Sequence record: HE978309
Strand: one strand, 5' to 3'
DNA from: Enterobacteria phage GEC-3S
Length of the DNA: 64,000 nt
Shown here: positions 1-64,000 of the stretch, one piece after another
How the letters are laid out: the number at the start of each line of letters is the position of its first letter
Position numbering within the stretch: the stretch's first letter is position 1
The notes under the pieces: generated by a model
What the model saw: the letters and a program-made list of their open reading frames with translations, nothing else
The model's database searches: none
Told to the model about the DNA's origin: nothing
Program-made: the position numbers and the translations under genes

Positions 1-237
1 CCAAAACCACACACCGGAACAGCCAATAGGGGATTCTTTTAACGTCATAGAGTCGTAACCACTGCCGATAATAGTAATTTCTCTAACATCACCATCATCG
101 TCAATGTCTTCTACCCTAAACGGGCGACCAGCCAACAGGTCAACAATACATCTGTTAATAGACGACGAAAATTTAGTCAGTTCGGCTTTCGACGCTTCGC
201 ATTCAATCTTGTAAGTTTTACCAACTTCCCATTCCAT
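1..237 (-). CDS. hypothetical protein, N-terminal part only (gene runs off the window start)
   Basis: ATG at 235-237 preceded by GAGGTG; frame stays open to position 1; not in the ORF track because no stop lies in the window. Confidence 0.4.
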   Translation of the reverse strand, partial: MEWEVGKTYKIECEASKAELTKFSSSINRCIVDLLAGRPFRVEDIDDDGDVREITIIGSGYDSMTLKESPIGCSGVWFW

Positions 238-247
238 AATAATCACC

Positions 248-751
248 TCAAATAATTTTCACTGGAATACTATTAACAATCTTGTATTGTACTTGATTGT
301 CAGACCCCCGCCACGGCTTCTTCGTTGGCATATCTTTAATATAACGACCATCGATGAACATGTCAACTGATTCTACAATTTTTCTTTGCTCATCATTCAA
401 TTGGTCAAGGGTATAACCAGACCATAGCCAAATATCTTTATTTGGCATCCATGATTTTACTTCATCGATGATCCGCTGTACACCCTTTAAATTGCGTTTA
501 TACAGTGGATCGCCACCTAAGAATGTTAGCCCCTGAATAAAATCAGGTCTAAGCAGATCCAGAATCAATCCCATTGTATCATCGGTGAATGGTTTCCCGT
601 TCTTAGGATTGAGTATACTGGAATTAAAGCAACCATCACATGCGTGTGAACATCCGGTAACGTAAAGGGAGACTCTCACTCCCTCACCGTTAACCATATC
701 ACAATCTTTAATATCGGCATAGCGTAGTTTGCCGTATGTATCAGAACTCAT
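248..751 (-). CDS. nrdG: anaerobic ribonucleotide reductase activating protein NrdG (radical SAM)
   Basis: Cys cluster GCSHACDGC, GGDPL and WRGS.NQV motifs like NrdG; track ORF begins with TTG, first ATG taken at 751; next to nrdD. Confidence 0.85.
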   Translation of the reverse strand: MSSDTYGKLRYADIKDCDMVNGEGVRVSLYVTGCSHACDGCFNSSILNPKNGKPFTDDTMGLILDLLRPDFIQGLTFLGGDPLYKRNLKGVQRIIDEVKSWMPNKDIWLWSGYTLDQLNDEQRKIVESVDMFIDGRYIKDMPTKKPWRGSDNQVQYKIVNSIPVKII

Positions 752-893
752 ATTCAATTACCCCGAACTCGTTTACAATCTGCGCTTTATAGTAACCACC
801 GCGAGATGCCAATAGATAAGCTGGGCTTAGGTATTCGTATTCACGGATTTCTACTTGTGCGTTTTCAGTTTCCCAAATCAGTAAAGTCCACAT
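741..893 (-). CDS. small hypothetical protein (about 50 aa)
   Basis: AGGAGA 7 nt before ATG; stop overlaps the nrdG start; below the ORF-track size cutoff. Confidence 0.3.
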   Translation of the reverse strand: MWTLLIWETENAQVEIREYEYLSPAYLLASRGGYYKAQIVNEFGVIEYEF

Positions 894-935
894 ATTTGAT
901 TCTCCTGTAAAGTTGTATCTCGTCTTGATGAATAT

Positions 936-964
936 AGTATAGGGGATCTCGCGATCCCCGTCAA
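936..964 (-). promoter_or_regulatory. sigma70-type early promoter (-35 TTGACG, 17 bp, -10 TATACT) with GGGGATC/GATCCCC inverted repeat in the spacer
   Basis: hexamers read directly on the minus strand upstream of nrdG. Confidence 0.5.
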
Positions 965-968
965 GCGT

Positions 969-1496
969 TTATTTTAAATTTTTTCGAATGTATTCAGACC
1001 ATTCCTTCCCTGTCATTTCGGACCCGTTCTGGAAACTGAAATATTCATACGGCATCGAGTCAAGATAAAACAGGATCATACATCGCGCCATATAATACCA
1101 ATCACGATTAAAGTAAACTACGTTATCACCAGTACCATCAACCCCTTTATCATAACCATCGCGGGTACGGGCAACCCATTGAATAGTATCATTTTTCTCA
1201 CGGATAGTAACAGGTTCCCAATATCCAGCACATCCAGCATGACCACACGAACAAGTAAGGAAATATTGTCCTTTTGCTTTGTTGTCATCCCATTCACGAT
1301 GGATTGGTTCGATCTCGTGAAACAGTGCCAAACAATCATGATTATGCAACACTGGCTTACCATCAATCAATGCATGGAATGTATACAAACGACCAGTAGA
1401 CAAATAGCTATCCTCACGCTCAACCAGTTCAATAGCAATCTTTTTAGCTCGTTCTTTGTGTCGCTGTGCTTTACGCTTACGGTTTAATGATTTCAT
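969..1496 (-). CDS. hypothetical protein (Cys/His-rich)
   Basis: track ORF; start moved to the ATG preceded by GAGGTG (MKSLNRK...). Confidence 0.6.
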   Translation of the reverse strand: MKSLNRKRKAQRHKERAKKIAIELVEREDSYLSTGRLYTFHALIDGKPVLHNHDCLALFHEIEPIHREWDDNKAKGQYFLTCSCGHAGCAGYWEPVTIREKNDTIQWVARTRDGYDKGVDGTGDNVVYFNRDWYYMARCMILFYLDSMPYEYFSFQNGSEMTGKEWSEYIRKNLK

Positions 1497-1513
1497 ATTC
1501 ACCTCACACATTA

Positions 1514-2059
1514 TCAAATGTCGCGATATAGTACATTATGAAAATGAGAACTTGCATTACCAATATTGTAGATAATAAATTCTTCATCCGGCGCTTGCGC
1601 TACAAATTGAGTATGAGCAACCGCCACAACCTTAAAAATACGATCCGTGATCTTGTGTTTAATTTCTGCTCCTACTTCCATAGGAACATATTCATTTGTT
1701 TCTGTTTCAGTCGCAAAACAGCCATCTTCTTCATAAGCACGAACAAATCGATCGCAATCAGTACGCTTAACAAATTCAAGAGTATACAATTCTCGCGAAT
1801 TGTCGGTATAGACCAATACAGAATTATTCTGATAGCGAATCACATACAGGTTATTATCATCGTCAATTACGCAAAAGCTACGGATTTGTGTTCCTTCTCC
1901 TTTACTCCAGCAGATATTAACCACCGTTCCTCTAATAAAAAAACTTTCCTTTAAATTAAAACTAGCCAATGTGCTAGCGTGCATTTTAACAACAACACCA
2001 TCGCCAATTTCCAGTTTACGAAGTTTAACTTCTTTGCTCAGTACACAAAACATCATCAT
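1514..2059 (-). CDS. hypothetical protein
   Basis: track ORF; GAGAGGA before ATG; promoter immediately upstream. Confidence 0.6.
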   Translation of the reverse strand: MMMFCVLSKEVKLRKLEIGDGVVVKMHASTLASFNLKESFFIRGTVVNICWSKGEGTQIRSFCVIDDDNNLYVIRYQNNSVLVYTDNSRELYTLEFVKRTDCDRFVRAYEEDGCFATETETNEYVPMEVGAEIKHKITDRIFKVVAVAHTQFVAQAPDEEFIIYNIGNASSHFHNVLYRDI

Positions 2060-2091
2060 TATGTTGTCCTCTCGTTGTTTTCGATGTGAGC

Positions 2092-2120
2092 ATTATACAT
2101 TAGCTAATCATGTTGTCAAC
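2092..2120 (-). promoter_or_regulatory. sigma70-type early promoter (-35 TTGACA, 17 bp, -10 TATAAT)
   Basis: exact consensus hexamers on the minus strand. Confidence 0.65.
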
Positions 2121-2124
2121 ACCC

Positions 2125-2157
2125 CAAAACGAAAAAGCCGACCCTTTCGGATCGGCT
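2125..2157 (-). terminator. rho-independent terminator after nrdD
   Basis: AGCCGAtCC-gaaa-GGgTCGGCT hairpin followed by TTTTTCGTTTT on the minus strand. Confidence 0.65.
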
Positions 2158-2162
2158 GAAAA

Positions 2163-4025
2163 TTACATGTGCTTAACGCGGTTTACCATCTCGGAGTGTT
2201 TCCCGTGGTTGAATGGACGCAGATCAACAGATCCAAGATATCCACTAACGCGACGGATAACATTCATCTTTTCCAGATTGTCATTGCCGCAATCAGGGCA
2301 AACAAAACCAGACTCGGTCGCTCTCATTTCCTTAGTAGATCCGCATACATGACATACATCAGAAGGAGTATTAACACCGAAGTAGTGCAATTTATCCATT
2401 GCATAGTCTACTACAGTTTCAAGACCTTTCAGGTTGTTTTTCATGTCTGGGAACTCAACATAAGAGATCATGCCCCCGGACGCCAGCCAGTGATAATCTT
2501 TCTCAAAGTCGATTTTCTCAAATGGAGTGACTTTCCGGTCTACGTCAAGGTGGAATGAGTTGGTGTACCAGTCTTTATCGGTAGCACCCTTAACAATACC
2601 AAATTGCTCTCGGTCCAGTCGATTAAATCGATAGCAAAGGCTCTCGGCTGGCGTACCGTAAAGACTAAACCCAAGTCCAGTTTCGTCCTTCCATTTTTCA
2701 GTATAATGACGCAAGATCTTAAGAATATGTTTACCGTATCGCTGCGCAACTTCCGAATCAAACGGATGAACACCAAACAGGACGCTCAATACCTCATGTA
2801 AACCAATATATCCAAGAGAGATACTAGCTCGACCATCTTTCAACACTTCCAAAATTTCATCGTTTTGATGAATACGGAAAAATGCACCTTCGGTATACAG
2901 TACAGGAGCAACATTGGCTTTAGCCCCTTTTAAAGCGTCTACGCGACTCATGAGCGCATCAAAGCAAATAGGCAGACGATTAGCTAGCTCTTGTTCGAAT
3001 AGCTCAATTCTGCGCATTACAGACGCTTTACCAGCACGACGCGCGGCAATAAGGGCAATACGCGGAAGATTCAGAGTAACAACACCTAAGTTATTACGTC
3101 CGTCTAATACTTCTTCGCCTTTCTCATTATGCCACACACCCAGGAAGCTACGACAACCCATCGGGCTAACCGGAACACTAGATCCAGTGATACTACGGTT
3201 ATTCTTTGCAGAGATATAATCAGGGTAAAGACGCTTACTAGAACATTCCAATGCAAGTTGCTTAATGTCGTAGTTCGGATCTTCCGGTTTAAGGTTTAAT
3301 CCTTCTTCTAAGAACATCACCAGCTTAGGAAACACCGGAGTGATACCATCTTTACCTAAACCTTTAGTTCGAACTTTCAGGATCGCTTTCTGAATCAGTT
3401 TTTCTTCCCAGCTAGTACCCATACCAAATGTTAAAGTCACAAAAGGTGTTTGACCGTTGGTGGAGAACAAAGTGTTGATTTCATATTCTAACGCTTGATA
3501 CCCGTCTAGCGTTTCTTTTTCTGTCTTCTCTTGTGCATAGAGAGTATCAGCTTTGATTCCGTAGGTTTCGGCATCAGCAAGGTGTTTATGATATGTTTTC
3601 TCAACATACGGTGCTAACACCTGATCGATGTTTGCAATTGTGGTCCCGCCATATTGATGACTTGCCACCTGTGCGATAATTTGAGCGGTTACAGCACAAG
3701 CAACGCCGATTGATTTCGGACTTTCGATTTGTGCGCTACCCAATTTAAAACCATTCTCTAGCATGTCTTTTAGATTAACAAGACAGCAGTTAGTAAACGG
3801 CATAGCGGGTGCATAATCCATATCATGATAATGAATATCACCGTCTACATGCGCTTTATAGATGTGCTCAGGTAACACGGTTTTAGCAATCTGTTTAGAC
3901 ACAGCGCCAGCAATCAGATCTCGACGTGTCGGGAATGTTCGCGCGTCTTTGTTCGCGTTCTCTTTGCTTACTTCGTTTTCTTTACCCGTTGCGATCTCTG
4001 TAATGTCTTTGATTAGTTTTTCCAT
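2163..4025 (-). CDS. nrdD: anaerobic ribonucleoside-triphosphate reductase NrdD (glycyl radical enzyme)
   Basis: 620 aa; C-terminal glycyl-radical motif RVSGYLG; Zn-ribbon CHVCG...CPDCG; AGGTGA before ATG; no intron interruption. Confidence 0.95.
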   Translation of the reverse strand: MEKLIKDITEIATGKENEVSKENANKDARTFPTRRDLIAGAVSKQIAKTVLPEHIYKAHVDGDIHYHDMDYAPAMPFTNCCLVNLKDMLENGFKLGSAQIESPKSIGVACAVTAQIIAQVASHQYGGTTIANIDQVLAPYVEKTYHKHLADAETYGIKADTLYAQEKTEKETLDGYQALEYEINTLFSTNGQTPFVTLTFGMGTSWEEKLIQKAILKVRTKGLGKDGITPVFPKLVMFLEEGLNLKPEDPNYDIKQLALECSSKRLYPDYISAKNNRSITGSSVPVSPMGCRSFLGVWHNEKGEEVLDGRNNLGVVTLNLPRIALIAARRAGKASVMRRIELFEQELANRLPICFDALMSRVDALKGAKANVAPVLYTEGAFFRIHQNDEILEVLKDGRASISLGYIGLHEVLSVLFGVHPFDSEVAQRYGKHILKILRHYTEKWKDETGLGFSLYGTPAESLCYRFNRLDREQFGIVKGATDKDWYTNSFHLDVDRKVTPFEKIDFEKDYHWLASGGMISYVEFPDMKNNLKGLETVVDYAMDKLHYFGVNTPSDVCHVCGSTKEMRATESGFVCPDCGNDNLEKMNVIRRVSGYLGSVDLRPFNHGKHSEMVNRVKHM

Positions 4026-4070
4026 TGTATCACCTATGAAAAAGCGGGATTTTCTCCCGCTCGTTGATAG

Positions 4071-4565
4071 TTATTTTACCAGTTCTGCTAATTCTTTTTC
4101 TTTAGCTTCCAGTTCAGCCTTAAGCTGTTTAATCTCTTGTCGCTTCTTATTAGCGGCTTCTTGCTTACTATTTCGGATAACCTGATCTAGATACAACTCC
4201 CAATCCTGAATATTTTTGATAATATAACCGTCAACATTAATTGGTCGGATATTTAGTACAGCTTCCAGTTTAGTCGCAAAAACTTTAATTGCTGGGGTGA
4301 AGTATTCATATTCGTTATCTTCAAACCAATAACCTAGACTTGCATTATCAATACGAAGACGAAGTTCAAGATCAAGGTCTTTATCTTCGGTGTAAAGATC
4401 TTTCACCTGACCCAGCGAACTAACAACAACTTTAAAACGAATTTTATCTACACCACCAAACACATCAGTAAGTATACCAGCAATTGAGCTATTAGCGCAA
4501 GATTGGTCGCTGAATGCGTCAAGGTTTTCTTTAGTTACAGTATACCAAACATCTTGTACCCACAT
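4071..4565 (-). CDS. hypothetical protein (C-terminal coiled coil)
   Basis: track ORF; GAGGATTATATTATG leader. Confidence 0.6.
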   Translation of the reverse strand: MWVQDVWYTVTKENLDAFSDQSCANSSIAGILTDVFGGVDKIRFKVVVSSLGQVKDLYTEDKDLDLELRLRIDNASLGYWFEDNEYEYFTPAIKVFATKLEAVLNIRPINVDGYIIKNIQDWELYLDQVIRNSKQEAANKKRQEIKQLKAELEAKEKELAELVK

Positions 4566-4595
4566 AATATAATCCTCTCGTTGTTAAGTGGGAGT

Positions 4596-4623
4596 ATTAT
4601 AGCATACTCCCTTCGCATGTCAA
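4596..4623 (-). promoter_or_regulatory. sigma70-type early promoter (TTGACA, 16 bp, TATAAT) with -10 embedded in GGGAGTAT/ATACTCCC inverted repeat
   Basis: hexamers and 8-bp inverted repeat (4590-4611) read directly. Confidence 0.6.
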
Positions 4624-5798
4624 GCACTAACTTTTTTCTTTACTGCTTTCACCTTCTGGCGAATTGCTCGAATCTCTTCGATCTCTTTTTCAGTATCTTT
4701 AACAATTTCTTTGCGATTCTGAATATCTTTATCGAGATTATCATCAAGTTTAGGCAGCATGTCAATCAAGAACTTTTTAAGGTCTTTCAGGTTGCGAATA
4801 ACAGTACCTTCACCCATTACCGCCACGCCTACACCATCCGGCAGATCACCAAACAGTTTAACCAGTTCAGACAGATGATCATGATCTTCTAGTGCTTCTT
4901 CCGGTTCAGATGGCAGTTCAACAAAGTAATAACGTTCATCATTGCTGATCAGGTGATACCAGCAAAGCCCAAAAGATTTAGGAGTATATTCTACACCACC
5001 AACTTCAACTGCGTCAACACTTCCGAAAGAATCTACTTTAGTTACCTTAAATCCATGTTCCAGCGTTTTAATAATTTCAATAACATGACTGGATACGGTT
5101 TCAGTATTAAACCAATGAGGCAAATTATGTGGATTTGGCTTGTATCGTTCGCCTACTTTAAATCTCTGACCACGCTCTTGCATACGGACATATTCAACTC
5201 GCGTGATTTCCGCGAAGTATTCAAATTCGCTACCGTCAAACAAGCAATTCCATTGATCACAAAAACGATCCGCCTTGACGGTTTCACCTTTCGCGGTGAT
5301 CATGGTAGCTGATCCGTGCAATTCTTCTTCAACTAAAAAGCCATATTCTACAAAATCAACAAGTTTCATGGCTTCTTTGTGCTCTGGGTCATGCTCTCCC
5401 CAGAATCGCTTAAATTCTTGCAAACCTTCTGGGGTAAACGAATAACATTTACCTTTTTCAAAGTAAGTCGGCATTGCATCCTCTTTCTTGTTCATCGCTT
5501 CGTATGCCTCTTTTGAGATACGTTTAAAGTATTTGCGCTCATTGTGCATAATCATAGTAGCCCAATAATAAACGATATCCTCAGCGGAATAAACTACATC
5601 TCCAGCTTCAATAGTAATAACATGACCGTTGTCATCTTTTTCTAATACTTTAAAGCCCTTTTCTACGATTTCAGCAACCCGAATATGACCACGGCGCGAA
5701 GCATCGGTCAGAATAATTGAATAGCGAGAAAAGTCTAGAAACTCATCTTTACCACCTTCACGGAATGCATAGTAATGACCTTCAAAGAATTTAGCCAT
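4620..5798 (-). CDS. hypothetical protein, paralog family member with two internal GFKV-type repeats
   Basis: track ORF; shares NGFKVL...ERKYFKRI(S/T)K with the two downstream paralogs; GAGGATTATATTATG leader. Confidence 0.65.
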   Translation of the reverse strand: MAKFFEGHYYAFREGGKDEFLDFSRYSIILTDASRRGHIRVAEIVEKGFKVLEKDDNGHVITIEAGDVVYSAEDIVYYWATMIMHNERKYFKRISKEAYEAMNKKEDAMPTYFEKGKCYSFTPEGLQEFKRFWGEHDPEHKEAMKLVDFVEYGFLVEEELHGSATMITAKGETVKADRFCDQWNCLFDGSEFEYFAEITRVEYVRMQERGQRFKVGERYKPNPHNLPHWFNTETVSSHVIEIIKTLEHGFKVTKVDSFGSVDAVEVGGVEYTPKSFGLCWYHLISNDERYYFVELPSEPEEALEDHDHLSELVKLFGDLPDGVGVAVMGEGTVIRNLKDLKKFLIDMLPKLDDNLDKDIQNRKEIVKDTEKEIEEIRAIRQKVKAVKKKVSA

Positions 5799-5829
5799 AA
5801 TATAATCCTCTCGTTGTTTAGATGGGAGT

Positions 5830-5858
5830 ATCTTACTACTCCCGTTTCATCATGTCAA
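5830..5858 (-). promoter_or_regulatory. sigma70-type early promoter (TTGACA, 17 bp, TAAGAT) with GGGAGTAG/ACTCCC inverted repeat around the -10
   Basis: read directly; near-identical copy at 6740-6768 and 28571-28599. Confidence 0.55.
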
Positions 5859-6421
5859 GCGTTAAATGACTTTTGGATCTCTTTCAGTTCAGCTACTTTA
5901 TAGGCGCTGAATTTAGCGTAGGTATCATGTCGAATAATTTCACTTTCAAGAAAGGTTTCCAGCCGAGATCTATTTTCAATAAGGAACTCTTTCAGGTCTT
6001 CCGCGTTCTTGATAAAGATTTTATTGTCAGTAATGTCATCTTCAATCGCAAAGGAGATAGAGCGAACTTTACCAAACAAGTTAATCAGATCTTCCAGAGA
6101 TTCTTCTTTCTTAACTGGTTTCATTTCTTCAAACTGCTTTTTAGTGATGCGTTTAAAGTATTTGCGCTCGTTTGCAGCAATCAGAACAGATGCACCTTCA
6201 TACCCATGAGTTTCTACCAGATACACACGCCCCATCGCATCAACAGTGAGAACTTTAAAGCCGTTACAAAGCACGTCATACAAGAACTTATTATGTTGCG
6301 GACATCGTTTGATAAATTCTGCGGCTGTTTCTGCACTACGGAAAGTATAGTAACGACCTCGTTCAAAAACAGCATCATTTGAAGACTTAGCCGGATACAC
6401 TTTATACATTTTCTGTACCAT
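5855..6421 (-). CDS. hypothetical protein, paralog family member (one GFKV-type repeat)
   Basis: track ORF; start moved to the ATG behind GAGGATTATATT. Confidence 0.6.
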   Translation of the reverse strand: MVQKMYKVYPAKSSNDAVFERGRYYTFRSAETAAEFIKRCPQHNKFLYDVLCNGFKVLTVDAMGRVYLVETHGYEGASVLIAANERKYFKRITKKQFEEMKPVKKEESLEDLINLFGKVRSISFAIEDDITDNKIFIKNAEDLKEFLIENRSRLETFLESEIIRHDTYAKFSAYKVAELKEIQKSFNA

Positions 6422-6435
6422 AATATAATCCTCTA

Positions 6436-6708
6436 TCATTTCACTAATTGAACAGCACGAAACAGAATGCGGTCACACGGAAGCAGCATAAATTCCCAAC
6501 GCGGATCAAAGTCTTTAGCGGTATATGTTTTCCCATCAACCGAGATTTCACTTACATAACCAATAGGTGACACTTTAAGAACAGTAAATCCATTCTTGAT
6601 TGCTTCGTAGGTATCTTTCAGACCTTCGTAGTCGTCCTCTAAGAAGTCTTTATGTGCTTGCTCAGATTTAAAAACATAGGCCACACCGGATTTAAACATC
6701 TTACGCAT
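6436..6708 (-). CDS. hypothetical protein, short paralog family member
   Basis: track ORF begins with TTG; start moved to ATG behind AAGGAGAATCAACA. Confidence 0.55.
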   Translation of the reverse strand: MRKMFKSGVAYVFKSEQAHKDFLEDDYEGLKDTYEAIKNGFTVLKVSPIGYVSEISVDGKTYTAKDFDPRWEFMLLPCDRILFRAVQLVK

Positions 6709-6739
6709 TGTTGATTCTCCTTCTTGATTAGATGGGAGC

Positions 6740-6768
6740 ATTTTACTACTCCCATTTCTTATTGTCAA
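6740..6768 (-). promoter_or_regulatory. sigma70-type early promoter (TTGACA, 17 bp, TAAAAT) with GGGAG/CTCCC inverted repeat around the -10
   Basis: read directly. Confidence 0.55.
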
Positions 6769-6771
6769 CTA

Positions 6772-7245
6772 CTATCTTAATCTTTGTATGAATTGTTTCT
6801 TATACTTCTTCGTGATTTCTTCTCGTGTATCAGCGTCGCAGTAATCGAAACCTTCTGCGTCCATAATAGCAACCATCTCCGCTCGTGTCAAGCGTGAAAA
6901 TCGTTTTACTTTATCAACAGCATATTGAGGATGTAAATGATTGTTGGTGTAGTCTCCTTTGATGTAATTAACATAGTTTGTAGCCCAAACAACGAAATCA
7001 GCACCTAAAGCACCAACACCAAACCGTTTAAAGTCTCCGGTCAACGATCCTTCTAGGCGGTTGCAACACGAATGAAGCAATCCCCTTACGCGGCCTTGCC
7101 CTTTCCCATCTAGATCGTGGTCGTGGTCAAGATGGTTTTTGCTCATATCCTCAAAAAGTGGCAATTGACAAAGGGGGCAAATGCCCCCCTGTTTTTCGAA
7201 TAGTTCTTGTTTGTACTCTTTAGCACTCTTAGCAGTCAGTAACAT
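6772..7245 (-). CDS. 49: endonuclease VII (Holliday junction resolvase, T4 gp49)
   Basis: N-terminus MLLTAKSAKEYKQ and Cys/His motifs CPLCQ, NHLDHDHD match my recollection of T4 endonuclease VII; 157 aa from the ATG behind GGAGGGTG. Confidence 0.9.
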   Translation of the reverse strand: MLLTAKSAKEYKQELFEKQGGICPLCQLPLFEDMSKNHLDHDHDLDGKGQGRVRGLLHSCCNRLEGSLTGDFKRFGVGALGADFVVWATNYVNYIKGDYTNNHLHPQYAVDKVKRFSRLTRAEMVAIMDAEGFDYCDADTREEITKKYKKQFIQRLR

Positions 7246-7269
7246 AAATTCACCCTCCAAAGAAGGTAT

Positions 7270-7551
7270 TTAACCATTAATCTTGTTTTTGACTACAAAG
7301 GATCGGAACTCATCAAAACCACCGATATAATCACCATCATAGAAAATCTGCGGCATGGTGGCAATAACTTCTACCCCTGCGCGATCCTGAATATCGGCAA
7401 TGATAGAATCAATCTTTACCGGGCGACCGTTTTCGTCCACACCATCATTAACCGGAATGTAGATGTAAGGGATCTTACGCGCTTCACAAAGGCGCTTTGC
7501 ATTCTGGCAATACTTACAGTTGTAACCTTCAAAACCAAAAATTTCTACCAT
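7270..7551 (-). CDS. nrdC: glutaredoxin/thioredoxin-like protein (T4 NrdC-like)
   Basis: CKYC redox motif, TMPQIF and GGFDEF motifs; start moved to ATG behind GAGGT. Confidence 0.8.
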   Translation of the reverse strand: MVEIFGFEGYNCKYCQNAKRLCEARKIPYIYIPVNDGVDENGRPVKIDSIIADIQDRAGVEVIATMPQIFYDGDYIGGFDEFRSFVVKNKING

Positions 7552-7552
7552 G

Positions 7553-8308
7553 TTATACCTCATTCAGTTCTATATCAAGTTCATTTTCAATAATATAGGC
7601 ATTAACTGCCCGTGCCGCATCATCTTCTGTGTCAAATCTTCCTATATACACACCGCGAACTTTAGCACCGTAATTACCTTGTTTTGGTACTTTGTAAACG
7701 TATCTATGACGGGAACTTGCTGCTTTTTGGAGCTTCTTGCCATATTCAGACTTTGCATATTCTATATCATCAATCTCGTTTATACAAGACCTATCACCAA
7801 AATGTTTCAACGCTGCAAGATTATATGCATACGCCGCACCGATCTCGGAGGGAAAATATCCTAAATGTATAGACTTCCCATCCAACATTATTGCACCAGT
7901 CCAATAACCTTTATTCTTATTAAACGACACACCTTTATACTTCGAATATGTTTTGCATTTGGTCTTGCTCATATTCATATTATTTTGTTTGCTTGTCGTC
8001 TCTCTAAGGTTTTCAATGCGGCTATTATAACGATCTCGGTCTTTATGATCTATATACTTAGGACAATGACCATGAAACATATGATAGATAACACGGTGCA
8101 TACGTTCGTATCGCTCGCCAGTCCATACAATACGATACCCATCGGGGGTATCACTTCCAGCTAATCCGTTTATAACACCTTTTCGGTGCGGGTGAATCTT
8201 CCACCTAAGAAAACCATCATCATAATAAAACCGTGAATGATATAAATCATATAAACGTTTATCTTCTGGAGTCTTGTGTATAACCTCATATTTTAACATT
8301 GGTGACAT
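7553..8308 (-). CDS. HNH homing endonuclease with two AP2-type DNA-binding domains (Mob-like)
   Basis: HNH core IDHKDRDRYNSRIENLRETT; AP2-like YKGVSF...GAAYAYN and GAKVRG...EDDAARAVN; paralog of the ORF at 35956-36696. Confidence 0.8.
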   Translation of the reverse strand: MSPMLKYEVIHKTPEDKRLYDLYHSRFYYDDGFLRWKIHPHRKGVINGLAGSDTPDGYRIVWTGERYERMHRVIYHMFHGHCPKYIDHKDRDRYNSRIENLRETTSKQNNMNMSKTKCKTYSKYKGVSFNKNKGYWTGAIMLDGKSIHLGYFPSEIGAAYAYNLAALKHFGDRSCINEIDDIEYAKSEYGKKLQKAASSRHRYVYKVPKQGNYGAKVRGVYIGRFDTEDDAARAVNAYIIENELDIELNEV

Positions 8309-9101
8309 AAACTTCCTTAGTATCGGATTTTTTACCCCCGCTACGATCTAAACAATATGTTTTATCCAGTTCAACAACAGAAACATCATTACGTTCGATA
8401 AAATCAAGCAAATGGTTGTTAACTTTCCCTTTGTGGTGAGTAACATTGCTTAATCCAAACTTAGCACCGCTAGACATTAATGATTCTATCCACATGTAGA
8501 ATTTAATCTCTTCTTCTTCACTCCAGAACTTATTATATTCTGCCGACGTGATCCAATATGGCGGATCAAGGAAAACGAAATCACCTGGCAAGATCTCGAT
8601 CTCGTCATAGCGACCAGACGTAAAACTGATTCGACCGTCTTTGTTTTCTTCCTTAAAATTCAGGACACGCTCTACCGCGTTTTCGTTAAAAGTCCGGCGA
8701 CCAAAATTAGCATTAAATTCTCCCTTTCGGTTATGGCGGTTAATGTTGCTAAAACTGTGCTGAATCAACACAAACAGCGATAGCGGATCTGGATTCTCGT
8801 TATACTTCTTACGGAATGTCATGTAAGCGTCTTTATCTTCGCGAGACAAACCATTTTCGGCAATAATACGCTTGATCGTAGAAACCGGATCAGGACACTC
8901 GTCAATCGCTTTGTACGCGTCAATTAAGCGGTGATCATAGTCATTAGCCAGCACATCACCTTCGACGTACAGAGACACGCTCAAGCCTCCACAGAAGGCA
9001 TCAACAAAGCGGTTATAGCGCTTAGGGAAATACTTACTAACACCTGGCAATAGCTTTTCCTTATTGCCAGTATAGGGAATTAAACCTAATGCTTTCTTCA
9101 T
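8286..9101 (-). CDS. dam: DNA adenine methyltransferase (T4 Dam-like)
   Basis: SAM motif FVDAFCGGLSV and catalytic FLDPPY; resembles T4 Dam as I recall it. Confidence 0.9.
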   Translation of the reverse strand: MKKALGLIPYTGNKEKLLPGVSKYFPKRYNRFVDAFCGGLSVSLYVEGDVLANDYDHRLIDAYKAIDECPDPVSTIKRIIAENGLSREDKDAYMTFRKKYNENPDPLSLFVLIQHSFSNINRHNRKGEFNANFGRRTFNENAVERVLNFKEENKDGRISFTSGRYDEIEILPGDFVFLDPPYWITSAEYNKFWSEEEEIKFYMWIESLMSSGAKFGLSNVTHHKGKVNNHLLDFIERNDVSVVELDKTYCLDRSGGKKSDTKEVYVTNVKI

Positions 9102-9532
9102 TATCCCTTCCTCAAATAAGTTCGCTCAATCTCTACCCGTTCGAAAAAATCTTGCCAGTCGCAAGGAAAATTGCAGTTTCCGAAATGATCCTCTTTGTAA
9201 AGTTCTTTACCGGATGGCAGCTTAATATCTGTTACGCTGTAGTATCCGCAACAATCGCAATCACCATCTGTATATTCTGTTTTGGTAGGAATATCCATCA
9301 TTGCCAGATACAAAGGTACATCGTCTTGCTCAAAGTTCATGTAACCTTCATGGTCGAATGAAACAAAGTTATCATCGCCACCGAAAGGGATATAATGGTC
9401 ATAATCGGTTACAGGTTGACCGTGCAATTCCCATTCTACAATTTTAACATTACCGCTAAACTTGATACCCATAATTTCAACAAGAAAATGAGTATCGTCA
9501 ATGTAAATCTTACTAGGAGTTGGATAACCCAT
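9101..9532 (-). CDS. hypothetical protein
   Basis: track ORF; GAGGATTATATAATG leader. Confidence 0.6.
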   Translation of the reverse strand: MGYPTPSKIYIDDTHFLVEIMGIKFSGNVKIVEWELHGQPVTDYDHYIPFGGDDNFVSFDHEGYMNFEQDDVPLYLAMMDIPTKTEYTDGDCDCCGYYSVTDIKLPSGKELYKEDHFGNCNFPCDWQDFFERVEIERTYLRKG

Positions 9533-9542
9533 TATATAATCC

Positions 9543-9839
9543 TCATATCTCAGAGAATAGAATCTCTGTTAGCTTCACTGACTGCTCTCTGAATGTTAGC
9601 GTATACTCGAAAGGAAAGTCAACACCCAACTTCAAAAGAGAATAGCCTACCGCCTCTTTATGCTTATCGGTTAGGGCGATCCTAACCAATTCCCGTTGAA
9701 TCTCTTTAGGCGGTGAATGGATAGTAACACGGGTATCATGTAATGTCCAGTCACCATTTCGAATTAAGATTAACGGTTTATCATCATTGAAGATCACCGA
9801 CCCCTTTCCGGTCGGTGAGTGTTTTATACTAATCATCAA
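9543..9839 (-). CDS. hypothetical protein
   Basis: track ORF on the coding strand; start overlaps the upstream gene. Confidence 0.5.
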   Translation of the reverse strand: MMISIKHSPTGKGSVIFNDDKPLILIRNGDWTLHDTRVTIHSPPKEIQRELVRIALTDKHKEAVGYSLLKLGVDFPFEYTLTFREQSVKLTEILFSEI

Positions 9840-10050
9840 ATTCTAAGAAATATTCTGGAACGATATAACCGTTAAAGTCATTGCACTTATAAAAATGTGG
9901 TGCATTTAATGCTGGATGAGCATTAGTAAAGAGTTTACCCTCTAGAAACAGAATGTAATTAATCGGTCTAATACCGACAGAATCAGGGTCTAAACCTTTT
10001 TCTTTCAGTTCAGCCAGCGTTAAAACTCGTCCAGATCTTAACTTAGCCAT
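9829..10050 (-). CDS. hypothetical protein
   Basis: track ORF; GGGGGT before ATG. Confidence 0.55.
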   Translation of the reverse strand: MAKLRSGRVLTLAELKEKGLDPDSVGIRPINYILFLEGKLFTNAHPALNAPHFYKCNDFNGYIVPEYFLEFDD

Positions 10051-10336
10051 GATTTACCCCCAATTCATCAAGATTATGTCGCAGCATTTCAGAGTATTTT
10101 TCTACTTCCTTAATCTTAGTGTGGATCTCCACGATCTCATCCACACTATCAGAAATTTTAATGGCATTCGCGAGCGTGCTTTTACCCGCTTTCACAGTCT
10201 CTTTCATTTCAACCAACATGTCCGCGTGTTTCAATAGTAATTCTTCACGTCGAACATAAGCGGCGGTCAAAGCCTCATCAGCGATTTCTAAAGCATTTTC
10301 AGCGACACCAACAACCATTTTACGAGTAGACAGCAT
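10043..10336 (-). CDS. hypothetical protein (predicted coiled coil)
   Basis: track ORF; GAGGTG before ATG. Confidence 0.55.
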   Translation of the reverse strand: MLSTRKMVVGVAENALEIADEALTAAYVRREELLLKHADMLVEMKETVKAGKSTLANAIKISDSVDEIVEIHTKIKEVEKYSEMLRHNLDELGVNHG

Positions 10337-10350
10337 AAATTCACCTCACA

Positions 10351-10659
10351 TTATTTCACGTTAACGCCGTCATCAATCCAGCCGACGCTATTTGGTTTAA
10401 CAGTTTTACCATAGGATGCATACTTAATCAAGCATGGTTTAACATCATTATCAAATCTTCCTAAACGTACTCCCAAATCAGGAATATCCATGTATGCGGC
10501 TTTATATCCCCATGTGCCATATTCAGAATCAATCTCAACCGGACGGCCTTTAAAAGCATACACTACACCGTGACGGTCAACGATAACATAGCAATAGCCA
10601 GCCGGAAGATACACCGTTTCTCCGTAAACTTTAACTGGAGTAGCAGAAGAGATAAACAT
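10351..10659 (-). CDS. hypothetical protein
   Basis: track ORF; GAGGATTATATTATG leader; promoter upstream. Confidence 0.6.
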   Translation of the reverse strand: MFISSATPVKVYGETVYLPAGYCYVIVDRHGVVYAFKGRPVEIDSEYGTWGYKAAYMDIPDLGVRLGRFDNDVKPCLIKYASYGKTVKPNSVGWIDDGVNVK

Positions 10660-10693
10660 AATATAATCCTCACATCGTTCATTTGATGCGGTT

Positions 10694-10722
10694 ATTATAG
10701 GATAACCGCATTTTCATGTCAA
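10694..10722 (-). promoter_or_regulatory. sigma70-type early promoter (TTGACA, 17 bp, TATAAT) with -10 inside GCGGTTAT/ATAACCGC inverted repeat
   Basis: read directly. Confidence 0.6.
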
Positions 10723-10729
10723 CAGTTTT

Positions 10730-11038
10730 TTAAAAATCTTCTTCCGGTTTATATCGACCGTCATCGACTGGTTTTGGACTGAATCCTTTATGCGTGCGCG
10801 GCTTCGCTTCCGGTTTCCCCGCGATCGACAGTCCAAGCCATTTAAGAAGTTTGTATGAGTAAGCGATGATCACAACTACCCACGTTAAAGGCCATACAAT
10901 AGAACAAATGGCATATGCTCCGGTATCGACCTCTTTGGTGTCCTTGTCGAATCTGGCATACAAGCAAATTATAAGATAGGTGATCATTGCACCAGTAGGC
11001 CAAATATAAAGCACATTAACAATATCTTGTGTTGTCAC
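10730..11038 (-). CDS. small membrane protein (GTG start)
   Basis: AAGGAGG 6 nt before GTG at 11036-11038; hydrophobic segments; the track ORF extends further upstream into the preceding gene. Confidence 0.5.
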   Translation of the reverse strand: MTTQDIVNVLYIWPTGAMITYLIICLYARFDKDTKEVDTGAYAICSIVWPLTWVVVIIAYSYKLLKWLGLSIAGKPEAKPRTHKGFSPKPVDDGRYKPEEDF

Positions 11039-11048
11039 GTTATCCTCC

Positions 11049-11327
11049 TTACATGTCTTGCAGTGCATAAAAGCATTTTTCTTCGTAGTCATAGAAAATG
11101 TCAAAGTATGCTTTTTCTACATACTCACCATTGATCCAAGCGGCAGTAACAATCAGAGTGGTCCAGTTAGATCCGCTCTCAACGGTAAAGGTTTTAATAC
11201 CCAGCTTCGCTGCTAAGTCGAACGCAAACCGGACACAACCACGGCAGGAAGTGATATTGGAAGTTTTGATTTTAATGCCACCGCGAGTTTTAGAAATTTC
11301 TACTTTAGCGAAAGACAGGTTGCTCAT
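11049..11327 (-). CDS. hypothetical protein
   Basis: track ORF; AAGGAGAATCAAAATG leader. Confidence 0.6.
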   Translation of the reverse strand: MSNLSFAKVEISKTRGGIKIKTSNITSCRGCVRFAFDLAAKLGIKTFTVESGSNWTTLIVTAAWINGEYVEKAYFDIFYDYEEKCFYALQDM

Positions 11328-11369
11328 TTTGATTCTCCTTAAGAAAGTGTGTTTCGTTTTGATGTGTTT

Positions 11370-11398
11370 AGTATAGGGGATACGTGATCCCCTGTCAA
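11370..11398 (-). promoter_or_regulatory. sigma70-type early promoter (TTGACA, 17 bp, TATACT) with GGGGAT/ATCCCC inverted repeat in the spacer
   Basis: read directly. Confidence 0.55.
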
Positions 11399-11414
11399 CA
11401 ACTTTTTTATGATT

Positions 11415-11735
11415 TTAGTGAATTAACTCTACACCAAAATGAGGCACAGAGAACGCCTTACGAAACACATATTCATCATGTTTAGGAATCGCCCCTAACC
11501 GCTCTATTTCGCTCGCTGACACGATAAACCGCTTATCTGGTGCATTTACCTTATATGCTTCAACAACGCACGGAAAACGCGTTTTATCGAGTTCTGGATA
11601 GTTTTCCGAATCCATCAGGACAATGAATACCCTATTACATTGATTGTAGAATCCTGTTTTTGATTTCATCAAGTTTTCTTCTATGTTCAAGTCGTGCAAT
11701 CTTCTTTTCATGATTTCGTTGGTTCTTGTCTTCAC
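11415..11735 (-). CDS. hypothetical protein; start uncertain, overlaps upstream ORF out of frame (possible frameshift)
   Basis: track ORF with GTG start; no ribosome-binding site at any in-frame ATG. Confidence 0.35.
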   Translation of the reverse strand: MKTRTNEIMKRRLHDLNIEENLMKSKTGFYNQCNRVFIVLMDSENYPELDKTRFPCVVEAYKVNAPDKRFIVSASEIERLGAIPKHDEYVFRKAFSVPHFGVELIH

Positions 11736-11973
11736 AGTTTACCCACTCAACAAGATCTTTACCTAACTCGAAAGCCCATTCTCGGTCCTGCTTTACGTTT
11801 TGTAGGTATGGACTTTCCGACACTCGACGAAGTGATGTTGTCGTAACAAGAATGATCCCAGGAATGTTCGGATGTTCCTTTCCATATACAATAGGACGCG
11901 AGTCACTATCAATACCTTGTAAGAAGGTGTATCCTGAATCACTTAGAATCATATACTTTTTCATTTCACACAT
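11635..11973 (-). CDS. hypothetical protein (possibly 5' part of a frameshifted gene)
   Basis: track ORF; GAGGAAA before ATG at 11973. Confidence 0.45.
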   Translation of the reverse strand: MCEMKKYMILSDSGYTFLQGIDSDSRPIVYGKEHPNIPGIILVTTTSLRRVSESPYLQNVKQDREWAFELGKDLVEWVNCEDKNQRNHEKKIARLEHRRKLDEIKNRILQSM

Positions 11974-12230
11974 CACAGTTTCCTCAACCAGTTATTAAAG
12001 CTAGCAAACCATGATGCTTTTCGTGCTTCTTTGACTTTATGTGCACGTAAACCACTGAAACACCATTCATAATCATCACTGAAACATGATTCAACAGGAA
12101 CACCCGCATTTCGTAGTTCTCTGGTCGTTATCATGAATCCTTGACATAATGGGCGACCTTCAACAATGATAGGAAGTTTAACTTTTTCCATGAAAGTATA
12201 CCCAGCACGGTCAATAATTTCAATCTTCAT
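11973..12230 (-). CDS. hypothetical protein, MKIEIID paralog A
   Basis: track ORF; GAGGATTATATTATG leader; similar to the adjacent ORF over the N-terminal 60 aa. Confidence 0.6.
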   Translation of the reverse strand: MKIEIIDRAGYTFMEKVKLPIIVEGRPLCQGFMITTRELRNAGVPVESCFSDDYEWCFSGLRAHKVKEARKASWFASFNNWLRKL

Positions 12231-12248
12231 AATATAATCCTCAATTAG

Positions 12249-12446
12249 TTATACCGCCCAGGCTTCATTTGCACGAAAACACCATTCATATTCAGGAAAA
12301 TAACCTTTAATTGGTACGCCAGCTTTTTGTAGTTCCTGCGTTTCTACAAGATAATCAAGCCCATAACGACGACCTTCCACGATGATCGGAAGTTTAACGC
12401 CATTCATGAAAGAAAATCCACCGTCATCAATAATTTCAATTTTCAT
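12249..12446 (-). CDS. hypothetical protein, MKIEIID paralog B
   Basis: track ORF; GGAGA before ATG; tandem paralog of 11973-12230. Confidence 0.6.
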   Translation of the reverse strand: MKIEIIDDGGFSFMNGVKLPIIVEGRRYGLDYLVETQELQKAGVPIKGYFPEYEWCFRANEAWAV

Positions 12447-12690
12447 TTACATTATCTCCATAGATCTTTCCAGCAATATCAATTTCACCAGCGCGAACAT
12501 CTAGGATAAGATGCGGTAGGTGTATGCAGTTTTCCCACCCCACGCGCTTCATTTCTTCTACGGTAACGTAAGCCCACCCGTTCGCTGTAATAAAGTCTAC
12601 TTCAACCTTGAGAGGAAAGCAAGACTTTTCTATGTCTTCGAATCCGACAATATGTTTTGTTGTTGAATATGGAATATATCCGGTGATCAT
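12436..12690 (-). CDS. hypothetical protein
   Basis: track ORF; AAGGAGA before ATG. Confidence 0.6.
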   Translation of the reverse strand: MITGYIPYSTTKHIVGFEDIEKSCFPLKVEVDFITANGWAYVTVEEMKRVGWENCIHLPHLILDVRAGEIDIAGKIYGDNVNEN

Positions 12691-13121
12691 TTTGTGATCT
12701 CCTTATACTCAACACACCATAAGCGGGTAGCCCATGATAAACGCTCATAACGCTGGCAGAAATCGGACCATAGATATTGTGTACCGTCTTGCATAGTTGA
12801 AATATGCGTTTTCTCGCCCACTTTCACGAAAGATGTATTTGACTTCGTGATCACGACCGGAGTATATCCGAAAGCGGGTTCCAACTCAACATCTGAACTA
12901 AATGCCAATTTAACAGAATTTGTTTTTCTGACCGCTGTCCGGTTTCCTTCTGGGTATAGCACAGCAGGTTTAGCTCCTAAGCGGATAAACTCAGTGTTTT
13001 TAATGAACAGAATATCATGATAACCGTCATATTCCGACACTTCCATAGTAACAGGAAAATCGATATGTGCTAAACCTGGTAGATCTCGCATATCATGAAA
13101 TGTAGCCATAATCTTTTTCAT
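12687..13121 (-). CDS. hypothetical protein
   Basis: track ORF; start moved to the ATG behind GAGTGAGGA (MKKIMATF...). Confidence 0.55.
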   Translation of the reverse strand: MKKIMATFHDMRDLPGLAHIDFPVTMEVSEYDGYHDILFIKNTEFIRLGAKPAVLYPEGNRTAVRKTNSVKLAFSSDVELEPAFGYTPVVITKSNTSFVKVGEKTHISTMQDGTQYLWSDFCQRYERLSWATRLWCVEYKEITK

Positions 13122-13131
13122 TCTATATTCC

Positions 13132-13329
13132 TCACTCTTCTGTTTCATTTCTTTTATATGGTACTATAACAGGATTAATACAGCAAGCACCAATTACGTT
13201 ATGAGCACCACAATTTAAGCATTTATAATCATGGAACTTATTAAGGAATCGACCAAACTCATAACCGACTAGCGCCGCTTGTACTTGAGTCTCGATCTCA
13301 TCCATATCAGCCAATGTTTTAACCTTCAT
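13132..13329 (-). CDS. small Cys-rich protein (zinc-ribbon-like, CLNCG...GACC)
   Basis: track ORF; GAGGATTATACTATG leader. Confidence 0.6.
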   Translation of the reverse strand: MKVKTLADMDEIETQVQAALVGYEFGRFLNKFHDYKCLNCGAHNVIGACCINPVIVPYKRNETEE

Positions 13330-13339
13330 AGTATAATCC

Positions 13340-13624
13340 TCAAATGGTAGTTTTGCGAAGATGGTCGTTACATGCTTTTAATGCATCAGTCGCGGTGTCA
13401 TAGCGAGTATTATCATAGCACCAGTAACCATCTGTCAACTGATAAATCAATCCATCTTTTTTAGCTTCGATGAAAGATAACTCTTTGAAAGTTTCTACTT
13501 TCTTTGCTGATACTCCACGGCGTTTATAGAGTTTAGCTAAAATGCGTTCAGCTTGTTCCTCTTTATCACCAGACAGATCCCAGATGATGTTTCGGATATG
13601 CTTGATTAATTGTTCAGTGGTCAT
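13340..13624 (-). CDS. hypothetical protein
   Basis: track ORF; AAGGAGAATCAAAGATG leader; promoter upstream. Confidence 0.6.
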   Translation of the reverse strand: MTTEQLIKHIRNIIWDLSGDKEEQAERILAKLYKRRGVSAKKVETFKELSFIEAKKDGLIYQLTDGYWCYDNTRYDTATDALKACNDHLRKTTI

Positions 13625-13653
13625 CTTTGATTCTCCTTAGTTGGTATGCGTGC

Positions 13654-13681
13654 ATTATAGCATTGTGATTATCTTTGTCAA
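13654..13681 (-). promoter_or_regulatory. sigma70-type early promoter (TTGACA, 16 bp, TATAAT)
   Basis: read directly; sits immediately downstream of the terminator at 13687-13718. Confidence 0.6.
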
Positions 13682-13686
13682 CACCC

Positions 13687-13718
13687 AAAAACAAAAAAGG
13701 CTACCCCGAAGGATAGCC
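13687..13718 (-). terminator. rho-independent terminator after the gp38-like gene
   Basis: GGCTAtCC-TTCG-GGgTAGCC hairpin followed by TTTTTTGTTTTTG on the minus strand. Confidence 0.65.
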
Positions 13719-13725
13719 CATAAAA

Positions 13726-14505
13726 TTACACGCGAGCACCGTAGATCGTGCCTACTTTATCCCAGCGAGGGGCATTGCCAGTAACAGCCTTACCAGCCGC
13801 ACCACCGTTATATTCCGATCCCTGTCCACGGATATTACATTTACCACCAGCACCACCAGCATCACCACCGTTACCGCCATTATATACACCGTTTACAGAC
13901 CCTTTACCTGGCGCGGAAATAGTACCAGCAGTAGCACCCTGTTCCATATTAGCAGACCCACCGGCAGCACCAAACGGACGCCCACCGCCACCGCCAAAGG
14001 TTAATCTCATTTGTGAAAAAGGAGAATAATACCCACCGCCGCCGCCGCCACCACCACCGCAAATAGCGCCGTTATTTGTGATGCGTAAGCGTGTGCCTAT
14101 ACCGTTGTTAATTGCATTACCACCAGCGCCACCAGCGGAGTTATTGCCACCATTACCACCACGCCCCCAAACATGAACACCTGGGTTAATGATCAATGTT
14201 ACATATTCGTTTGTTAACGAGCTAGGGAAGTCAAGACAAGGAACTCCAGTAGATTGGGAAACAATATTACCCGTGATAGTAATTACTACCGGAGTAGATC
14301 CCTGTGCTTTCATCCAGTTAATAAGAGTGTCTTTATTGTAAGAGTTACTAGCACCAATGCTATAATGAATCTCTTTAGAGCGTCCGACCATTGCCGACAT
14401 ATACGCCGGACGACCTAAGCGAACAGCTTGCATTGCGGCGCTCATCCACCGTTGACCAGTCTCGGACACCGCAGATGATCCTACCCATCCAGAAGATATT
14501 GCCAT
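13726..14505 (-). CDS. gp38-like receptor-binding adhesin (distal tail-fibre tip) with five glycine-rich motifs
   Basis: N-terminus WVGSSAVSETGQRWMS, GRGGNGGN, GGGGGGGGGYY, C-terminus VGTIYGARV recall T2-type gp38; GAGGAAA before ATG; located in the early region, not beside gene 37. Confidence 0.6.
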   Translation of the reverse strand: MAISSGWVGSSAVSETGQRWMSAAMQAVRLGRPAYMSAMVGRSKEIHYSIGASNSYNKDTLINWMKAQGSTPVVITITGNIVSQSTGVPCLDFPSSLTNEYVTLIINPGVHVWGRGGNGGNNSAGGAGGNAINNGIGTRLRITNNGAICGGGGGGGGGYYSPFSQMRLTFGGGGGRPFGAAGGSANMEQGATAGTISAPGKGSVNGVYNGGNGGDAGGAGGKCNIRGQGSEYNGGAAGKAVTGNAPRWDKVGTIYGARV

Positions 14506-14520
14506 AAAATTTCCTCACAA

Positions 14521-14541
14521 GAAAAGCCCCAATTAAGGGGC
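14521..14541 (-). terminator. short hairpin terminator upstream of the gp38-like gene
   Basis: GCCCC-ttaatt-GGGGC followed by TTTT on the minus strand. Confidence 0.45.
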
Positions 14542-14559
14542 ATTGATTGATAATATTAC

Positions 14560-14781
14560 TTAGATGACCTCTGCTTCACCATCCAGGAAGAAAGACCATG
14601 TTTTGTTAGGATAGCGAAGCGCCCATGATTCAGCAGTTTTAACACCAGCTTCGAACAATTGACGGCTGGTTACTTTAGCCATACCATCTTCGATGGCAAC
14701 GTTTTCAATAATCATCGGGTACTTAGCGCCACGCATGAAACCGAAACCAGCGGAAGATTTGATAATTTTAACAGTTGCCAT
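14560..14781 (-). CDS. hypothetical protein, distant MKIEIID-family paralog
   Basis: track ORF; AGGAGAATCAAAAATG leader; shares FM.G.K.P.I.E...AGV pattern. Confidence 0.55.
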   Translation of the reverse strand: MATVKIIKSSAGFGFMRGAKYPMIIENVAIEDGMAKVTSRQLFEAGVKTAESWALRYPNKTWSFFLDGEAEVI

Positions 14782-14822
14782 TTTTGATTCTCCTAGAAAG
14801 TGTATCTCGTTTCGATGTGTGT

Positions 14823-14851
14823 ATTATGCAATAACACCGGAACGCTGTCAA
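14823..14851 (-). promoter_or_regulatory. sigma70-type early promoter (TTGACA, 17 bp, CATAAT)
   Basis: read directly. Confidence 0.55.
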
Positions 14852-14869
14852 CACTTTCTAAGAAAAATT

Positions 14870-15154
14870 TTAAACTAATCGAATGTAACCCAAAATTTCA
14901 GCACTTTTAGCCAGATCTAAAATTTCCCATTCAAGATCGCCGTAGTCATAATTTGCAACCATCAACTGACCATTTTTCATGCAGCAATCATGAGAGAAAA
15001 TTTGCCCCGCATAAACTACGATAGTGATAAACTTTCCTGATTCTGGCGGTGTGGAAGACAAAGCGACCATATGACCATTCAGCTTAGTCACCAGTGATGG
15101 AACAATAAAATTCGGGCTTACCTTAATACCGTTAAATTCGTTTGTGTCTTTCAT
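14870..15154 (-). CDS. hypothetical protein
   Basis: track ORF; coupled to upstream gene. Confidence 0.55.
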   Translation of the reverse strand: MKDTNEFNGIKVSPNFIVPSLVTKLNGHMVALSSTPPESGKFITIVVYAGQIFSHDCCMKNGQLMVANYDYGDLEWEILDLAKSAEILGYIRLV

Positions 15155-15501
15155 GCCAGACCTCGCAAAACACTAATAGCATAATCATGCTGGTTATTCA
15201 TAATATCAATTGCATTGTGATAACGAGCTAAACCATCAAGGATAAATTCTTGTTTATCCTGTTTCAGTTTGGTATCACGCGCAGCCATAAGAGCATCGAG
15301 AACAGGTCCAAAGTGATTATCTAATTCATCTTCGGTTGCAATGTTTCCTATTGCCTCGTCGATCCGTGATTCTAATGCTTGCTTTTCGTTGATCACTTGC
15401 TGGGTATATTCCAACACATCAAGAATATCGCGGGTAACGTCGCCATGATAAGGTATTCCCGCATGAAGATGATCAATTAATCGCTGAATATCAATGTTCA
15501 T
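15151..15501 (-). CDS. hypothetical protein
   Basis: track ORF; GAGGAGGG before ATG. Confidence 0.55.
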   Translation of the reverse strand: MNIDIQRLIDHLHAGIPYHGDVTRDILDVLEYTQQVINEKQALESRIDEAIGNIATEDELDNHFGPVLDALMAARDTKLKQDKQEFILDGLARYHNAIDIMNNQHDYAISVLRGLA

Positions 15502-15836
15502 TTGTAACCCTCCTCTGAAAGCACATCCCAGATCGTTGAGTCAAGGTGCATTAAATTCCACATAATAGAGTCATAACTACCGAAGCCAGAAGTAAAAATT
15601 ACATCACACTGGCGATAGGTCTTATGAAAATCGGTGGCTGTCTCTGCATCAATCGGCATATCGTCACCAGAAAGCACCAGACATTTAAGAATCATAACTC
15701 TGTTAGCCGTTGGCGCTTGCTTAGTCTTTTCAGCATATTTTTCGATGATCCGTTTTGCCTTTTCTTCTTTGATACGTCCAGACCAAATCCGGTTTCGGTA
15801 TTGATTCATAATAATTTCAATCACATCATTTTGCAT
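15498..15836 (-). CDS. hypothetical protein
   Basis: track ORF; GGAGA before ATG. Confidence 0.55.
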   Translation of the reverse strand: MQNDVIEIIMNQYRNRIWSGRIKEEKAKRIIEKYAEKTKQAPTANRVMILKCLVLSGDDMPIDAETATDFHKTYRQCDVIFTSGFGSYDSIMWNLMHLDSTIWDVLSEEGYK

Positions 15837-16035
15837 TCTTCACGGTCTCCATAATTGTTTTGTAAGCCAGCTTAAGATGATCGCCGAAAAACTTTGCGGT
15901 GTTACCCTTCGGATCGCGGAGCATGGTTTCTACGATCTCATCGGCAGTAACAATTTCTCCTTTCTTTGCTGCATGTTCTACCATATACTTCAAAGTTTCT
16001 TCGGAAGCAAGTGCTGCGGCTACTGGATTAATCAT
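15826..16035 (-). CDS. hypothetical protein
   Basis: track ORF; AAGGAGAATCAAAATG leader. Confidence 0.6.
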   Translation of the reverse strand: MINPVAAALASEETLKYMVEHAAKKGEIVTADEIVETMLRDPKGNTAKFFGDHLKLAYKTIMETVKNAK

Positions 16036-16064
16036 TTTGATTCTCCTTTGTTGTCGATGTGTGC

Positions 16065-16093
16065 ATTATGCTATACTACGATCCGGTTGTCAA
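16065..16093 (-). promoter_or_regulatory. sigma70-type early promoter (TTGACA, 17 bp, CATAAT)
   Basis: read directly. Confidence 0.55.
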
Positions 16094-16098
16094 CACCT

Positions 16099-16133
16099 AA
16101 AAACGAAAAAGCCACCCTTTCGGGTGGCTTTTT
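16099..16133 (-). terminator. rho-independent terminator, potentially bidirectional
   Basis: AGCCACCC-tttc-GGGTGGCT hairpin flanked by an A-tract and a T-tract. Confidence 0.65.
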
Positions 16134-16363
16134 GATTATATTTTATTCACGTCCATTTGTATAGTAGTGTTTGAATCGACCTTTGCTAAACTAGTTAAAC
16201 ATAGTAACCAATTCACCATCCCTTTCCAATGATAACACTTCCTCGTCTTAGACGGGTCTTCTGATTCGGCAGTAATTGAACACGCGAAAGTATGAGGAAG
16301 CCAAATAGTTGTGTTGATGCTAGTATTCTTTTACTTCTGGTATGTATCCCAATGTGACTAACA
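16134..16363. other. about 230-bp non-coding interval; candidate structured RNA or long 3' UTR
   Basis: no ORF over about 30 aa on either strand; contains CTTCCTC...GAGGAAG inverted repeat; boundaries approximate. Confidence 0.25.
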
Positions 16364-16762
16364 TTAAGCCAATCGAGTGAGTTTATAAATTGTTTTAAAG
16401 CATAGAGCTTTGATATCGTCTAAAACGCTCTGTAACGAGCTATCAACATCATTATAAATCTCACTAGCCATTTGCGTTAACTCTTGCAAATAGGCAATTT
16501 CGCTCATCTCCTTGCGGACGACCAACGTTGGCTGATAACGACCAGTGATCCCAATATTGGTTTCAGTGAAATTATCAACCAATTCTTGCATTTCAAGATA
16601 GAACTCTTCTAGAGCCTTATGTTTTGCATAAGATCCCGGACCAGTTACCCCAAAATGCGCAGAATGCATATAAGTAACACTCATCAGACATTCACCGATA
16701 AAGCGGTCAACTTTATTAGCTTTCCCCTCTTCGGACGTCTTTAGAAAATCAATGAATTTCAT
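16364..16762 (-). CDS. hypothetical protein
   Basis: track ORF; start moved to ATG (MKFIDF...) behind GGAGA. Confidence 0.5.
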   Translation of the reverse strand: MKFIDFLKTSEEGKANKVDRFIGECLMSVTYMHSAHFGVTGPGSYAKHKALEEFYLEMQELVDNFTETNIGITGRYQPTLVVRKEMSEIAYLQELTQMASEIYNDVDSSLQSVLDDIKALCFKTIYKLTRLA

Positions 16763-17051
16763 GTTCTCTATTCTCCATATTATGCAACATAACAAACTGT
16801 TGTGCGGCATATTCCCCCATAATAAAACACTGCTTAGAATCCATACATTTACTACGAGCGTACATCTTCATAACGTGGGCATGAAATTTCTGGCTGGTTT
16901 CAATGGAAGGAGATATTTTGTTTACATATACTATCATTGCACCGTCGAAATAATCAGTAAAGTCACCAGTTGGATCATATTGATCAGCACTGACACTTCC
17001 GACCGCAGTCAAGCATATTGCCGCTGTTAGAGTTTTACGAATAAATGACAT
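16749..17051 (-). CDS. rI: lysis-inhibition regulator rI-like periplasmic protein
   Basis: N-terminal signal/anchor MSFIRKTLTAAICLTAVGSVSA; about 100 aa; sits next to tk as rI does in T4; Cys spacing resembles T4 RI as I recall it. Confidence 0.6.
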   Translation of the reverse strand: MSFIRKTLTAAICLTAVGSVSADQYDPTGDFTDYFDGAMIVYVNKISPSIETSQKFHAHVMKMYARSKCMDSKQCFIMGEYAAQQFVMLHNMENREHEIH

Positions 17052-17120
17052 AAGTCATTCCCCCAGATTTAAAAATATTCAGTTATATTTATAATCTGGG
17101 GCTTTATTTATGATTAACTC

Positions 17121-25310: not shown

Positions 25311-25516
25311 GTCACCGTTTTGTAAAGAAACACAATAAAATCCAAGACAAGAAAGACAGTGTAAATGATCATCGTCAAGACAGTAAACATTGTCAAATTT
25401 TCATCGTTAGTTAATTCATAGTCGCCCATCCATACAATCACAAGATATAGCATTGAAAGAATGGAAGCACCTACGAAGTTAAAAAACATATTCTTGAGCG
25501 TCATATTAACAACCAT
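25307..25516 (-). CDS. small membrane protein
   Basis: track ORF; hydrophobic. Confidence 0.5.
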   Translation of the reverse strand: MVVNMTLKNMFFNFVGASILSMLYLVIVWMGDYELTNDENLTMFTVLTMIIYTVFLVLDFIVFLYKTVT

Positions 25517-25688
25517 CGCGGCTTAAGTCAACAGCAATTGCATACAGCATAATGAATATGCTAGCAGATCCAAGAATCAATACACCCTCACATTTTGAAA
25601 CTCGCTCATCAAAATGTAACATTATCCATCCGAGGATGTTAAAGGCGCAGACCGCGCCTATGTTCGCTAACCAATTAATCTTTTTCAT
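25506..25688 (-). CDS. small membrane protein
   Basis: track ORF; hydrophobic. Confidence 0.5.
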   Translation of the reverse strand: MKKINWLANIGAVCAFNILGWIMLHFDERVSKCEGVLILGSASIFIMLYAIAVDLSRDGC

Positions 25689-25696
25689 AATATACC

Positions 25697-26023
25697 TTAG
25701 AAAGAAACAGTTTTCAAGAAATCCAGATTTTCAGTACCGAAAACAGAAAAGTAGTGTTTTCCTTTTTCGGTTTTAGAGAAAGCGATTGTCTTCTCTACAT
25801 GGTGACGGAAGCCCGACAGACGATCACCCAGGTCAAGGCGGCAAGCGTAAGTAGTGCCGTTTTCGAAAGTAACCTCGATTTGAGTTTTGTCATATTCGCT
25901 TTCATAGGCTTTTGCTGCCGCGTCCTGTGCTTTACGCTCGAAGTCTTCGAAGTGGAATACTTCGTTTGCGTTAGCGAATACAGAAGATTCAGAGAAGATA
26001 ACTTTAACAGATACTGGTTTCAT
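25697..26023 (-). CDS. hypothetical protein
   Basis: track ORF; promoter upstream. Confidence 0.6.
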   Translation of the reverse strand: MKPVSVKVIFSESSVFANANEVFHFEDFERKAQDAAAKAYESEYDKTQIEVTFENGTTYACRLDLGDRLSGFRHHVEKTIAFSKTEKGKHYFSVFGTENLDFLKTVSF

Positions 26024-26065
26024 TTTGATACTCCTTAGTAGTTCGTGTTTCGTTTCGATGGGTGT

Positions 26066-26094
26066 ATTATGCTATACACCCTCTCGCGTGTCAA
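26066..26094 (-). promoter_or_regulatory. sigma70-type early promoter (TTGACA, 17 bp, CATAAT)
   Basis: read directly; conserved leader ACACCCATCGAAACGAAACAC. Confidence 0.55.
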
Positions 26095-26102
26095 CAACTT
26101 TT

Positions 26103-26291
26103 TTAGTCTTTTTTCATAATTTCTAGAGCAGTTTCTACAGCACCTTTCCAACCCTCCCACATAATGGACATAGTAATGAAGTTAAAGCACCCGCAGGAAT
26201 CAACCTTTTTAGAGATAAACCATTCTACAAACGCTTCGCTCATACCATGCTCTTTAGCGGATTCGCGTAATTGTTCAATTTGGTCTTCCAT
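26103..26291 (-). CDS. hypothetical protein
   Basis: track ORF. Confidence 0.55.
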   Translation of the reverse strand: MEDQIEQLRESAKEHGMSEAFVEWFISKKVDSCGCFNFITMSIMWEGWKGAVETALEIMKKD

Positions 26292-26300
26292 AGTATCACC

Positions 26301-26501
26301 TCAACACTTAACGTTATTCAAACGATTTTGAAAGTACATATAGCAAGCATAATTTTGTTTTGGCTGTACCGTATCAGATAAGCACGCTTTTACAGCCTCG
26401 CGGTCCGATGGATCTACGCCCTCAGCGTTAAGCAATGCTAAGATCTGATAATAGCGTACTCTCAGTTGCGTTAATGGTTTCTCTCCCATAAAACCCTCCA
26501 A
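26301..26501 (-). CDS. hypothetical protein
   Basis: track ORF. Confidence 0.55.
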   Translation of the reverse strand: MEGFMGEKPLTQLRVRYYQILALLNAEGVDPSDREAVKACLSDTVQPKQNYACYMYFQNRLNNVKC

Positions 26502-26729
26502 TTAAAGTTGTTCTGCAATGTATGCGGTGCATTTACGGAGTTTAGCCATCGCACCACCTTTCATGTCGCTTGCACCTACAAGGTTCATGATCTCTAAGCG
26601 GTCAGTCGGATTCAGTCTAGTAGCCCAGATCTGGTTAGCCAGTTCCATTTTACCCATCTGCGGTTCCATCTCAAACAGTTCGCGCTCAAAGTCGATAATT
26701 TCTTTTGCTGCGTCTTTAAAGTTAATCAT
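26502..26729 (-). CDS. hypothetical protein
   Basis: track ORF; GGAGAATCAAAATG leader. Confidence 0.55.
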   Translation of the reverse strand: MINFKDAAKEIIDFERELFEMEPQMGKMELANQIWATRLNPTDRLEIMNLVGASDMKGGAMAKLRKCTAYIAEQL

Positions 26730-26758
26730 TTTGATTCTCCCGTTTCGTTGATGGTTGT

Positions 26759-26787
26759 ATTGTAGGGGAGTTATCCTCCCCTGTCAA
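26759..26787 (-). promoter_or_regulatory. sigma70-type early promoter (TTGACA, 17 bp, TACAAT) with GGGGAG/CTCCCC inverted repeat in the spacer
   Basis: read directly. Confidence 0.5.
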
Positions 26788-26795
26788 CACTTTTA

Positions 26796-26981
26796 TCAGA
26801 AATATGCAATATAGTTTGCCAGTCCTACAGAGTCATCATTCGGCATTGCTTTTACTGCCAGTTCAAACCCTGCTTCAACTTTCTGTTTAGCGGATTCTTC
26901 GTTATAACCCCAGATTACCAGAATAGCTACTACGTTTTCTTTGCTTACTGCTTTCAGTGCTTTAGTGATGCGACGTGCCAT
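26796..26981 (-). CDS. hypothetical protein
   Basis: track ORF; GGAGAATCAAATT before ATG. Confidence 0.55.
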   Translation of the reverse strand: MARRITKALKAVSKENVVAILVIWGYNEESAKQKVEAGFELAVKAMPNDDSVGLANYIAYF

Positions 26982-27027
26982 AATTTGATTCTCCGTTTAA
27001 GAAAGTGTGTTTCGTTTCGATGGGTGT

Positions 27028-27056
27028 ATTATGCTATAGGCCGGATCTGGTGTCAA
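27028..27056 (-). promoter_or_regulatory. sigma70-type early promoter (TTGACA, 17 bp, CATAAT) with A/T-rich upstream element
   Basis: read directly. Confidence 0.55.
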
Positions 27057-27080
27057 CAACTTTTTTAAAAAATTTTAGGC

Positions 27081-27110
27081 AATAAAAAAGCCACTCCGAA
27101 GAGTGGCTTA
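27081..27110 (-). terminator. rho-independent terminator
   Basis: AGCCACTC-ttcg-GAGTGGCT hairpin followed by TTTTTTATT on the minus strand. Confidence 0.65.
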
Positions 27111-27258
27111 TAGGGAAGGTAGCGAATCTTCCTTGTCTCCAACCTGCTAGCGGCCTAGCAAGTGAATGCTTTAGCGTACCGGATCGCCCACATACGCTGT
27201 AATAAATGCGGCTAGGTGACGTCCAAATCATTCTAACCGCGCTGTCTTTAGTTCACTA
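27111..27258. other. about 150-bp non-coding interval between a gene end and its terminator; candidate small RNA or structured 3' UTR
   Basis: the only track ORF here (27034-27231) spans the terminator and looks spurious; local stems GGAAG...CTTCC and GCGGCTAG...CTAACCGC. Confidence 0.3.
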
Positions 27259-27477
27259 TTATTTATATCGCTTTCTCTCGCGACGTTTTTGATCTTCTTC
27301 CTTGATAGAGTTAAATGCATCAAAAAGACACATGACACTGATAATGAACATAACCGTATTTTCTACGATATCCCACGGCTTCGCATCAGTACAGATCCCC
27401 CAAACGGTAAGAAATGCAAATAAGGCAGAAGAGATCACAAGCATGATACTTGCTAAGATATAAAAAGTCATTTTCAT
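27259..27477 (-). CDS. small membrane protein
   Basis: track ORF; hydrophobic. Confidence 0.5.
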   Translation of the reverse strand: MKMTFYILASIMLVISSALFAFLTVWGICTDAKPWDIVENTVMFIISVMCLFDAFNSIKEEDQKRRERKRYK

Positions 27478-27668
27478 GGTTTTACCTCAATTCTTCGATA
27501 TTCATCACACATCCACGCAGTAAGCAAGAATCCCAACACATAAGCAACAAAATACGTTAATGCTTCTTCTGGTTCGGTGCTATGCGCCATCATCAGACCA
27601 GCGAGAAAGGTCTTAACAATTACATTTAAAATAATTAGCCACGCAAATAATTTCATCGTTTGCCCCAT
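27474..27668 (-). CDS. small membrane protein
   Basis: track ORF; hydrophobic. Confidence 0.5.
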   Translation of the reverse strand: MGQTMKLFAWLIILNVIVKTFLAGLMMAHSTEPEEALTYFVAYVLGFLLTAWMCDEYRRIEVKP

Positions 27669-27892
27669 TTCGGACGAGTCTTTTCAAACTTATACATTAC
27701 GCAACAATCTCGAATCATCCACGTAACAAGAGCACCAGTCAACACAGACAACACACAGAAGAAGTAAAACGGTCCGGTTGCATTATCAACATGAGCAAGC
27801 CATGTAAAGAAAACACATGCAAGGAATGTAAAGAACATCATAAAACACAAGAAAGCAAAATATTTTATGCTACTCATAGCGCCACCATACAA
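27653..27892 (-). CDS. small membrane protein
   Basis: track ORF; hydrophobic. Confidence 0.5.
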   Translation of the reverse strand: MYGGAMSSIKYFAFLCFMMFFTFLACVFFTWLAHVDNATGPFYFFCVLSVLTGALVTWMIRDCCVMYKFEKTRPKWGKR

Positions 27893-27980
27893 CAGATCAT
27901 AAGAAAACCCAACGCAATAAGAATTGCATCAAATTTAGTGAACTCCGGTCCACCTATCAACATCATTCGTTCCTGTTCAG

Positions 27981-28223
27981 TCATAGATCACAGAGCCATC
28001 TTAAAGCACCACATAAAGCGAGCAGAATACTAGGTATAAACGAGATCAAAACAAGTTGGCAAAAATCATCTAAGGTAACACCGGAATAGCTACCTACTGT
28101 AACAACACCGATCATCAGACACAGAAAGAAAACAAATGCAACCAGAAACAAAGTATTGCTAAACAGTTTAGTGATCATTAGACACCCCACGACGATCAAT
28201 TTCAAAAACTTTTTTATCATCAA
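27981..28223 (-). CDS. small membrane protein
   Basis: track ORF; hydrophobic. Confidence 0.5.
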   Translation of the reverse strand: MMIKKFLKLIVVGCLMITKLFSNTLFLVAFVFFLCLMIGVVTVGSYSGVTLDDFCQLVLISFIPSILLALCGALRWLCDL

Positions 28224-28371
28224 CGAAGCATGTCACAACTGCCTCGTTGACTTCCGCAAATTGTTGTGTTACCCACTTAAGGTCAGAGCGAAACAATGTT
28301 CTATTAATAACAAATGCTTTACCGATCTTATCCTTACCCATAAATTTTGCTTTAACCATATCCAATTCCAT
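28168..28371 (-). CDS. hypothetical protein
   Basis: track ORF. Confidence 0.45.
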   Translation of the reverse strand: MELDMVKAKFMGKDKIGKAFVINRTLFRSDLKWVTQQFAEVNEAVVTCFVDDKKVFEIDRRGVSNDH

Positions 28372-28380
28372 ATTATCACC

Positions 28381-28539
28381 TTATTTGCTAATCGCTAAAC
28401 CCAATCCGAAGAGAGCACCCGATGCTACAGTATACCCGAAAGTTTCAAATGCAGTAAAGATATCTAAGCCACCAGCTAACAGAGTTGCAGTAAACAGAGT
28501 ACCAGCTACGAACATAAAAGTTTTACCGATAAATTTCAT
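28381..28539 (-). CDS. small membrane protein (about 52 aa)
   Basis: GGAGAATCAAAATG leader directly downstream of promoter 28571-28599; hydrophobic; below the ORF-track cutoff. Confidence 0.45.
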   Translation of the reverse strand: MKFIGKTFMFVAGTLFTATLLAGGLDIFTAFETFGYTVASGALFGLGLAISK

Positions 28540-28570
28540 TTTGATTCTCCTTTCGTTTGTTTGTGGGGGT

Positions 28571-28599
28571 ATCTTACTACCCCCGTTTCATGTTGTCAA
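28571..28599 (-). promoter_or_regulatory. sigma70-type early promoter (TTGACA, 17 bp, TAAGAT) with GGGGGTAG/ACCCCC inverted repeat around the -10
   Basis: read directly; near-copy of the promoter at 5830-5858. Confidence 0.55.
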
Positions 28600-28605
28600 C
28601 TATTT

Positions 28606-28980
28606 TTAAGAATATTTTACTTCGTCTACAATGTCTTTCATGACATTGATTTCCATTCCGGTCAGAACACGTTGGAACATGTGCTGCACATACGCTTTCA
28701 GGTATTCATTTGATGGCTTGCTATCGAAAGTCTTTTTAGTGTAGTAGTCATCACCGAAAGCTACTGTAATTATATTTTCGTCGTCGTTCCAAGCGATATA
28801 AGCAAATTTGCCGTTATCCCAGAAGCGAGCACTAATTGCTACTTTTGTTGAATCGAATCCTACTTCGCTGTGAGATTCAAGAACTACTTGCGTGCCAGTT
28901 TCTTTATGAATGTAGTAGCGGGATACTAAGTCAAAGTTACGGGTGTAGTGACATTCGAATTTATCTTTAAACATCATCAT
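28606..28980 (-). CDS. hypothetical protein
   Basis: track ORF runs upstream through the promoter with a GTG start; start moved to the ATG behind AGGAGAATCAAA. Confidence 0.55.
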   Translation of the reverse strand: MMMFKDKFECHYTRNFDLVSRYYIHKETGTQVVLESHSEVGFDSTKVAISARFWDNGKFAYIAWNDDENIITVAFGDDYYTKKTFDSKPSNEYLKAYVQHMFQRVLTGMEINVMKDIVDEVKYS

Positions 28981-29017
28981 TTTGATTCTCCTAAGTGTGT
29001 TTCGTTTCGATATGTGC

Positions 29018-29046
29018 ATTATTCTATAGTCGTTTATGGTTGTCAA
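29018..29046 (-). promoter_or_regulatory. sigma70-type early promoter (TTGACA, 17 bp, AATAAT)
   Basis: read directly; weaker -10. Confidence 0.45.
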
Positions 29047-29051
29047 CACCT

Positions 29052-29082
29052 AAAAACAAAAAACCCCGAAAAATTTTCGGGG
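29052..29082 (-). terminator. rho-independent terminator after the 57B-like gene
   Basis: perfect CCCCGAAAA-a-TTTTCGGGG hairpin followed by a T-tract on the minus strand. Confidence 0.7.
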
Positions 29083-29089
29083 TATAAAA

Positions 29090-29554
29090 TTACAGTTTGG
29101 TCGTCCACTCCAGGTCTAGATCTTCGACATACTCATGAGATCGGACAATCTCTAAATCGAACTCTAGGTCAGTGCCAAATTTACGCGCACCAACATCATA
29201 AGAAAGCGTGATATGCGGTACATATTCAGGATAATCCCACGTCGCACCTAAAGCAGTTCCGATATCGTGTCTGAATTGCATGTAGTCGCTTTCAAATGCC
29301 AACACAAGCGCATTAGTACCGGATTGAGTTTCAAACACTTTCAGATGACACAGAGAGCCTAAAAACTTTTCACCCTCTTCCGGGATAAACGGAACATAGA
29401 CACGAGAATATAAGATAGTGCTATGCAGTTTATCACGAGGAACAGCATTAGGCAGATCGTAGAACTCCTGCAATTTTTCAATGCGGTCTAGTGTATCCTC
29501 AGTGAATTTAACCGCAGCATATGTACCTTTAACGGATTCTCGAAACGGGGTCAT
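29090..29554 (-). CDS. 57B: 2H-phosphoesterase-fold protein at the T4 57B position (Acb1-like anti-CBASS candidate)
   Basis: two H-x-T motifs (HSTI, HITL) about 75 aa apart; immediately upstream of 57A and gene 1; start moved to the ATG behind ACGGAGG. Confidence 0.6.
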   Translation of the reverse strand: MTPFRESVKGTYAAVKFTEDTLDRIEKLQEFYDLPNAVPRDKLHSTILYSRVYVPFIPEEGEKFLGSLCHLKVFETQSGTNALVLAFESDYMQFRHDIGTALGATWDYPEYVPHITLSYDVGARKFGTDLEFDLEIVRSHEYVEDLDLEWTTKL

Positions 29555-29556
29555 AA

Positions 29557-29817
29557 TCAAGCCTCCGTGATCAGTTCTACTTCCTCTTTAGCGTCTTCCG
29601 CTGCTTCGTCTTTAGGGAGAAGTGCTTTCACTTCTTCGACAATAGCATCAAGGGAAACAGTGCCGTTTTCGTCTGGCTGAATACCCAGAATGCGTACCAG
29701 TTCCATCAATACACGCTCACGATCTTTCAGTTGGCCTTCTAAGAATGCGGCCTTTTCTTGAGTGTCAAACAGACGTACTTTCAGGACATTAATCATTTGT
29801 TCATGCTGATTGGACAT
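29557..29817 (-). CDS. 57A: gp57A-like tail-fibre assembly chaperone (coiled coil)
   Basis: about 86 aa coiled-coil protein between 57B and gene 1; start moved to the ATG behind AGGAG. Confidence 0.6.
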   Translation of the reverse strand: MSNQHEQMINVLKVRLFDTQEKAAFLEGQLKDRERVLMELVRILGIQPDENGTVSLDAIVEEVKALLPKDEAAEDAKEEVELITEA

Positions 29818-29849
29818 ATTCACATCTCCTACTTGTTGATAACTTTTTA

Positions 29850-30506
29850 TTAAATGTTCGCGAGAATCGCGCTTTCAAATTCTTCTAATGTGCCATTATT
29901 TATAATGATGGTTTCACCGTCAATAGGCAAAATTCCTTTTTCGGTGGAGTGAGTCGATACAATACCAGTATCACGCTGAATATGCAACACCTTAGCACCC
30001 ATAGCACGCATGAGAGCAATTTCAATAGGCTGACGCACATCAACCACTACAAAATACCCTTCTTCATTTTTGCGCTTCATAAACTCATCCACAAATAGAT
30101 TACACCAATAAAGCGGATTGATCAAGTTAACCATTATATCAGTACCGAGAGTGGTTAACATGAGACGAATAGACCAGACGTTATTATGTTTTTCGCCGAT
30201 CTCATTAACGACCTTGTAAATCTCAGCCAGACGATCACAAGTAAAGGAGCTACCGCCATACTTCGAATCTAGCATAAGCAGACACTGAATAAACCACTTA
30301 TGCGCGGTGTAGGTATCAATACCTAGATCGGCTTCTCTGTCACGCCCTAACCCGTCAAAGTCAAGATAAGTCAGACCTAAGTCTGGTTGACATTCGCATA
30401 AGATTTCTTTGATCGGCGCTGCCAGTTGATAACTGTGTCCATCAATGATTAACGCGGCAGTGTCTTTTCCTACTCGCTTTTTACCACAAAGTGCAATCAA
30501 TTTCAT
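29850..30506 (-). CDS. 1: deoxynucleoside monophosphate kinase (gp1)
   Basis: P-loop CGKKRVGKDT; N-terminus MKLIALCG and TLGTD, RQ..E motifs as in T4 gp1; AGAGG before ATG. Confidence 0.85.
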   Translation of the reverse strand: MKLIALCGKKRVGKDTAALIIDGHSYQLAAPIKEILCECQPDLGLTYLDFDGLGRDREADLGIDTYTAHKWFIQCLLMLDSKYGGSSFTCDRLAEIYKVVNEIGEKHNNVWSIRLMLTTLGTDIMVNLINPLYWCNLFVDEFMKRKNEEGYFVVVDVRQPIEIALMRAMGAKVLHIQRDTGIVSTHSTEKGILPIDGETIIINNGTLEEFESAILANI

Positions 30507-30521
30507 TATATAAGCCTCTTA

Positions 30522-31112
30522 TTACTTTCTAAAAGCAGGGTGCATAGCTTTAATACCTTCCACCCGCTGACGATCCGCCGCCTGAATTGCTGGGCGAGGA
30601 ACGATCAGTTGGCCATCACGTTCAATGCTCATTGTTTTAAATGGAAGAATTGCAGTACACACCAGAGATTCATGCATATCATCGGTGTATGTTAACTCAA
30701 GTTCCCCCAATTGTGAACACCAACAACCATAAAAGTTAAAGGTGCAAACAATGTTACGGCGTTCATTGTCCATCATGTGAACTTGAACGGCTTCCGGCAT
30801 TGAATCCTTCCACGCTGTGGAGTTACCGTTATTGTAGTCTACTATAGAAAGCATCCATGTGTAAAGGTTTAGATAACTTTCCAAATGCTCATCGACAATA
30901 AACCGGACTACCAACGGGTCAAACTCCACATGACTAGAAGGATAATCAGCAACCGCCAAACCATATTGGCCAGCAACTTGCTTAGTCGGTGGAATGGTTA
31001 TAGCAGGAAGTGTAACACCTTGAGCATTTAAAGTAAAGCCTTTTGTTAGTTGTCCATCTGGAATATTGATCTGCCAGTTGCTAGGGTTAGCATAGTTAAA
31101 GAGATTAGACAT
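30522..31112 (-). CDS. 3: tail completion / sheath stabiliser protein gp3
   Basis: position between genes 1 and 2; about 196 aa; late-promoter-like AATAAATA about 22 bp upstream. Confidence 0.65.
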   Translation of the reverse strand: MSNLFNYANPSNWQINIPDGQLTKGFTLNAQGVTLPAITIPPTKQVAGQYGLAVADYPSSHVEFDPLVVRFIVDEHLESYLNLYTWMLSIVDYNNGNSTAWKDSMPEAVQVHMMDNERRNIVCTFNFYGCWCSQLGELELTYTDDMHESLVCTAILPFKTMSIERDGQLIVPRPAIQAADRQRVEGIKAMHPAFRK

Positions 31113-31301
31113 TACTGATTCCTCAAATGAAAATATTTATTAACAATTGTCGCTTTGCGACGTGCCGTAGGCACTGACTACTTTTTAACCGAAACAAATT
31201 TTTATTATTCTAAAGATCTTTCTTCGTTTTGGTTATGTTTTAACCAATAACTATATTTTTATACAGTAATAAATAAAACGGGTACTATACGAGGACTTCT
31301 T

Positions 31302-31556
31302 ATGACAGAAGACATTTTGTTAAAACTCTATGATCGTTTGGATAACGAATTAGCAACATTGCGGGGTGAAGTTCTCTATTTGTCTAAATGCAATACAGAT
31401 CTGCTTAAGCAGATTGCAGAAAGGGATGATCAAATAAAATCCCTTTCAGGTGCATTACGTGATCGCGACAAGGCATTAGAGATTTTACAGCGTGTTACCA
31501 ATAAGGAAGAATTAAAAGACTTCTTACATGGTTATGCTCATGCCATCGATCTATAA
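31302..31556 (+). CDS. small coiled-coil protein on the opposite strand between genes 3 and 2
   Basis: track ORF; GAGGA 7 nt before ATG; AATAAATA late-promoter-like box at 31268-31275. Confidence 0.4.
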   Translation: MTEDILLKLYDRLDNELATLRGEVLYLSKCNTDLLKQIAERDDQIKSLSGALRDRDKALEILQRVTNKEELKDFLHGYAHAIDL

Positions 31557-31582
31557 TAAAAAAGCCCGTCATTGACGGGCTT
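31557..31582 (-). terminator. hairpin terminator after gene 2 (may also stop the plus-strand small ORF)
   Basis: AGCCCGTC-att-GACGGGCT hairpin flanked by A6 and a T-rich stretch. Confidence 0.55.
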
Positions 31583-31586
31583 AATC

Positions 31587-32408
31587 TTATGCATCCTTCC
31601 AAACTTTCCTTGCGTCGTATTTCTTGCCTTTTGACATAAACTGATATGTAGGCATATAGATAATATTGCTCCAGTCTTTCGGGCTAATCTCAACAAGTTT
31701 TGTTTTAATGTGTCCCGGTAGATATGCTTTGATCATGTGGTCACTACCACGCATACCTTTTACATCGCTCCATTTGATTTTTAAGCGTGTTTTATTGCTC
31801 AAGGTAGGAGTAGATGCATATTGCTTTAAAAGTGCCTCTAAAAACTGCTGACGGGCTTTAGGAGTTACATAGTGTAAGTTAAGACCCAACATTACAGTAT
31901 TACCCGCCTTTGTCTTAGAATCACCCAGACAAATGATCAGCGGGAAAACATCCCAATATGGCAAAGTGTCTTTATACTTCGCATCATACATAAAGGTATA
32001 GATTCGCCCTACTTGCGGTTTTACAATCTGGTGTCCCTTTATTCCCGCTTTTATTGTTTTAGTAAACCACTCCTGTGATTTTTCTTTAGGACGACTCTTT
32101 GATACAGCACGCATAGACGCACGAAAATCATTAATCATCATCATTGCGCGTTGCTGCTTATTGAGACCCTTTGCGCCTTTCCCTTTTAGTTTTTCAACTT
32201 CTATTGCTGTTTTAATTTCGCTGGCATAACGAGACATACTTTTAGTGAAAGTCGCATAGGCTATTCCCTTAGAATCTGCAAATGCTTTAGCTGTCATTCC
32301 TTTGGCTTTTGCTTTCGCAAATTCTACACCCAATTCGACCCACTGTTTAGACTTTCGTTTTTGGGGAGACGGCTTTTCGTCTTCGGTGATTATTTCAAAT
32401 ACGCTCAT
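31587..32408 (-). CDS. 2: DNA end protector protein gp2
   Basis: position between genes 3 and 4; 273 aa; AGAGGATAATATTATG leader. Confidence 0.75.
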   Translation of the reverse strand: MSVFEIITEDEKPSPQKRKSKQWVELGVEFAKAKAKGMTAKAFADSKGIAYATFTKSMSRYASEIKTAIEVEKLKGKGAKGLNKQQRAMMMINDFRASMRAVSKSRPKEKSQEWFTKTIKAGIKGHQIVKPQVGRIYTFMYDAKYKDTLPYWDVFPLIICLGDSKTKAGNTVMLGLNLHYVTPKARQQFLEALLKQYASTPTLSNKTRLKIKWSDVKGMRGSDHMIKAYLPGHIKTKLVEISPKDWSNIIYMPTYQFMSKGKKYDARKVWKDA

Positions 32409-32419
32409 AATATTATCCT

Positions 32420-32893
32420 CTATTTGTTAAGCCCTTTAAAACCGAACACTTTCTTTAATGCATGTTCGGTTATGATCTTAAACTCCATGTTATGCTTTTG
32501 GCATAATTTCACGGCAGCTAACCATTTTTCAGTATTTTTTGTGTATGTCCATACTTCATGCATATATCGTTGCTTTGTCTTCGCGGTCATTCTTTTTGGC
32601 TTTTCCGGTGGCCTTGTCTCTTTAGCTGGTTTAACTTCCCATAAATGCTCCTTGCCATCATCAAACTTAACGTAAAAATCCATAAAGTATCTGTGTCTTT
32701 TTCCGTCTGTTGATGACTCATAAGGAATTACTACGGTCTCAGATCCCCATTTTGCAACTCTAGGATTGCGGTCTAGCCACTGCATGATCCATCTTTCCCA
32801 GCTTGAACGGTATGTGATCTTACGTATATCCCCTTTATACTTTTCCTTATTCTCAGGAACATACTTGCCCTTATAAGTGTTAGATCCTCCCAT
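32420..32893 (-). CDS. 4: head completion protein gp4
   Basis: position; 157 aa; leader AGGGTGCTAAAATG identical to the gene 53 leader. Confidence 0.75.
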   Translation of the reverse strand: MGGSNTYKGKYVPENKEKYKGDIRKITYRSSWERWIMQWLDRNPRVAKWGSETVVIPYESSTDGKRHRYFMDFYVKFDDGKEHLWEVKPAKETRPPEKPKRMTAKTKQRYMHEVWTYTKNTEKWLAAVKLCQKHNMEFKIITEHALKKVFGFKGLNK

Positions 32894-32908
32894 TTTAGCA
32901 CCCTTTAT

Positions 32909-32916
32909 TATAAATA
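32909..32916 (+). promoter_or_regulatory. T4-type late promoter TATAAATA for gene 53
   Basis: exact TATAAATA 33 bp upstream of the ATG; a 7/8 match (GATAAATA) on the minus strand at 32925-32932 faces gene 4. Confidence 0.65.
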
Positions 32917-32948
32917 CATAATACTATTTATCAATTGAGGGTGCTAAA

Positions 32949-33503
32949 ATGCTCTTTTCTTTCTTCCCTGCCATTGAATACAACGGCAAGATGATTACTG
33001 ACATTGTGCGCAATTACCGCGCATATTTCAACGCAATAATTTCTGATTATAACATACAAACATATTACATTCAAGGTAGTCCACGACCGGAACAAGTTGC
33101 ATATGAAGTATACGGAAACCAACAACTTTACTGGATCTTGCTGATGCTTAATGACGTATACGATCCGTTCCATGACTGGATCACCGATCAAGAGACAGCA
33201 TATGAATCAGCCGAACAACGATATGCAAATGTAGGAGGAAATCAAGTATTATACCATGTTGATATTGACGGAAACAAGTATTGGAATCTTACCGAATATC
33301 CGAAAGGATCAAGCAATTGGTATGATAAAGGGGATATTCATCACCGTCATTTGCAGTTTCAAGGTGCATTATCGGCGGTAGACACACTGGAAGATGCGAT
33401 CCTCCGCAATGAGGAACGACGCAAGATCAAGATCATAGATCCTACACAAATTAAACAATTTATTAACGCATTCATACGAGAAATGGAAAAGGCTGATGTG
33501 TAA
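32949..33503 (+). CDS. 53: baseplate wedge protein gp53
   Basis: position before gene 5; 184 aa. Confidence 0.75.
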   Translation: MLFSFFPAIEYNGKMITDIVRNYRAYFNAIISDYNIQTYYIQGSPRPEQVAYEVYGNQQLYWILLMLNDVYDPFHDWITDQETAYESAEQRYANVGGNQVLYHVDIDGNKYWNLTEYPKGSSNWYDKGDIHHRHLQFQGALSAVDTLEDAILRNEERRKIKIIDPTQIKQFINAFIREMEKADV

Positions 33504-33514
33504 GGTGATTAATT

Positions 33515-35314
33515 ATGCTAATGTTTAATAACTCCGTTAAATGGTTTACCGGAATTGTAGAAAACAGGGAAGACCCATTAATGTTGGGGCGTGTTCAGGT
33601 TAGGATTCATGGTATACATCCCTCGCTATCCGCACACGGTGACATTCAAGGTCTTCCAACCGAAGATCTATTATGGATTACGCCAGTACAAGATATTACA
33701 AGCGCGGCGATCTCCGGTATAGGTCAAAGCCCTACTGGTATTGTTGAAGGTTCAATGGTATTTGGTTTGGCTTTAGATGAACGTTATTTAAACTGCGTTA
33801 TTCTTGGTACTATTGCCGGACAATATACAGAGAAACCACTCACTACAGAGGGTTTTTGCGACCCTTCTGGTGCATATCCTCGTTATATTGGTAATGATGT
33901 TAATATTCTTGCTCGTGGCGGTATTAACCCAGAAACCGGACAAACAACAAAACCTGATAGTGTCTATATTCGAGATGAAAACACTGGAGTTGCAGTAAAT
34001 CCAGACGACGAGCCATTAGACCAAATTCCGGTTGATGATAATCCTGATTTTACAATAGAAAAAATGCTGCGTGGCGATGAGGGATATCGCGAGAAATGGT
34101 ATCTTGATTCAGAAGGATATCCGACAATAGGCATCGGGCATTTGATCATTTATAAGAAAACCAGCGATCTGGGTATTATCAATAATGAACTTTCTAAGCT
34201 GGTAGGGCGTGAAGTTACAAACGGAAGACTTACCGCCGAAGAAGTTAGTAAAGTATTTGCCGACGATATAGAAAAGACTCGTCGTGATATGCGCAAACAT
34301 CCACGAATTGCACCTGTCTATAATAAATGTAATGCCTCACGTCGTATGGCATTAGAAAATATGGCGTTTCAAATTGGTGTTGGTGGATTGGGTAAATTTA
34401 AGAATAGTCTTGCTGCGATGTTAGCGGAAGAATGGAAACAAGCCTATGATGGATTACGTCAATCGGTATGGGCTAACCAAACTCCAGGACGTTCAAGCCG
34501 TGTTTCTAAAATTATTTTAACTGGTAACTTAGAATCATATGGCGTAATTGCTCCAAAGAAAGAGGAATCGATTTCTGATGATCCGCGAGCACGTTTGAGA
34601 AATGCCCGTATTGCTGCCTATAAGACGCAGAGAGCAGAAGAAGACCCAGAAGCACCGTTTACCCCACAAGACACACGAATCATGTTTAAAGAGCCTAAGA
34701 GTTCGTATTCTGCGAGGTATCCTTATAACCATGTTTACGAGTCAGAGAGCGGTCATATTATCGAGATTGATGATACTCCTTCTCATGAGCGTTATCACCG
34801 CAAACATCCTTCTGGTACATTTGAAGAAACCAGGCCGGACGGAACGAGGGTAGAAAAGATTGAAGGCGATGATTATCTGATCGTTAAACAAGGCCGGAAA
34901 GTAAACGTTAAGGGTAATTTGCAAGTTGTTGTTGAAGGTGACGCGCAAGTTTATTATATGGGTAATGTGATGCAAACCGTTGATGGTAACGTCACGGAAT
35001 TTATTCGTGGTAATGTTAATCAGACCGTTGAGGGTACAGCTAATATGCATGTTGTAGGTGATGTTACCGCTCAGCTTGACGCTAATTTGACGGCTAACGT
35101 CAAGGGTAATGCTGAATTAATGATCGAGGGTAACACTACCGAAACAATTAAAGGTAACTATGATTTAACCGTTGAGGGTAATTTTAATATGACCGTCAAT
35201 GGCACTAAATCAGATCAGGTTAATGGTGACTGGTCCCGTAATTGTGGTGCAAGCGTTAAAGATATTGCATCTGGTACAGTTAAAATTGATGGTAGCCGTA
35301 TTGATCTTGGGTGA
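33515..35314 (+). CDS. 5: baseplate hub and tail lysozyme gp5
   Basis: T4-lysozyme-like core YLDSEGYPTIGIGHL; C-terminal VxGxxxxxx beta-helix repeats; 599 aa. Confidence 0.9.
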   Translation: MLMFNNSVKWFTGIVENREDPLMLGRVQVRIHGIHPSLSAHGDIQGLPTEDLLWITPVQDITSAAISGIGQSPTGIVEGSMVFGLALDERYLNCVILGTIAGQYTEKPLTTEGFCDPSGAYPRYIGNDVNILARGGINPETGQTTKPDSVYIRDENTGVAVNPDDEPLDQIPVDDNPDFTIEKMLRGDEGYREKWYLDSEGYPTIGIGHLIIYKKTSDLGIINNELSKLVGREVTNGRLTAEEVSKVFADDIEKTRRDMRKHPRIAPVYNKCNASRRMALENMAFQIGVGGLGKFKNSLAAMLAEEWKQAYDGLRQSVWANQTPGRSSRVSKIILTGNLESYGVIAPKKEESISDDPRARLRNARIAAYKTQRAEEDPEAPFTPQDTRIMFKEPKSSYSARYPYNHVYESESGHIIEIDDTPSHERYHRKHPSGTFEETRPDGTRVEKIEGDDYLIVKQGRKVNVKGNLQVVVEGDAQVYYMGNVMQTVDGNVTEFIRGNVNQTVEGTANMHVVGDVTAQLDANLTANVKGNAELMIEGNTTETIKGNYDLTVEGNFNMTVNGTKSDQVNGDWSRNCGASVKDIASGTVKIDGSRIDLG

Positions 35315-35322
35315 GGTAACTA

Positions 35323-35889
35323 ATGGTTGAAATTCTTCCGATGAGTTCAAAATTGGAGGATATCAGCGAGCGAGAAATCTTTGAGGTGGTGTTCTCTTAT
35401 AAAGCAACGCCACCGGATGCAAATACCACATACACGATTAAAGAGTTTAAGATCAGCGAGTATCGCCCTAATAAGGGCGTTACCGTTGAAGAAACTAAAA
35501 TATCTGGTGAGTATCTGGATAGTTTTTCGCTTGGCGCGGATTCTCTTAAATATATAACGAAAGATCGAATTAAAAAATCTGCCGGAAGTTTTGATGATTT
35601 ACCAGATCCAACTACCGCAGATCTATATTATTTTAACGCTCCTACACGTCTACAGGAGGTTTATACTTATAAAGTAACCCTAACCTATATCCAATCTGTT
35701 TCAGAGTCTTCTGGGGGGTCTGGTGAAGGAAATAGTGGTGGTTCCAATAGCCGAGAGGGTTCTGGTGAAACTAATCCTCCTCCGGTAGTAACCGAGCACA
35801 CAATAGAGAAAGTTTATACTCAAACCGTTTTTGGAAATTGGGATGTGTGGAGTAAACAGTTAAGAGATTATGTACATAGGGGTGTTTAA
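35323..35889 (+). CDS. hypothetical protein at the T4 5.1 position
   Basis: track ORF; ATG overlaps the gene 5 stop region. Confidence 0.6.
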   Translation: MVEILPMSSKLEDISEREIFEVVFSYKATPPDANTTYTIKEFKISEYRPNKGVTVEETKISGEYLDSFSLGADSLKYITKDRIKKSAGSFDDLPDPTTADLYYFNAPTRLQEVYTYKVTLTYIQSVSESSGGSGEGNSGGSNSREGSGETNPPPVVTEHTIEKVYTQTVFGNWDVWSKQLRDYVHRGV

Positions 35890-35955
35890 TGGCTGGCGGG
35901 TGTCGATGCCCCGCCGTCATAAATAGTTATATAATGATTTAATATGAGGTGTTTT

Positions 35956-36696
35956 ATGATTAAAGTGCATGACGATTTCAAAGAACTTTATAATGTATGC
36001 TCTGAACGTTTTTATTATGATGAAACGAGCGGAACAATTAGACGAAAATATGATTGTAAGAGCAATCATTATAAAGCGGGTGATGTAGTAGGATATAAAA
36101 GAAAACAAAAAAGAACAAATAGTGAAGATGGTGTGTTCTATCTGTTTACTAAGATTGATGGAGTTTCTTATTCAATTCAACAAATTGTCTTCTTGCTTAC
36201 CGAAGGGTATATACCCAATTGCATCGATCATATTAACAGAGACACACTAGATAATCACCGTGAAAATCTTCGTGATGCATCGCGAAGCGGAAATTCTCGC
36301 AATAAATGCAAGGTATATAAAAATGGTTTCGCCTCTTCCGATTACATTGGTGTGTCTAAGCGGGGTTCTGGATTTAGGTGTCGTATTAGAATAGACCATG
36401 TTATTGCATATGATGAAACGTTCGAAAATGAAACATCTGCTGCATATGCATATAACGTAGAATGTATAAAATTAGGTGTCAGTGAGTATACCAACTTTAA
36501 TAAATTTGAAGACGAAGAATCTGTTAGGAAACTTTACGAAAAAGAGAAAGAAAATAAAGAGTTTCAAGAATATTGGAAGGGAACACATAAACAGGGTAAA
36601 AGATGGGGTGCTAAAGTTAAGAGTGTGCGTTTGGGTACATTCGAAACAAGGGAAGAAGCTAGACTAGCTATAATTCGCTACAAAGAGGGGGTTTGA
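35956..36696 (+). CDS. HNH homing endonuclease with AP2-type domains, inserted between 5.1 and 5.4
   Basis: HNH core [20 protein letters not shown]; AP2-like YIGVS...SAAYAYN and GAKVKS...EEARLAI; start taken at second ATG behind GAGGTG; stop overlaps 5.4 start (TGATG). Confidence 0.75.
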
Positions 36697-36989
36697 TGGC
36701 TGGTTTATCATATGACAAAGCAAAAACTACTGGACATGGTAATTACGGTCCGACAATAATTAATGCAACTCAATCTAAGGTATTTGTTGAGGGTATCCCT
36801 GTATTAGTCGAAGGAGACCCAATTACACCACACACAAAAACAACAAAGCCTTATGATACACACGGGGGAACTACGGTCGCCAGTACCCCGAAAGTATTTG
36901 TTACCGGAAAGAAAGCAATTCAAATGGCAGATCGTATTAGCTGTGGCGATACCGTCGCTATGGCATCACCGAAGGTATTCATAAAATGA
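36696..36989 (+). CDS. 5.4: PAAR-repeat baseplate spike tip protein gp5.4
   Basis: 97 aa, as T4 gp5.4; position before gene 6; track ORF begins one codon earlier at TTG. Confidence 0.7.
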
Positions 36990-38890
36990 CAAAGCAAAAG
37001 ATTACACAAATTCCTGATATTTTTAATGCTGCTACATTCGATGAAATTAAAAGCGCATTAACAGACTGGATGAGAAACCAGGAAGAATTTAAAGATTTTG
37101 ATTTTAATGGTGCTGGTATTAACGTATTGATGGACTTGCTCGCATATAACACTCTGTATATTCAGCAATTCGCTAACGCCGCGCTATATGAATCTTTTAT
37201 CAGAACGGCAATTAAGCGTAGTTCAGTTGTTCAAGCCGCGCAAGATTTAGGATATTTGCCAGCAAGTAAAACTAGTGCATCGACTACAATTATGTTGCAC
37301 GTAACACATCCGCGAAATCCGGCAAGTATTCGAATCCCACGAGGAACTAAATTTATTGCAAGTGTGGACCGCCAGACGTCTTATCCGTTTGTGACTACAG
37401 AAGACGTTGTGAGCGTTTTAGGTTCAAATGGTTTATATACTCCTATGCTTAAAGTCGCACAAGGTCGTATTGTTCGTACAGAAATGTTATTTGATCCGAA
37501 GAAACAAATTCTGATCCGCGATCCAGATATTGACCGCGCTCAGGTTAAGTTGTGGGTAGACGGTGCTGAATGGAAAGACTGGACGCGAGAAAGTATTGTT
37601 AATGCAACTGGCGCTAGTAATATTTTCTATATGCGTGAAACCGTAGACGGACATACTGAAATTTTCTTTGGTGAGGGTGAATCAACTTTATCTGCTGCTG
37701 GCGGTGCACTGGAAGCAAATTATATTGGTGGACTTAAGCCGTCAACTGGCGCTAATATTGTTATCGAATATATCAGCACTAAAGGCGCGGAAGCAAACGG
37801 ATCTGTCAATTTCACATACGCGGATACCCTTGCATCTATCTCTATTGTTAAAATTATTGAGAATCCGACAAATGATCGTGATTATGTCGGTGCAGATGGT
37901 GGTGGTGACCCTGAATCAATCGAACGTATCCGTGAACTTGCTCCGGTAATGCGTGAATCTCAGCGTCGTTGTGTTACTGCTTCTGACTATGAGGCTTTTG
38001 TGTCTAGCCGTTTTGGTAGTATTGTTCAGGCGGTACAATGTTTCACCGACCGAGAAAAACCGGGTTATGCTTTTGTTGCTGTTAAGCCTAAATCTGGCTT
38101 GCGTTTGACAACTGTTCAAAAAGAAGATATGCGGGATTATCTGGCAAAATATAATCTTGCCCCTATCACGCCGAGCATCATTGACCCTAACTATCTGTAT
38201 ATTAAACAGAATATTAAAGTTTCCTATTCAATCAATGACTTGTCAGAATCAGAGCAGTGGTTGCGCGGTGCGGTTATTGATCAGATTGATGCATATTATA
38301 CCGACGAAGTGGAAATTTTTAACCAGACATTTAGTAAGTCTAAAATGCTTGCTCGTATTGACAAAGCTGATGTATCTGTGATAGGTTCTAGTGCAGAAAT
38401 CGAGATGGTGCGAGAGATCGACAACTTCTATAAAGCGCCTATGGCTGGAATCAAGTTTTTAAACCAGTATAAGAGCGGAATCAAGTCTAGTTCATTCAAC
38501 TTCGAAAAGGACGACAAGCAATATCCGATCCATTATGTAAGTACAGAAATGAACAAAGAATCCGGTTTAGCTAAATTGCTGGTTGGACCTTTCCCTGTTG
38601 ATTCTACAATCGCTTTACCGCACTATTCCGGCACTGATTTTGATAAAGAGGTTATTGACGGTGCGGACCTATACTTTGAGGTTGGAGAGGTTCAGCATTA
38701 TGACGACCTTATTTCATGGGATCTGGGTAAACTGAATATCAATAGCGATCGCTTTACTGGTTCATATATTGAGTTGACAGCTAAACCGATTGCTGATAAC
38801 ATCTTTACTAAAGACGGTTCTTTGATCGTGTTTGAAAACGATCTCCGTCCTCAGTACACAACTATTAGTCTGGAGGCAATTGCTCAATGA
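36986..38890 (+). CDS. 6: baseplate wedge protein gp6
   Basis: 634 aa; position and size as T4 gp6; ATGA overlaps with both neighbours. Confidence 0.85.
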
Positions 38891-41800
38891 TTAAAGCGCC
38901 TAGTGTAACTAGCTTGACAATAGAAAAATTGTCTGCTAATCAGGCGTATATCACATGGGATGACGTAGGCGAAAACTTCTTTTATTTTGTGGAGTTAGCC
39001 GAAACCAGAACACGAGACGGGGAGATCATCCCCGTCGATGAGTTAAGCTGGGTAAACCTGGGATATACTGCCGAACAAAACTGGTTTGAGGATAAAAACC
39101 TTTTTCCAGAATATTATTACAAGTTTCGTGTAGCAGTAGCCGCAGAAGGATTTGAACAAAGTAAATGGGTTGAGACAGAAGAGTTTCAGACATTTAAAAC
39201 AAACGCATATAATTTTTCTATGATGCGAGAGTTCAACCTTGCAAACGAGTTTATAAAGGAAAAATTTACATACGATAATCGAGAGTATGTCAAGTTTAAT
39301 ACCGACCTTATTCAAGCATCATTGATGAAGGAAGATTTTGTCTTTAGTCCTGAATATGCAAACATGACAAATATCTCAAACTACATTGTAGTTGATGAGA
39401 ACTTTCATGAAATACAGGATCACATAGAAAAAGTTTGTACTGATATAAACCGCACTATGTTAGCGGAAATGAACGGTGTTTTGTACCTTTTCGAACGGTT
39501 CCAGCCGATCGTGAAAGTGTCAAATGATAAAGGTCAATCATGGAAAGCATACAAGGCTTTTAATGACCGTGTAGGCAATCCGGTTTCCCGCACATGCGTT
39601 TATCAGTCTAAAACCACTACTTACGTTTTAGGATATGACCGAATCTTTTACGGACGACAAGCTAGCGATACTCGATGGAGCGCGGACGATGTTCGATTTA
39701 GTGATGATACGATCACTTTTGCAAAGGTTGGTGACGAAAACGACTTAGGGTTTGATGTTGAGGTCTTTGGTGTATTTTCCAGATTAACAGGTGATACCAC
39801 AAAATACGCCGAAGCTATGGCGTGCAGTGATGACTATTTGTGGGTTGGTGCTAAAGATGTTATTCGCCGGATTCGTCTTAAGAATACTCCTGTTGATACC
39901 GTACAGGGTTCGCCTACGTTTGGAGAAAAAATATTCGATCCTGATGTTATCCGAGTAACAGGAAATGATAAAGCTGTCATTCAGAAAATGGATGTGATCG
40001 ACGGTAAATTGCTTGTATTTGTTACGGGTGAAGTTAAACAGCGTTATCAAGATCCAACTAAACCAGAAAACGTTGTTCCGTCAGATGATGCGGGTGTATA
40101 CTTAATAGGGAGTGATGGTCTGTCTTTTCAGAGAGTATTTGGCAACACTCCGCAGGAAAGGGAATATATTCAGCATGGGTTCAGTAATATGTCAACCAAT
40201 GGTGATGAGGTGTTCATAAGCCATTATAATCATCACTTCGAAAGCATTTTACCTGATCCAGAAACTGCCGCGAAATATGAATTAGGCGAAGCTGTGAAAT
40301 ATTCTCAGGAGCCAACTTATCTAACTGATAAGAAAATACATCAAACTACTTTCAGAGCAAGTTATGATGATTTGCGTATTTGGGAGTTAGGACCGCAAGC
40401 GTATTATAATGAGGCCGATTATACATGGATGCGTCGAAACGGTGTCCGTGTGTGGATCACAAATGATAATCGCCCGTTGGTTGTTTATCCAGAGGTTATC
40501 TATACTCAAGAAGTTGATACTTCTGGCATTCTTGATCAAAATAGGGTCAACCGAGAAGTTTATGATAAAGGGACCGTGACCTGTTATCTTAACAATGTTA
40601 AATTTGAAGGATTCAAACAATATGCATCCGGTGTAATGTTCCATAAAAACACGGGAGAGATCATTGGATTCTATCAATTTAACTATCGCGTTCGTGATCA
40701 GGTTGGTGTATATTGGAAACCAACAAATGTAGCATTTGTTGCTGAATTGCAAAATCAGGTTCGAGAGGTTCCCTGGGTTCCGGTTCACTACGATCGAGAG
40801 CAAGACCCAGATTTGCGACCTTTACTGAATAAGATGACACCGGATAGCTTTTTACTTGAGAACGAAAATTTCAGAAAATTCTCTGAATATTATCTGCAAT
40901 TCTTAAGTGATGGTTCTGGAACATATTATAATAAACTAAAAAATCTGATTAAAAACAAATATCCACGCGAGCAAGATGCATATGAGTATCTTTGGTCAGA
41001 GATGAACAAACGAAACATCTATGCAGATAAAAACAAGCGAGATGCGGTCGTAAGATTCTTCGAATCCCGCAAATCAGATTTTTATTCCACTAAGGGCGTG
41101 GAGGCTTCTTACAAGTTCTTGTTTAAGTTACTTTATAATGAAGATGTGGAAATTGAGGTTGAATCACAAGCCGGACTAGAGTATGATATTGTTGTTAGTT
41201 CAACGAACATTGACGAGGATATCGTAGGTCGCACGATCTATACTCCAACCGGACGGGCTAACGTGACTTATCTTGAAAGGGAATATGAAGGTGGACGTCT
41301 ACGCTGGCGAGTAACCATTCATAACCTGATCGGGCGGTTCGAAGAAGGTCAAGTGATCAAATCAGAGAAAACAGCGTTTGAGGGGATGATCCTTGTTGGT
41401 GTACGTGGTAAAGAGTTGTTGAGTAGTTCAATCGACTATATCAACCGCTCACGAAGCCAATACACCATGAAGATTAAAAGTGCATTGCCAGTTTCGCGCT
41501 ATGCAAATGATGTAATGCGATTCGTTCATCCTGTCGGCTTTGGGTTTATCGGTGTTACCCTGCTTACGATGTTCATTAACAGCGGGTTAAGCATGAAACA
41601 CACAGAGACGATAATTCAATCTCTAAAAAATTATAAGTTTGACAGCGGATTGCCTAGCGTGTATCCTGATCGGGTGGCAGACCTTGACGTTGACGGAAAC
41701 ATTAAAAAAGACCCGCTTACCGGAAAAGCATTATACTTAACGTCACCGACAATGGGCGAAGAGTTCCCCGTTCCTCCTGAATATGATCAGGAGAACAGCG

Positions 41801-41973
41801 AATTGTTCCACGGACTTAAAGCAAGCGAACGAAGATTTGCAATGAGTCCACTGTTTGACCAGTCGGCGGTAACATTCTCTATGTTCCGTGAACTTGTAGA
41901 TCAACGGTTGAAGGATAATATAGGGAATCCACGCGATCCGAAGAATCCGACACAGAGGAAAATTAATGGCTAA
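38887..41973 (+). CDS. 7: baseplate wedge protein gp7
   Basis: 1028 aa; position and size as T4 gp7. Confidence 0.85.
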   Translation: MIKAPSVTSLTIEKLSANQAYITWDDVGENFFYFVELAETRTRDGEIIPVDELSWVNLGYTAEQNWFEDKNLFPEYYYKFRVAVAAEGFEQSKWVETEEFQTFKTNAYNFSMMREFNLANEFIKEKFTYDNREYVKFNTDLIQASLMKEDFVFSPEYANMTNISNYIVVDENFHEIQDHIEKVCTDINRTMLAEMNGVLYLFERFQPIVKVSNDKGQSWKAYKAFNDRVGNPVSRTCVYQSKTTTYVLGYDRIFYGRQASDTRWSADDVRFSDDTITFAKVGDENDLGFDVEVFGVFSRLTGDTTKYAEAMACSDDYLWVGAKDVIRRIRLKNTPVDTVQGSPTFGEKIFDPDVIRVTGNDKAVIQKMDVIDGKLLVFVTGEVKQRYQDPTKPENVVPSDDAGVYLIGSDGLSFQRVFGNTPQEREYIQHGFSNMSTNGDEVFISHYNHHFESILPDPETAAKYELGEAVKYSQEPTYLTDKKIHQTTFRASYDDLRIWELGPQAYYNEADYTWMRRNGVRVWITNDNRPLVVYPEVIYTQEVDTSGILDQNRVNREVYDKGTVTCYLNNVKFEGFKQYASGVMFHKNTGEIIGFYQFNYRVRDQVGVYWKPTNVAFVAELQNQVREVPWVPVHYDREQDPDLRPLLNKMTPDSFLLENENFRKFSEYYLQFLSDGSGTYYNKLKNLIKNKYPREQDAYEYLWSEMNKRNIYADKNKRDAVVRFFESRKSDFYSTKGVEASYKFLFKLLYNEDVEIEVESQAGLEYDIVVSSTNIDEDIVGRTIYTPTGRANVTYLEREYEGGRLRWRVTIHNLIGRFEEGQVIKSEKTAFEGMILVGVRGKELLSSSIDYINRSRSQYTMKIKSALPVSRYANDVMRFVHPVGFGFIGVTLLTMFINSGLSMKHTETIIQSLKNYKFDSGLPSVYPDRVADLDVDGNIKKDPLTGKALYLTSPTMGEEFPVPPEYDQENSELFHGLKASERRFAMSPLFDQSAVTFSMFRELVDQRLKDNIGNPRDPKNPTQRKING

Positions 41974-42961
41974 TGAAAATAGTGTGATCTATCGCTCAAT
42001 CATTACTAGTAAATTCAGAACGGAAAAACTTCTGAATTTCTATAATTCTGTAGGCGATGGGGCAAATCAAATTACAATTTATGGAACGTTTGGACGTTCA
42101 GAGCCGTGGTCAGAAAACGAAAAAGAGGTGGGCTTTGCCCCACCTTATCCGACCGATTCAACGGCTGGTGTTGTTGACATGTGGACCCATATGATGGGGG
42201 CGGTTAAGATTAACAAATCACTTCTTGATGCGGTTATCCCTCGTAAAGATTGGGGTGATACCGGACAGGATAACCCGCGCACATTCTTTATCAATGACAT
42301 TGTTGTTGTCAACTCAGCACCATATAACCGAACTGATGTTGGTAGCGGCTGGATGGTGTATCGCGTAACCGATGTTCCTGATCGCGGTTACTGCTCGATT
42401 TCAAGCATTGACGCTAAAGTAGAGTGTTTGAAGTTGGGCGGAAAGTGGACACCTACCCATGAATCAATCGCGCCACCTGTAGGAAAGGGCGATTCTATTG
42501 ATATGGGTGATGGGTATCGTTGGGAATATCTGTACACAATTCCACCTGATGCGGCGATCAACCGTTGCACCAATGAACATATTGTTGTACCGTTCCCCGA
42601 TGAACTGCGACAAGATCCGGCGCGTTGGGGCTATGACAATGTGATCACCTGGTATAATGACTATAATCTGCTTTATCGGCTGAAAGTAGTAACTTTGCGT
42701 TTTCAGGCTTATATGGACTCTGCGCAATTCCCAACTACCGCGTTAGTGGGTAATACTGGTTTCCGTCAGTTAAGCATTATCCTTAACCCATTGGAAAAGA
42801 AAGCACGCCCTAGCGATCCAGACGTTAAAGCGGTTCAAGATAAGTACCGTCCGCAAGACTTAGAGCCACACTCAGGCGAAATGATCTACATGGAAAACCG
42901 ACAACCTATCGTTCGGTCATTAGATCAAACAGAACTTGTTTCTGTATTGTTTGAGTTCTAA
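41966..42961 (+). CDS. 8: baseplate wedge protein gp8
   Basis: 331 aa; position and size as T4 gp8. Confidence 0.85.
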   Translation: MANENSVIYRSIITSKFRTEKLLNFYNSVGDGANQITIYGTFGRSEPWSENEKEVGFAPPYPTDSTAGVVDMWTHMMGAVKINKSLLDAVIPRKDWGDTGQDNPRTFFINDIVVVNSAPYNRTDVGSGWMVYRVTDVPDRGYCSISSIDAKVECLKLGGKWTPTHESIAPPVGKGDSIDMGDGYRWEYLYTIPPDAAINRCTNEHIVVPFPDELRQDPARWGYDNVITWYNDYNLLYRLKVVTLRFQAYMDSAQFPTTALVGNTGFRQLSIILNPLEKKARPSDPDVKAVQDKYRPQDLEPHSGEMIYMENRQPIVRSLDQTELVSVLFEF

Positions 42962-42974
42962 GTGTATGATTTAA

Positions 42975-43009
42975 AAGCCAATTCGAGAGAGTTGGCTTTT
43001 TCTATTTTT
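42975..43009 (+). terminator. rho-independent terminator after gene 8
   Basis: AGCCAA-ttcgagagag-TTGGCT hairpin followed by TTTTTCTATTTTT. Confidence 0.65.
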
Positions 43010-43013
43010 GGTG

Positions 43014-43041
43014 TTGACAATCTTGTCTGATAAGGTATAAT
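43014..43041 (+). promoter_or_regulatory. sigma70-type early-class promoter (TTGACA, 16 bp, TATAAT) inside the late gene cluster
   Basis: exact consensus hexamers; leader ACATCTAAACAACGGAGGATAAATTATG resembles the minus-strand early leaders. Confidence 0.65.
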
Positions 43042-43070
43042 GCTCACATCTAAACAACGGAGGATAAATT

Positions 43071-43328
43071 ATGGCACGTCGTAAATTTACAGATAATTGT
43101 GAAGCAATTCAGGTATCCCCTTGCGGTTGGGATGTGATCGCGAACGGTGAAAAGATCGGAGAGATCATCGATCATACTCATTCATCACTAGCCGATTACA
43201 CCGATGAACTATGGGAGGGTATCAACTTCATGAATGACACTAAACGATTCAAGACTATCGACGAAGCTATCTATTTTGTGTATAATCCAACTTTCGGTAT
43301 GTGGAGTGATAGAAAATGGCACGCGTAA
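43071..43328 (+). CDS. hypothetical protein (cassette gene 1, 85 aa)
   Basis: track ORF; GGAGGA before ATG; begins MAR like the two following genes. Confidence 0.6.
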   Translation: MARRKFTDNCEAIQVSPCGWDVIANGEKIGEIIDHTHSSLADYTDELWEGINFMNDTKRFKTIDEAIYFVYNPTFGMWSDRKWHA

Positions 43329-43645
43329 ATATTAAACTGCATTATACAATGGGTAAACCAAAACATCCAATGCATAAAGTGTTTTGGGGCTTACATCTTC
43401 AAGAAAAATGGCATGATAACTATTGGTTTTGTGACCATGATAAGAAGTGGCATTCTCAAGATGAAGTTAATGCGATGATGGAACAGGGTATAAAATTTAA
43501 TTACTCTAATTATGACCATAGCATTACTTGTATTCGAAAATTGAAACGGTTTATTCGAAAGAATCCGCAATTTAAAAACTTTGTGTTCTTTATGTCTCAT
43601 GTTTATTTGGGGCATAGCGTTACAGTAACAGCAAAGGTTAAATAA
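43316..43645 (+). CDS. hypothetical His/Trp-rich protein (cassette gene 2, 109 aa)
   Basis: track ORF; overlaps both neighbours (translational coupling). Confidence 0.6.
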   Translation: MARVNIKLHYTMGKPKHPMHKVFWGLHLQEKWHDNYWFCDHDKKWHSQDEVNAMMEQGIKFNYSNYDHSITCIRKLKRFIRKNPQFKNFVFFMSHVYLGHSVTVTAKVK

Positions 43646-44484
43646 TGGCACGACTTTCTAAACAAGAACAAAAATTACACGATCTGGCGATGGAGCTAAT
43701 CAATTCAGATCGCCCATTGACCTATGAAGAAAAAGAATTTTGCTATAATAACTATCAGGGCGATGGTCTAGGCGGTTCAGGTGCATTCTTTACCCCAGAA
43801 GGGCTTGCATGGGATTTTACCATCGATGCACATTGCACAGGAAAAGTATTAGATCTTTGTGCTGGGATCGGTCGCTTATCTTTTTGTATGTTACATCGTT
43901 GTAAGCCAGAAAAGATCGTATGCATCGAACTCAATCCAGAATTTGCGCGGATTGGCAAGAGACTATTACCGGAGGCAGAATGGATCACCAGCGATGTATT
44001 CGAATTTGAGTCAAACGAAAAATTCGATGTGGTGATCAGCAATCCACCTTTCGGGAAAATCAATACAACCGACACAAAGGATGTATTTGAGTACACTGGC
44101 GGCGAATTTGAATTTAAGGTTATGACATTAGGCCAGAAGTTTGCCGATGTAGGTTATTTTATTGTTCCTACTGGTTCTGCTGGTTTTGCCTATTCTGGTA
44201 GACCTTATTATGACGGGACCATGAAGTCTAATAAATATCTAAAATGGAGCAAACAAACTGGTTTGGTGACTTATGCCGGATGTGGGATCGATACATCAAT
44301 CTATCGCGATGAATGGCATAGTACCAACGTTTTAACAGAAGTGGTTGAGGTTCGGTATTACGAGAAAGAAGCCGTAGAAGCGCCTAAATCGCGTCCTAAC
44401 GAACAAATAGAAGAAAGTAAGGAGATTACCTTACCGAAACAGGAAAGCGAGTCTGGGACGCTCTCAGATTTGTTTGACATTTAA
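43645..44484 (+). CDS. SAM-dependent methyltransferase (N6-adenine or N4-cytosine-type NPPF motif; target unknown)
   Basis: motif I VLDLCAGIGRL then motif IV VISNPPFG about 45 aa later; TAATG overlap with the upstream gene. Confidence 0.7.
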   Translation: MARLSKQEQKLHDLAMELINSDRPLTYEEKEFCYNNYQGDGLGGSGAFFTPEGLAWDFTIDAHCTGKVLDLCAGIGRLSFCMLHRCKPEKIVCIELNPEFARIGKRLLPEAEWITSDVFEFESNEKFDVVISNPPFGKINTTDTKDVFEYTGGEFEFKVMTLGQKFADVGYFIVPTGSAGFAYSGRPYYDGTMKSNKYLKWSKQTGLVTYAGCGIDTSIYRDEWHSTNVLTEVVEVRYYEKEAVEAPKSRPNEQIEESKEITLPKQESESGTLSDLFDI

Positions 44485-44489
44485 TTATA

Positions 44490-44515
44490 AGCCGTCCTTG
44501 TGGGCGGCTTTTTTG
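44490..44515 (+). terminator. rho-independent terminator closing the cassette
   Basis: AGCCGTCC-ttgt-GGgCGGCT hairpin followed by TTTTTT. Confidence 0.65.
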
Positions 44516-44524
44516 TATGTATTT

Positions 44525-44532
44525 TATAAATA
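44525..44532 (+). promoter_or_regulatory. T4-type late promoter TATAAATA for gene 9
   Basis: exact TATAAATA 28 bp upstream of the ATG. Confidence 0.65.
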
Positions 44533-44559
44533 ATACATCATAACATGAGGAATTAAACA

Positions 44560-45414
44560 ATGGCACAAGTTCCAAAGAAAAGAATAGACACAGGTACTGT
44601 CGGCAATCCATCGACTGGCGATATCTTATATGATGGTGGTAATAAAATTAACGATAACTTTGATTCAATCTATGACGCATTCGCTGATCAACGGTTTAAA
44701 GACGTAGACCACGGCGTAGGAAGAATGGTTATTCATGCAACCGGATACTATCAGAAGCATCCACGTCAAAGCTACGCTGGTTCCGCTGTTGAGATTGGGA
44801 GTCTACACGATATCGATACAACTCAAGGCGCACTTATTGCTATTCTACCTAAAGCAAAGGTCGGTGAGGGTGTTGTATTCATAAATAGTAACGGTAGCCT
44901 TTCAACGACGACACCGCTCAATATTCGAACTCAAGCAGGTGATTCTATTAGCGGGTATTCCGGTGATGCTACAATAACACAACCATTTTCAAAAGTCACT
45001 GTTTGGTGTACTGCCGTTGAAGGTAGTCGCGTAACATGGCGATTGGGTATCGAAAGTATGTTTACCGATACAACAACGCCATTAGATAAAACAGTTAACG
45101 TAACTGGAGTAGCAACAAACGTTGCTATTGCCGCAAAAACAGAATACGTTTCCATCAAATTATTAACTACCGCTAGCAATACATCCGGTTCAAAAATGCG
45201 TTCAAGTGAAACGCTACTGATGATTGATTCTAAAGCCGGAAAAGTTTATGCGACGGAATATGCAGTTTTGCAGAAGACAGAAGATGAACTATACACGGTT
45301 CGTTATTTCATCGGTTCCGGCGATAAAGTATATGCAGAGTATAAGGCTACTGGCGAAAATATTCGTTTAGCAGTTAAAGCCGTAGACACTATTAAAATCG
45401 GGGTTGCTACATGA
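44560..45414 (+). CDS. 9: baseplate wedge / long-tail-fibre socket protein gp9
   Basis: 284 aa; position and size as T4 gp9. Confidence 0.8.
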   Translation: MAQVPKKRIDTGTVGNPSTGDILYDGGNKINDNFDSIYDAFADQRFKDVDHGVGRMVIHATGYYQKHPRQSYAGSAVEIGSLHDIDTTQGALIAILPKAKVGEGVVFINSNGSLSTTTPLNIRTQAGDSISGYSGDATITQPFSKVTVWCTAVEGSRVTWRLGIESMFTDTTTPLDKTVNVTGVATNVAIAAKTEYVSIKLLTTASNTSGSKMRSSETLLMIDSKAGKVYATEYAVLQKTEDELYTVRYFIGSGDKVYAEYKATGENIRLAVKAVDTIKIGVAT

Positions 45415-47213
45415 AACAATTAATTAATATCGGTAACGTTGTTGATGACGGTACAGGTGATTATCTAAGAAAAGGCGGTCAAAAGATTAATGACAACTTT
45501 TCTGAACTTTATACTAAGCTGGGGGATGGTGATATCCCTCATGCATCCGGCGCGTGGAAAACTCACACACAACCAGTATTAAAACCAAATTTTGGTGATG
45601 CATGGGCGATTAATACAACGAACAACGCTGTTTCTGTTGAATTGCCTAAAGGAAGCGCGAGTGATTACAATAAAACAATTAAACTTCGTGATGTTTGGCG
45701 CTCATGGGCTGCACATAACGTAACATTGAAGCCAGCACAAGGTGATACCATTAAGGGATCTCCAATCGACCGTGAGTTGTATAAAGATTTCATGGATGTT
45801 GAATTGGTTTATTGTGCGCCAGGACGTTGGGAATATGTCGAAAATAAACGAGTAGATACTATCACCACTTCCGATTTAAGCACAGTCGCTAAGGAAGTTT
45901 ATATTGCAACCGAAGGACAAACAGACTTCCCTAATGTGTTTGGTTCCAATACTTACAATATTCGAAATGTTGAAGTGTATTATCGCGGTAACTTGCTTTA
46001 TTATGGCAAGGATTTAACCGATGATTCTAACTATGGTTCAATCGGTGAAAACGGTGATATTGTTCCGCTGGACGGTAAAAGCATTAAATTACGCTTCCCT
46101 TGTTCGGCGGGTGATACCATTCAAATCATCACTTATATGGACGGTATCGCATCCTTCCGGTCAAGCTATATTACTTATACAATCCGCGTTTATGAAACAG
46201 GAATGACCACTTTGGAATCCATCCCAGGTGAAGTTTGGGTTGGTGAACTAGCTAATAAGAAAGAATTTACTAATGCGGAATTAGGCGTAAGTAAGAGAGA
46301 TCTTATTAATCCAAATTCATTTGAATTGCTGATCAACGGCACACAAATGATTAAAGCGGGTGATGCTGATTTACCTTCCTTTATTTGTGAAGGTGCTGAC
46401 GGTGAAACGGAAGAAACCTGCGTACTTGCTGGCGGTCAATGGGTGGAATCTGGGGAAGATTATTCATTGATGTTCGACGAAAACAGCGTGGTGACTGGTC
46501 TTAAATTATCTAAAGCACTAGATAACCGAGACACTATCACAATTCGCTGGTTTAATAATGATATCGGAACATTAATGGAATGGGACGGTGTAGGCGGTAT
46601 TAAAGAAAAAGCAGATAAAATCTATCTTAATAACGAAGATGAAGTTACTCTGACAAATCGAATTGAATATACCGATTTCCAGAATCCAAGCCAAGCAACT
46701 AAACGCCCAATGGAAGATTATACAGGTCGTGTGATGGATATCTATTCCATCTTTGATATTTTCCATCCTATAGGCACAATTTATGAAAACGCGCATAACC
46801 CAGCTAACCCGGCGACCTATATGGGAATTGGTACATGGGTACGTTATGCGGAAGGAGAATTTCTGGCTGGTTGGTCTTCTGACGCAAGCGATCAAAACTT
46901 CGCACTAAACAACAACGATCTTGATACACATGGTCAACCTACACACACCGCAGGTGGTAACGGTGGTGATGTTGCATACCAGATCAAGAAAAATATGATT
47001 CCTGAATTACAGAGCAACGATCGAGTTCTTGTAAAAGATGATAACGGAAATATTATTATCGGTGGTTGTCAGGTAGACCCTGATGCAGTAGGTCCAGCGT
47101 TTACCAAATATCGAGAAGATAATGTTAAAGTTAATCAGGGAAATACCGACCCATCAATGATGGGTATTCTTCCTCCATATAGAACTGTCTATCGTTGGCT
47201 AAGGGTAGGTTAA
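45411..47213 (+). CDS. 10: baseplate wedge protein gp10
   Basis: 600 aa; position and size as T4 gp10. Confidence 0.85.
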   Translation: MKQLINIGNVVDDGTGDYLRKGGQKINDNFSELYTKLGDGDIPHASGAWKTHTQPVLKPNFGDAWAINTTNNAVSVELPKGSASDYNKTIKLRDVWRSWAAHNVTLKPAQGDTIKGSPIDRELYKDFMDVELVYCAPGRWEYVENKRVDTITTSDLSTVAKEVYIATEGQTDFPNVFGSNTYNIRNVEVYYRGNLLYYGKDLTDDSNYGSIGENGDIVPLDGKSIKLRFPCSAGDTIQIITYMDGIASFRSSYITYTIRVYETGMTTLESIPGEVWVGELANKKEFTNAELGVSKRDLINPNSFELLINGTQMIKAGDADLPSFICEGADGETEETCVLAGGQWVESGEDYSLMFDENSVVTGLKLSKALDNRDTITIRWFNNDIGTLMEWDGVGGIKEKADKIYLNNEDEVTLTNRIEYTDFQNPSQATKRPMEDYTGRVMDIYSIFDIFHPIGTIYENAHNPANPATYMGIGTWVRYAEGEFLAGWSSDASDQNFALNNNDLDTHGQPTHTAGGNGGDVAYQIKKNMIPELQSNDRVLVKDDNGNIIIGGCQVDPDAVGPAFTKYREDNVKVNQGNTDPSMMGILPPYRTVYRWLRVG

Positions 47214-47214
47214 T

Positions 47215-47859
47215 ATGATTTCGAAAACACGTTCAAAAGCTAGTGTATTTTCCAGCGATGCGGCGTTTATTTCATACGATCCAGGATCGAAAGATCCTGT
47301 TATCGGTGGTTCTCGTCCTATTGGTGGTGTTAATGTCGATCAATCAAGAAAAGGTTCCTATGTAAGCAACGTTCAATCTGCAATTGATGACCTTTATTCA
47401 TTGTCAATGATCCGAATTGGTGATGTGTTGGTTACAACCAACTCAACTCCACCACAAGCCGCAGGACAGATTGAAACTCTGTCATTTTCTGGTTCTGTTA
47501 ACAATCAGCATAATCCAGACGCAAACAAAGTATTCATTGATGTTTTGGGTTATCCATTTATTGTTGATGTTGGGTCTTCCGGCGTTTCTCTATGTGAAAA
47601 AGTAACGGAAAAATTTACCGAACTAATGAATAAAAACATTATGTTCAAAGAAGTAAAAAGAAAAGGAAGTAGCAACGACCAATTAGAAATTCATTATATC
47701 GATTCTCTTGAACACCCACCAACCGATATTAACAAGTACGGAATTACAATTACAGGAAATGTTGATTCTCCTGCTCGTGTTGGTTATGGTTCATGGTCTC
47801 GAATGGGTACAGAAGAGAAATTTGGAACTACCCTATATTATTTCAAACGTATTGCATAA
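47215..47859 (+). CDS. 11: baseplate wedge protein gp11
   Basis: 214 aa; position and size as T4 gp11. Confidence 0.8.
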   Translation: MISKTRSKASVFSSDAAFISYDPGSKDPVIGGSRPIGGVNVDQSRKGSYVSNVQSAIDDLYSLSMIRIGDVLVTTNSTPPQAAGQIETLSFSGSVNNQHNPDANKVFIDVLGYPFIVDVGSSGVSLCEKVTEKFTELMNKNIMFKEVKRKGSSNDQLEIHYIDSLEHPPTDINKYGITITGNVDSPARVGYGSWSRMGTEEKFGTTLYYFKRIA

Positions 47860-47870
47860 GGTGATGTATA

Positions 47871-49271
47871 ATGGCAAACAATACTATTAACCATGTAAAA
47901 GACGATGCTCAATACGTCAAGTTTAACCCTGTAAATGATTGGCCTCAAAGCATTACCAACGTACAAGCGGCTTTAGCCGCTATTAATGGCTTTGCCGTAA
48001 ATGGATTACCGGACGCTACGGAAGATACAGCCGGGATCGCTGCAATCGCAACTCAGGAAGAAGTAAACGACGGGACAGTAGACAATAAGATCGTGACTCC
48101 AAAAACACTGGCTGTTAAAATGTCACGTCCAGATGCTACAAAAGAAGTAAAAGGCATTACCCGATTTGCCACGATGGAAGAATCGCTGCAAGAGAGCAAC
48201 GAGAACATGGCAATCGGTCCAGACACACTAAATCATTACTTCACCACTAAAAAGGCGTCAGAGAGCGTTCAGGGGACTATTAAGATATGTTCTCTTGAGG
48301 CGGCAAAGATTGGCAGTGATGACACAATGGCAGTAACACCGAAAAAGATGCACACTGCCATTGCACAGATTGTACCTGGATTAATTCCAGATCAAAACAC
48401 AGCAACCGAAAGCGCACAGGGTTTAGTTCAGTTAGCAACCAGTGCGCAGGTTTTACAAGGCCAGATTCGAGAAGGTTTTGCAATTAGCCCTTATGCATTT
48501 GCAAATGCTCGCGCCAATGAGAATCAGGCGGGTACTGTTAAGATCGCCAGCCAGTCACAGATGAATGCTGGTTCAGATGATACTGTAGTTGTTTCTGCTA
48601 AGAAGTTTGCAAGCACTAAGGCAACAACGTCTCAATACGGCATTGTTAAACTACGAGACACCGTAGGAAGTGAGGCTAACGCTGCATTATCAGCAAATGC
48701 TAAGGTTCTTCCTAGCACTGGCGGTACGGTAAGCGGAAACGTCTATAAAGGTTCAAACTCAGACGGCAACCAGTTTGTTACTAAAAATGAATTAGCGAAT
48801 CACGCAATGCCAATTGGTGGTATTATCCTTTCTGGATTCAATGCCGATCGAGGTGACTTTCTGATCTGTAATGGTCGTTCACTGAATAAAAATCAATATC
48901 CGCAATTATTTTCTGCGATTGGTTATACCTTTGGTGGTTCAGGTGACAATTTTAATCTTCCTGATATGCGCGGTTTAGTTGCTCGTGGTTGCGATCATGG
49001 AAGAAACCTTGATCCAGGTCGTCGATTTGGTTCTTATCAAGAAGACGCAATGCAGAGAATTACTGGTAAATTCCCTGTAGCTGACCGCTGGCGCGGTTGG
49101 TATGGTGGTGCATTTACTGCACAGCGCGGTCAATGGAGCACGAACTATAAAAACGGTGGTGGTGATGATTGGGGTACTACTGTTAACTTTGACTCAGGAA
49201 GATCCGTAAGAACGGCTAACGAGACTCGCGTCAAGAGTCTGGCATTAAACTATATCATAAGGGTGCGCTAA
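47871..49271 (+). CDS. 12: short tail fibre protein gp12
   Basis: position before wac; repeated ...GT(V/I)K(I/L)... segments typical of gp12. Confidence 0.8.
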   Translation: MANNTINHVKDDAQYVKFNPVNDWPQSITNVQAALAAINGFAVNGLPDATEDTAGIAAIATQEEVNDGTVDNKIVTPKTLAVKMSRPDATKEVKGITRFATMEESLQESNENMAIGPDTLNHYFTTKKASESVQGTIKICSLEAAKIGSDDTMAVTPKKMHTAIAQIVPGLIPDQNTATESAQGLVQLATSAQVLQGQIREGFAISPYAFANARANENQAGTVKIASQSQMNAGSDDTVVVSAKKFASTKATTSQYGIVKLRDTVGSEANAALSANAKVLPSTGGTVSGNVYKGSNSDGNQFVTKNELANHAMPIGGIILSGFNADRGDFLICNGRSLNKNQYPQLFSAIGYTFGGSGDNFNLPDMRGLVARGCDHGRNLDPGRRFGSYQEDAMQRITGKFPVADRWRGWYGGAFTAQRGQWSTNYKNGGGDDWGTTVNFDSGRSVRTANETRVKSLALNYIIRVR

Positions 49272-51040
49272 TGATTGAACAATTAAACATCCACGAGATC
49301 CCACATGTTGACGGTGTACCAAGCGAAGGACAGCACCGTATTATTTGGATCAAGAATGGCGAATGTTTAAGCGCAGCAACGACACAGACTGGCAATGACG
49401 GGACGCTTAACCGCGCCCCGGTTGCAATTCAAGAAAACGTTGCACGCGTAAACGAAAACGCAAAATCAACCGTCGCTAAAGTTAACGAGGTTGTAACAGC
49501 GGTTAACGATATTAAAACAACTTTAGGGGTAATTTCTGACGGAAGTATCATTGATGTGGTTAACCAGACTGTCGCAAAAGTTGAATCCGTCGAAGAGAAC
49601 TTAGGAGAAACAGCAAGAACTCTGCAAACAACGGTAGACGCTGTATCAGAAATTAACATCAAGATTGGTGATCGCCCCGCTGCCGATCCGAGCACAAGAA
49701 CAATCTATGATGACATTTCTTTCATCAAACAAGAAATGGGTTCTTATCCTAACTTTAATATCAATGGTTCCCCTGATGCTGGCAGTTCCGGTTCTGGTAT
49801 CAAATACCGAGTTATTCAGAATACCGCAGCATTAAATGACCACGGTCGCCGAATCGTTCAGCTTGAAAACGACTGGCAAGATTCTGACGTAGGCGAGTTA
49901 ACAAGACAAGTTAACAAAATGCGCAGTGAGATCGGCGACACGTCTCTTGCAACACAAGAAAATGTGTATGTTCGTCTCCGCACCAACGCAAGAAACATTG
50001 CTAACATATCAAACGAAGTTCTAGAAGTCAAGAAAGCAATTTTGTTTGATTCAATCCCTGATATCGGGACTAAAGTCACTACGCTGGGAACTAATTATGA
50101 ACTTCTAAACAATGATGTTAATGGTGTAGATTCCGGTATTCGTCCTCGTCTTCTGGCTGTCGAGAATAAGATCGGAACGCCTCAATCGGCTGGAAGCATT
50201 GACTATCGATTAACCAACACAGAGCGAGAATTTTTAGATCTTAAACAGGTTGTTGGTGTAAGCGGTGCTGACGGTTTGCGCGGTGAAGTTGTTCGACTTT
50301 CCAATGAGATTGGCACTGACAGCGATCGACATACTCTAGCCGGACGTCTTAAAGTTGTAGAAAACACTCAGGGTCGGTTAGAAGCAAGCGTACAGGACAT
50401 GGAACAGATTGTAGGTGATCGCGAATCAGGTTTGACCGCTGGCGTTATTAAACTATCAAGTGATATCTATGGCGATGATGGTTCAGAAGATCCATTTACT
50501 CAGAAAGGCGTGATTAAAATCGTCAAAGAGCTACAAACATCTAACGGAAACAAAGTAGATGATGTACCTGATGACGGTTTCCATTATCTGCGTAAGCGCG
50601 GAGAATGGGTGCAAGTTGCATATGCTGCTGGAGCATTTAAAAATACCGCAGATATTACGGTTGAACTTGACGAACAGGATGTTTATAAACCGATTCCGCT
50701 TAACGACATGGCGGCAGAAGTTAATGCGCGTCAAATGGTGAAAAGTGAATCTGTTGTTACCGTTCAGGACAAAGGTTTATTCCGTTGTGTATTCCGTTGT
50801 GCTGTACAAGCTCAACATAATGCAACATTCACTGTTGCGATTTTCAAAAATGGACAGATGGTATATGAAGCGAAAAATGGTCATTACGGCACAGACGAAT
50901 TGATCAGCTATTCTACCAGTGCTTTCCTAAATATTGAAAAGGGCGATCAAATTAACATCCGTATTAAGGGTGTATCTGCCGAAGCAGTAGCACAGCCAGT
51001 ACAAATTAAAGAGTTCCTCTTTGGGATTTCTCCGGTATAA
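49271..51040 (+). CDS. wac: fibritin (whisker) Wac
   Basis: N-terminus ...IPHVDGVPSEGQHRIIWIKNGE resembles T4 Wac; coiled-coil body. Confidence 0.85.
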   Translation: MIEQLNIHEIPHVDGVPSEGQHRIIWIKNGECLSAATTQTGNDGTLNRAPVAIQENVARVNENAKSTVAKVNEVVTAVNDIKTTLGVISDGSIIDVVNQTVAKVESVEENLGETARTLQTTVDAVSEINIKIGDRPAADPSTRTIYDDISFIKQEMGSYPNFNINGSPDAGSSGSGIKYRVIQNTAALNDHGRRIVQLENDWQDSDVGELTRQVNKMRSEIGDTSLATQENVYVRLRTNARNIANISNEVLEVKKAILFDSIPDIGTKVTTLGTNYELLNNDVNGVDSGIRPRLLAVENKIGTPQSAGSIDYRLTNTEREFLDLKQVVGVSGADGLRGEVVRLSNEIGTDSDRHTLAGRLKVVENTQGRLEASVQDMEQIVGDRESGLTAGVIKLSSDIYGDDGSEDPFTQKGVIKIVKELQTSNGNKVDDVPDDGFHYLRKRGEWVQVAYAAGAFKNTADITVELDEQDVYKPIPLNDMAAEVNARQMVKSESVVTVQDKGLFRCVFRCAVQAQHNATFTVAIFKNGQMVYEAKNGHYGTDELISYSTSAFLNIEKGDQINIRIKGVSAEAVAQPVQIKEFLFGISPV

Positions 51041-51047
51041 GAAATTA

Positions 51048-51074
51048 AAGGGGCGTTAAGCCCCTTTTTCGTTT
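51048..51074 (+). terminator. rho-independent terminator after wac
   Basis: GGGGC-gttaa-GCCCC hairpin followed by TTTTTCGTTT. Confidence 0.6.
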
Positions 51075-51086
51075 ATAGGTGATATT

Positions 51087-52019
51087 ATGTCAGGATATGT
51101 AACCAACAACCCAAGAGAATTAAAAGACGCTATTCTGCGTCGTTTAGGCGCACCAGTAATTAACGTAGAAGTAACAGAAGACCAGATTTACGATTGTATT
51201 CAGAGAGCACTAGAACTCTATGGGGAATATCATTTCGATGGTGTGAATAAAGGATATAAAGTATTTCGTGTTAGTGCAGAGCAAGCTCAACACGGTGTAT
51301 TTGATTTAAGCGATTCTGGTGTATTCGCAGTAACTAAAATAATTAGAACAAACGTAGGTAGCGCGGCTACGATGGATGGTACTGCCGTTTATCCGTGGTT
51401 TACTGACTTTCTGTTGGGTTTAGCGGGTGTAAATGGCGGTTTAGGATCTGGCTGTAGTAAATTTTATGGTCCAAATGCAATGGGCGGTGATCTAGGATAT
51501 TTCGAACAGCTTATGAGCTATCGAGCCACCATGCAAAATATGCTTAATCCTCTTCCCGATTACTGGTATAACAGCGCAAACGGACAACTTAAGATTACAG
51601 GAAACTTCCGAGAAGGTGATCTCATTGTTGTTGAATTATATGTTAAAAGCTATGTAGACGTTCCTGATATGATCGGCGCGGTTGCTGGTTATGCTCATGC
51701 TGGAGGATGTTCTACCGCTGGCGGGATTAGCGCCGTTTATGATAATCCAACTGCTGGTTTAAGCGGGATTGTTGCTGGCATGGGACCGATCAGTGAGAAC
51801 AAGCAGGGCGCATATAATAACCGTTGGGTGAAAGATATGGCCACCGCCTTCACTAAGGAGGTTTGGGGGTCCATCATGGCTAAACATCAAGGTCTGCAAT
51901 TACCCGGTGGTGTCACTGTTGATGGTATCCGAATCATTGAAGAAGCACGCGCCGACATTGAGAAATTGCGTCAAGAACTAGAATTATTAGATCCTCCGTT
52001 CGGCATCCTCATGATTTGA
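51087..52019 (+). CDS. 13: neck protein gp13
   Basis: 310 aa; position and size as T4 gp13. Confidence 0.8.
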
Positions 52020-52055
52020 TTTATTGGGGGAGTATTCCCCCATTTGGAGTAACAT

Positions 52056-52796
52056 ATGTTTAACAACACTCTTTTTGCTCGCCTTGAATCGCAAAAGGAT
52101 TATGAGAATACACGACAAACAGAGATTCTTAATCCTTATGTAAACTTTCACAAATATACAAATACTCAGACGTTAGCCGACGTTATGGTCGCCGAAGCTA
52201 TTCAGATGCGAGGTGTAGAATTATATTACATCCCTCGTGAATTTGTCAAACCAGATATGATCTTTGGTGAGGATGTTCAAAGCAAATTTACTAAAGCATG
52301 GAAATTTGCGGCTTATATTAACTCATTTGATGGGTATGAAGGAGCGGGTAATTTCTTCTCTAGTTTCGGGTATCAAGCTAATGATGAACTAACTTTTACG
52401 GTTAACCCCAACCTATTCAAGCATCAAGTAGATGGTCAAGAGCCAAAATCAGGTGACTTAATTTATATTCCGATGAGTAATGATCTCTTTGAAATTAATT
52501 ACGTTGAGCCATATCAGCCGTTTTTTCAGGCTGGCAAAAATGCCATGCGTAAAATTATTGCAGAGAAATTCGTATATAGCGGCGAGGAATTGCGACCAGA
52601 ATTACAACGCAATGAGGGAATTAATGTTGATGAGTTTGCGGATCTGGATCTTGCACCGATCACTAATCTGGACGGGTTAACAGATATCAACTTAGATCAG
52701 TACAAAGAAGATAAGCAATTCAGAAGCGAAGGACAAGATTTTATTGATCAGTTTGATCCTATTAATGGCAAGGGTTCACCTTTCGCCGATTTTTGA
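52056..52796 (+). CDS. 14: neck protein gp14
   Basis: 246 aa; position and size as T4 gp14. Confidence 0.8.
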
Positions 52797-52822
52797 TAAA
52801 TACTCATAAACAAGGGGGTCAA

Positions 52823-53656
52823 ATGTTCGGTTGGCACTATAATTCGTCAATTAGACGGTATATTGTATTGCTGGGTAATTTATTCTCCGGCGTACAAATT
52901 AAAAGGGTGCGTAGCGACGGTGAGCGTTTTATTAAAGTTCCTATCACCTACGCAAAGAAAGAAAAATTCATGATGAGTCTGGACAAATATAACAATATCT
53001 CAAGCGAGGAAGACGTAGCAAAGGTAGAAACTATTTTACCGCGTATGTGTCTTTCTTTGATTGATATGACATACGCCCAGAACTTTAAAACAAATATTGC
53101 AAATAAGACAGTACCAAAATATACGGCTGATGGAATCAGGAGTGTGACACAATATAATCCTGTACCATATAAGTTTACCTTCGAGTTGGGGATTTATACA
53201 CGTAACGAAGATGATATGTTTCAGATAATTGAACAGATTCTTCCTTACTTCCAGCCTCATTTTAACTGTAAGATTAAAGAACTACACGGTAATGATGTAT
53301 GGATTGATCGAGATATTCAGGTCACAATTAGTTCTATTACTCCAGATGAACAGGTAGGCGAAGATAAGTTTTCTCGTCGTCGTCTTGAGTGGACCATTAT
53401 GTTCGAATTTATCGGCTTTATATATCCTCCAGCTACCGACGTTAAGGGGGAAATTAGAACGATTTATCTTGATTTTCATGCCAATTCTCGTGAATTGAAT
53501 CCTAGCGGTAATTTTGAATCAGTGGATCACGAGGTCGTTAAACGTGACGTCGAGCAAGAAGATTGGGACGGAACTATCAAAGAATCATATTCTAGTGATA
53601 TTCCAATACCAGTTGCACCGACTCCACCGGGTCCACGTATTGTAAGAGAATTTTAA
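52823..53656 (+). CDS. 15: tail sheath terminator / connector protein gp15
   Basis: start moved to ATG behind AGGGGG (MFGWHYNSSIRRY...), resembling the T4 gp15 N-terminus; track ORF starts at an upstream TTG. Confidence 0.85.
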   Translation: MFGWHYNSSIRRYIVLLGNLFSGVQIKRVRSDGERFIKVPITYAKKEKFMMSLDKYNNISSEEDVAKVETILPRMCLSLIDMTYAQNFKTNIANKTVPKYTADGIRSVTQYNPVPYKFTFELGIYTRNEDDMFQIIEQILPYFQPHFNCKIKELHGNDVWIDRDIQVTISSITPDEQVGEDKFSRRRLEWTIMFEFIGFIYPPATDVKGEIRTIYLDFHANSRELNPSGNFESVDHEVVKRDVEQEDWDGTIKESYSSDIPIPVAPTPPGPRIVREF

Positions 53657-53669
53657 GAGGTAATTTATT

Positions 53670-55990
<2,321 letters not shown>

Positions 55991-56021
55991 CGATAATGCA
56001 TAAAAAGATGAGGAAATTCTA

Positions 56022-58022
56022 ATGACTCTATTATCACCGGGTTTCGAAACGAAAGAAACTACTCTCTCCACTACCATTGTGCAATCTGCGACTGGTCGCG
56101 CGGCACTGGTAGGTAAATTCCAATGGGGTCCAGCTTTCCAGATTATTCAAGTAACTAATGAAGTTGAATTAGTTAATAAATTTGGTCAGCCGGATAATAA
56201 CACCGCAGACTATTTCATGAGCGGGGCTAACTTCCTCCAGTACGGTAATGATCTGCGTGTTGTTCGTGTATTGAATAAAGAAAAAGCGAAAAACGCAACC
56301 GCACTGGCTGGTAACGTCGAGTTTGAAATCACAAACGAAGGTTCAAACTATGAAGTAGGCGATACCATCAAGATTAAACATAACCGTCAAGATATTGAAA
56401 CGGCGGGTAAAGTAACTAAAGTTGATGGTGATGGTAAAGTTAAGGGCGTATTTATCCCAACTGGTAAAATTATCGCTCACGCTAAAGCAATCGGTGTATA
56501 TCCAGAACTTGGTGGCGATTGGACGGCAGAGTTCACTTCTTCGTCGGGTAACGGTAGTGCGGCGCTGTCAATAACGAAAATTGTTACTGATTCCGGTCTT
56601 CTGTTAACGGATCTGGAAACTTCCCGCGCCAATATCACAAATCAAACTTTCTTGACTAAACTCCAGAAGTATGATATGCCAGCGGTAAGCGCGATCTATG
56701 CTGGTGAGATTGGCAACTCGCTGGAAGTTGAAATTCTGGCACGTAGTGCGTTTAAGAACACAGCACCGGATCTGACCATGTATCCTTATGGTGGCGAGCG
56801 CACCGCAGCACGCAACCTGATTCCATATGCACCGCAGAATGATAATCAATATGCATTTATTGTTCGTCGCGATGGTGTTGTGGTAGAATCCTATGTACTG
56901 TCTACTCTGAAAGGGGATAAAGACGTATATGGCAATTCTATCTACATGGACGACTTCTTTGGTCGTGGTTCTAGCCAGTACATCTATGCAACCGCTCAAG
57001 GGTGGGTAGATGGTTTCAGTGGTATTATCTCTCTTGCCGGTGGTGTTTCTGCTAACGAAGCAACGACGGGTGGAGTTGGTGCTGATCCGTTCATCGGTGC
57101 GATGATGCAAGGTTGGGATCTGTTTGCTGAACGAGAATCTATTCACGTAAACCTGTTGATCGCTGGTGCATGTGCTGGCGAAGGCGATGCGTTCTCTACC
57201 GTACAGAAACATGCTGTTTCCATCGGTGATGAGCGTCAGGATTGCTTAGTAATGGTTTCTCCTCCGCGTAGCACTGTTGTTAATATTCCGGTGACTACTG
57301 CAATTGATAACCTGATTGCATGGCGCGAAGGTTCAGGAAACTATAATGAAAACAACATGAACATTAATACCACTTACGCGGTTATTGATGGTAACTACAA
57401 ATATCAGTATGACAAATACAACGACGTAAACCGTTGGGTTCCGTTGGCTGCTGATATTGCTGGTTTGTGCGCTCGTACTGATGCTGTATCCCAGCCGTGG
57501 ATGAGTCCGGCAGGTTATAACCGTGGTCAGATCATGAACGTGGTTAAACTGGCAATTGAGCCTCGCAAGGCGCACCGCGATCGTCTGTATCAGGCCGCAA
57601 TTAACCCGGTGATCGGTGCTGGCGGTGAAGGGTTTATCCTGATGGGTGATAAAACCGCTACGACTGTTCCTAGCCCGTTTGACCGCATTAACGTTCGTCG
57701 TCTGTTTAACATGCTGAAAAAGAATATCGGTGATTCAAGCAAATACAAACTGTTTGAAAACAACGATAACTTTACTCGCGCTTCCTTCCGTATGGAGGTT
57801 TCGCAATATCTCAGCACGATTCGCTCTCTGGGTGGCATTTATGACTTCCGAGTACAATGCGACACCACGAATAACACGCCGGATGTAATTGATCGTAACG
57901 AATTTGTTGCTAGTATGTTCATTAAACCAGCAAAATCGATCAACTATATCATGCTCAATTTCACTGCTGTTGCAACTGGTTCTGATTTTGACGAAATTAT
58001 CGGTCCAGCTAACCAGGCATAA
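56022..58022 (+). CDS. 18: tail sheath protein gp18
   Basis: 666 aa; position and size as T4 gp18. Confidence 0.95.
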   Translation: MTLLSPGFETKETTLSTTIVQSATGRAALVGKFQWGPAFQIIQVTNEVELVNKFGQPDNNTADYFMSGANFLQYGNDLRVVRVLNKEKAKNATALAGNVEFEITNEGSNYEVGDTIKIKHNRQDIETAGKVTKVDGDGKVKGVFIPTGKIIAHAKAIGVYPELGGDWTAEFTSSSGNGSAALSITKIVTDSGLLLTDLETSRANITNQTFLTKLQKYDMPAVSAIYAGEIGNSLEVEILARSAFKNTAPDLTMYPYGGERTAARNLIPYAPQNDNQYAFIVRRDGVVVESYVLSTLKGDKDVYGNSIYMDDFFGRGSSQYIYATAQGWVDGFSGIISLAGGVSANEATTGGVGADPFIGAMMQGWDLFAERESIHVNLLIAGACAGEGDAFSTVQKHAVSIGDERQDCLVMVSPPRSTVVNIPVTTAIDNLIAWREGSGNYNENNMNINTTYAVIDGNYKYQYDKYNDVNRWVPLAADIAGLCARTDAVSQPWMSPAGYNRGQIMNVVKLAIEPRKAHRDRLYQAAINPVIGAGGEGFILMGDKTATTVPSPFDRINVRRLFNMLKKNIGDSSKYKLFENNDNFTRASFRMEVSQYLSTIRSLGGIYDFRVQCDTTNNTPDVIDRNEFVASMFIKPAKSINYIMLNFTAVATGSDFDEIIGPANQA

Positions 58023-58095
58023 TCAGTAAATTAGCATAGATTAAAAGTTAAATCAAGCGGGGAGAAAATCCCCGCTCTATTAAGGAATATCAATT

Positions 58096-58590
58096 ATGGC
58101 ACTCGATTTGAATGATATTACACGCGGTTTCGAGTCTGGCGATTTTGCTCGTCCTAACCTGTTTGAAGTTGAGATCCCGTATTTGGGGCAAAACTTTAAG
58201 CTGATGTGTAAGGCTGCGACTGTCCCGGCTGCTACCGTAGAAAAAATTGCTATAGGCTATCAAAACCGTAAAATTAACATCGCTGGCGACCGTGTATACG
58301 ACGACTGGACCATCACTGTATTCAACGATGACGCACACAAGATCCGTGATGCTATCGTTGCGTGGAGCGATCAGACACATGGCACAGGTTCGGCGATCAC
58401 TGGTGCAACTCCTGCACAATATAAGAAACAAGCTATTGTTCGTCAACTTAACCGCAACACCGAATCAACTAGCGAAAAAACATTGTACGGTATTTTCCCG
58501 ACCAACGTTGGTGAAGTAACCCTCGATTGGGAACAAAACAACGAAGTTGAAACGTTTGAAGTTACTTTTGCTATCGATTGGGTAGAATAA
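58096..58590 (+). CDS. 19: tail tube protein gp19
   Basis: 164 aa; N-terminus RGFESGDFARPNLFEVEIPYLGQNF resembles T4 gp19. Confidence 0.95.
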   Translation: MALDLNDITRGFESGDFARPNLFEVEIPYLGQNFKLMCKAATVPAATVEKIAIGYQNRKINIAGDRVYDDWTITVFNDDAHKIRDAIVAWSDQTHGTGSAITGATPAQYKKQAIVRQLNRNTESTSEKTLYGIFPTNVGEVTLDWEQNNEVETFEVTFAIDWVE

Positions 58591-58648
58591 ATATATTATC
58601 ATGCGGGGAGAAGTTCCCCGCCTAATTTCTCCCAATTCGAGGTGAATA

Positions 58649-60214
58649 ATGTTTAGTAGATTAAAAATGCTTGCGCGTTGGGCTGATTTTGACAACGACA
58701 AATACGAAGAACAAATTAAAGATAAAGCAGAGTCTATCGCCGCACCTAAAAACAATGATGGTGCTACGGAAGTAGAAATTAATGATAATTTACCTGCTAG
58801 CGCGTGGAACTCTCTTACCCAGCAATTTTACAGCACCGACCAGAAAATCAGCACAACTAAGCAATTAGTTAACACATATCGCGGTTTGATGAATAACCAT
58901 GAAGTCGAAAACGCTGTACAAAATATCGTTAACGATGCGATTGTATTTGAAGAAGGTCATGAAGTTGTTTCATTAAATCTTGAGGCGACTGGCTTTAGTG
59001 AATCTGTAAAAGAGCGCATTCATGAAGAATTTAAAGATCTTTTAAACACTATCCAGTTTGATAGGCGCGGTCAGGATATGTTCCGTCGCTGGTATGTCGA
59101 TTCGCGTATTTTCTTCCATAAAATCATCGGCAAAAATCCAAAAGATGGTATCGTAGAATTGCGCCAGCTTGACCCACGTAATCTTGAATATGTTCGCGAG
59201 ATCATTACAGAAGACACACCGGAAGGTAAAATTTATAAAGCAACGAAAGAATATTTCATTTACACCGTAGGCAATAGTTCTTATTGCGCGGGTGGTCAAG
59301 TATTCTCTCCTAATAGTCGCGTTAAAATCCCTCGTAGTGCTATTACATACGCTCACAGCGGCTTGATGGATTGTGATGATAAATATATCATTGGTTATTT
59401 GCATCGGGCTGTTAAGCCAGCAAACCAGCTTAAATTGTTGGAAGACGCAATGGTCGTTTATCGTATCACGCGTGCACCGGAACGCCGAGTGTTCTTTATT
59501 GATACCGGAAACATGAACAACCGCAAGGCTGCACAGCACATGAACTCAGTGGCACAGTCTTTTAAAAACCGCGTTGTTTATGATGCATCGACTGGTAAAC
59601 TTAAAAACCAGCAAGCAAATCTATCAATGACAGAGGACTACTGGTTACAGCGTCGAGATGGTAAAGCAATCACCGACGTTACTACTTTACCAGGTGCATC
59701 CGGTATGAGTGATATCGATGATATTCGCTACTTTAACCGTAAATTGTATGAAGCGTTGCGTGTGCCATTGTCACGCAGCAATCTCTCCGATGCTAATATG
59801 GTGATCGGTGGTGATGGTTCAGAAATTACTCGCGATGAGTTGGAATTTTCGAAATTCATTAGAACTCTGCAATCACAGTTTTCGGAAGTATTGCGCGATC
59901 CTCTGAAATATAATCTGATTCTCAAAAATGTAATTACGGAAGATGATTGGGATCGTGAAATAAATAATATCAAGGTGGTTTTCCATCGGGACTCTTACTA
60001 TACAGAAGTTAAAGACGCGGAAATTTTAGAACGTCGAATCGGTCTAATCGAACGTATTACACCTTACATTGGTAAGTATTTCTCTAACCAGACAGTGATG
60101 CGTGACATTCTGAAATATACCGATGACCAGATGGACACCGAGAAGAAACAGATCGAAGAAGAAGCGAACGATCCGCGCTTTAAACAAACTCCCGATGAAA
60201 TAGAGGATTTTTAA
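58649..60214 (+). CDS. 20: portal vertex protein gp20
   Basis: 521 aa; RRWYVDSRIFFHKII and MTEDYWLQRRDGKA resemble T4 gp20. Confidence 0.95.
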   Translation: MFSRLKMLARWADFDNDKYEEQIKDKAESIAAPKNNDGATEVEINDNLPASAWNSLTQQFYSTDQKISTTKQLVNTYRGLMNNHEVENAVQNIVNDAIVFEEGHEVVSLNLEATGFSESVKERIHEEFKDLLNTIQFDRRGQDMFRRWYVDSRIFFHKIIGKNPKDGIVELRQLDPRNLEYVREIITEDTPEGKIYKATKEYFIYTVGNSSYCAGGQVFSPNSRVKIPRSAITYAHSGLMDCDDKYIIGYLHRAVKPANQLKLLEDAMVVYRITRAPERRVFFIDTGNMNNRKAAQHMNSVAQSFKNRVVYDASTGKLKNQQANLSMTEDYWLQRRDGKAITDVTTLPGASGMSDIDDIRYFNRKLYEALRVPLSRSNLSDANMVIGGDGSEITRDELEFSKFIRTLQSQFSEVLRDPLKYNLILKNVITEDDWDREINNIKVVFHRDSYYTEVKDAEILERRIGLIERITPYIGKYFSNQTVMRDILKYTDDQMDTEKKQIEEEANDPRFKQTPDEIEDF

Positions 60215-60457
60215 ATGAAACAATTTATCGAAGCAATTAAAACTCGCGATCTAACGCTGATCGAAAAAGAATTTGATAAGATCATGGAGGCTAAAAAAGC
60301 CCAGATCATCGAATCCCAGCGTGTCGAAATCGCATCCAGTATCATGATCGAAGGTGAAGAAGAAAAAGACCGCGATGATGAAAAAGATATGGATGATGAG
60401 GACGACGAAGACGAAGATCGCAAAGACGATAAAAAAGACAAAGAAGACGACGAATAA
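60215..60457 (+). CDS. 67: prohead core protein gp67
   Basis: 80 aa with acidic C-terminal tail; position after gene 20. Confidence 0.75.
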   Translation: MKQFIEAIKTRDLTLIEKEFDKIMEAKKAQIIESQRVEIASSIMIEGEEEKDRDDEKDMDDEDDEDEDRKDDKKDKEDDE

Positions 60458-60469
60458 TAGGAAGCCAAC

Positions 60470-60877
60470 ATGATTAAAGATTTTACTCCTAAAGCTGACT
60501 TAGAAACTTTTCTGCCGGAAGCACAGGAAAAATTGGACATGTTGGCTATGTTTGAGTCAGAAGAACTATTGAAAATCGTTGAAGGTATCTCCGAGGATGA
60601 GCCGGAACTGGCGGTAGCAATGCTGTCTATCATCGACGGAATTACTGTAAATGAAGCAATGGTTAAACATGTAAACGCACGCGGGGAAGTTGCACGTAAG
60701 AAAGATCGCAAAACCCGTGAGCGTAATGCTTACATGACTACTGGCCTAAGCAAAGCTAAACGCCGTCAAATTGCCCGTCGTGCTGCAAAAACCAAACGTG
60801 CAAATCCATCTATCGAACGTTATGCGGAACGTAAGCGCAAAAAAGCAATGCGTAAACGTAAGGCGTTAGGATTATAA
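60470..60877 (+). CDS. 68: prohead core protein gp68
   Basis: 135 aa with basic C-terminal tail; position before gene 21. Confidence 0.75.
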   Translation: MIKDFTPKADLETFLPEAQEKLDMLAMFESEELLKIVEGISEDEPELAVAMLSIIDGITVNEAMVKHVNARGEVARKKDRKTRERNAYMTTGLSKAKRRQIARRAAKTKRANPSIERYAERKRKKAMRKRKALGL

Positions 60878-60888
60878 CAGGAAACAAC

Positions 60889-61584
60889 ATGGAAAAGAAC
60901 GAATTACTGATCGAACAATGGGGCGTTCCTTGTGCTCGCGGTAGTTCGTCATTGCTTGAATCATTTGATGATAAGGCTACAGGAAATCTCTATATTCAAG
61001 GGATTTTCCTGCAAGCCGAAACAGTAAACCGTAATAAACGCTGGTATCCTCGCAGTGTTCTAGAAAATGCGGTTACTAAATACATACATGAACAAGTTGA
61101 GACACATCAAGCTCTAGGCGAACTTAATCACCCAGCAAGAGCAATGCCAGATCCATCTAATGCTTGCATCATAATTGAAAAATTATGGTGGGAAGGTAAT
61201 AACGTGATGGGTAAAGCCCGTGTTATTGAAGGGGATAAAGGCGCAGGTGATAAACTTGCTGCACTGATTCGCGCTGGCTGGATTCCTGGCGTTTCATCCC
61301 GTGGATTGGGTCGTTTGAAAGACTCAGGTCGCGGATACAATATTGTACAGGAAGGTTTTGTGTTGACGGTTGGTGTTGATGTTGTATGGGGTCCGAGCGC
61401 ACCAGATGCGTGGGTAACTCCGGTGGTTGAGTCAACGGATAGCGATTCTAGCGCGTCAGACGCACCAGAAAGCGATAAAACCGAAAAAGTGACTAACCCT
61501 ACAGCCTCACAACAAAACATCGTAGAATCGAATAATAGCGCGTTTATGGCGCTCGCAGAAGCGTTATCTAAACGCTATAAATAA
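60889..61584 (+). CDS. 21: prohead core protease gp21
   Basis: GIFLQAE.VNRNKR, ALGELNHP, IRAGWIPGVSSRGLG resemble T4 gp21. Confidence 0.95.
   Translation: MEKNELLIEQWGVPCARGSSSLLESFDDKATGNLYIQGIFLQAETVNRNKRWYPRSVLENAVTKYIHEQVETHQALGELNHPARAMPDPSNACIIIEKLWWEGNNVMGKARVIEGDKGAGDKLAALIRAGWIPGVSSRGLGRLKDSGRGYNIVQEGFVLTVGVDVVWGPSAPDAWVTPVVESTDSDSSASDAPESDKTEKVTNPTASQQNIVESNNSAFMALAEALSKRYK
61576..61583 (+). promoter_or_regulatory. T4-type late promoter TATAAATA for gene 22
   Basis: exact TATAAATA overlapping the gene 21 stop. Confidence 0.65.
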
Positions 61585-61615
61585 TAACGTCGTTATCAAC
61601 AAGAAGGTTATAACC

Positions 61616-62410
61616 ATGCTTAAAGAAATGCTGCTCGAAGAAGCAAAACAGATCACCGTAGACGTTGCTCTCGATGACCTGTTTGAATCCGTCGAACTGT
61701 CGCCGGAAGTAAAAGAAAATTTTGGTACTATCTACGCTCAGGCGGTAAAAGCTAATGCTGTTGCACTGGCAGAAAGCCACATTGAAAAAATCGCCGCTAA
61801 AGCCGATGAACTGGTAGAATCAAAGGTCGAAGAAGCACGCACCGAGATTGAAACCAAACTGTACGAAGATGCAGATAAATTCCTGAATCACTTAGGCGCT
61901 AAATGGCTGGCAGAAAATAAAGAAGCCGTCACCCGTAATATTAAAGCGGATCTGTGCGAATCCCTGATTGGTTCTCTGAAAGATGTTTTCGTTACTCACA
62001 ATGTTGTAGTACCGGAAGAATCTGTAGACGTTGTTGCTGAACTTGACGAAGCACTCAAAGAAGAAAAAGAAAAAACCTCTGAACTCTTTGATGCCAAACT
62101 GCAACTTGAAAGCGAAATTCGTGGCATGAAGCGCGAACAAGCGATCAATGAAAGCACTCGTGATCTTTCCGATACTCAGAAAGAAAAAGTAACCGCGCTG
62201 ATTGAAGGTTTGGAATATAGCGAAACTTTCGATAAGAAATTAACTGCAATTGTCGAAATGGTTGCTAAGAAAGAAGACAAACCAGCGAAGATTGAAGAAT
62301 CACTAAATACTGATGCCGACAAGCTGAATGTTATTGCAGAAGCTGTCGAAGAATCAGAGAAAAAGGCAACTGTAGATTCCGGCGTATCCCGCTACCTGAA
62401 TTTCATCTAA
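61616..62410 (+). CDS. 22: prohead core scaffold protein gp22
   Basis: 264 aa acidic coiled-coil protein between genes 21 and 23. Confidence 0.85.
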   Translation: MLKEMLLEEAKQITVDVALDDLFESVELSPEVKENFGTIYAQAVKANAVALAESHIEKIAAKADELVESKVEEARTEIETKLYEDADKFLNHLGAKWLAENKEAVTRNIKADLCESLIGSLKDVFVTHNVVVPEESVDVVAELDEALKEEKEKTSELFDAKLQLESEIRGMKREQAINESTRDLSDTQKEKVTALIEGLEYSETFDKKLTAIVEMVAKKEDKPAKIEESLNTDADKLNVIAEAVEESEKKATVDSGVSRYLNFI

Positions 62411-62428
62411 TGTAATTCAAATCTACTT

Positions 62429-62436
62429 TATAAATA
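62429..62436 (+). promoter_or_regulatory. T4-type late promoter TATAAATA for gene 23
   Basis: exact TATAAATA 33 bp before the gene 23 ATG. Confidence 0.7.
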
Positions 62437-62469
62437 CTTTAGGTTAACAACAAACAAGGTTTAAAGAAC

Positions 62470-64000
62470 ATGAAAACTACCAAAGAACTGATGGAAAAAT
62501 GGTCCCCGCTGCTGGAGAACGAAAAACTGCCGGAAATCGCAACTGCGTCTAAGCAGAAACTGGTTGCTAAAATTCTGGAATCTCAGGAAGCGGATTTTGC
62601 TGTAGACCCGATCTATAAGGATGAAAAAGTTGTTGAAGCATTCGGTGGCTTTATCGCAGAAGCCGAAGTTGCTGGCGACCACGGTTATGACGCATCTCAG
62701 ATCGCGGCTGGTCAGACTACTGGTGCAATCACTAACGTAGGTCCGGCTGTTATCGGTATGGTTCGCCGTGCTATCCCTAACCTGATCGCATTTGATATTT
62801 GTGGTGTTCAGCCGATGAGCACTCCGACTAGCCAGATCTTTGCAATCCGTTCTGTATACGGTCCAGATCCGCTGGCAGGTGGCAATGCTCAGAATGTTCG
62901 TGAAGCATTCCATCCGATGTATGCACCTGATGCGTTCCATAGCTCTCTTGCTGCTAAAGGTGCAGCTGTAGGTTCTCCGACCGGGACTCCGTTTGCTAAA
63001 CTAACTATCAATACTCAGATTGAAGCAGGTGATATTGTACACCACACCTTCGCAGAAACTGGCATTGCATATCTGCAAAACGTTACCGCTGGCGCAGTAA
63101 CCCCGACCAAAGCTGGCAGCGAGTCAGATGATGAAGTTGTCATGAAGCTGATGGAAGAAGGTAAACTGGCTGAAATCGCTTTCGGTATGGCGACTTCCAT
63201 TGCCGAAATTCAGGAAGGCTTTAACGGTTCCAGCAATAACCCGTGGGCTGAAATGTCAATGCGTATTGACAAACAGGTTGTTGAAGCGAAATCTCGCCAA
63301 TTGAAAGCCCGTTACTCTATCGAAGTTGCGCAGGATCTGCGTGCTGTACACGGTATGGATGCTGACGCTGAACTGAATGCTATCCTGGCTAACGAAGTTC
63401 TGCTTGAAATCAACCGTGAAATCGTTGACGTCATCAACTTTACCGCTCAGGTTGGTAAGACTGGTATGACTCAGACCGTTGGTTCTAAAGCTGGTGTATT
63501 TGACCTGCAAGACCCGATTGATACTCGCGGTGCTCGTTGGGCTGGTGAATCCTTCAAATCTCTGATCTACCAGATCGACAAAGAAGCTGCTGAAATCGCT
63601 CGTCAGACTGGTCGCGGTGCTGGTAACTTTGTTATCGCTTCCCGTAACGTTGTAAACATTCTGGCTTCTGCTGATCAGGGTATCAGTCTTGCTATGCAGG
63701 GTGCTGCAAAAGGTCTGAATACCGACACCACTAAAGCTGTTTTCGCTGGTGTTCTGGCTGGTAAGTACAAAGTATTCATCGACCAGTATGCTCGTCAGGA
63801 CTACTTCACCGTAGGTTACAAAGGCGATAACGAAATGGATGCTGGTATCTACTATGCTCCGTATGTTGCTCTGACTCCGCTGCGTGCAACTGATCCGCAG
63901 TCTTTCCACCCGGTTCTGGGCTTCAAGACTCGCTATGGCATCGGTATTAACCCGTTTGCAGACAGCAAATCCCAGGCACCGTCCGCTCGCATCACCTCCG
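62470..64000 (+). CDS. 23: major capsid protein gp23 (3' end truncated by the window)
   Basis: ATG at 62470 behind AAGG; VRRAIPNLIAFDICGVQPM, NEMDAGIYYAPYVALTPLR resemble T4 gp23; frame open to the window end; absent from the ORF track. Confidence 0.95.
   Translation, partial: MKTTKELMEKWSPLLENEKLPEIATASKQKLVAKILESQEADFAVDPIYKDEKVVEAFGGFIAEAEVAGDHGYDASQIAAGQTTGAITNVGPAVIGMVRRAIPNLIAFDICGVQPMSTPTSQIFAIRSVYGPDPLAGGNAQNVREAFHPMYAPDAFHSSLAAKGAAVGSPTGTPFAKLTINTQIEAGDIVHHTFAETGIAYLQNVTAGAVTPTKAGSESDDEVVMKLMEEGKLAEIAFGMATSIAEIQEGFNGSSNNPWAEMSMRIDKQVVEAKSRQLKARYSIEVAQDLRAVHGMDADAELNAILANEVLLEINREIVDVINFTAQVGKTGMTQTVGSKAGVFDLQDPIDTRGARWAGESFKSLIYQIDKEAAEIARQTGRGAGNFVIASRNVVNILASADQGISLAMQGAAKGLNTDTTKAVFAGVLAGKYKVFIDQYARQDYFTVGYKGDNEMDAGIYYAPYVALTPLRATDPQSFHPVLGFKTRYGIGINPFADSKSQAPSARITS

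Follow-up and report, generated by a model that had tools for sequence, protein, structure and literature searches.

The 64,000-nucleotide stretch of Enterobacteria phage GEC-3S analyzed here (sequence record HE978309; the window) carries repeated promoter-plus-leader units between its early genes, and the question is what these units are and how far they account for the mosaic gene content around them. The phage belongs to Krischvirus (RB49/phi1-type T4-like coliphages), sharing 96 to 98% identity with Sf20, RB49, and phi1, and its intergenic regions align base for base with the orthologous ones of phi1 and RB49. Judged by this alignment, the units are the early-promoter cassettes known as PeSLs (promoter-early stem-loops), already described from coliphages of the RB49/phi1 type. 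The resemblance to promoter-early stem-loop elements of T4-type phages proposed in an earlier note is thus borne out and goes beyond mere likeness, as this is the very genus where PeSLs were defined. PeSLs were defined, function tested, and modeled in phi1 and RB49, with nrdD and ORFan 84.1 of this region included (Arbiol et al. 2010, Genome Biol Evol 2:140, PMC2839356), and were extended to T4/PST and KVP40/nt-1 (Comeau et al. 2014); the cassette finding is therefore already known. The window cassettes show no essential difference from those PeSLs, which have an A/T-rich tract, a σ70 consensus promoter, a G/C-rich stem-loop at variable position, and a Shine-Dalgarno sequence plus ATG, cluster ahead of small ORFs in hyperplastic regions, and have been proposed as recombination linkers. 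With a probability of about 0.9, the units are PeSL cassettes of the Krischvirus hyperplastic region, each a compact early expression unit. Points absent from Arbiol et al. (2010) are the two classes of ribosome-binding site (RBS), of which one alone is cassette linked, the RegB/S1-like character of that RBS, the quantified minority of indels in the region that are cassette bounded, and the finding that the leader also occurs in phages beyond the T4 superfamily. Extra interest lies in this short transcribed leader, common, nearly letter for letter, to the early promoters of unrelated coliphage families.

A gene-by-gene catalogue of the minus strand from 1 to 29100, requiring a σ70-type promoter with at least 10 of 12 hexamer matches, gave 17 cassettes in intergenic gaps and an eighteenth, degenerate one (9/12), each with its promoter 28 to 46 nt upstream of an ATG (Table 1). 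This matches the earlier count of at least 17 minus-strand intergenic sites, the range of which ran from the −10 box of the first cassette (936) to the terminator of the last (29082). The sole cassette beyond this range lies between baseplate genes 8 and 9, at the head of a three-ORF island that includes a methyltransferase-like gene; 18 of the 19 cassettes thus cluster in the first 29.1 kb (P = 7e−6). The upstream tract of the cassettes is A/T rich (0.76 versus 0.60 in the background; P = 4e−7). For the gene downstream of the cassette at 6709-6771, the true start is likely the ATG at 6708. The uniform terminator-promoter-leader layout initially described was over-simplified: an upstream hairpin and T-run terminator was present in only 6 of 18, with the stem-loop lying between −35 and −10 in three, overlapping −10 in seven, and absent or atypical in two, and the −10 box read (T/C)ATAAT in only 8 of 18.

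Table 1. Cassettes, promoter-less elements, and associated genes in the window
Feature	Coordinates	Strand	Details
Cassette	894-968	-	TTGACG-17-TATACT (964-936); stem-loop GGGGATC/GATCCCC between hexamers; long leader; class B RBS (AGGAGAATCAAATATG)
Cassette	2060-2162	-	Intrinsic terminator (2157-2136) and T-run; GTTGACA-16-TATAAT (2119-2092); leader ATCGAAAACAACGAGAGG
Cassette	4566-4623	-	TTGACA-16-TATAAT (4623-4596); 8-bp stem-loop overlapping −10; class A RBS
Cassette	5799-5858	-	TTGACA-17-TAAGAT; stem-loop GGGAGTA/TACTCCC overlapping −10; class A RBS; upstream of frd.2
Cassette	6709-6771	-	GTTGACA-17-TAAAAT; 9-bp stem-loop over −10; class B-like RBS
Cassette	10660-10729	-	GTTGACA-17-TATAAT; stem-loop GCGGTTAT/ATAACCGC over −10; class A RBS
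Cassette	11328-11414	-	GTTGACA-17-TATACT; stem-loop GGGGAT/ATCCCC between hexamers; long leader; class B RBS
Cassette	13625-13725	-	Terminator (13719-13698); GTTGACA-16-TATAAT; class B RBS; downstream boundary of gp38 indel
Cassette	14782-14869	-	GTTGACA-17-CATAAT; no stable stem-loop (z = +1.1); long leader; class B RBS
Cassette	16036-16135	-	12-bp terminator (16133-16106); GTTGACA-17-CATAAT; class B RBS
Cassette	19831-19916	-	TTGACT-17-TATTAT; atypical long-range stem enclosing −10; GGAGAAATTAATG RBS; upstream of vs.1
Cassette	20680-20738	-	GTTGACA-18-TAATAT; stem-loop GGGGGTA/TACCCCC over −10; class B RBS
Cassette, degenerate	21895-21980	-	Terminator (21971-21947); weak promoter TTGGCT-17-TATGAT (9/12)
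Cassette	26024-26102	-	GTTGACA-17-CATAAT; stem-loop GGGTGTAT/ATACACCC over −10; long leader; class B RBS
Cassette	26730-26795	-	GTTGACA-17-TACAAT; stem-loop GGGGAG/CTCCCC between hexamers; class B RBS
Cassette	26982-27110	-	Terminator (27109-27088); A/T tract; GTTGACA-17-CATAAT; long leader; class B-like RBS
Cassette	28540-28605	-	GTTGACA-17-TAAGAT; stem-loop GGGGGTA/TACCCCC over −10; class B RBS
Cassette	28981-29089	-	Terminator (29083-29063); GTTGACA-17-AATAAT; long leader; class B RBS
Cassette beyond the range	42973-43073	+	Terminator; GTTGACA-16-TATAAT (43014-43041); leader
Class A ribosome-binding region	6419-6433	-	GAGGATTATATTATG; no promoter
Further promoter-less class A copies	9530-9544, 12228-12242, 13327-13341, 18855-18869, 25086-25100, 30504-30518, 32406-32420		
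Hairpin-only gap	4026-4070	-	No promoter; upstream of nrdD
Other promoter-less hairpin gaps	14506-14559, 23019-23080, 24275-24335		First lies upstream of gp38
gp38 tail-fiber adhesin gene	13726-14505	-	The one cargo gene with cassette-bounded presence/absence
regB endoribonuclease gene	19917-20339	-	Own RBS GGATAATAAAA (20349-20339)

Two leader classes had been reported to recur in the cassettes, and this held for one of them. Leader B (GGAGAATCAA preceding the ATG) was strictly promoter proximal, found at 12 of 18 promoter-proximal genes and 0 of 61 other genes (P = 4e−10). Leader A (GAGGATTATATTATG) was found at 3 of 18 and 7 of 61, respectively (P = 0.69), mostly in gaps of 10 to 21 nt without any promoter, and by its sequence context is a free-standing ribosome-binding region and no part of the cassette. 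The RegB/S1 cleavage consensus of T4-type early mRNAs is GGAGRAYARAA (Durand et al. 2006; Uzan and Miller 2010), and leader B matches it at 10 of 11 positions. As in RegB/S1 sites, GGAG lies in the Shine-Dalgarno sequence of early promoter-proximal cistrons and is followed by an A-rich single-stranded tract (predicted folding of the leader, −1.8 versus −5.8 kcal/mol, i.e., unstructured), and the window encodes regB. However, position 8 of leader B is an invariant C, whereas T4 sites prefer A, which is among their most conserved positions (Durand et al. 2006). In vivo, RegB reportedly cleaves the GGAU Shine-Dalgarno sequence of RB49 regB (Durand et al. 2006; Uzan and Miller 2010), which corresponds to GGAUAAUAAAA in the window. 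The cassette RBS GGAGAAUCAAA, present in two thirds of the cassettes, is thus a putative RegB/S1 cleavage site, through which the first cistron could be switched on via host polymerase and off via the phage nuclease.

At least five unrelated lineages of enterobacterial phages carry the leader 18-mer CATCGAAACGAAACACAC in this same promoter setting (23 matches versus 2 for a shuffled control). With the leader present in these families as well, RegB would not be the only reason for its existence. Among the T7 early promoters, A1 has a C-rich discriminator followed by ATCGA at +1 and a U-poor initial transcript, A2 and A3 carry TTGACAACATGAA, matching the cassettes at 2060-2162 and 28540-28605, A2 also has GTAAGATAC, matching the latter, and A3 has a small palindrome over its own −10. 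Whereas the window cassettes are scattered as a family among ORFans, the T7 promoters stand as three in tandem before one early operon and have no coupled terminator, and their leaders diverge after about 6 nt.

The repeats had also been offered as an explanation of the mosaic content of the region, namely, an inserted adhesin, a methyltransferase cassette, and tandem paralogs. Comparison with five relatives gave eight indels of ≥25 bp, of which one (at most two) was cassette bounded, not significantly above the fraction of sequence that cassettes occupy. Only the adhesin fits: gp38 with its flanking hairpins is missing from G5211, an identical gp38-less junction occurs in 13 other records, the breakpoint coincides precisely with the −35 box in the cassette at 13625-13725, and the empty site carries a different cassette subtype. 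For the methyltransferase cassette the explanation is not supported: next to dam there is a single indel, a gene of 729 bp for an HNH-AP2 homing endonuclease, and divergence in the flanking 3′ end of dam looks like co-conversion. The tandem-paralog deletions at ORF073/074 (G5211 and Makalu_002) break inside paralogous coding sequence, outside any cassette, and stem from a crossover there. Cassette-driven gene exchange can therefore be demonstrated in the window, by sequence comparison, for gp38 only.

That the cassettes are chance promoter-like matches in A/T-rich intergenic DNA has next to no probability and is already refuted by the motif and promoter counts. For weak (9/12) hexamer matches the excess over shuffles is modest (59 versus 44.8 and 73 versus 47.9), but the strong ones (≥10/12) number 47 in the window against 18.3 ± 4.2, and the leader motifs and long repeat blocks likewise stand many standard deviations above shuffles. 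GTTGACA occurs 23 times (9.2 expected), 17 of these on the minus strand of 1-29100; the leader A sequence has 12 matches at ≤2 mismatches (0.25 expected), AAGGAGAATCAAAATG has 7 (0.05 expected), CATCGAAACGAAACAC has 5 (0.73 expected), and the 25-mer TTTTTCGTTTTTAGGTGTTGACAAC, running from terminator tail to promoter, has 4 (0 expected). The cassettes are also orthologously conserved, and they make up the top five direct-repeat families of an unbiased repeat search. Convergent optimization, in which each strong early promoter and RBS is driven to one optimum by E. coli RNA polymerase and ribosomes, with recombination incidental and explaining little mosaicism, is possible but doubtful. It would account for the same initial transcribed sequence following early-type promoters of unrelated families with quite different −35 regions and spacers, and for the discriminator/ATCGA start and TTGACAACATGAA common to T7 A1, A2, and A3. 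Within the genus, nucleotide diversity (π) among six genomes was 0.003 in the −35 box, 0.006 in the −10 box, 0.011 in the RBS region, and 0.022 in the leader, whereas third codon positions reached 0.078 and the promoter spacer 0.073. This pattern points to purifying selection on hexamers, RBS region, and leader while the spacer drifts neutrally, and it supports the PeSL reading as well. Seven of the eight indels are accounted for by homing endonucleases, by crossover between paralogs, or by RBS regions that are duplicated. Against convergence, identity spans positions without known constraint (the cassettes at 26024-26102 and 26982-27110 share 89% identity across 61 nt), so that similarity is not confined to the hexamers, the 25-nt block recurs, and an identical 18-mer across families exceeds a loose optimum. 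The position of the gp38 breakpoint and the swapped subtype also argue for recombination, as do PeSL mini-circles, shown experimentally, with junctions between −10 and the Shine-Dalgarno sequence (Arbiol et al. 2010, PMC2839356).

The embedded stem-loops admit another reading, rather unlikely in our view, as 3′-end stabilizers or processing sites of upstream mRNAs, or as DNA-level (hairpin/cruciform) protein targets for promoter control or recombination. A U-run is missing after 10 of the 16 stem-loops, namely, the embedded ones, which are therefore not canonical intrinsic terminators; these stems end at −1 or earlier and so are missing from the RNA of their own promoter. Similar promoter-embedded hairpins are present in T1-like phages, and the GGGG...CCCC motif has been speculated to bind a recombination protein (Arbiol et al. 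2010, PMC2839356). However, all seven −10-overlapping stems pair at 7/7 positions with their own arm and at about 4/7 with the arms of other cassettes, and among relatives loops are hypervariable while stems are kept; for stems whose sequence changes but whose pairing is kept, a role in structure is a better fit than recognition of a specific sequence by a protein. In addition, the PeSL211/210 stem-loop reduced lacZ read-through in vivo as strongly as rrnB T1, and experiments on three PeSLs at other places in the phi1/RB49 genomes showed promoter and terminator activity (Arbiol et al. 2010, PMC2839356). Extrapolating from those three, the window cassettes would function as promoters and terminators, with each site presumably in use and the embedded stems probably terminating as well.

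As PeSL cassettes, the units are ordered as an A/T-rich upstream tract, a near-consensus σ70 promoter presumably served by unmodified host RNA polymerase immediately upon infection, one G/C-rich stem-loop, a leader, and an RBS. The stem-loop is either a canonical upstream terminator or promoter embedded, the embedded form being present only in read-through RNA from upstream, and either placement is suited to halting or attenuating incoming transcription. The leader is short, A-rich, U-poor, and predicted to be unstructured, beginning AUC(G/A)AAAC. Cassettes with near-identity over 25 to 60 nt could serve as occasional crossover points, inserting, deleting, or swapping the intervening genes. 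Morons (Hendrix et al. 2000), like integron gene cassettes, are small accessory genes with their own promoter and/or terminator that are gained or lost as units; morons have no conserved flanking repeat used for exchange, and integron cassettes require an integrase and attC sites, whereas in the window the repeat is the expression signal itself, and we know of no dedicated recombinase for it. Separately, a candidate structured RNA of ∼170 nt was observed at 27080-27267.

The minus strand carries every gene from ~250 to 31100 of the window according to the phi1 and RB49 annotations, in the order nrdG, nrdD, frd.2, 49, nrdC, dam, many ORFans, 38, rI, tk, vs, regB, more ORFans, dmd, 57B/57A, 1, and 3. 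These genes were tiled and every upstream region was printed, with promoters scored by their matches out of 12 to the -35 and -10 hexamers. Seventeen gaps contained a sigma-70 promoter (-35 TTGACA, 16-18 nt spacer, TATAAT-like -10) with a score of 10-12/12, including four at 12/12. An 18th cassette (21895-21980) had a degenerate 9/12 promoter downstream of a good terminator. The claim of an earlier note that at least 17 intergenic promoter sites lie on this strand was therefore borne out, and its limits, 936 and 29082, fell on the first cassette's -10 box and the last cassette's terminator. The -10 box ended 28-46 nt before the ATG in 18/18 cassettes. Genes downstream of the cassettes are mostly annotated as hypothetical in phi1 and RB49. 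Megablast searches with 10000-20000 and 800-25000 identified ~57 genomes of the genus Krischvirus (Straboviridae, RB49/phi1 type) that shared 94-98% identity with the window; Shigella phage Sf20 was the closest (97.2-97.7%), and RB49 and phi1 were both at 95.8%.

Promoters with at least 10/12 hexamer matches numbered 47 in the window, compared with 18.3 +/- 4.2 in shuffles, and 23 copies of GTTGACA were present versus 9.2 expected, 17 of them on the minus strand of 1-29100. Two leader strings recurring before the ATG were both 50- to 140-fold above expectation. The first 29.1 kb held 18 of the 19 cassettes in the window (p = 7e-6), and the cassettes made up the top five direct-repeat families in an independent repeat search. 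Similarity limited to the hexamers, which the earlier note had named as the outcome that would undo its reading, was not what was found: CATCGAAACGAAACAC (5 copies versus 0.73 expected), a 25-mer linking the terminator tail with the promoter (4 copies versus 0 expected), and a 61-nt block shared at 89% identity by c26024 and c26982 (cassettes are named by the start coordinate of their intergenic gap) all extend beyond them. The observation of repeated cassettes is confirmed.

Elements of this type were defined as promoter-early stem-loops (PeSLs) in phi1 and RB49, which have 52 and 51 copies, respectively (Arbiol et al. 2010). In that study, promoter and terminator activities were demonstrated by lacZ fusions, PeSL mini-circles joined at points between the -10 and the SD/ATG were detected, and PeSL-mediated modular shuffling was proposed. 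The promoter fusions comprised a wild-type clone of PeSL206/205 and clones of PeSL193/192 bearing -35/-10 point mutations, and the stem-loop of PeSL211/210 was used in the terminator/attenuator test; all three PeSLs lie outside the window. The same authors named nrdD and the phi1 ORFan 84.1 as PeSL associated and HPR located, and both belong to the cassette region of the window. The PeSL idea was later extended to T4/PST and KVP40/nt-1 (Comeau et al. 2014). All of the sequence-level features that define PeSLs were identified here, namely, near-consensus sigma-70 promoters; a stable, usually G/C-rich stem-loop whose location varies among upstream, -35, inter-box, -10, and downstream positions; a 3' end formed by a Shine-Dalgarno sequence and start codon, in intergenic sites mostly before ORFans in hyperplastic regions; an A/T-rich upstream tract (mean A+T in the 20 nt upstream of promoters, 0.76 vs 0.60 background; p = 4e-7); and base-for-base alignment with phi1 and RB49. 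The element class is thus already known, and the interpretation in the earlier note is partly supported. As submitted, the finding re-identifies a published class within the genus of its description and matters little, although it can serve annotation by providing transcription-unit boundaries for ~80 early genes and correcting at least one start codon. In the phi1 annotation, ORF060 begins at an ATG within the -10 box of c6709 (window 6709-6741); the real start is likely the ATG at 6708, which follows a class B-like RBS and agrees with the annotations of RB49, G5211, and Sf20.

Each cassette was folded, and the cassettes were laid out in register. The earlier note had proposed a single arrangement of terminator, A/T-rich tract, and promoter, which holds in six cassettes (2060, 13625, 16036, 21895, 26982, and 28981) and fails in the remaining ones. 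Stable stem-loops were present in 16/18 cassettes, with 6 upstream terminators, 3 stems between the boxes, and 7 over the -10; these position subclasses are those described for PeSLs (Arbiol et al. 2010). The six upstream hairpins and a hairpin at 42973-43000 were G/C rich with an immediate U-run, as in intrinsic terminators. No U-run follows the stem in the ten promoter-embedded cases, where ATC.. or the -10 box follows instead, and the terminator label for these stems therefore depends on the lacZ assay published for a single PeSL stem-loop and not on their sequence. Where the stem straddles the -10, the loop contains the first four -10 bases and the 3' arm stops at ~ -1. These seven stems vary in sequence (GGGAGTA, GGGGGTA, GGGTGTA, GCGGTTA...), and because they occupy two registers, a fixed-column covariation test was replaced with a comparison of own-arm and cross-cassette pairing. 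Each stem arm paired 7/7 with its own partner versus ~4/7 with partners from other cassettes, and between relatives the stems were retained while the loops were hypervariable; the pairing itself is thus under selection. A promoter-less hairpin, GCGGGTAG...CTACCCG at 24275-24335, also has a conserved stem and a loop that is hypervariable among relatives (pi 0.13, above the neutral estimate).

Stem-loop positions in the cassettes, and indels or replacements of at least 25 bp relative to five related phages
Feature	Position	Strand	Description	Basis
Stem-loop between hexamers	c894, c11328, c26730	minus		folding
Stem-loop straddling -10	c4566, c5799, c6709, c10660, c20680, c26024, c28540	minus		folding
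Atypical long-range stem	c19831	minus		folding
Stem-loop absent	c14782	minus		folding
Indel 1	7566-8294	minus	HNH_3 + AP2 homing-endonuclease gene between nrdC and dam; away from cassettes	alignment
Indel 2	~12208-12431		Deleted in G5211 and, from other breakpoints, in Makalu_002; breaks fall within the 5' coding parts of paralogs ORF073/ORF074	alignment
Indel 3	13114		229-bp gene inserted in Makalu_002, with duplicated stop/RBS/start segment on its flanks	alignment
Indel 4	12878-13114		Segment replaced in G5211	alignment
Indel 5	13686-14561		gp38 and flanking hairpins missing from G5211; break exactly at GTTGACA	alignment
Indel 6	16136-16363		Extra phi1 sequence (ORF084.1) within long gap	alignment
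Indel 7	G5211 only		621-bp HNH_3/AP2 gene between vs.8 and endolysin gene	alignment
Indel 8	25266-25444		Replacement within small membrane-protein genes	alignment

Nucleotide diversity (pi) was calculated from an alignment of the window with phi1, RB49, G5211, Sf20, and Makalu_002. Values were 0.003 in the -35 boxes, 0.006 in the -10 boxes, 0.011 in the 16 nt ending at the ATG, 0.022 in the leader, 0.033 in the tract upstream of the -35, and 0.073 in the promoter spacer, with 0.078 at third codon positions. Purifying selection acts on the hexamers, leader, and RBS, and the spacer evolves neutrally. In G5211, a 15-nt deletion between ACACA repeats turns a long leader into a short one.

Two leader classes had been proposed as cassette components; both recur, and only one is tied to promoters. 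Class B (core GGAG[AT]AT[CT]AA) lies ahead of 12/18 promoter-proximal genes and 0/61 other genes (Fisher p = 4e-10), whereas class A (GAGGATTATATTATG, up to 2 mismatches) lies ahead of 3/18 and 7/61, respectively (p = 0.69), and occurs mainly in promoter-less gaps of 10-21 nt. Class A is thus a recurrent translation-initiation region outside the promoter cassette. RegA was considered as an explanation for class A, as the motif is A+U rich and contains AUUAUG like the T4 RegA operators, yet the motif is also found before gp2, which is a late gene in T4, and the suggestion was kept as an idea only. A MotA/middle-promoter reading of AATGCTTGAC at 19893 was set aside, given that RB49 reportedly has no middle mode.

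The published consensus for RegB/S1 targets, GGAGRAYARAA, spans 11 single-stranded nucleotides (Durand et al. 2006; Uzan and Miller 2010). Class B (GGAGAAUCAAA) agrees with this consensus at 10/11 positions, as does GGAGAATCAAA, found in 9 cassettes, position 8 being invariably C in both. The window encodes regB (Pfam REGB_T4 match, 1e-48), whose own RBS is GGAUAAUAAAA; for RB49 regB, in vivo cleavage at its GGAU Shine-Dalgarno has been reported (Uzan and Miller 2010). Leaders are 22-40 nt in length, 49% A and 18% T, and predicted to be unstructured (-1.8 kcal/mol versus -5.8 for random segments of the same length). The setting is that of RegB sites, with a predicted single-stranded leader in the translation-initiation region of promoter-proximal genes in a RegB-encoding phage. 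From the class B consensus match, the presence of regB, and the predicted lack of leader structure, we infer that the cassettes could carry a built-in RegB off-switch. RegB is not mentioned in the PeSL paper (Arbiol et al. 2010).

A 55-nt probe comprising the -10, leader, and RBS identified 6-11 matches in each listed Krischvirus genome, plus ~46 other phage records. Outside Krischvirus, each inspected match kept its orientation and had a promoter-like site before it and an ORF start after it, as seen in Pseudotevenvirus leB (TATATT ACACAC ATCGAAACGAAACACACTTAGGAG), Rtpvirus IME253 (TATTAT CTTTCC ATCGAAACGAAACACACTTACTAAGGA), and Badaguanvirus IME347. The exact 18-mer CATCGAAACGAAACACAC was found in 23 IMG/VR contigs, compared with 2 for a shuffled 18-mer. 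A common context (-10 box, ~6 nt, ATCGAAAC.., SD, ATG) was shared by 20 of the 23; these contigs were mostly 45-51 kb, the Drexlerviridae size class, and several had hairpins between the boxes or over the -10. One contig with the 18-mer was related to the ~350-kb Munch/7t3-like jumbo phages, and another had no relative in the phage collection outside its 57-nt promoter site. The 18-mer thus occupies the same place in at least five otherwise unrelated enterobacterial phage lineages: an unclassified group, Krischvirus, Pseudotevenvirus, T1-like Drexlerviridae, and the Munch/7t3-like jumbo phages. In the T1-like IME253, a promoter motif of its own was matched 16 times, and the same cassette layout followed at most of these sites (AATAGCAC-N3-4-TTGCTAAA, often a stem-loop, TATAGT, ATC(G/A)A(A/C)AACGA, SD, ATG), and at several of these matches hairpins were embedded in the promoter, a PeSL-like architecture. 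Similarities also extend to T7. In the T7 record, the A1 transcript begins ATCGAGAGG behind a C-rich discriminator, A2 and A3 have TTGACAACATGAA in common with c2060 and c28540, A2 also carries the GTAAGATAC of c28540, and a palindrome overlaps the -10 of A3.

No match to the 55-nt promoter/leader was identified in 5,426 E. coli genomes. As this search is blind to the 18-mer alone, bacterial genomes (596 Gbp) were scanned for the exact pattern, which recovered 13 copies, 11 of them out of context, one in a T1-like phage contig, and one at a Rahnella locus. The latter is a chromosomal locus in Rahnella rivi with the phage leader in promoter context, possibly a prophage or captured module. The T1-like phage genome formed a 46,669 bp contig in a 'Nitratidesulfovibrio liaohensis' assembly and is probably contamination in that unrelated bacterium.

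The cross-family matches indicate that intragenomic homology is not the sole source of similarity beyond the hexamers, part of which reflects something that early promoters share across many enterobacterial phages. The U-poor, unstructured leader of the cassettes (AUCGAAACGAAACACAC...) may be a functional module in its own right, one that also exists beyond T4-type phages. Its recurrence could stem from transfer between phage families or from constraint by a host factor, and the matches fit either account; an interaction with the host that holds the leader fixed might involve, for example, promoter escape, RNase E avoidance, or S1 recruitment. Taken further, PeSL-type units could constitute a pan-coliphage "early expression module", exchanged between families or fixed by a specific host interaction, to which the GGAG/A-rich RBS would add an extra built-in off-switch in RegB-encoding phages. 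We regard this reading as tentative and place it slightly below even odds (roughly 0.45). The leader sequence was not found in literature searches, in which figures were not searchable. If it proves functional, the shared leader could matter more than the cassettes themselves: it would point to an unexplained requirement common to the early mRNAs of enterobacterial phages, and expression design could gain a compact, portable 5' UTR from it. The cross-family leader, the cassette-tied RegB-type RBS, and a candidate small RNA at 27080-27267 are leads that merit modest follow-up.

The earlier note had also suggested that recombination between cassettes may account for the mosaic content of the region and called for gene content to be compared across related phages. 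The comparison was run on the five aligned relatives and yielded eight events, either indels or replacements, of 25 bp or more (see table). A cassette was involved in 1/8 (gp38) and loosely in a second (ORF084.1); cassettes cover ~5% of the region, and cassette-linked indels were not in significant excess in this small panel. Recombination at a cassette is supported for the gp38 adhesin, where the break is at the -35 box, but not for the methyltransferase, where a homing endonuclease is inserted, nor for the tandem paralogs, where the break is in coding sequence. Most gene-content differences here are from homing endonucleases and paralog crossover rather than cassette shuffling, with gp38 as the exception, yielding a sober estimate of the PeSL recombination model. 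By their breakpoints, the ORF073/ORF074 deletions are the product of unequal crossover.

The gp38-empty site in G5211 (19145-19205 of that genome) has a different cassette subtype, with the stem-loop between the hexamers. A contiguous junction lacking gp38 was identified in 14 records (G5211 and 13 others), and the alignment of the remaining records breaks at the ORF080 stop. gp38 was also the only part of 800-25000 matching phages outside the genus, with ~80% nucleotide identity to T-even-type adhesins. The gp38 case is therefore solid and supports the published PeSL model. The gp38 gene (13726-14505) lies among early genes between hairpins, and no late-promoter motif was found directly upstream of it. 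The one cassette outside the first 29.1 kb heads an island at 42973-44484 (plus strand; promoter at 43014), which lies between baseplate genes 8 and 9 and contains two small ORFs and a gene for a 279-aa protein with an NPPF methyltransferase motif, after which TATAAATA occurs at 44525. The island is fixed in 56/59 records and is therefore uninformative as a second test of shuffling.

The homing-endonuclease gene adjoining dam (7553-8308, minus strand; 251 aa) overlaps the dam 3' end, matches HNH_3 (2e-13) and AP2 (1e-8), and was present in the window and Sf20 only, among the five relatives compared. An HNH domain with a DNA-binding domain, presence or absence between relatives, and a divergent neighboring target gene are characteristic of free-standing HNH homing endonucleases, and the divergent dam 3' end beside the insertion suggests co-conversion. 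The additional HNH_3/AP2 gene of G5211 (27727-28302 of that genome, corresponding to window ~23096) has an AP2 match below the Pfam curated cut-off; the 3' end of the endolysin gene beside it is divergent, and it looks like a second homing event in the region. The gap at 16136-16363 (228 nt) has no credible ORF and drifts at the neutral rate (pi 0.073), with ORF084.1 in phi1 only; it is probably a decaying gene remnant.

A candidate structured RNA of ~170 nt was observed at 27080-27267 (minus strand). Downstream of a late-promoter-like TATAAATA at 27267-27260, non-coding sequence runs for 150 nt and ends at a terminator at 27109-27088. In G5211 and Makalu_002, indels of 1 and 2 nt break the reading frame of the nominal 65-aa ORF at this location, and diversity is low (pi 0.0045, where third codon positions in the neighboring genes have 0.02-0.03). 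The predicted fold has a free energy of -60 kcal/mol (z = -3.5). The sequence was found in all 57 Krischvirus records at 96-100% identity and nowhere else. No Rfam family was identified over the whole window at gathering thresholds, and a permissive scan of 27040-27300 gave sub-threshold matches only, driven by the terminator hairpin. A sigma-70 promoter is absent upstream of rI (17052-17120), where TATAAATA (17093-17086) lies within a CCCCAGATT...AATCTGGGG hairpin in a near-invariant gap (pi 0.005).

Follow-up and report, generated by a model that had tools for sequence, protein, structure and literature searches.

The recurrence of one protein module in consecutive minus-strand genes of a coliphage, several of them behind look-alike promoters, raises the questions of what the module is, how its copies arose, and what the proteins might do for the phage. 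We addressed these using a 64,000-nucleotide stretch of Enterobacteria phage GEC-3S (record HE978309), hereafter called the window. From sequence comparison, the genome belongs to Krischvirus, the RB49-like T4-type coliphages, and the window is 99% identical to the Krischvirus phage MIZ6.

Genes and modules of the locus

The original prediction described three consecutive genes of 392, 188, and 90 amino acids (aa), and their coordinates on the minus strand were confirmed. Gene C (6436-6708, minus strand; 90 aa) encodes a single GoF/Frd.2-type barrel module without a C-terminal domain. Gene B (5855-6421, minus strand; 188 aa counted from the ATG at 6421) combines a barrel at about residues 13-104 (6110-6385) with a helical C-terminal domain (residues 105-188; 5858-6109). 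Gene A (4620-5798, minus strand; 392 aa) has three tandem barrel modules, A1 (5475-5798; residues 1-108), A2 (5175-5474; residues 109-208), and A3 (4899-5174; residues 209-300), and ends in a helical/coiled-coil domain (4623-4898) homologous to the C-terminal domain of B. To these we add gene D (4071-4565, minus strand; 164 aa), a divergent fourth paralog with an N-terminal barrel (residues ~1-90) and a charged C-terminal helix. We thus assign six modules to four adjacent genes: one each to C, B, and D and three to A.

The module common to C, B, and A spans ~90 aa and is detected by BLASTP at 5e-12 to 1e-6. A and B match over two separate segments (5e-12 and 2e-08), B and C match at 7e-07, and A and C match at 1e-06. 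An HMM built from out-of-window sequences only recovered A (3e-35), C (5.5e-18), B (1.2e-10), and also D (7e-08). The proposed sharing of motifs among the three genes is therefore far above chance. One detail did not carry over: the ERKYFKRI(S/T)K motif is found in A1 and B only, with C reading CDRILFRAV at that place. The largest gene had been credited with two copies of the module, but pairwise BLASTP within A (A1-A3, 2e-09; A1-A2, 7e-06; A2-A3, 2e-03) and three HMM domains give three. The ~90-aa C-terminal domain common to A and B by BLASTP is also present in metagenomic relatives.

D scored 27 bits (7e-08) against the module HMM, compared to a maximum of 10.9 bits in 2,000 shuffles. It is further joined to A2 by a 28-nucleotide (nt) DNA repeat (86%) over the E(Y/F)EYF motif, and phrog_3710 matches A as well as D. 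The C-terminal region of D showed no significant similarity to the IKN.(E/Q)D...(F/Y)L domain of A and B (E, 0.15 to 0.24). At the left end of the window, a partial minus-strand gene beginning MEWEVGKTYK (1-237) encodes the N-terminal part of another family member (HMM, 4.5e-11 and 8e-10), cut by the window's edge. This gene is the first of a second family cluster downstream of nrdG; MIZ6 has its full-length 175-aa ortholog plus three more members, and these paralogs (at least four) are packed 1 to 12 nt apart. The first description, a family of tandem paralogs with a repeated module as its building block, was hence correct but understated, with D and the second cluster beyond the left end to be added. 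An open reading frame (ORF) at 24771-25103 was rejected as a member, with only a weak module-HMM score (E, 0.012 to 0.041).

The similarity could in principle be due to chance or low complexity, with the ORFs not being real genes. Pairwise protein identity is indeed low (23 to 37%), and nothing else points this way. The E values to 5e-12, the outside-only HMM, and the shuffle control for D rule it out, as does the selection on the genes: compared to phage JK32, dN/dS is 0.18 to 0.36 for the locus genes (0.21 for C), and values below 0.4 imply that C, B, A, and D are real genes. The locus genes are conserved across 57 phage records, and the order C-B-A-D is retained in at least 55 records. The probability left for this explanation is negligible.

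Family membership and fold

[quoted passage not shown] 2025, PMC12152347). An HMM built from the window modules only aligned T4 GoF end to end (residues 3-95; 20.5 bits, 1.9e-07) and found T4 Frd.2 at 3e-04, while the link to MotB.1 was weak (13.9 bits). BLASTP against T4 proteins matched B to GoF (6.5e-05) and A3 to Frd.2 (8e-06). Among the PHROG matches of the locus proteins are two families named "goF," 8944 and 13003, with phrog_8944 matching A at 5.6e-210; C matches phrog_16115. The RB49 orthologs of C, B, and A are RB49p060 (annotated as hypothetical), RB49p059 (RefSeq label "goF"), and RB49p058 ("frd.2 / goF mRNA metabolism modulator"). The locus had been called one of unknown function. 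[quoted passage not shown]

Other searches returned less. The locus proteins had no match above threshold in Pfam or NCBIfam, and weak matches to RecT, LYR, HALZ, and L23 were sub-threshold and taken as chance. T4 gp49.2 and gp49.3, neighbors of T4 gene 49, were unrelated by HMM searches. With the window-only alignment as the query, a word-indexed search for homologs returned Krischvirus relatives only. An exhaustive HMMER scan gave 16 representatives, a set that includes the spurious repeat proteins P0031, P0034, P0037, and P0040.

For the fold, an AlphaFold2 model of B (pLDDT, 85.9) gave a strand-helix-helix-four-strand arrangement (strands 24-27, 55-60, 66-70, 77-81, and 89-92) followed by helices (109-187), i.e., the barrel-plus-helices architecture. 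In this model, the module is a five-stranded beta-barrel of the SH3-like (FeoA-like) type, and strand 1 is followed by an insert of two helices. The fold was modeled for B and assigned to A, C, and D through homology; single-sequence AlphaFold2 of A reached a pLDDT of 40. In a viral structure library, the B model matched phage VR7 GoF and dozens of T4-like phage proteins. No relative turned up when the PDB was searched by sequence, and Foldseek against the PDB found no match at an E value below 0.1. In structure comparison, the nearest solved folds were FeoA-type SH3-like barrels; FeoA and the C-terminal SH3-like domains of IdeR/DtxR are among the closest known systems. The module resembles Hfq/Sm (LSm) proteins in being a small five-stranded bent barrel and in that the only phenotype of the GoF family touches mRNA stability (PMC12152347). 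However, in the Sm/LSm fold proper an N-terminal helix precedes five bent strands, whereas the helix of the window module comes after strand 1; by this arrangement and by structural match to Hfq/Sm proteins, the module falls outside that fold.

Taken together, we consider it very likely that the module is the N-terminal domain of the GoF/Frd.2 family and, jointly, that the upstream cassettes described below are correctly assigned. The locus proteins share with GoF and Frd.2 a homologous ~90-aa barrel of the same predicted topology, with FeoA as the nearest solved fold in both, as well as a linker that leads into a variable C-terminal domain, and, like them, they are encoded by T4-type phages behind sigma-70-type early promoters. 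They differ in having up to three barrels per chain (A) or a barrel without any other domain (C), in the distinct helical C-terminal domain of A and B, and in that four members adjoin, with a second cluster past nrdG. They also depart from the Frd.2 branch in not reaching the Pfam FRD2 model (PF03197), with no match for A, B, C, or D at E values up to 1; this model is matched by 3 of the 18 aligned modules.

Promoter cassettes and the origin of the cluster

Each gene copy was originally thought to have its own near-identical promoter. Similar cassettes do lie upstream of C, A, and also D, but they are only 72 to 83% identical, and B has none. The cassette upstream of C (6709-6771, minus strand) has the -35 box TTGACA (6768-6763), a 17-nt spacer, the -10 box TAAAAT ending at 6740, and the stem-loop GGGAGTAGTAAAATGCTCCC (6753-6734), which overlaps the -10 box; the Shine-Dalgarno sequence GGAG and the ATG at 6708 follow. 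Upstream of A (5799-5860, minus strand) are TTGACA (5858-5853), TAAGAT ending at 5830, and the stem-loop GGGAGTAGTAAGATACTCCC (5843-5824). The cassette upstream of D (4566-4625, minus strand) consists of TTGACA (4623-4618), a 16-nt spacer, a TG-extended -10 box TATAAT ending at 4596, and the stem-loop GGGAGTATGCTATAATACTCCC (4611-4590). The box pairs TTGACA/TATAAT (D), TTGACA/TAAGAT (A), and TTGACA/TAAAAT (C) correspond to the sigma-70 consensus with 16- to 18-nt spacers, consistent with early expression. The three stems have 7 to 9 bp, overlap the -10 box, and fold at -11.9 to -13.8 kcal/mol with z scores of -2.9 to -3.9 (C, -13.8 kcal/mol and -3.9; A, -2.9; D, -3.0). No T-run follows the stems of the C, A, or D cassettes.

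Promoter-early stem-loop (PeSL) cassettes were described in RB49 and phi1 (Arbiol et al. 2010, PMC2839356) and are known from other T4-like phages too (Comeau et al. 2014, PMC4122927); promoter and terminator activity has been demonstrated experimentally for other PeSLs (PMC2839356). By their sequence features, the cassettes upstream of C, A, and D are PeSLs of the RB49/phi1 type. They join a consensus sigma-70 promoter to a stem-loop over the -10 box, a common PeSL subclass; they are intergenic, between the upstream stop codon and the downstream Shine-Dalgarno sequence and start; they lie in a hyperplastic region beside nrdD and recur before unrelated ORFs; and the D cassette sits at the border of a swapped gene allele, being 100% identical in JK32 when the gene downstream is 64% identical. 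Approximately 12 comparable cassettes, 54 to 82% identical among themselves, precede other ORFs of the window, and those ORFs gave no significant module-HMM match. Compared to these, which have GGGGG...CCCCC or other stems, the locus cassettes have a GGGAG...CTCCC stem and otherwise do not differ in anything essential.

The PeSL cassettes would drive early transcription as C plus B, A, and D (with nrdD), and their stem-loops may attenuate read-through from upstream, as inferred from PMC2839356. B lacks a -35/-10/stem-loop cassette upstream and starts 14 nt past the stop codon of C. Since its Shine-Dalgarno sequence, AGAGGA, directly follows that stop codon, B is probably cotranscribed with C.

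How the copies arose is a related matter. In the original prediction, complete promoter-plus-gene units were duplicated in tandem, hence the near-identical promoters. The exact pattern TTGACA...GGGAG...CTCCC does occur three times in the 64 kb, all at the C-B-A-D locus. A and D have a 5' leader and Shine-Dalgarno sequence in common (AACAACGAGAGGATTATATT), with their cassettes 83% identical overall and 96% identical over this 26-nt stretch, and the same Shine-Dalgarno/start context upstream of B (GAGGATTATATTATG) could be the relic of a lost cassette. However, B has neither promoter nor stem-loop, and the 1- to 12-nt gaps in the neighboring cluster leave no space for a cassette. The A and C cassettes are 72% identical and those of D and C 74%, while cassettes of other ORFs are as similar (74 to 78% overall): that of p28599 is 74 to 76% and that of p20737 is 74% identical to those of A and C. 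The C cassette is nearer to p28599 (76%) and p20737 (74%) than to that of A, and neither ORF has a module match. Moreover, the best cassette pair, that of A and D, couples A with its most divergent paralog. With the cassettes 72 to 83% identical and the proteins about 25 to 35% identical, homogenization or exchange must be acting on the cassettes separately from the genes, as described for PeSLs (PMC2839356). Duplication of whole units is thus unsupported, and we consider it improbable.

We propose instead a gene cluster in a hyperplastic region of an RB49-like T4-type phage, where the family would have grown by gene duplication and by module duplication within genes. Diversity would be maintained by the swapping of module alleles among related phages through recombination. 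In comparison with JK32, the divergent patches are limited to the modules of B, A3, and D, with dS of 0.34 to 1.1 versus 0.03 to 0.13 in the flanks; the module of D has 48% aa identity, versus 99% for the flanking genes. We rejected in situ positive selection as the source of these patches, given that dS is raised there as well and dN/dS stays under 0.45 (0.13 to 0.42).

Possible roles of the barrel modules

By analogy to T4 GoF, C, B, A, and D are probably abundant, dispensable early proteins. They may affect mRNA stability posttranscriptionally, either as RNA binders or through a bound host factor involved in the turnover of RNA or protein. The GoF(D25Y) variant stabilizes gene 41 mRNA posttranscriptionally, while wild-type GoF has no clear RNA effect and deletions are without phenotype (PMC12152347). 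At the GoF residue G84, site of the G84R suppressor, 10 of the 18 aligned modules have K or R; this is the lysine position of NERKYF. The position of D25 is R in B. Basic residues thus occur naturally at positions of the GoF suppressor mutations, with B carrying R and K there. B also has the sole basic module (pI 9.3), making it the best candidate for RNA binding. An RNA-related mechanism is, in our view, a tentative proposal. The overall explanation, a GoF/Frd.2 cluster with PeSLs and an RNA-related role, is one that we favor with reservation, as it blends the high confidence in family and cassettes with this tentative component.

Rather than RNA binders, the modules could be adaptor or inhibitor barrels that bind host proteins (proteases, Rho, the degradosome, or defense systems) and have diversified in an arms race. 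We judge this unlikely, although several observations would suit it. SH3-like, Tudor, and FeoA barrels from the structure match list are typically protein-interaction domains. With a net charge of -18 for A and -7 for D, and with acidic modules in the majority, protein binding suits these better than RNA binding. Module alleles are swapped, with D strongly divergent, and the locus lies in a hyperplastic region and appears to be early and dispensable. By profile-profile comparison (hhalign), the whole module (77 columns) matches the N-terminal half of T4 Pin (PF10465), a Lon protease inhibitor, with a probability of 49% and an E value of 1.7e-04. However, this is a borderline match, and Pin was not found at significance with plain HMMs (E, 0.12 to 0.57). 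The swapped patches are under purifying, not positive, selection, and the family's only known phenotype concerns mRNA level. Furthermore, the text on the GoF pull-down gives GoF monomer and an apparent dimer as the two dominant bands and names no partner there, with further proteins scoring above 10 in its Table S3 (PMC12152347).

The helical C-terminal domain of A and B may mediate oligomerization. An A dimer formed through the long C-terminal helix, or A together with B, C, and D, would bring six Sm/SH3-like barrels into a pseudohexameric Hfq-like platform made from tandem repeats instead of six subunits. We regard this as a long shot; published AlphaFold3 multimer models of GoF were not confident (PMC12152347). 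If true, such a platform could serve as a phage RNA chaperone or decoy that reprograms early mRNA stability, with swappable barrels setting target specificity.

Returning to the GoF/Frd.2 reading, the locus is a larger paralog family than first described, yet it is not a new type of system. T4-type phages make many abundant early proteins of obscure purpose, those of the GoF/Frd.2 type included. RB49-like phages have much expanded this family, with no fewer than 8 genes and 11 barrels around nrdD/nrdG. Used as a repeatable module, the barrel occurs one to three times per chain. Its alleles pass from phage to phage, whereas the C-terminal domains and PeSL cassettes stay near-identical. The locus extends the current picture and does not alter it, and its natural variants with basic residues at the T4 GoF gain-of-function sites are handy test cases for RNA binding.

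Module content of the C-B-A-D locus

The three genes of the original prediction were found on the minus strand: A (4620-5798, 392 aa), B (5855-6421, 188 aa), and C (6436-6708, 90 aa). They share a barrel module of about 90 aa. The start codon of B at 6421 was chosen because its Shine-Dalgarno/start context, GAGGATTATATTATG, is identical to that of A and of the adjacent gene D (4071-4565, minus strand, 164 aa). The order on this strand is nrdC-like gene, gene 49 (endonuclease VII; Pfam, 1e-15), C, B, A, D, and nrdD, and gene order and sizes are the same in RB49 and the more distant phage JK32. The 3.3-kb region has counterparts of 90 to 99% identity in 57 records of Krischvirus, the genus of RB49-like T4-type coliphages, the closest being phage MIZ6 (99%). 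Between the nrdC-like gene and dam lies a 251-aa ORF (7553-8308, minus strand) that was not found in MIZ6, RB49, or JK32; in those three phages, dam is the next gene after nrdC. From its location, the ORF may be an inserted mobile gene, perhaps a candidate homing endonuclease.

Pairwise BLASTP upheld the claim of shared segments (A-B, 5e-12 and 2e-08; B-C, 7e-07; A-C, 1e-06), and judged by these E values the similarity is far above chance. A had been thought to hold the module twice. When A was split into parts, three modules were seen, A1 (residues 1 to 108), A2 (109 to 208), and A3 (209 to 300), which match one another at 2e-09 to 2e-03 and which an HMM search recovered as three full-length domains. 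Over 18 diverse module copies, the signature reads [FW]-x-x-G-x-x-Y ... F ... F-[KT]-V ... G-x-V ... G ... E-x-x-[YF]-F. A second homology, between A (residues ~300 to 392) and B (~105 to 188), defines a common C-terminal domain that is also present in metagenomic relatives. The original prediction thus described something real but incomplete, and its interpretation was right in part.

An HMM built from five window modules missed D (E 2.3). A broader HMM found D at 7e-08 with the entire module covered, as did an HMM without any window sequence, and D scored 27 bits, whereas 2,000 shuffled versions of D reached no more than 10.9 bits. D and A2 have in common a 28-nt DNA repeat (86%) at the E(Y/F)EYF motif, and PHROG 3710 matches A and D alike. 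By these comparisons, D is a fourth paralog. The ORF at 1-237 (minus strand, MEWEVGKTYK...), truncated by the left end of the window, is a further family member (HMM, 4.5e-11). Its equivalent in MIZ6 (sequence L001, 1-2242) heads at least four further members (at least three besides the ORF itself). This second cluster adjoins nrdG, just downstream, and includes a 274-aa two-barrel protein; its members are spaced 1 to 12 nt apart in MIZ6, leaving no space between them for promoter-early stem-loop (PeSL) cassettes. A 111-aa ORF at 24771-25103 (minus strand) gave a weak barrel-HMM score (E 0.012 to 0.041); it may belong to the family as a highly diverged copy, or the score may have arisen by chance.

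Family and fold assignment

The window-only HMM aligned T4 GoF end to end (residues 3 to 95, 20.5 bits) and T4 Frd.2 as well, and BLASTP linked B to GoF (6.5e-05) and A3 to Frd.2 (8e-06). PHROG 8944 (“goF mRNA metabolism modulator”) matched both A (5.6e-210) and B (6.9e-98). In the RB49 RefSeq record, the ortholog of A already carries the name “frd.2 / goF mRNA metabolism modulator” and that of B the name “goF”; those of C and D are “hypothetical.” We are therefore confident that the proteins of this locus belong to the GoF/Frd.2 family.

We classify the predicted module fold as SH3-like (FeoA-like). The nearest solved relatives of the GoF-family barrel are FeoA-type SH3 domains (Kim et al., PMC12152347). 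An AlphaFold2 model of B from a 60-sequence alignment (pLDDT 85.9) has strand 1, two helices, four strands, and then a helical C-terminal domain whose last helix spans 37 residues. Membership in the Sm fold proper was tested, and the module did not qualify for it. Foldseek gave no significant match in the PDB; a viral structure library returned GoF from phage VR7 along with some 50 uncharacterized proteins, mostly from T4-like phages with many hosts. Several of these are 225 to 274 aa long and so possibly multimodule.

PeSL cassettes and probable exchange of barrel alleles

C, A, and D are each preceded by a consensus sigma-70 promoter (upC, upA, and upD) with its -10 box inside a 7- to 9-bp stem-loop, GGGAG...CTCCC, and these stems are more stable than those of shuffled sequences (z, -2.9 to -3.9). 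From these motifs, they are PeSL cassettes as described in RB49 and phi1. Such genomes carry about 50 PeSLs each, enriched in hyperplastic regions; some have demonstrated promoter and terminator activity, and they serve as modular recombination sites (PMC2839356; PMC4122927). The proposal that each copy has its own promoter holds for C and A and fails for B, where no promoter/stem-loop cassette was found and the Shine-Dalgarno directly follows the C stop codon. About 12 more cassettes in the window precede ORFs without a module-HMM match (28599, 20737, 26787, 26094, 11398, 10722, and others on the minus strand; 43014 on the plus strand), several with near-identical leaders (ATCGAAACGAAACACACTTTCT...). 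Identity is 83% for upA-upD, 74% for upD-upC, and 72% for upA-upC, and, for cassettes elsewhere in the window, at 28599 and 20737, it is 76% for upC-p28599, 74% for upA-p28599, and 74% for upC-p20737. Promoter similarity thus does not track paralogy, and the proposed duplication of whole promoter-gene units would be a minor part at best. We consider the assignment to the GoF/Frd.2 family and of the cassettes as PeSLs very probable.

Compared to JK32, A, B, C, and D have dN/dS of 0.18 to 0.36, indicating purifying selection, but under looser constraint than gene 49 and nrdD (0.02 to 0.04). Divergence is sharply patchy and limited to the barrels of B (6167-6367, residues 19 to 86; 76% aa identity, dS 0.98), A3 (4967-5267; 76%, dS 0.34), and D (4270-4566; 48%, dS 1.1). 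Nucleotide identity there is 62 to 86%; the C-terminal domains, PeSLs, and flanking genes are 96 to 100% identical (dS 0.03 to 0.13). High dS with dN/dS below 0.45 disfavors in situ positive selection and points to recombinational exchange of barrel alleles at the module level. The D patch starts at the start codon, directly after a 100% conserved PeSL, as expected from PeSL-mediated shuffling. A1 and B also have a 53-nt direct repeat (5491-5543 and 6120-6172; 77% identity, with 23 identical bases across ERKYFKRI). Since the proteins are only ~33% identical overall, this hints at a gene-conversion patch.

The GoF/Frd.2 barrel family and PeSL cassettes are both already described, and RB49 orthologs were labeled before. 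To our knowledge, the triple-barrel architecture of A, the family membership of C and D, the size of the expansion in Krischvirus, and barrel-level allele swapping are new. The single paper located that names two or more of Frd.2, MotB.1, and GoF mentions neither RB49 nor protein paralogs and uses “tandem” only for a reporter assay.

Possible roles of the barrel proteins

Beyond the anatomy, homology, predicted fold, and promoter motifs of the locus, which the analysis shows, early transcription would proceed as C+B, A, and D(+nrdD), with the stem-loops attenuating read-through. The C-terminal helices may drive oligomerization; GoF and MotB.1 run partly as dimers (PMC12152347). The family's sole functional handle is genetic. 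T4 grows on rho mutants with GoF D25Y and G84R, and GoF(D25Y) stabilizes gene 41 mRNA posttranscriptionally; wild-type GoF and MotB.1 have little effect, and deletions are without phenotype (PMC12152347). In our alignment, K or R occupies the column of GoF G84 in 10 of the 18 modules (the K of NERKYF), and an R of B aligns with GoF D25, in a column bordering an indel. The only basic barrel is that of B (pI 9.3), and A is strongly acidic (net charge -18).

Our best guess is that the locus proteins are abundant, dispensable early modulators that act on the fate of mRNA, B being the strongest candidate for RNA binding; our confidence in the RNA-related mechanism is low. The main alternative would have the barrels binding host proteins. 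In favor of this is a borderline profile-profile match between the module and the N-terminal half of Pin, the Lon inhibitor of T4 (probability 49%, E 1.7e-04, 77 columns), a lead and not a result. The pin gene (T4 sequence L003, 4898-5383) adjoins gene 49 in T4, and the match, if true, would give the barrel family a protein-inhibitor precedent.

Follow-up and report, generated by a model that had tools for sequence, protein, structure and literature searches.

A candidate free-standing HNH-AP2 homing endonuclease gene next to a chimeric dam gene at the dam-nrdC junction of Krischvirus phages

Genes and junctions at the dam-nrdC locus

The window, by which we mean the whole stretch of 64,000 nucleotides analyzed here, is Krischvirus (RB49-like) phage sequence. 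All real genes between 6.7 and 9.6 kb lie on its minus strand and, in the order in which they are transcribed, run from an ORF at 9532-9101 through dam, an HNH/AP2 endonuclease gene (HEG), and nrdC to gene 49. By transcription, the endonuclease gene is thus upstream of nrdC and not downstream of it, as a preliminary description of this DNA had stated. The features of this locus, and two further ORFs elsewhere in the window, are as follows.

9532-9101, minus strand: ORF without an assigned function (phrog_8157)
8286-9101, minus strand: dam, encoding a chimeric Dam-family N6-adenine DNA methyltransferase of 271 aa (PF02086, TIGR00571)
8286-8574, minus strand: apparently foreign block at the 3' end of dam, beginning shortly before the DPPY codons and reaching to the stop codon (fixed differences, linkage)
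8312-8318, minus strand: Shine-Dalgarno-like AAGGAAG inside dam codons (alignment and sequence)
7553-8308, minus strand: putative free-standing homing endonuclease gene, 251 aa, HNH_3 plus AP2 (Pfam, phrog_99)
8286-8308, minus strand: overlap of the dam 3' end and the endonuclease start, 23 nt (direct sequence reading)
8278-8288, minus strand: left copy of an imperfect direct repeat, TGAGGTTATAC, comprising dam stop and spacer (alignment, sequence)
7552-7562, minus strand: right copy of the imperfect direct repeat, TGAGGTATAAC (alignment, sequence)
7270-7551, minus strand: nrdC, glutaredoxin/thioredoxin, 93 aa, the right-hand homology flank (Pfam Glutaredoxin, 9e-6; phrog_22)
6772-7245, minus strand: gene 49, endonuclease VII, a marker of conserved synteny (PF02945, PF09124, RB49 annotation)
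43645-44484: second putative methyltransferase, class I SAM, with an NPPF motif (phrog_3820, 1.9e-116)
35944-36696: another HNH-AP2-type ORF (30% identity to the 251-aa endonuclease)

The endonuclease ATG (8308-8306) lies within dam, whose stop codon occupies 8288-8286, so that the overlap, previously put at about 20 nt, is exactly 23 nt; it would be 14 nt in case a second ATG at 8299 is used instead. At the other end of the gene, a single nucleotide separates the endonuclease stop (7555-7553) from the conserved nrdC ATG (7551-7549). The dam and endonuclease ORFs are not chance ORFs, since their domain matches lie above curated cutoffs and the endonuclease is 99 to 100% identical at the protein level in six independent phage records.

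In phages that lack the endonuclease gene (HEG-less), TGAGGTATAAC consists of the dam stop and the 8-nt spacer, and the spacer carries the nrdC ribosome-binding site. Carriers have TGAGGTATAAC at the right-hand border of the insert, where it provides the last endonuclease codons, the endonuclease stop, and the nrdC ribosome-binding site, and an imperfect copy, TGAGGTTATAC, follows chimeric dam. The left (8288-8278) and right (7562-7552) repeat copies, each 11 nt long, lie 726 nt apart, and the net insertion amounts to 726 nt, with one additional dam codon. Within dam codons, an AAGGA Shine-Dalgarno sequence precedes the endonuclease ATG by 5 nt; at this position the HEG-less allele has CAAGAAG and then ATG-TAA. 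Where the endonuclease starts, noncarriers accordingly have CAAGAAGTTTATGTAA, which lacks a Shine-Dalgarno sequence and runs straight into a stop codon, whereas carriers have TAAGGAAGTTTATGTCA. The reason that dam and the endonuclease gene overlap is thus that the cassette encodes its own translation start within the codons of the foreign dam segment.

No T4-type late promoter (TATAAATA) was found near the endonuclease gene, sigma-70-like matches in its vicinity stayed at background level without any excess, and no significant RNA hairpin was predicted around its ribosome-binding site (z = 0.13). Given these negative promoter and RNA-structure scans, an endonuclease-specific promoter and a sequestered ribosome-binding site were both dropped from consideration. 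Expression of the endonuclease gene probably relies on the dam-nrdC transcript and on the ribosome-binding site in the last dam codons.

The 251-aa protein matches HNH_3 (PF13392) over residues 70 to 111 (50.2 bits against a cutoff of 24.8; 2e-13) and AP2 (PF00847) over residues 122 to 168 (35.6 bits against a cutoff of 33.3; 1.1e-8), and the ORF as a whole matches phrog_99, "HNH endonuclease" (5.6e-56). Residues D87, H88, N100, N109, and N112 are invariant in an alignment with six homologues, and by analogy these D/H/N residues may be the catalytic and metal-binding positions of a beta-beta-alpha motif. An AF2 model (mean pLDDT, 76.6), built from a shallow alignment of 7 sequences, consists of an N-terminal domain followed by an HNH core (strand-strand-helix, residues 86 to 115) and two three-strand-plus-helix units at 127 to 173 and 204 to 241, the second of which contains strands 204-206, 213-217, and 220-225 and helix 228-241. 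The top Foldseek match was the DNA-bound double-AP2 transcription factor WRI1 (7wq5; E value of 5.6e-6 over 151 columns), with single AP2 domains such as that of AtERF1 (1gcc; TMt, 0.72) ranking next, and phmmer likewise matched the endonuclease to WRI1 (7wq5) at 4.8e-10. The second, C-terminal unit (approximately residues 200 to 241) gave a weak AP2 sequence match (14.2 bits; E value of 0.055), and the extension that contains it is absent from shorter relatives of 164 to 184 aa. Among homing endonucleases of solved structure, sequence searches detected I-HmuI (PDB 1U3E) alone, with a very weak match (E value of 0.3).

Judged by sequence identity, the endonuclease belongs to an isolated lineage whose next relative is 51% identical. 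This closest paralogue, which is also a free-standing gene of the HNH-AP2 type, lies between regA and gene 43 on other T4-like contigs, and a search of IMG/VR for close relatives returned none. The window does hold two HNH-AP2-type ORFs, as had been described, with the one at 35944-36696 being the more distant of these relatives at 30% identity.

In a Pfam profile search, Dam matched PF02086 (MethyltransfD12; 6e-30, 105 bits), and it matched the NCBIfam model TIGR00571, "dam", over nearly its full length (residues 6 to 268; 147 bits against a cutoff of 114.85). The DPPY motif is intact at aa 179 to 182 of the chimeric protein and is encoded inside the foreign block. GATC-specific N6-adenine methylation is an annotation statement for the Dam proteins of RB49 and T4 only. 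A second putative methyltransferase, also reported in the preliminary description, is indeed present at 43645-44484; it is a core Krischvirus gene unrelated to the endonuclease insertion.

Distribution of the insertion and divergence of the dam 3' block

A megablast search with positions 6000 to 11000 of the window returned 57 phage records, all of them Krischvirus (RB49-like Straboviridae), at 93 to 97% identity. In all 57, dam, nrdC, and gene 49 are adjacent. The endonuclease gene is absent from 51 records, including those of RB49, JSE, and Phi1, which match the query in two pieces covering 82 to 84% of its length; in RB49, the dam stop is separated by 8 nt from the start of nrdC, and the same 8-nt spacing is found in the HEG-less records. 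The six carriers are Sf20, ELT3, pEJ01, PHB13, KMB43, and phiS, and the gene always occupies the dam|nrdC site. A tblastn search with the endonuclease found at least 99% identity in those six records only, with the next match at 43.6%. Further carriers, with the gene at the same dam|nrdC site, are the window itself and an assembly from a sequencing run (L018). The run behind L018 is a metagenome run, and the endonuclease ORF in it is the same one.

The mobility that had been proposed for this ORF is therefore well founded: in six of the 57 records, in L018, and in the window it sits at one fixed site. Such presence/absence polymorphism at a single site between two complete genes is what is expected of a free-standing HEG. 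An Rfam scan of the region detected no group I intron; its sole match, to a snoRNA, was below threshold and is regarded as chance.

We aligned positions 6700 to 9600 across seven carriers and seven noncarriers (14 to 15 genomes were aligned in detail). Between these two groups of seven, 77 fixed differences fall inside 8574-8286, a block with its left edge at approximately 8574, three codons ahead of DPPY, which comprises the last ~290 nt of dam. Outside the block there are two fixed differences, both at the insertion junction (7621-7562), and in the same comparison of seven with seven there are none upstream of 8575 or downstream of 7562, nrdC included. Identity between carriers and noncarriers within the block is 62 to 77% (~70% DNA identity overall to the common allele), while carriers are 98 to 100% identical to each other. 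In a blastn search with the block, the six HEG-containing records were 98.4 to 99.7% identical to it and the 51 HEG-less records 71 to 76% identical, such that the foreign dam allele and the endonuclease are fully linked in 57 of 57 records.

The chimeric structure is also apparent in the protein, whose residues 1 to 175 are 97.7% identical to RB49 Dam and whose C-terminal part is 76.8% identical. Codons 1 to 175 are native Krischvirus sequence, and the foreign allele begins at about codon 176. Divergence of the block from the common allele reaches a pS of ~0.9 with a pN of ~0.15, compared with a pS of 0.12 to 0.30 in the N-terminal part of the same gene. This synonymous saturation, set against the lower divergence of the N-terminal part, points to a foreign origin of the block and led us to reject a recently mutated copy as its source. 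Recoding, in which the carrier allele would differ more than expected by chance at synonymous sites, was rejected as well: of the 69 positions at which the amino acid is unchanged, 31 have the same codon, compared with 29.5 expected for independently drawn codons. From these sequence comparisons, we read the block as a dam segment of a deeply diverged phage lineage that has been kept functional through purifying selection.

Searches for the donor of the block covered several data sets. A distant blastn search against 50,697 phage records returned Krischvirus only, and a degenerate codon pattern for DFIERNDVSVVELDKT had no match in IMG/VR or JGI metagenomes. Used alone as a protein query, the 96-aa C-terminal part of Dam retrieved one fragment, this query probably being too short for the word index, and a search with full-length Dam found relatives whose C-terminal parts were at most 77% identical.

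A third dam C-terminal allele occurs in another assembly, L019, where it has the same left breakpoint and is not accompanied by an endonuclease gene. This allele encodes DIPY in place of DPPY and becomes RB49-like again ~100 nt before the stop. The common breakpoint comes after ~35 nt in which all genomes compared are identical or almost identical, and its sharing by L019 and the carriers may reflect either a homology anchor or a recurrent break site.

Spread of the cassette and alternative explanations

The 1.0-kb cassette (7553-8574) differs by 0.1 to 1.0% among the eight carriers, whereas their flanks (2.7 to 2.9 kb on each side) differ by 2 to 8%. The nearest relatives of these flanks are often HEG-less: the window groups with TB34 and Cognac, pEJ01 groups with JSE and G2494, and the right flank of PHB13 is nearest to that of HEG-less G2494. 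A nearly identical cassette within diverse flanks suggests recent placement in, or recombination into, several genetic backgrounds. Polymorphism among carriers extends to within ~10 nt of the left boundary and up to the base adjoining the right boundary. We observed no hitchhiking gradient in the flanks, which are as diverse in carriers as in noncarriers up to both boundaries; as a result, co-conversion gradients give no indication of where cleavage would occur. The combination of full linkage with a cassette less diverse than its flanks is probably the signature of intronless homing with co-conversion.

In our favored interpretation, the 251-aa ORF is likely to be a free-standing homing endonuclease gene of the HNH family, with AP2-type domains, residing in the 8-nt dam|nrdC spacer. 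There is good reason to think that the mobile unit would be ~1.0 kb long (8574-7553) and would combine the endonuclease gene with the final ~290 nt of a foreign dam. Endonuclease activity, a target site, and endonuclease-driven spread are what we infer from the sequences. During a mixed infection, the enzyme would cut or nick the HEG-less allele, likely in or beside the 3' third of dam; the break would be resected and repaired from the HEG-containing genome by the phage recombination machinery, and repair would copy the endonuclease gene along with the adjoining dam segment. The diverged dam segment would then make the carrier genome uncuttable, a presumed resistance. At ~70% identity, the dam block may also be too different for internal crossovers, in which case block and gene would travel together.

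With respect to the target, a location inside the common allele of dam is a tentative proposal, somewhat short of an even chance on the sequence data; the target could equally be the dam|nrdC junction, which is split by the insertion. A more far-reaching reading, in which homing endonucleases and their target repeatedly come into conflict in the 3' third of dam, is motivated by the presence of two independent foreign alleles, one linked to the HEG and the other in L019, with the same breakpoint just 5' of the DPPY codons. We consider this reading unlikely. If the cut does fall at or near the DPPY codons, ~290 bp from the HEG, the locus would be a natural record of repeated target replacement, with resistance alleles that outlast loss of the endonuclease and an exchange of methyltransferase catalytic domains driven by a selfish nuclease.

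The preliminary description offered another account of the locus, namely, that dam was moved here by or with a mobile endonuclease. As stated there, dam is located elsewhere in T4, where genes 61 and 56 flank it and ~30 kb separate it from nrdC and gene 49. In the window, the endonuclease gene abuts dam, and both observations would fit such a relocation. However, the synteny comparison found the position of dam to be conserved across the whole group: dam is adjacent to nrdC and gene 49 with or without the endonuclease, 51 of the 57 Krischvirus records being HEG-less. Distant uncultured relatives, with Dam proteins 68 to 75% identical, also keep the dam-nrdC-49 order and have no endonuclease, and the N-terminal two-thirds of dam is ordinary Krischvirus sequence. 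Relocation is thus hardly credible. Since the gene order is kept in HEG-less phages and in distant relatives, the endonuclease arrived at a preexisting dam|nrdC junction; the difference from T4 in the position of dam is a property of the entire RB49 lineage and not of the insertion, and the endonuclease altered the 3' third of dam while leaving dam in its place. It is highly unlikely that the endonuclease and its dam allele were instead ancestral to Krischvirus and deleted in most phages. Imperfect direct repeats of 11 nt, one at each end, could mediate precise deletion, and loss is part of homing endonuclease life cycles, but a deletion would leave the foreign dam allele behind, and none of the 51 HEG-less records has one. 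Moreover, the common allele diverges like the rest of dam while the HEG-linked allele is synonymously saturated, and a cassette diversity of at most 1%, against 2 to 8% in the flanks, speaks for a recent common origin.

Other explanations accept the arrival of the cassette and assign its spread to something other than homing. General homologous recombination alone might spread it, with the HNH protein an inactive passenger or employed in another job, for example, AP2-mediated gene regulation or as a nonspecific nuclease. T-even phages recombine very frequently, sequence data do not separate endonuclease-stimulated from background recombination, and shuffling of flanks around a nonrecombining block would also yield low cassette diversity; elsewhere, AP2 is a transcription factor domain. 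Against these points, the ORF is intact, with its D/H/N residues invariant among homologues, and a sporadic distribution argues against a housekeeping role. The architecture and genomic behavior also match those of characterized free-standing endonucleases (PMC2988022), and we regard a passenger role as unlikely. One might also suppose that the swap of the dam C terminus is itself the selected feature, for instance, for restriction evasion, and that the endonuclease is a hitchhiker. The block does hold the catalytic motifs from DPPY onward and evolves under purifying selection, and the L019 allele shares its left breakpoint without any endonuclease being present. In group-alpha Dam enzymes, however, the target recognition region is N-terminal of DPPY, so specificity should stay unchanged by the swap; in addition, the foreign allele never occurs without the endonuclease among the 57 records and is confined to a minority of them (~10%). 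Selection on the dam swap is accordingly very unlikely as the primary explanation.

Intronless homing with co-conversion of the dam block, our preferred reading, would make this locus of use beyond the phages compared here. For phage genomics, it would be a clean natural case in which a free-standing HEG produces a chimeric gene with sharp mosaic boundaries, and the carrier and HEG-less alleles form an experimentally tractable pair for mapping the target of an HNH-AP2 enzyme.

Relation to characterized free-standing endonucleases

The element is an uncharacterized member of a well-known kind. GenBank already labels the ORF "HNH homing endonuclease," and a literature search found no paper on this particular endonuclease gene. 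Its HNH_3 plus AP2 architecture is the same as that of the HNH-AP2 phage endonucleases in PHROG 99, and a link between AP2 and HNH domains was reportedly noted by Magnani and coworkers in 2004. I-HmuI of Bacillus phage SPO1 is also a homing enzyme of the HNH family, a nicking one, but it is intron encoded and has other DNA-binding modules, whereas the endonuclease at dam is free-standing and has AP2.

In relatives that lack the endonuclease, free-standing endonucleases of T4 cut a neighboring conserved gene, often hundreds of base pairs from their own insertion site (PMC2988022). In T4 seg and mob homing, resection must reach homology past the endonuclease gene, and the gene is co-converted together with the intervening DNA; seven T4 free-standing endonucleases have been described as promoterless cassettes (PMC2988022). 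The closest parallel in layout is segF of T4, which, according to the account of Belle et al. (2002) given in PMC2988022, lies directly downstream of a conserved gene, gene 56. segF starts 11 nt inside gene 56, and the endonuclease gene here starts 23 nt inside dam. As summarized in that source, the two also have in common that they are promoterless, co-oriented with their neighbors, and sporadic among relatives, with co-conversion of the neighboring gene. They differ in that SegF is a GIY-YIG enzyme targeting the dCTPase gene, while the enzyme described here combines HNH with AP2 and its presumed target is dam. Cleavage and marker exclusion by SegF are reported there as experimental results, whereas for the dam-linked endonuclease they are predictions.

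Similarities extend to T4 MobE at nrdA/nrdB (PMC2790892), in which an HNH domain is also fused to a separate DNA-binding region, and to Hef of phage U5, which PMC2988022, citing Sandegren et al. (2005), presents as a free-standing HNH endonuclease of a T-even-type phage. As far as these accounts describe them, MobE and Hef are likewise situated between conserved nucleotide metabolism genes and move by double-strand break repair with co-conversion tracts. In sequence, the likeness noted is confined to the HNH motif: unlike MobE and Hef, the endonuclease at the dam-nrdC junction has an AP2 DNA-binding module, occupies another locus, and would act on another target.

A second HNH-AP2 endonuclease in the baseplate cluster

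Another endonuclease gene of the type found between dam and nrdC (the dam-side endonuclease) lies within the baseplate cluster, with gene 5.1 on one side and gene 5.4, which encodes the PAAR protein, on the other:

35944-36696, plus strand: HNH-AP2-type endonuclease, 250 aa (phrog_99)

The two endonucleases share 30% identity. The surrounding region (35200 to 37200 of the window) was covered to at least 80% in only 5 of 58 Krischvirus records. Most of the records lack the baseplate-cluster gene, and in MIZ5 an HNH endonuclease gene is annotated at the corresponding position. On sequence comparison, this predicted endonuclease, like the dam-side one, is facultative in Krischvirus. Phage pEJ01 carries the dam-side endonuclease and lacks the one in the baseplate cluster, and the two are therefore inherited independently.

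Variation at the 3′ end of dam

Two sequences show further variation within dam:

L019 2807-3628 (Krischvirus-like contig, Logan SRR21291535): dam with a third C-terminal allele
L007 about 3745-3760 (phage phiS; window ~8335-8339): extra G in a G5 run, within the foreign block that forms the last ~290 nt of dam

The L019 contig has no endonuclease, and its dam C-terminal allele differs from both of the others. This third allele shares with the foreign block a breakpoint just 5′ of motif IV, has DIPY in place of DPPY, and becomes RB49-like again over its last ~100 nt. L019 also encodes, two genes upstream of dam, a 195-aa protein with a Mom domain (PF25680); the window has no such gene. In phiS, the additional G shifts the reading frame, and dam is annotated at 256 aa. 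Two readings fit the extra base: a sequencing error in the homopolymer, or a dam product that truly lacks its last ~16 residues.

Genes around gene 49 and a second methyltransferase

Three further loci were annotated:

4620-6768, minus strand: three consecutive ORFs of 392, 194, and 110 aa, goF-like
L020 2475-3758 (Logan SRR8048111): 427-aa ORF at the gene 49 position of a more distant relative
43645-44484, plus strand: putative second methyltransferase, class I SAM-dependent, with an NPPF motif (phrog_3820)

All three ORFs downstream of gene 49 match goF-like PHROGs (phrog_8944, 16115, 622, and 5347), the 392-aa ORF doing so twice, and the locus resembles a small family of goF-type modules repeated in tandem. 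The L020 ORF matches SegE_GIY-YIG plus the endonuclease VII dimerization domain; it may represent a fusion of a GIY-YIG endonuclease with gene 49, an insertion of such an endonuclease into that gene, or a gene-calling artifact. The putative methyltransferase, a core Krischvirus gene also present in RB49, matches phrog_3820, "DNA methyltransferase" (1.9e-116), and has weak similarity to MTS, Eco57I, HemK/PrmC, and RsmC models; its substrate may be DNA, RNA, or protein.

Comparison with T4 segF

The T4 locus considered here is as follows:

L023 1107-2286 (T4 NC_000866 15606-16785): segF and gene 56

The segF gene starts within its known target, gene 56 (PMC2988022), overlapping the 3′ end of that gene by 11 nt. 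In T4, the gene immediately upstream of 56 is dam, so T4, like the window, has a free-standing endonuclease close to dam, in this case one gene away.

Follow-up and report, generated by a model that had tools for sequence, protein, structure and literature searches.

Early-region gene 38 of a Krischvirus coliphage: a chimeric tail-fibre adhesin gene in its lineage-typical place

Introduction

The closest described counterpart of the locus considered here is gene 38 (g38) of phage RB49, which encodes the adhesin of the long tail fibre and is annotated at a displaced position in the RB49 reference genome (RB49p079, NC_005066 45367..46143). A passage of Trojet 2011, for which Desplats 2002 is the primary source, gives RB49 as an exception to the adjacency of g37 and g38, and from the RB49 annotation and papers of 2011, 2025 and 2026 the early-region g38 is already known as the norm for Krischvirus. 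The RB49 protein has been connected with host range, in that the mutations E230K and Y231S map to gp38, one monomer of which caps each of the six fibres (PMC9569957); RB49 is also listed as OmpA-targeting, with its receptor-binding protein modelled against OmpA (bioRxiv 10.64898/2026.04.02.716166). The related g38 genes of the T2/T6/S16 type, in contrast, occupy the late strand immediately downstream of g37, before the holin gene.

Two further lines of earlier work bear on this locus. Nolan 2006 predicted both g38-flanking terminators and both neighbouring early promoters for RB49, and predicted no late promoter for its g38; RB49 lacks MotA and middle promoters (PMC1524935). Arbiol et al. 2010 (PMC2839356) described the PeSL elements of RB49 and phi1, defined as an intergenic stem-loop plus a consensus sigma-70 promoter, followed by a Shine-Dalgarno sequence and start codon, in the hyperplastic region; g38 is not mentioned there. 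Our search of the literature for Krischvirus transcripts, promoter mapping and virion proteomes returned none (K1B4 belongs to Kagunavirus, and RB49 is not mentioned in the text on the PhageExpressionAtlas).

Here we analyse a 64,000-nucleotide stretch of DNA (the window), which belongs to the genome of a Krischvirus (RB49-like) coliphage and has g38 at the same position and among the same neighbours as RB49, phi1, JSE and other Krischvirus orthologues.

Results

The minus-strand gene at 13726..14505, which starts with ATG, encodes a 259-aa long-tail-fibre adhesin, as identified from its open reading frame and its Pfam and PDB matches. The original prediction took the product for a T2-type gp38, and protein searches bear out a T2/S16-type gp38 adhesin over the full length: Gp38_N (PF21721) matches the N-terminus (residues 1-40 of 40, E=3.9e-18), the GP38 profile (PF05268) matches residues 45-259 through profile positions 1-218 of 218 (E=9.1e-73), the product matches PHROG 2056 (E=4e-102), and residues 1-257 align to 1-247 of the receptor recognition protein gp38 of S16 (PDB 6F45_D, E=2.3e-50), with a second PDB match to 9V85_A (E=8e-31). 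The motifs quoted in support of that identification all occur in the translation (WVGSSAVSETGQRWMS, GRSKEI, GRGGNGGN, the G9-YY run, FGGGGGRPFGAAGG, GGNGGDAGGAGG, NGGAAGK and VGTIYGARV). After Gp38_N comes the glycine-rich GP38 domain, which contains five glycine-rich motifs (GRMs); this layout is shared, like the family itself, with gp38 of the T2/T6/S16 type (6F45 chain D; slur04/ECO78); by homology to solved gp38, the domain would adopt a polyglycine-II fold. Across the 7-11 gp38 proteins aligned, the glycine runs are invariant and variation falls between them.

By analogy with T2/S16 gp38, the N-terminal domain would be expected to cap the tip of gp37 after cleavage of the gp37 C-terminal chaperone, and the glycine-rich C-terminal domain, with its hypervariable loops, to bind the host receptor. 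Gene 37 lies outside the window, and we examined the chaperone domain in the closest relative, E26, whose gp37 carries a Peptidase_S74 domain (PF13884) at residues 873-932 (E=1.5e-11). Presence in the virion and a role in receptor binding and host range are likewise expected of this gp38 from the published RB49 orthologue.

The gene divides into parts of distinct ancestry. The conserved N-terminal part (codons 1-105, 14191..14505, minus strand), which includes the gp37-tip docking domain, is genus-specific: it shows 98-100% amino acid identity across the Krischviruses with an early-region g38 (class A) and about 80% to Tequatrovirus, and its 105 residues are identical to those of RB49 gp38. 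The receptor-specificity segment (codons ~107-240, 13786..14187, minus strand), in which GRMs alternate with hypervariable stretches, is a recombination hotspot, and only there does within-genus DNA identity fall, to 48-80%. In this segment the window carries a different allele from RB49 (71% aa, 66% nt) and stands nearer to Tequatrovirus slur04/ECO78 (93-94% aa, 80-81% nt); it falls in the allele group of E26, JEP8, JK32 and Makalu. This gp38 is thus a chimera: its N-domain is that of Krischvirus, while its specificity segment has its nearest counterparts among Tequatrovirus alleles, against a baseline between the two genera of 48% for the holin and 39-49%, in patches, for gp37. Host range evolves through recombination within g38.

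Two other accounts were rejected. Recent acquisition of the entire gene from Tequatrovirus does not fit, given that DNA identity over all of g38 is only 76-79%, that DNA homology ends at the ORF boundaries, and that the specificity segment alone is nearer to Tequatrovirus than to RB49. Exchange of a cassette within the genus at the flanking hairpins does not fit either, since the boundaries of divergence lie inside g38, near codons 107 and 240.

All neighbours of g38 are minus-strand genes of early type (tk, rI, regB, vs, dam, nrdC and endonuclease VII, named from an annotated relative), and g37 is absent from the window, in agreement with the earlier reading of the gene as lying on the early strand far from gene 37. 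The usual but not defining position of a gp38 gene, directly downstream of gene 37, is not the one found here: g38 sits in the hyperplastic early region, and the circular map puts about 55 kb between it and gene 37. In E26, whose gp38 is 99.6% identical to that of the window, g37 lies about 106 kb from g38 on the linear map, and the fibre locus runs g34-g35-g36-g37, a 79-aa ORF in the slot after g37, and the holin gene, with no g38. We note in passing that the position had seemed surprising when T4 was the standard of comparison; measured against Krischvirus, the arrangement is ordinary.

The original prediction had offered two readings of this position, a relocated sole copy or a silent or low-expressed spare cassette. 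The former is correct, in that a single gp38 homologue was found in 42 of the 42 Krischvirus genomes with the early-region arrangement, and the E26 fibre locus holds no g38. The latter, a silent or weakly expressed adhesin gene kept for recombination into the fibre locus and thereby for host-range switching, might draw on the hairpins that bracket g38, on its lack of a promoter of its own, and on the swapping of gp38 specificity segments between phages. It is nevertheless refuted by the single copy in 42 of 42 genomes, by the g38-less fibre locus of E26 and by the mapping of the RB49 host-range mutations to this same early-region gene; moreover, Krischviruses with a g37-adjacent g38 have no early-region copy rather than a retained one, and the boundaries of exchange lie inside g38 and not at the hairpins. 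We consequently give the spare cassette next to no credence. The predicted recombinational switching of host range does occur, in the specificity segment of the active gene, and not through a spare copy moved into the fibre locus.

Comparison with Krischviruses that lack an early-region g38 delimits the segment that differs. A 911-nt segment (the g38 cassette, 13649..14559, minus strand) is present here and replaced by 37 nt in those phages: on an empty-site contig, homology to the window stops at 14560 and restarts at 13648. The empty site, found in 13 cultured phages, consists of one textbook PeSL at the exact site of the cassette, TTGACA-CGGGGAGAAATCCCCG-TATAAT, with the stem-loop within the promoter spacer. 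The element just downstream of g38 in the window also has the composition of a PeSL and resembles the RB49/phi1 cassettes (Arbiol et al. 2010, PMC2839356): a stem-loop (13719..13698), a promoter TTGACA-16-TATAAT (13681..13654), and then GGAGAATCAAAG-ATG. The hairpin upstream of g38 differs from the RB49/phi1 PeSLs in having no promoter, and the cassette differs from theirs in carrying an essential virion gene, not an ORFan. Because the cassette lies at a PeSL, a type of element already linked to the shuffling of modules in RB49 and phi1, its gain or loss was likely mediated by PeSL recombination, as judged from the positions of the breakpoints.

About one quarter of Krischviruses (class B: G2494, G5211, kvi, LF73P4, FL04/FL15/FL20, KMB43, MIZ4/5 and others) lack the early-region g38, show one PeSL in its place, and have an imported g37-g38 module in the fibre locus; the difference between the classes was noted in passing by Lutz et al. 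2025. They share the backbone of the window, with ORF73/ORF94 flanks about 97% identical (97% for ORF73 itself) and a holin 98% identical to that of E26. Their g38, in contrast, encodes a 266-aa protein only 41% identical to that of the window and directly follows a Tequatrovirus-like g37.

The opposite polarity, in which the ancestor of Krischvirus had g38 next to g37 and the gene moved to the early region later, within the genus, we regard as unlikely, if still a serious contender. Adjacency of g37 and g38 is the rule in the T4 superfamily (37 of 39 IMG/VR loci, gathered with an alignment query, a single-sequence scan having yielded only 2), and similarity in the flanks is the same, about 97%, for both classes. 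Against this, the g37 and g38 of class B share 85-89% nt identity with Tequatrovirus modules in genomes that are otherwise distant (48% aa for the holin between the genera), which points to import; three class-B phages, which between them show two g38 junctions, retain beyond the g38 stop a non-coding remnant of the class-A g37, its final codons AAAAAGAATTAA (KKN-stop); and class A is in the majority, with at least 42 records versus 13-14.

A hairpin stands on each side of g38, as had been predicted. The upstream one (GCCCCTTAATTGGGGC with the U-tract TTTTCTTGT, 14517..14541, minus strand) lies between ORF73 and g38; its stem (14541..14526) has 5 G-C pairs and a 6-nt loop, with a centroid energy of -11.2 kcal/mol, and is followed by TTTTCTTG. 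It is invariant in 8 relatives and was identified by folding and through its RB49 counterpart, '38<--RB49ORF080c', which TransTerm gives as a 5-bp terminator with confidence 90 (Nolan 2006). The distance to the ribosome-binding site had been put at 16 nt and needs correction: the stem ends 9 nt from the GAGGA Shine-Dalgarno sequence and 20 nt from the ATG. The downstream element (13687..13719, minus strand) is a strong intrinsic terminator that ends the g38 unit, with a 9-bp stem, a TTCG loop and a T-run; its hairpin GGGCTATCCTTCGGGGTAGCC (13719..13698) has 9 pairs, -14.7 kcal/mol and z=-3.8, and is followed by TTTTTTGTTTT. Its RB49 counterpart is 'RB49ORF078c<--38' (confidence 100; Nolan 2006), so that RB49 shares the 5-bp hairpin, the 9-bp terminator and the flanking early promoters of the window. 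The flanks are almost invariant across Krischvirus, and the aligned relatives therefore yielded no covariation for either hairpin.

The upstream hairpin is probably a partial terminator, or attenuator, between ORF73 and g38. It has no sigma-70-like hexamer pair that would make it a PeSL composite at 14541..14526, and stands alone as a stem-loop with a U-tract. Many T2/T6/S16-type g38 genes likewise have a GC-rich hairpin just before the Shine-Dalgarno sequence. Under a strict criterion, an intergenic hairpin with 4 or more G-C pairs, a comparable hairpin stands before 26 of 38 g37-adjacent g38 genes; a looser cut-off (dG <= -8 in 70 nt) flagged 40 of 41 loci upstream of g38 and did not discriminate, hence the strict criterion. 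Being common at g37-adjacent loci, a hairpin before g38 is not a sign of silencing; the hairpins at those loci do, however, lack the U-tract found here.

The original prediction held that g38 has no recognisable promoter of its own, and our searches concur: the late promoter TATAAATA does not occur with 0 or 1 mismatch on the minus strand at 14506-15194, and no sigma-70-like site lies between the upstream hairpin and the ATG. Two other genes of this strand, rI and that of the gp57A-like chaperone, do have the exact TATAAATA. Neither TATAAATA nor A/T-ATAAATA, the mark of a T4-type, gp55-dependent late gene, is present within about 100 nt upstream of the gene or its operon. The nearest promoter upstream is a sigma-70-type early promoter (TTGACA-17-CATAAT, 11/12 consensus positions; 14823..14851, minus strand), conserved in 8 relatives and predicted in RB49 as Pe:46502 (Nolan 2006). 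It precedes the 73-aa ORF73 (14560..14781, minus strand; PHROG 7345), which is thereby the first gene in the unit to which g38 belongs. On the other side of g38, a perfect extended sigma-70 promoter (TTGACA-16-TG-TATAAT, 12/12; 13654..13681, minus strand; RB49 Pe:45336, Nolan 2006) serves the next gene. The g38 Shine-Dalgarno sequence, GAGGA (14512..14516, minus strand), is of the operon-internal type: in this phage operon-internal genes have GAGGAttatatt-type sequences, versus GGAGAATCAAA after promoters, the latter also being the form in the RB49/phi1 PeSL cassettes. Escape from RegB through the absence of its cleavage motif, GGAG, from the g38 Shine-Dalgarno sequence was considered and set aside as not distinctive, GGAG being present there in only 32 of 76 minus-strand genes.

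From this arrangement, the transcription unit would run from the sigma-70 promoter (14851..14823) through ORF73, the short hairpin with its U-tract and g38 to the strong terminator, with the PeSL beyond it. Expression of g38 is likely to come mainly from read-through of the weak upstream hairpin by transcripts of this early promoter, perhaps with a little added by the distant late promoter of rI. Since the hairpin has a good U-tract, 6 T of 8, and TransTerm gave it a confidence of 90, read-through could be low; low, early-starting expression may suffice, as few copies are needed per virion, estimating from one monomer on each of six fibres. An early-promoter origin for a virion protein is unusual among T4-like phages, which counts against early read-through.

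One alternative makes g38 a true late gene whose transcripts start at the rI late promoter (17086..17093, minus strand) and read through the intervening terminators, with little early-promoter input. Upstream of g38 the minus strand has no other exact TATAAATA, the site is predicted in RB49 as Pl:48756, and late timing would suit the need for gp38 during fibre assembly. The promoter is nonetheless 2.6 kb from g38, with a bidirectional terminator of -20 kcal/mol (16106..16133) and then the 14541..14526 hairpin on the way, and the strong, conserved sigma-70 promoter is much nearer; we consider this origin improbable.

More doubtful again, and in our view very unlikely, is an unrecognised promoter of g38's own in the 54-nt spacer that follows ORF73, such as one at the AT-rich TAATATTA (14558..14551), with the hairpin as an mRNA-stabilising 5' structure. 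TAATATTA lies roughly 45 nt before the ATG, a typical position for a T4-type late promoter, which favours this reading; the spacer is conserved in all relatives, and RB49 late promoters are relaxed at position -13 (PMC1524935). However, TAATATTA has three mismatches to TATAAATA, while the other late promoters in the window are exact, and was rejected as a late promoter of g38, the search at 0 and 1 mismatch having found nothing near the gene. Nolan 2006 predicted no promoter at the spacer, and its conservation is uninformative because everything in the g38 flanks is conserved.

Discussion

We are confident that g38 of this phage is one functional adhesin gene in the place typical of its lineage, as part of an overall explanation that includes expression by early read-through and PeSL recombination as the likely route of its movement. 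As to its main finding, this is a rediscovery, and it leaves knowledge of how host range is determined unchanged. What is added here is the class A/B site with its 911-nt cassette, the chimerism of gp38, the occurrence of hairpins at standard g38 loci, and a g38 without a late promoter.

A broader proposal, which we put forward only tentatively, is that an essential fibre-tip adhesin has been uncoupled from the gp55 programme, being expressed from an early promoter across a leaky terminator and carried in a mobile PeSL-bounded module which, like the accessory ORFans nearby, could be acquired, lost or handed from one co-infecting phage to another. If true, one genus would contain two regulatory regimes for its adhesin gene, in the early region of class A and in the late fibre operon of class B. 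The regulatory interest of the locus lies in a virion component that has no late promoter and sits behind a terminator-like hairpin.

Krischviruses are common candidates for phage therapy, and for genome-based prediction of their receptors, or for engineering them, the place to look for the adhesin gene is the early region in about three quarters of the genus and the neighbourhood of g37 in the rest. Because the pool of alleles is common to both genera, Tequatrovirus alleles can be used to interpret the specificity segment.

Early-region g38 of the window encodes a full-length adhesin

The minus-strand ORF at 13726..14505 encodes 259 amino acids, and its translation contains every motif quoted in the original prediction, which had assigned the product to the gp38 tail-fibre adhesins. 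Profile searches agree with that assignment: the entire Pfam GP38 profile (PF05268) is covered (E=9.1e-73), the N-terminal attachment domain Gp38_N (PF21721) is present (E=3.9e-18), the product belongs to PHROG 2056 ("tail fiber protein; host specificity", E=4e-102), and the solved gp38 of Salmonella phage S16 (6F45_D) matches it end to end (E=2.3e-50). On these matches, the ORF is a full-length gp38 adhesin gene (g38). Product names for g38 differ widely among records (tail assembly, distal long tail fiber assembly catalyst, hypothetical protein); the JEP8 record (L007, MT764208.1, 2233-2940) annotates a shortened 708-nt 'tail assembly protein', and the JEP8 sequence itself retains the full 259-aa ORF intact.

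The placement of g38 in the early region, away from the fibre locus, is likewise borne out, and is the usual Krischvirus arrangement. Over the 2.2 kb around g38, the window shares 92-97% identity with Krischvirus (RB49-like) coliphages, JEP8, Sf20, E26 and RB49 among them, and in all nine Krischvirus relatives whose locus was compared, g38 is flanked by the same small ORFs within the early region, tk/rI lying to one side and dam/nrdC/endonuclease VII to the other. The location had seemed surprising because T4, and not the genus to which the window belongs, served as the reference. RB49p079 is annotated in the RB49 reference genome as "g38; similar to T2 and RB69 gp38 adhesin", and the displaced gene is on record in Trojet et al. 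2011 (which cites Desplats 2002). Krischviruses FL37 and FL38 have a gp38 that is not near the holin (Lutz et al. 2025), and in five Krischviruses a 2026 preprint (bioRxiv 10.64898/2026.04.02.716166) puts the distance from gp37 downstream to gp38 at about 55 kb, with the suggestion that the gene was displaced, or acquired horizontally, in the ancestor of the genus. For RB49, Nolan et al. 2006 tabulate in their supplement terminators on both sides of g38 ("RB49ORF078c<--38", 9 bp; "38<--RB49ORF080c", 5 bp), flanking early promoters (Pe:45336, Pe:46502), and, as the closest late promoter, Pl:48756 before rI. The displaced g38, its hairpins and the absence of a late promoter are thus all already recorded for RB49. 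Our additions are incremental: a dimorphism between class A (early-region g38, as in the window) and class B (g38 directly after g37, early-region site empty), mapped with base-pair precision to a PeSL, the early promoter/stem-loop cassette of RB49/phi1; a relic of the g37 3' end; a chimeric allele; and the observation that hairpins generally precede g38.

The displaced gene is the sole copy

The original prediction offered two readings of this gene, a silent spare cassette or a relocated sole copy. By tblastn, the conserved N-terminal 107 residues of gp38 match exactly one site in each of 42 class-A-type genomes, and the full-length search gives the same single-copy picture. In E26, the closest relative, whose gp38 is 99.6% identical to that of the window, the fibre locus runs from g34-g35-g36-g37 (981 aa) through a 79-aa ORF to the holin; it contains no g38, the sole E26 copy lying about 106 kb off on the linear map. 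The C-terminus of E26 gp37 is a Peptidase_S74 intramolecular chaperone domain, as expected of gp38-capped fibres, and selected RB49 host-range mutants carried only gp38 substitutions, E230K and Y231S (Golomidova et al. 2022, PMC9569957). Taken together, these four lines of evidence identify g38 as the working adhesin gene; the early-region g38 is the relocated sole copy. The single gp38 in 42/42 genomes, the g38-free E26 fibre locus and the RB49 mutations rule out the silent spare cassette.

The 79-aa ORF (L002:14627-14866 in E26; L032:3839-4078) belongs to PHROG 402, of no known function, and has no Pfam match. It adjoins the holin in both classes, preceded by g37 in class A and by g38 in class B, and is the 'small ORF in the place of g38' of Trojet 2011.

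Flanking hairpins and expression of g38

Both predicted hairpins are present on the minus strand. The upstream one, GCCCCTTAATTGGGGC (14541..14526; ~-11 kcal/mol), is followed by TTTTCTTG; the downstream one (13719..13698; -14.7 kcal/mol, z=-3.8) has a 9-bp stem and a TTCG loop and precedes a T-run. The upstream hairpin does lie close to the ribosome-binding site, at 9 nt from the GAGGA Shine-Dalgarno rather than the 16 nt first given, a minor correction. A GC-rich hairpin also stands 5-18 nt before the g38 ATG at 26/38 g37-adjacent loci, so that a hairpin in this position is usual and does not preclude expression. What sets the window's hairpin apart is a real U-tract (6 of 8 bases T, versus 2-3). 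In two IMG/VR loci (L043, L044), the g37-g38 hairpin GGGGCTTAATTGCCCC, 5 nt before the g38 ATG, shares its TTAATT loop with GCCCCTTAATTGGGGC but has the G and C arms swapped; the shared loop may reflect a single ancestry or chance alone.

The absence of a recognisable late promoter belonging to g38 itself also held: the late-promoter motif TATAAATA does not occur on the g38 strand with <=1 mismatch in the ~690 nt upstream. Exact late promoters do occur on the same strand before rI (17093..17086) and at 29904..29897, about 80 nt upstream of a gp57A-like tail-fibre chaperone gene (29817..29557, minus, early strand; PHROG 1002, E=8e-26), and a missing one at g38 therefore carries weight. RB49 has no MotA and no middle promoters (PMC1524935). 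The closest promoter is a conserved sigma-70 element (14851..14823, minus) before ORF73, the 73-aa ORF upstream of g38, and the g38 Shine-Dalgarno, GTGAGGAAATTTT-ATG, is of the type found at operon-internal genes of GEC-3S. We consider it about an even chance that g38 stands second, away from the promoter, in an early unit of two genes, in which partial read-through of an attenuator would express it; few gp38 copies would be needed per virion, one monomer being described on each of the six fibres (PMC9569957). Read-through from the rI late promoter could also supply g38, but would have to cross a terminator of -20 kcal/mol and is unlikely; an unrecognised promoter within the 54-nt spacer before g38 is less probable still. 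We found no Krischvirus transcriptome or proteome in the literature.

Over the whole window, both strands, sites matching TATAAATA with <=1 mismatch number 85, where 127 +/- 12 would be expected (100/100 shuffles gave >=85), while exact matches (8) are at chance level; this depletion of near-consensus sites suggests selection against spurious gp55 sites. The minus strand of 1..32500 shows two stereotyped ribosome-binding contexts: GGAGAATCAAA-ATG at the first gene after a sigma-70/PeSL promoter (e.g., starts 893, 6708, 11327, 13624, 14781, 16035, 26729, 26981, 28539, 28980) and GAGGATTATATT-ATG at operon-internal genes (e.g., 4565, 5798, 6421, 9532, 10659, 12230, 13329). A 12-bp bidirectional terminator, AAAAAGCCACCCGAAAGGGTGGCTTTTT (16106..16133, both strands; -20.4 kcal/mol, z=-5.6), and the sigma-70 promoter that comes after it (16093..16065) form another PeSL, 76% similar over 81 nt to that downstream of g38. 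ORF73 (14560..14781; PHROG 7345, no known function) belongs to a paralogous small-ORF family repeated in the hyperplastic region (motif M..(K)I(E)II...G..FM...K.P.I.E...AGV...; also 12249..12446 and 11973..12230, all minus).

Class B Krischviruses and the cassette boundaries

Scanning IMG/VR with a gp38 alignment gave 39 loci, which we sorted by neighbouring genes. The gp37 C-terminus lies directly upstream of g38 in 37 of them, and one is an ordinary Krischvirus with displaced g38. One 150-kb contig is Krischvirus in its backbone (identity to E26: holin 98%, ORF79 95%) and has a 266-aa g38 directly after g37; its early region lacks g38, ORF73 running straight to the ORF94 homologue. The same contiguous empty site is present in 13 cultured Krischviruses (G5211, G2494, kvi, LF73P4, FL15, FL20, KMB43, G37-3, G2248, MIZ4, MIZ5, Skers and UPWr_E1), with the order g37-g38-ORF79-holin in those that could be examined. 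ORF73 is thus kept in phages without early-region g38 and is not tied to it.

The empty-site contig is homologous to the window up to exactly the ORF73 stop codon (14560) and again from 13648, just beyond the -10 box of the downstream promoter. The 911 nt between these breakpoints hold the hairpin, Shine-Dalgarno, g38, terminator and TTGACA-16-TATAAT; the class-B counterpart is 37 nt, TTGACA-CGGGGAGAAATCCCCG-TATAAT, a textbook PeSL with the stem-loop inside the promoter spacer, as in Arbiol et al. 2010 (PMC2839356). The polymorphism therefore sits at a PeSL. These elements were shown to promote and to terminate transcription strongly, and a role in module shuffling and mini-circle formation in RB49/phi1 was proposed for them (PMC2839356); that paper makes no mention of g38. 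From breakpoint position, we infer that the g38 cassette may have been gained or lost via the PeSL.

Class-B g37 and g38 are 85-89% identical in nucleotide sequence to Tequatrovirus modules, whereas the remainder of the two genera is far more diverged (holin 48% at protein level) and gp37 of E26 matches that of the Tequatrovirus slur04 in patches only (39-49%). After the g38 stop codon, three class-B phages carry AAAAAGAATTAAGGAAA, the first 12 bases of which equal the last three codons and stop of class-A g37 (K-K-N-stop); one of the three, LF73P4, has a different g38 allele and junction. This relic and the Tequatrovirus-like module suggest change from class A to class B: although the relic is short, class B probably arose from a class-A-type fibre locus by import of a g37-g38 pair, after which the old early-region g38 would have been lost. 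Such a loss makes functional sense, since class-A and class-B gp38 are only 41% identical and the gp38 N-domain presumably must fit the gp37 tip. In L037 (IMGVR_UViG_3300045988_028620), a gp37 C-terminus 58% identical to E26 is followed by an ORF matching the gp38 N-domain only (residues 1-44) and ORF79-like sequence (46%), which may be an intermediate or an alternative tip architecture.

A chimeric adhesin allele

Within the genus, identity exceeds 95% in the flanks and at both ends of g38 (~105 codons at the start, ~19 at the finish), and drops to 48-80% at codons ~107-240. The window's N-terminal segment (alignment columns 1-105) is 100% identical to RB49 at the amino acid level and 80-81% to slur04 and ECO78, Tequatroviruses with the standard g37-g38-t order; over the specificity segment (columns 106-245), the values are 71% aa/66% nt for RB49 and 93-94% aa/80-81% nt for slur04/ECO78. 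The window's gp38 is a chimera, which fits the known shuffling of gp38 by way of glycine-rich motifs (Trojet 2011). At the DNA level, similarity to Tequatrovirus g38 does not extend beyond the ORF and amounts to about 76-79% overall, which points to old or repeated allele sharing; recent whole-gene transfer from Tequatrovirus was rejected on the same values. The recombinational host-range switching first proposed is upheld as allele exchange acting on an active gene, not in the role given to a spare copy. Class-A Krischviruses carry at least three gp38 allele classes, and the chimera shows that the displaced g38 still takes its alleles from a shared adhesin pool.

Follow-up and report, generated by a model that had tools for sequence, protein, structure and literature searches.

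Here we report that a 148-nt interval of Enterobacteria phage GEC-3S (sequence record HE978309), at positions 27111-27258 of the 64,000-nt stretch of DNA that was analysed and is called the window below, is, as far as sequence comparison can tell, a genuine, genus-wide and non-coding element, constrained in sequence except at the tip of its second hairpin. We read it tentatively, with a confidence just short of even, as a Krischvirus-specific structured non-coding RNA module of the minus strand, most likely a stable small RNA derived from a 3' UTR. The window is 98-99% identical to RB49, Phi1, JSE and 50-odd other Krischvirus phages, which are T4-type myoviruses. A previous sequence-only reading had listed the interval as a candidate small RNA, and this proposal survives in strengthened form, the interval being non-coding, single-copy, present in all Krischvirus records compared and more conserved than the synonymous sites of its neighbours.

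All ORFs that flank the interval lie on the minus strand, both in the ORF list of the window and in the RB49 annotation. The flanking genes are the homologues of RB49p118 (27477->27259) and RB49p117 (26981->26796), and the features that define the locus are as follows.

27259..27477, minus strand: upstream gene, the RB49p118 homologue, encoding a 72-aa hydrophobic protein and forming the final ORF of the early dmd operon
27082..27109, minus strand: intrinsic terminator (hairpin 27109-27088), the 3' end of the predicted RNA and the stem-loop of a PeSL cassette
27028..27056, minus strand: early promoter of the next gene (26981->26796) found by promoter scan, sigma-70-type TTGACA-17-CATAAT, which supplies the promoter of the PeSL cassette and lies outside the RNA
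28571..28599, minus strand: nearest strong early promoter upstream, TTGACA-17-TAAGAT, found by promoter scan and corresponding to RB49 Pe:60244
27260..27267, minus strand: late-promoter-like TATAAATA, seen in the sequence, identical to the T4-type consensus and located across the final codons and the stop of the RB49p118 homologue

The two borders that had been described for the interval, a gene stop at 27259 and a strong terminator hairpin, are both confirmed. The stop is the TAA at 27261-27259 of the minus-strand 72-aa ORF, which is annotated as a putative membrane protein in W115, and it is followed in frame by TAG and TGA (TAA TAG TGA). The hairpin at 27109-27088 consists of 9 GC-rich base pairs closed by a cUUCGg loop and is followed by a six-T run. 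The interval had, however, been placed downstream of this terminator, and that orientation has to be reversed: the letters after the hairpin are TTTTTTATTG when the minus strand is read and TTATAGGG when the plus strand is read, which makes it a minus-strand intrinsic terminator, and the interval lies upstream of it in the direction of transcription, as the 3' part of a transcript that ends there. As RNA, the terminator reads as an A/U-rich CUAUAA, the hairpin and then a UUUUUUAUU U-tail. Its RB49 equivalent (58720-58737, minus strand) has a TransTerm score of 100 (PMC1524935 supplement), it is annotated by ARNOLD in records G2494, G37-3 and G5211, and its sequence is invariant among the relatives except for the length of the T-run. 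A scan of the window detected no minus-strand terminator between the promoter at 28599-28571 and position 27109, so a transcript over dmd and the six small membrane-protein ORFs must end with the element. If the predicted promoter and terminator are both used, 27111-27258 must therefore be the 3' end of the early dmd-operon RNA.

The terminator and the promoter behind it (27109-27028) together form a PeSL cassette, a module that combines a stem-loop terminator, an AT-rich tract and a sigma-70-like early promoter and is repeated in the hyperplastic regions of RB49 and Phi1 (PMC2839356). The promoter at 27056-27028 is RB49 Pe:58699, with a score of 43.6 (PMC1524935), and belongs to repeat families D1/D2; the cassette as a whole falls within families D1/D2/D4, which are repeated in the window. 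In its terminator (27109-27088), AT-rich spacer and TTGACA/CATAAT promoter the unit is a typical PeSL. It differs from the norm, in which the preceding stop codon lies inside the AT-rich region just before the promoter (PMC2839356), by the 148 nt of unique, GC-richer, single-copy sequence that is intercalated between stop and terminator. The G+C content of 27111-27258 is ~50% compared with ~39% in its surroundings. It is not part of the repeated PeSL motif: no repeat of it was detected in the window or in the RB49 genome, in each of which it is single-copy, and it contains no iterons or internal repeats.

A 158-nt segment was recovered at full length and in one copy each from 57/57 Krischvirus records, at 96-100% identity; a 57B of the Krischvirus type is present in exactly these 57 records. 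A blastn search of 50,697 phage records (word size 11) returned no copy of the element outside Krischvirus. Exact 20-24-mers of both conserved blocks were found in IMG/VR and metagenomes in Krischvirus-like contigs only, and in 185,579 bacterial and archaeal genomes not at all. The nearest non-Krischvirus 57B is 52% identical, which means that the collection holds no intermediate relatives. Divergent lineages (L004, L037, L039 and L042-L047) were drawn from IMG/VR, the metagenome scan and a protein database; in these the RB49p118 protein is 81-90% identical and the element is almost unchanged. An origin from the host or a plasmid was considered and rejected, as BLAST of the element against E. 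coli genomes and plasmid searches matched the terminator hairpin only.

Conservation was measured as the number of variable alignment columns among 16 Krischvirus copies, with the following counts.

Element outside hairpin 2, with the terminator: 4/151 variable (2.6%)
Third codon positions of the RB49p118 homologue: 19/72 variable (26%)
Third codon positions of the RB49p117 homologue: 9/61 variable (15%)
Hairpin 2: 11/28 variable (39%)
Promoter spacer of the PeSL cassette (27056-27028): 5/17 variable (29%)
27201..27258, minus strand: conserved block A, comprising an unpaired A-rich leader and hairpin H1, 2/58 columns variable and 1/58 versus L004

Over its whole length the RB49p118 homologue is variable in 14% of columns among the 16 copies. 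Compared with the third positions of both flanking genes (28/133) the element is strongly conserved (Fisher p = 7e-7), and compared with those of the downstream gene RB49p117 alone it is fivefold less variable (p = 0.002); its variability is comparable to that of first and second codon positions. Between the window and L004 the counts were 1/120 in the element versus 27/72 (p = 2e-12).

These comparisons bear on the view that the element has no function and is a leftover spacer or the remnant of a lost gene, carried in a recently spread mosaic segment together with the PeSL and the downstream gene, with the hairpin 2 tip and the promoter spacer as mutational hotspots, for instance by quasi-palindrome template switching. 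The genome is indeed a mosaic, with 66-100% identity to L004 along 3 kb, and in L042 and L047 a block of high identity runs from ~27290 to ~26780 and includes RB49p117, so the contrast with RB49p118 partly reflects mosaic history. The weak covariation and the body fold (z = -1.8) described below also agree with this view. Against it, the element is fivefold less variable than the synonymous sites of that same low-diversity downstream gene and varies like first and second codon positions; a decayed gene would be expected to gather changes evenly; and the element is kept at full length in all 57 genomes and all metagenome lineages, although insertions, deletions and replacements rule the region (PMC2839356). 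Regional recombination does not explain invariant and variable blocks that are interleaved at a scale of 10-30 nt. This interleaving and the synonymous-site comparison with RB49p117 point to purifying selection on the non-coding sequence, and we consider absence of function quite unlikely.

The statement that the interval holds no credible ORF was borne out. Two mechanical ORFs from the ORF list overlap it.

27231->27034, minus strand: mechanical ORF of 65 aa, crossing the terminator and the next promoter
27206..27292, plus strand: mechanical ORF of 28 aa

Both are frameshifted in relatives by indels, namely 1-2 nt in the hairpin 2 tip (27190) and one base missing at 27246 in SSG23 and L039, and it is on account of these 1-2 nt indels that 27111-27258 is taken to be non-coding. 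That a small protein is encoded on or near the element, as some genome records annotate, has in its favour the existence of these ORFs and the calls of two annotation pipelines (UPWr_E1 CDS 486-629, Delraymugoa 520-666). Most records, on the other hand, carry no annotation at the element, and the ORFs cross the terminator and next promoter, have no ribosome-binding site and are broken in other phages by the indels at 27190 and 27246, so that this reading is scarcely tenable.

The RNA was folded in the sense of the minus strand, with nucleotide 1 at 27258. Two local stems had been seen in the interval; local hairpins are indeed present, but their number is four.

27240-27208, minus strand: hairpin H1, 8+4 bp with two G.U pairs in the minus sense, loop UUGGAC
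27198-27173, minus strand: hairpin H2, a conserved 7-bp stem with a hypervariable tip at 27191-27183
27166-27138, minus strand: hairpin H3, core CUUGCUAG-GCCG-CUAGCAGG at 27162-27143 with a 4-bp lower extension
27132-27114, minus strand: hairpin H4, GGAAG/CUUCC with a 9-nt loop, AUUCGCUAC

H1, H2 and H3 are predicted to be stabler on the minus strand and H4 on the plus strand. The values were -14.7 kcal/mol (z -3.3) on the minus and -11.0 (z -2.1) on the plus strand for H1, -13.9 (z -3.0) and -7.7 (z -1.3) for H3, and -4.8 and -11.2 for H4, whose plus-strand form is longer (11 bp). All 12 pairs of H1 are invariant, as are 11/12 of H3, where one pair in the extension is broken in kaaroe (C->A). 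The sole variant in H4, an A->G change in L042, turns A-U into G.U on the minus strand and would be C.A on the plus. With the terminator the fold has a z-score of -3.55, and the body alone one of -1.8 on the minus and -1.2 on the plus strand, so that the predicted stability of the body is modest.

Pairing was analysed for 47 pairs in 19 distinct sequences. Invariant pairs account for 41, one is compensatory, three show wobble-only changes and two (one in the H2 tip, one in H3) are unpaired in part of the sequences. Within the H2 stem, one pair forms the series G-C -> G.U (L042) -> A-U (L004, L046), an A-U becomes G.U in three sequences and a G-C becomes G.U in UPWr_E1. Pairing holds in 99.3% of cells versus 29-45% with the partners slid. 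In a shuffle control, 168/500 shuffles reached the observed number of covarying pairs, which is not significant. The invariant pairs of H1, H3 and the terminator are uninformative on structure, and the changes that do inform on it lie in H2 and H4. There are five fixed G.U pairs on the minus strand, and four out of four single-sided stem changes give a minus-strand G.U; on the plus strand such wobble changes are C.A mismatches, which favours a minus-strand RNA. Resting on four or five stem events, the case for a minus-strand RNA is modest.

The same changes bear on a role at the level of DNA, in which the element would be bound by a protein, serve as a signal in replication or recombination or be recognised by a site-specific nuclease, and its hypervariable H2 tip would have arisen by escape from binding or cleavage. 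Strong conservation of primary sequence, the near-palindrome CTTGCTAGGCCGCTAGCAGG, the sharp localisation of the hotspot and the hyperplastic, recombination-prone nature of the region (PMC2839356) would all suit such an element. The stem changes, however, yield G.U on a single strand, and in a hairpin of DNA they would leave A.C mismatches, although recognition of double-stranded DNA would be independent of such pairing. At 120 nt the conserved sequence is also long for a binding site, it occurs once in the genome and lacks iterons and internal repeats, and none of the loci compared has a nuclease gene in its neighbourhood. We regard a DNA-level role as decidedly improbable.

The tip of H2 (27191-27183) has ~ten alleles among the 19 distinct sequences, which differ by substitutions and 1-2 nt indels. 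Its loops include CGA, UGA, UUAA, AUUGA, GUGA and AUUAA, among others, and the count of G/U residues before the GG...CC apical pairs varies. Eight of its nine columns are variable compared with 28/133 (21%) third codon positions (p = 6.6e-5), a contrast that is somewhat inflated by ambiguity in the alignment of indels. The tip is either unconstrained and mutation-prone, as a quasi-palindrome, or under diversifying selection. A search of the window gave no complementary partner of the tip above chance. It is conceivable, as a long shot, that an invariant RNA scaffold presents this fast-diversifying tip as the specificity determinant of an arms race and is co-expressed with the antitoxin Dmd. 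Such an RNA might, for example, act as a decoy for, or an inhibitor of, a host nuclease or defence that targets RNA, or it might determine exclusion between phages. If true, a virulent T4-type phage would here possess a counter-defence module made of RNA.

The element was compared with known RNA families. ARAGORN predicted no tRNA or tmRNA genes in the 64-kb window, and RB49 is reported to have zero tRNA genes (PMC1524935). Scanning of the whole window with Rfam 15 at gathering thresholds gave 0 matches, ribozymes, riboswitches, 6S RNA and group I introns included, and in 26900-27400 no tRNA model matched at E <= 10. A permissive local Rfam scan gave sub-threshold small-RNA models only, which aligned mainly to the terminator: RNAI as the best match, at 22.8 bits versus a gathering threshold of 47, followed by EF3314_EF3315 (21.5 vs 100 bits) and STnc100 (19.7 vs 47 bits). 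The sequence-only reading had proposed a covariance-model scan as a check and had counted the lack of a match against a small RNA; no Rfam match was indeed obtained, which shows only that the element belongs to no described family. The element is neither a tRNA nor a catalogued RNA.

The interval had also been assigned to the region syntenic with the tRNA and small stable RNA cluster of T4, which holds for position and fails for homology. The gene order in T4 is 4-2-3-1-57A-57B-ipI-tRNAs-segB-tRNA-rnaD-rnaC-e.8...e (also e.x-e), and in RB49 it is 4-2-3-1-57A-57B, then 21 small ORFs including the element, then the endolysin; tRNA clusters are likewise found 3' of 57B in Acinetobacter phage Maestro and Aeromonas phage 44RR. 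This agreement in position is what would speak for a degenerate tRNA or a homologue of T4 rnaC/rnaD at an ancestral tRNA locus downstream of 57B. Alignment of the element with rnaC (139 nt) and rnaD (119 nt) by MAFFT, however, gave 53% mean column identity with long gaps, which is at the level of noise, and the tRNA-like GGTTCGAATCC-type T-arm and acceptor end of rnaC/rnaD are absent from the element. A covariance model built from the element (R1) matched nothing in the regions downstream of 57B of T4 (66000-77000), Maestro, 44RR and leB, nor in the ~50-kb phage loci. Within the window it picked up two further places, 44396-44518 and 13690-13825, both of them terminators. With ARAGORN, Rfam, alignment and the R1 search of the T4 locus all negative, such descent has a negligible probability.

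The early polycistronic RNA is predicted to start near 28599, cover dmd and the six small membrane-protein ORFs and stop at 27109-27088, with the element as its last ~170 nt; transcription of the element by read-through from the operon promoter follows of necessity from this layout. In the preferred reading, a stable small RNA derived from the 3' UTR would be freed from this operon transcript by endonucleolytic processing. It may also originate at the late-promoter-like TATAAATA at 27267-27260, a possible start site for a ~170-nt late RNA. Exact TATAAATA sites number 8 in the window versus 6.1 expected, which is no enrichment; the one at 27267-27260 does not figure in the published prediction of 17 late promoters in RB49 (PMC1524935); and metagenome contig L037 has lost it through a 14-nt deletion, where a compensating 2-nt insertion keeps an ORF stop and the element is intact. 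On these three grounds the site was rejected as proof of an independent gene. The promoter scan gave no sigma-70 promoter scoring at least 9/12 in or just before 27111-27258, and a MotA-type middle promoter or origin was discarded because RB49 has neither MotA nor middle promoters (PMC1524935).

Four hairpins and a terminator with its U-tail would give the RNA an architecture of the kind bound by the enterobacterial RNA chaperones Hfq and ProQ, and the targets on which the module would act in trans would be RNAs or proteins of the host or of the phage. Hfq-mediated RNA interactions matter in T2 infection (2026 preprint, bioRxiv 10.64898/2026.06.19.733364). Near-invariance extends over ~120 nt of primary sequence and is not confined to the pairs, which suggests that the sequence itself is contacted, by base pairing through a seed or by a protein, and that the element is more than a stabilising hairpin. 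Complementarity to the element was sought on both strands of the window and of the whole RB49 genome, and none exceeded chance; in the RB49 genome the longest stretch was 12 nt versus a shuffled median of 13. A full-length RNAduplex scan of the whole RB49 genome gave long-loop duplexes only, which are physically meaningless and were discarded. A CsrA sponge was also considered and rejected, as the four GGA motifs in 180 nt, counted by eye, are about the random expectation. No Krischvirus transcriptomes, small RNAs or expression data were found in the literature.

The distance from stop to terminator bears on the alternative of a purely cis-acting 3' UTR that yields no trans product and serves in exonuclease protection, as an entry site for RNase E or RegB, or in tuning read-through into the next PeSL unit. 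Among the nine strong minus-strand terminators of the window, seven follow an ORF stop at a distance of -1 to 10 nt; the exceptions are that of the element, 149 nt from the stop, and the one at 16132 (231 nt); the 149-nt distance is an unusual outlier. The element lies physically at the 3' end of the operon RNA, the linker after H3 carries a RegB-type GGAG motif (27140-27137) and RB49 encodes regB (RegB specificity, PMC3014915), and the window holds another long trailer between stop and terminator (16366-16134), all of which fit a role in cis. That trailer, however, is far less conserved than the element and is partly replaced in Phi1 and UPWr_E1. A terminator hairpin, moreover, suffices for 3' protection, and 7/9 terminators of the window do without such a trailer; a role of structure alone leaves the near-invariant loop and linker sequence unexplained; and the folds show no alternative, anti-terminator partner for the terminator stem. 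A function purely in cis is fairly unlikely.

Several small RNAs of enterobacteria are derived from 3' UTRs, including CpxQ, SroC, DapZ and MicL. DapZ and MicL are transcribed from an internal promoter at the end of an ORF, and CpxQ and SroC are released by processing. The element resembles these RNAs in lying between the last stop codon of an operon and an intrinsic terminator, in sharing its U-tail with the mRNA, in its size of ~100-180 nt with several hairpins, and in being conserved above the adjacent coding sequence. It would resemble DapZ and MicL in its possible promoter at the end of an ORF, or CpxQ and SroC in its possible release by processing. Unlike them, it is encoded by a virulent T4-type phage, and no seed or target above chance was found for it in the window or the RB49 genome. 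With ColE1 RNAI (RF00106), its best sub-threshold Rfam match, it shares a series of stem-loops ending in a terminator, but it has neither the replication-primer context nor an antisense partner, and the score of 22.8 bits rests mainly on the terminator. With T4 rnaC and rnaD (species 1 and 2) it shares the position of a non-coding candidate on the early strand, between 57B and the lysis-enzyme region. It differs from them in having no similarity of sequence or structure and in ending in an intrinsic terminator; rnaC and rnaD are made in one transcript with tRNAs and carry a tRNA-like domain at the 3' end. What these two RNAs do in T4 has yet to be worked out, and a review of 2010 expressed the hope that candidates would come from related genomes (PMC3014915).

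On the sequence evidence, the element is a credible candidate for a terminator-ended phage small RNA of a new family. It is short, single-copy and sharply bounded, it is found in every member of a genus that is used in phage therapy, and its constraint is concentrated in two blocks, with a freely varying hairpin tip between them. If it is not a small RNA, it is still an unannotated conserved feature, which some records mis-call as ORFs. As a small RNA, it would open a first way into the use of RNA for regulation or counter-defence by virulent T4-like phages.

The candidate small RNA element (27111-27258, minus strand) contains one hypervariable segment, the tip of its second hairpin (27183-27191), for which about ten alleles were found, including indels of 1-2 nt, among phages that are elsewhere 97-99% identical. 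Eight of the nine columns of the tip are variable, versus 21% at synonymous sites, and this hypervariability could reflect either a mutational hotspot or diversifying selection.

Upstream, the ORF of the RB49p118 homologue (p118) ends in three consecutive in-frame stops, TAA TAG TGA (27253-27261). A natural variant of this end occurs in metagenome contig L037 (MAVA01000028.1), which has 2 nt inserted and 14 nt deleted at the equivalent of window positions 27255-27290 (GATATAAATAATAG). The C-terminus of p118 is thereby recoded, ending at the TGA of AGTGAAC, and the T4-type late-promoter motif TATAAATA that overlaps the end of the gene is lost through the same change; the element itself is intact. 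This variant could be an assembly artefact. The motif has two other sites on the minus strand:

29897-29904, minus strand, TATAAATA site immediately upstream of chaperone gene 57A
17086-17093, minus strand, TATAAATA site just upstream of rI

The site at rI is in the same place as the published RB49 late promoter Pl:48756, so that a perfect early-strand match can be a genuine late promoter.

The region between promoter 28599 and the element contains a run of short genes:

27474-28539, minus strand, seven short overlapping ORFs
28371-28168, minus strand, Dmd homologue, among these seven

Start and stop codons overlap in several of these ORFs, and several encode hydrophobic, membrane-like peptides. 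Across the element itself, together with the terminator and the next promoter, GenBank records of UPWr_E1 (locus L026, 486-629) and Delraymugoa (locus L032, 520-666) annotate CDSs for a 'hypothetical protein', which are almost certainly gene-caller artefacts.

Many sites between 925 and 29073, in the window's first half, carry promoter/terminator repeats of the promoter-early stem-loop (PeSL) cassette; these belong to families D1, D2, D4 and D5, with 4 to 6 copies each, and some have their stem-loop within the promoter spacer (e.g. 26787-26759).

A second long trailer precedes one such terminator:

16134-16366, minus strand, non-coding, 231 nt, flanked by the stop codon of the rI.-1 homologue (ORF 16810-16364) and the PeSL terminator 16132-16107

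Its fold z-score is -2.9, and it is covered to at least 80% in 49 of 56 Krischvirus records, being replaced in part in Phi1 and UPWr_E1; constraint on it is weaker than on the element.

Downstream of the element lies a PeSL-flanked gene:

26796-26981, minus strand, p117, homologue of RB49p117, 61-aa product, Pfam DUF7421

Homologues of p117 with 75-80% identity are present on IMG/VR phage contigs of about 50 kb that belong to a different phage type, a distribution that suggests horizontal exchange of this PeSL-flanked gene.
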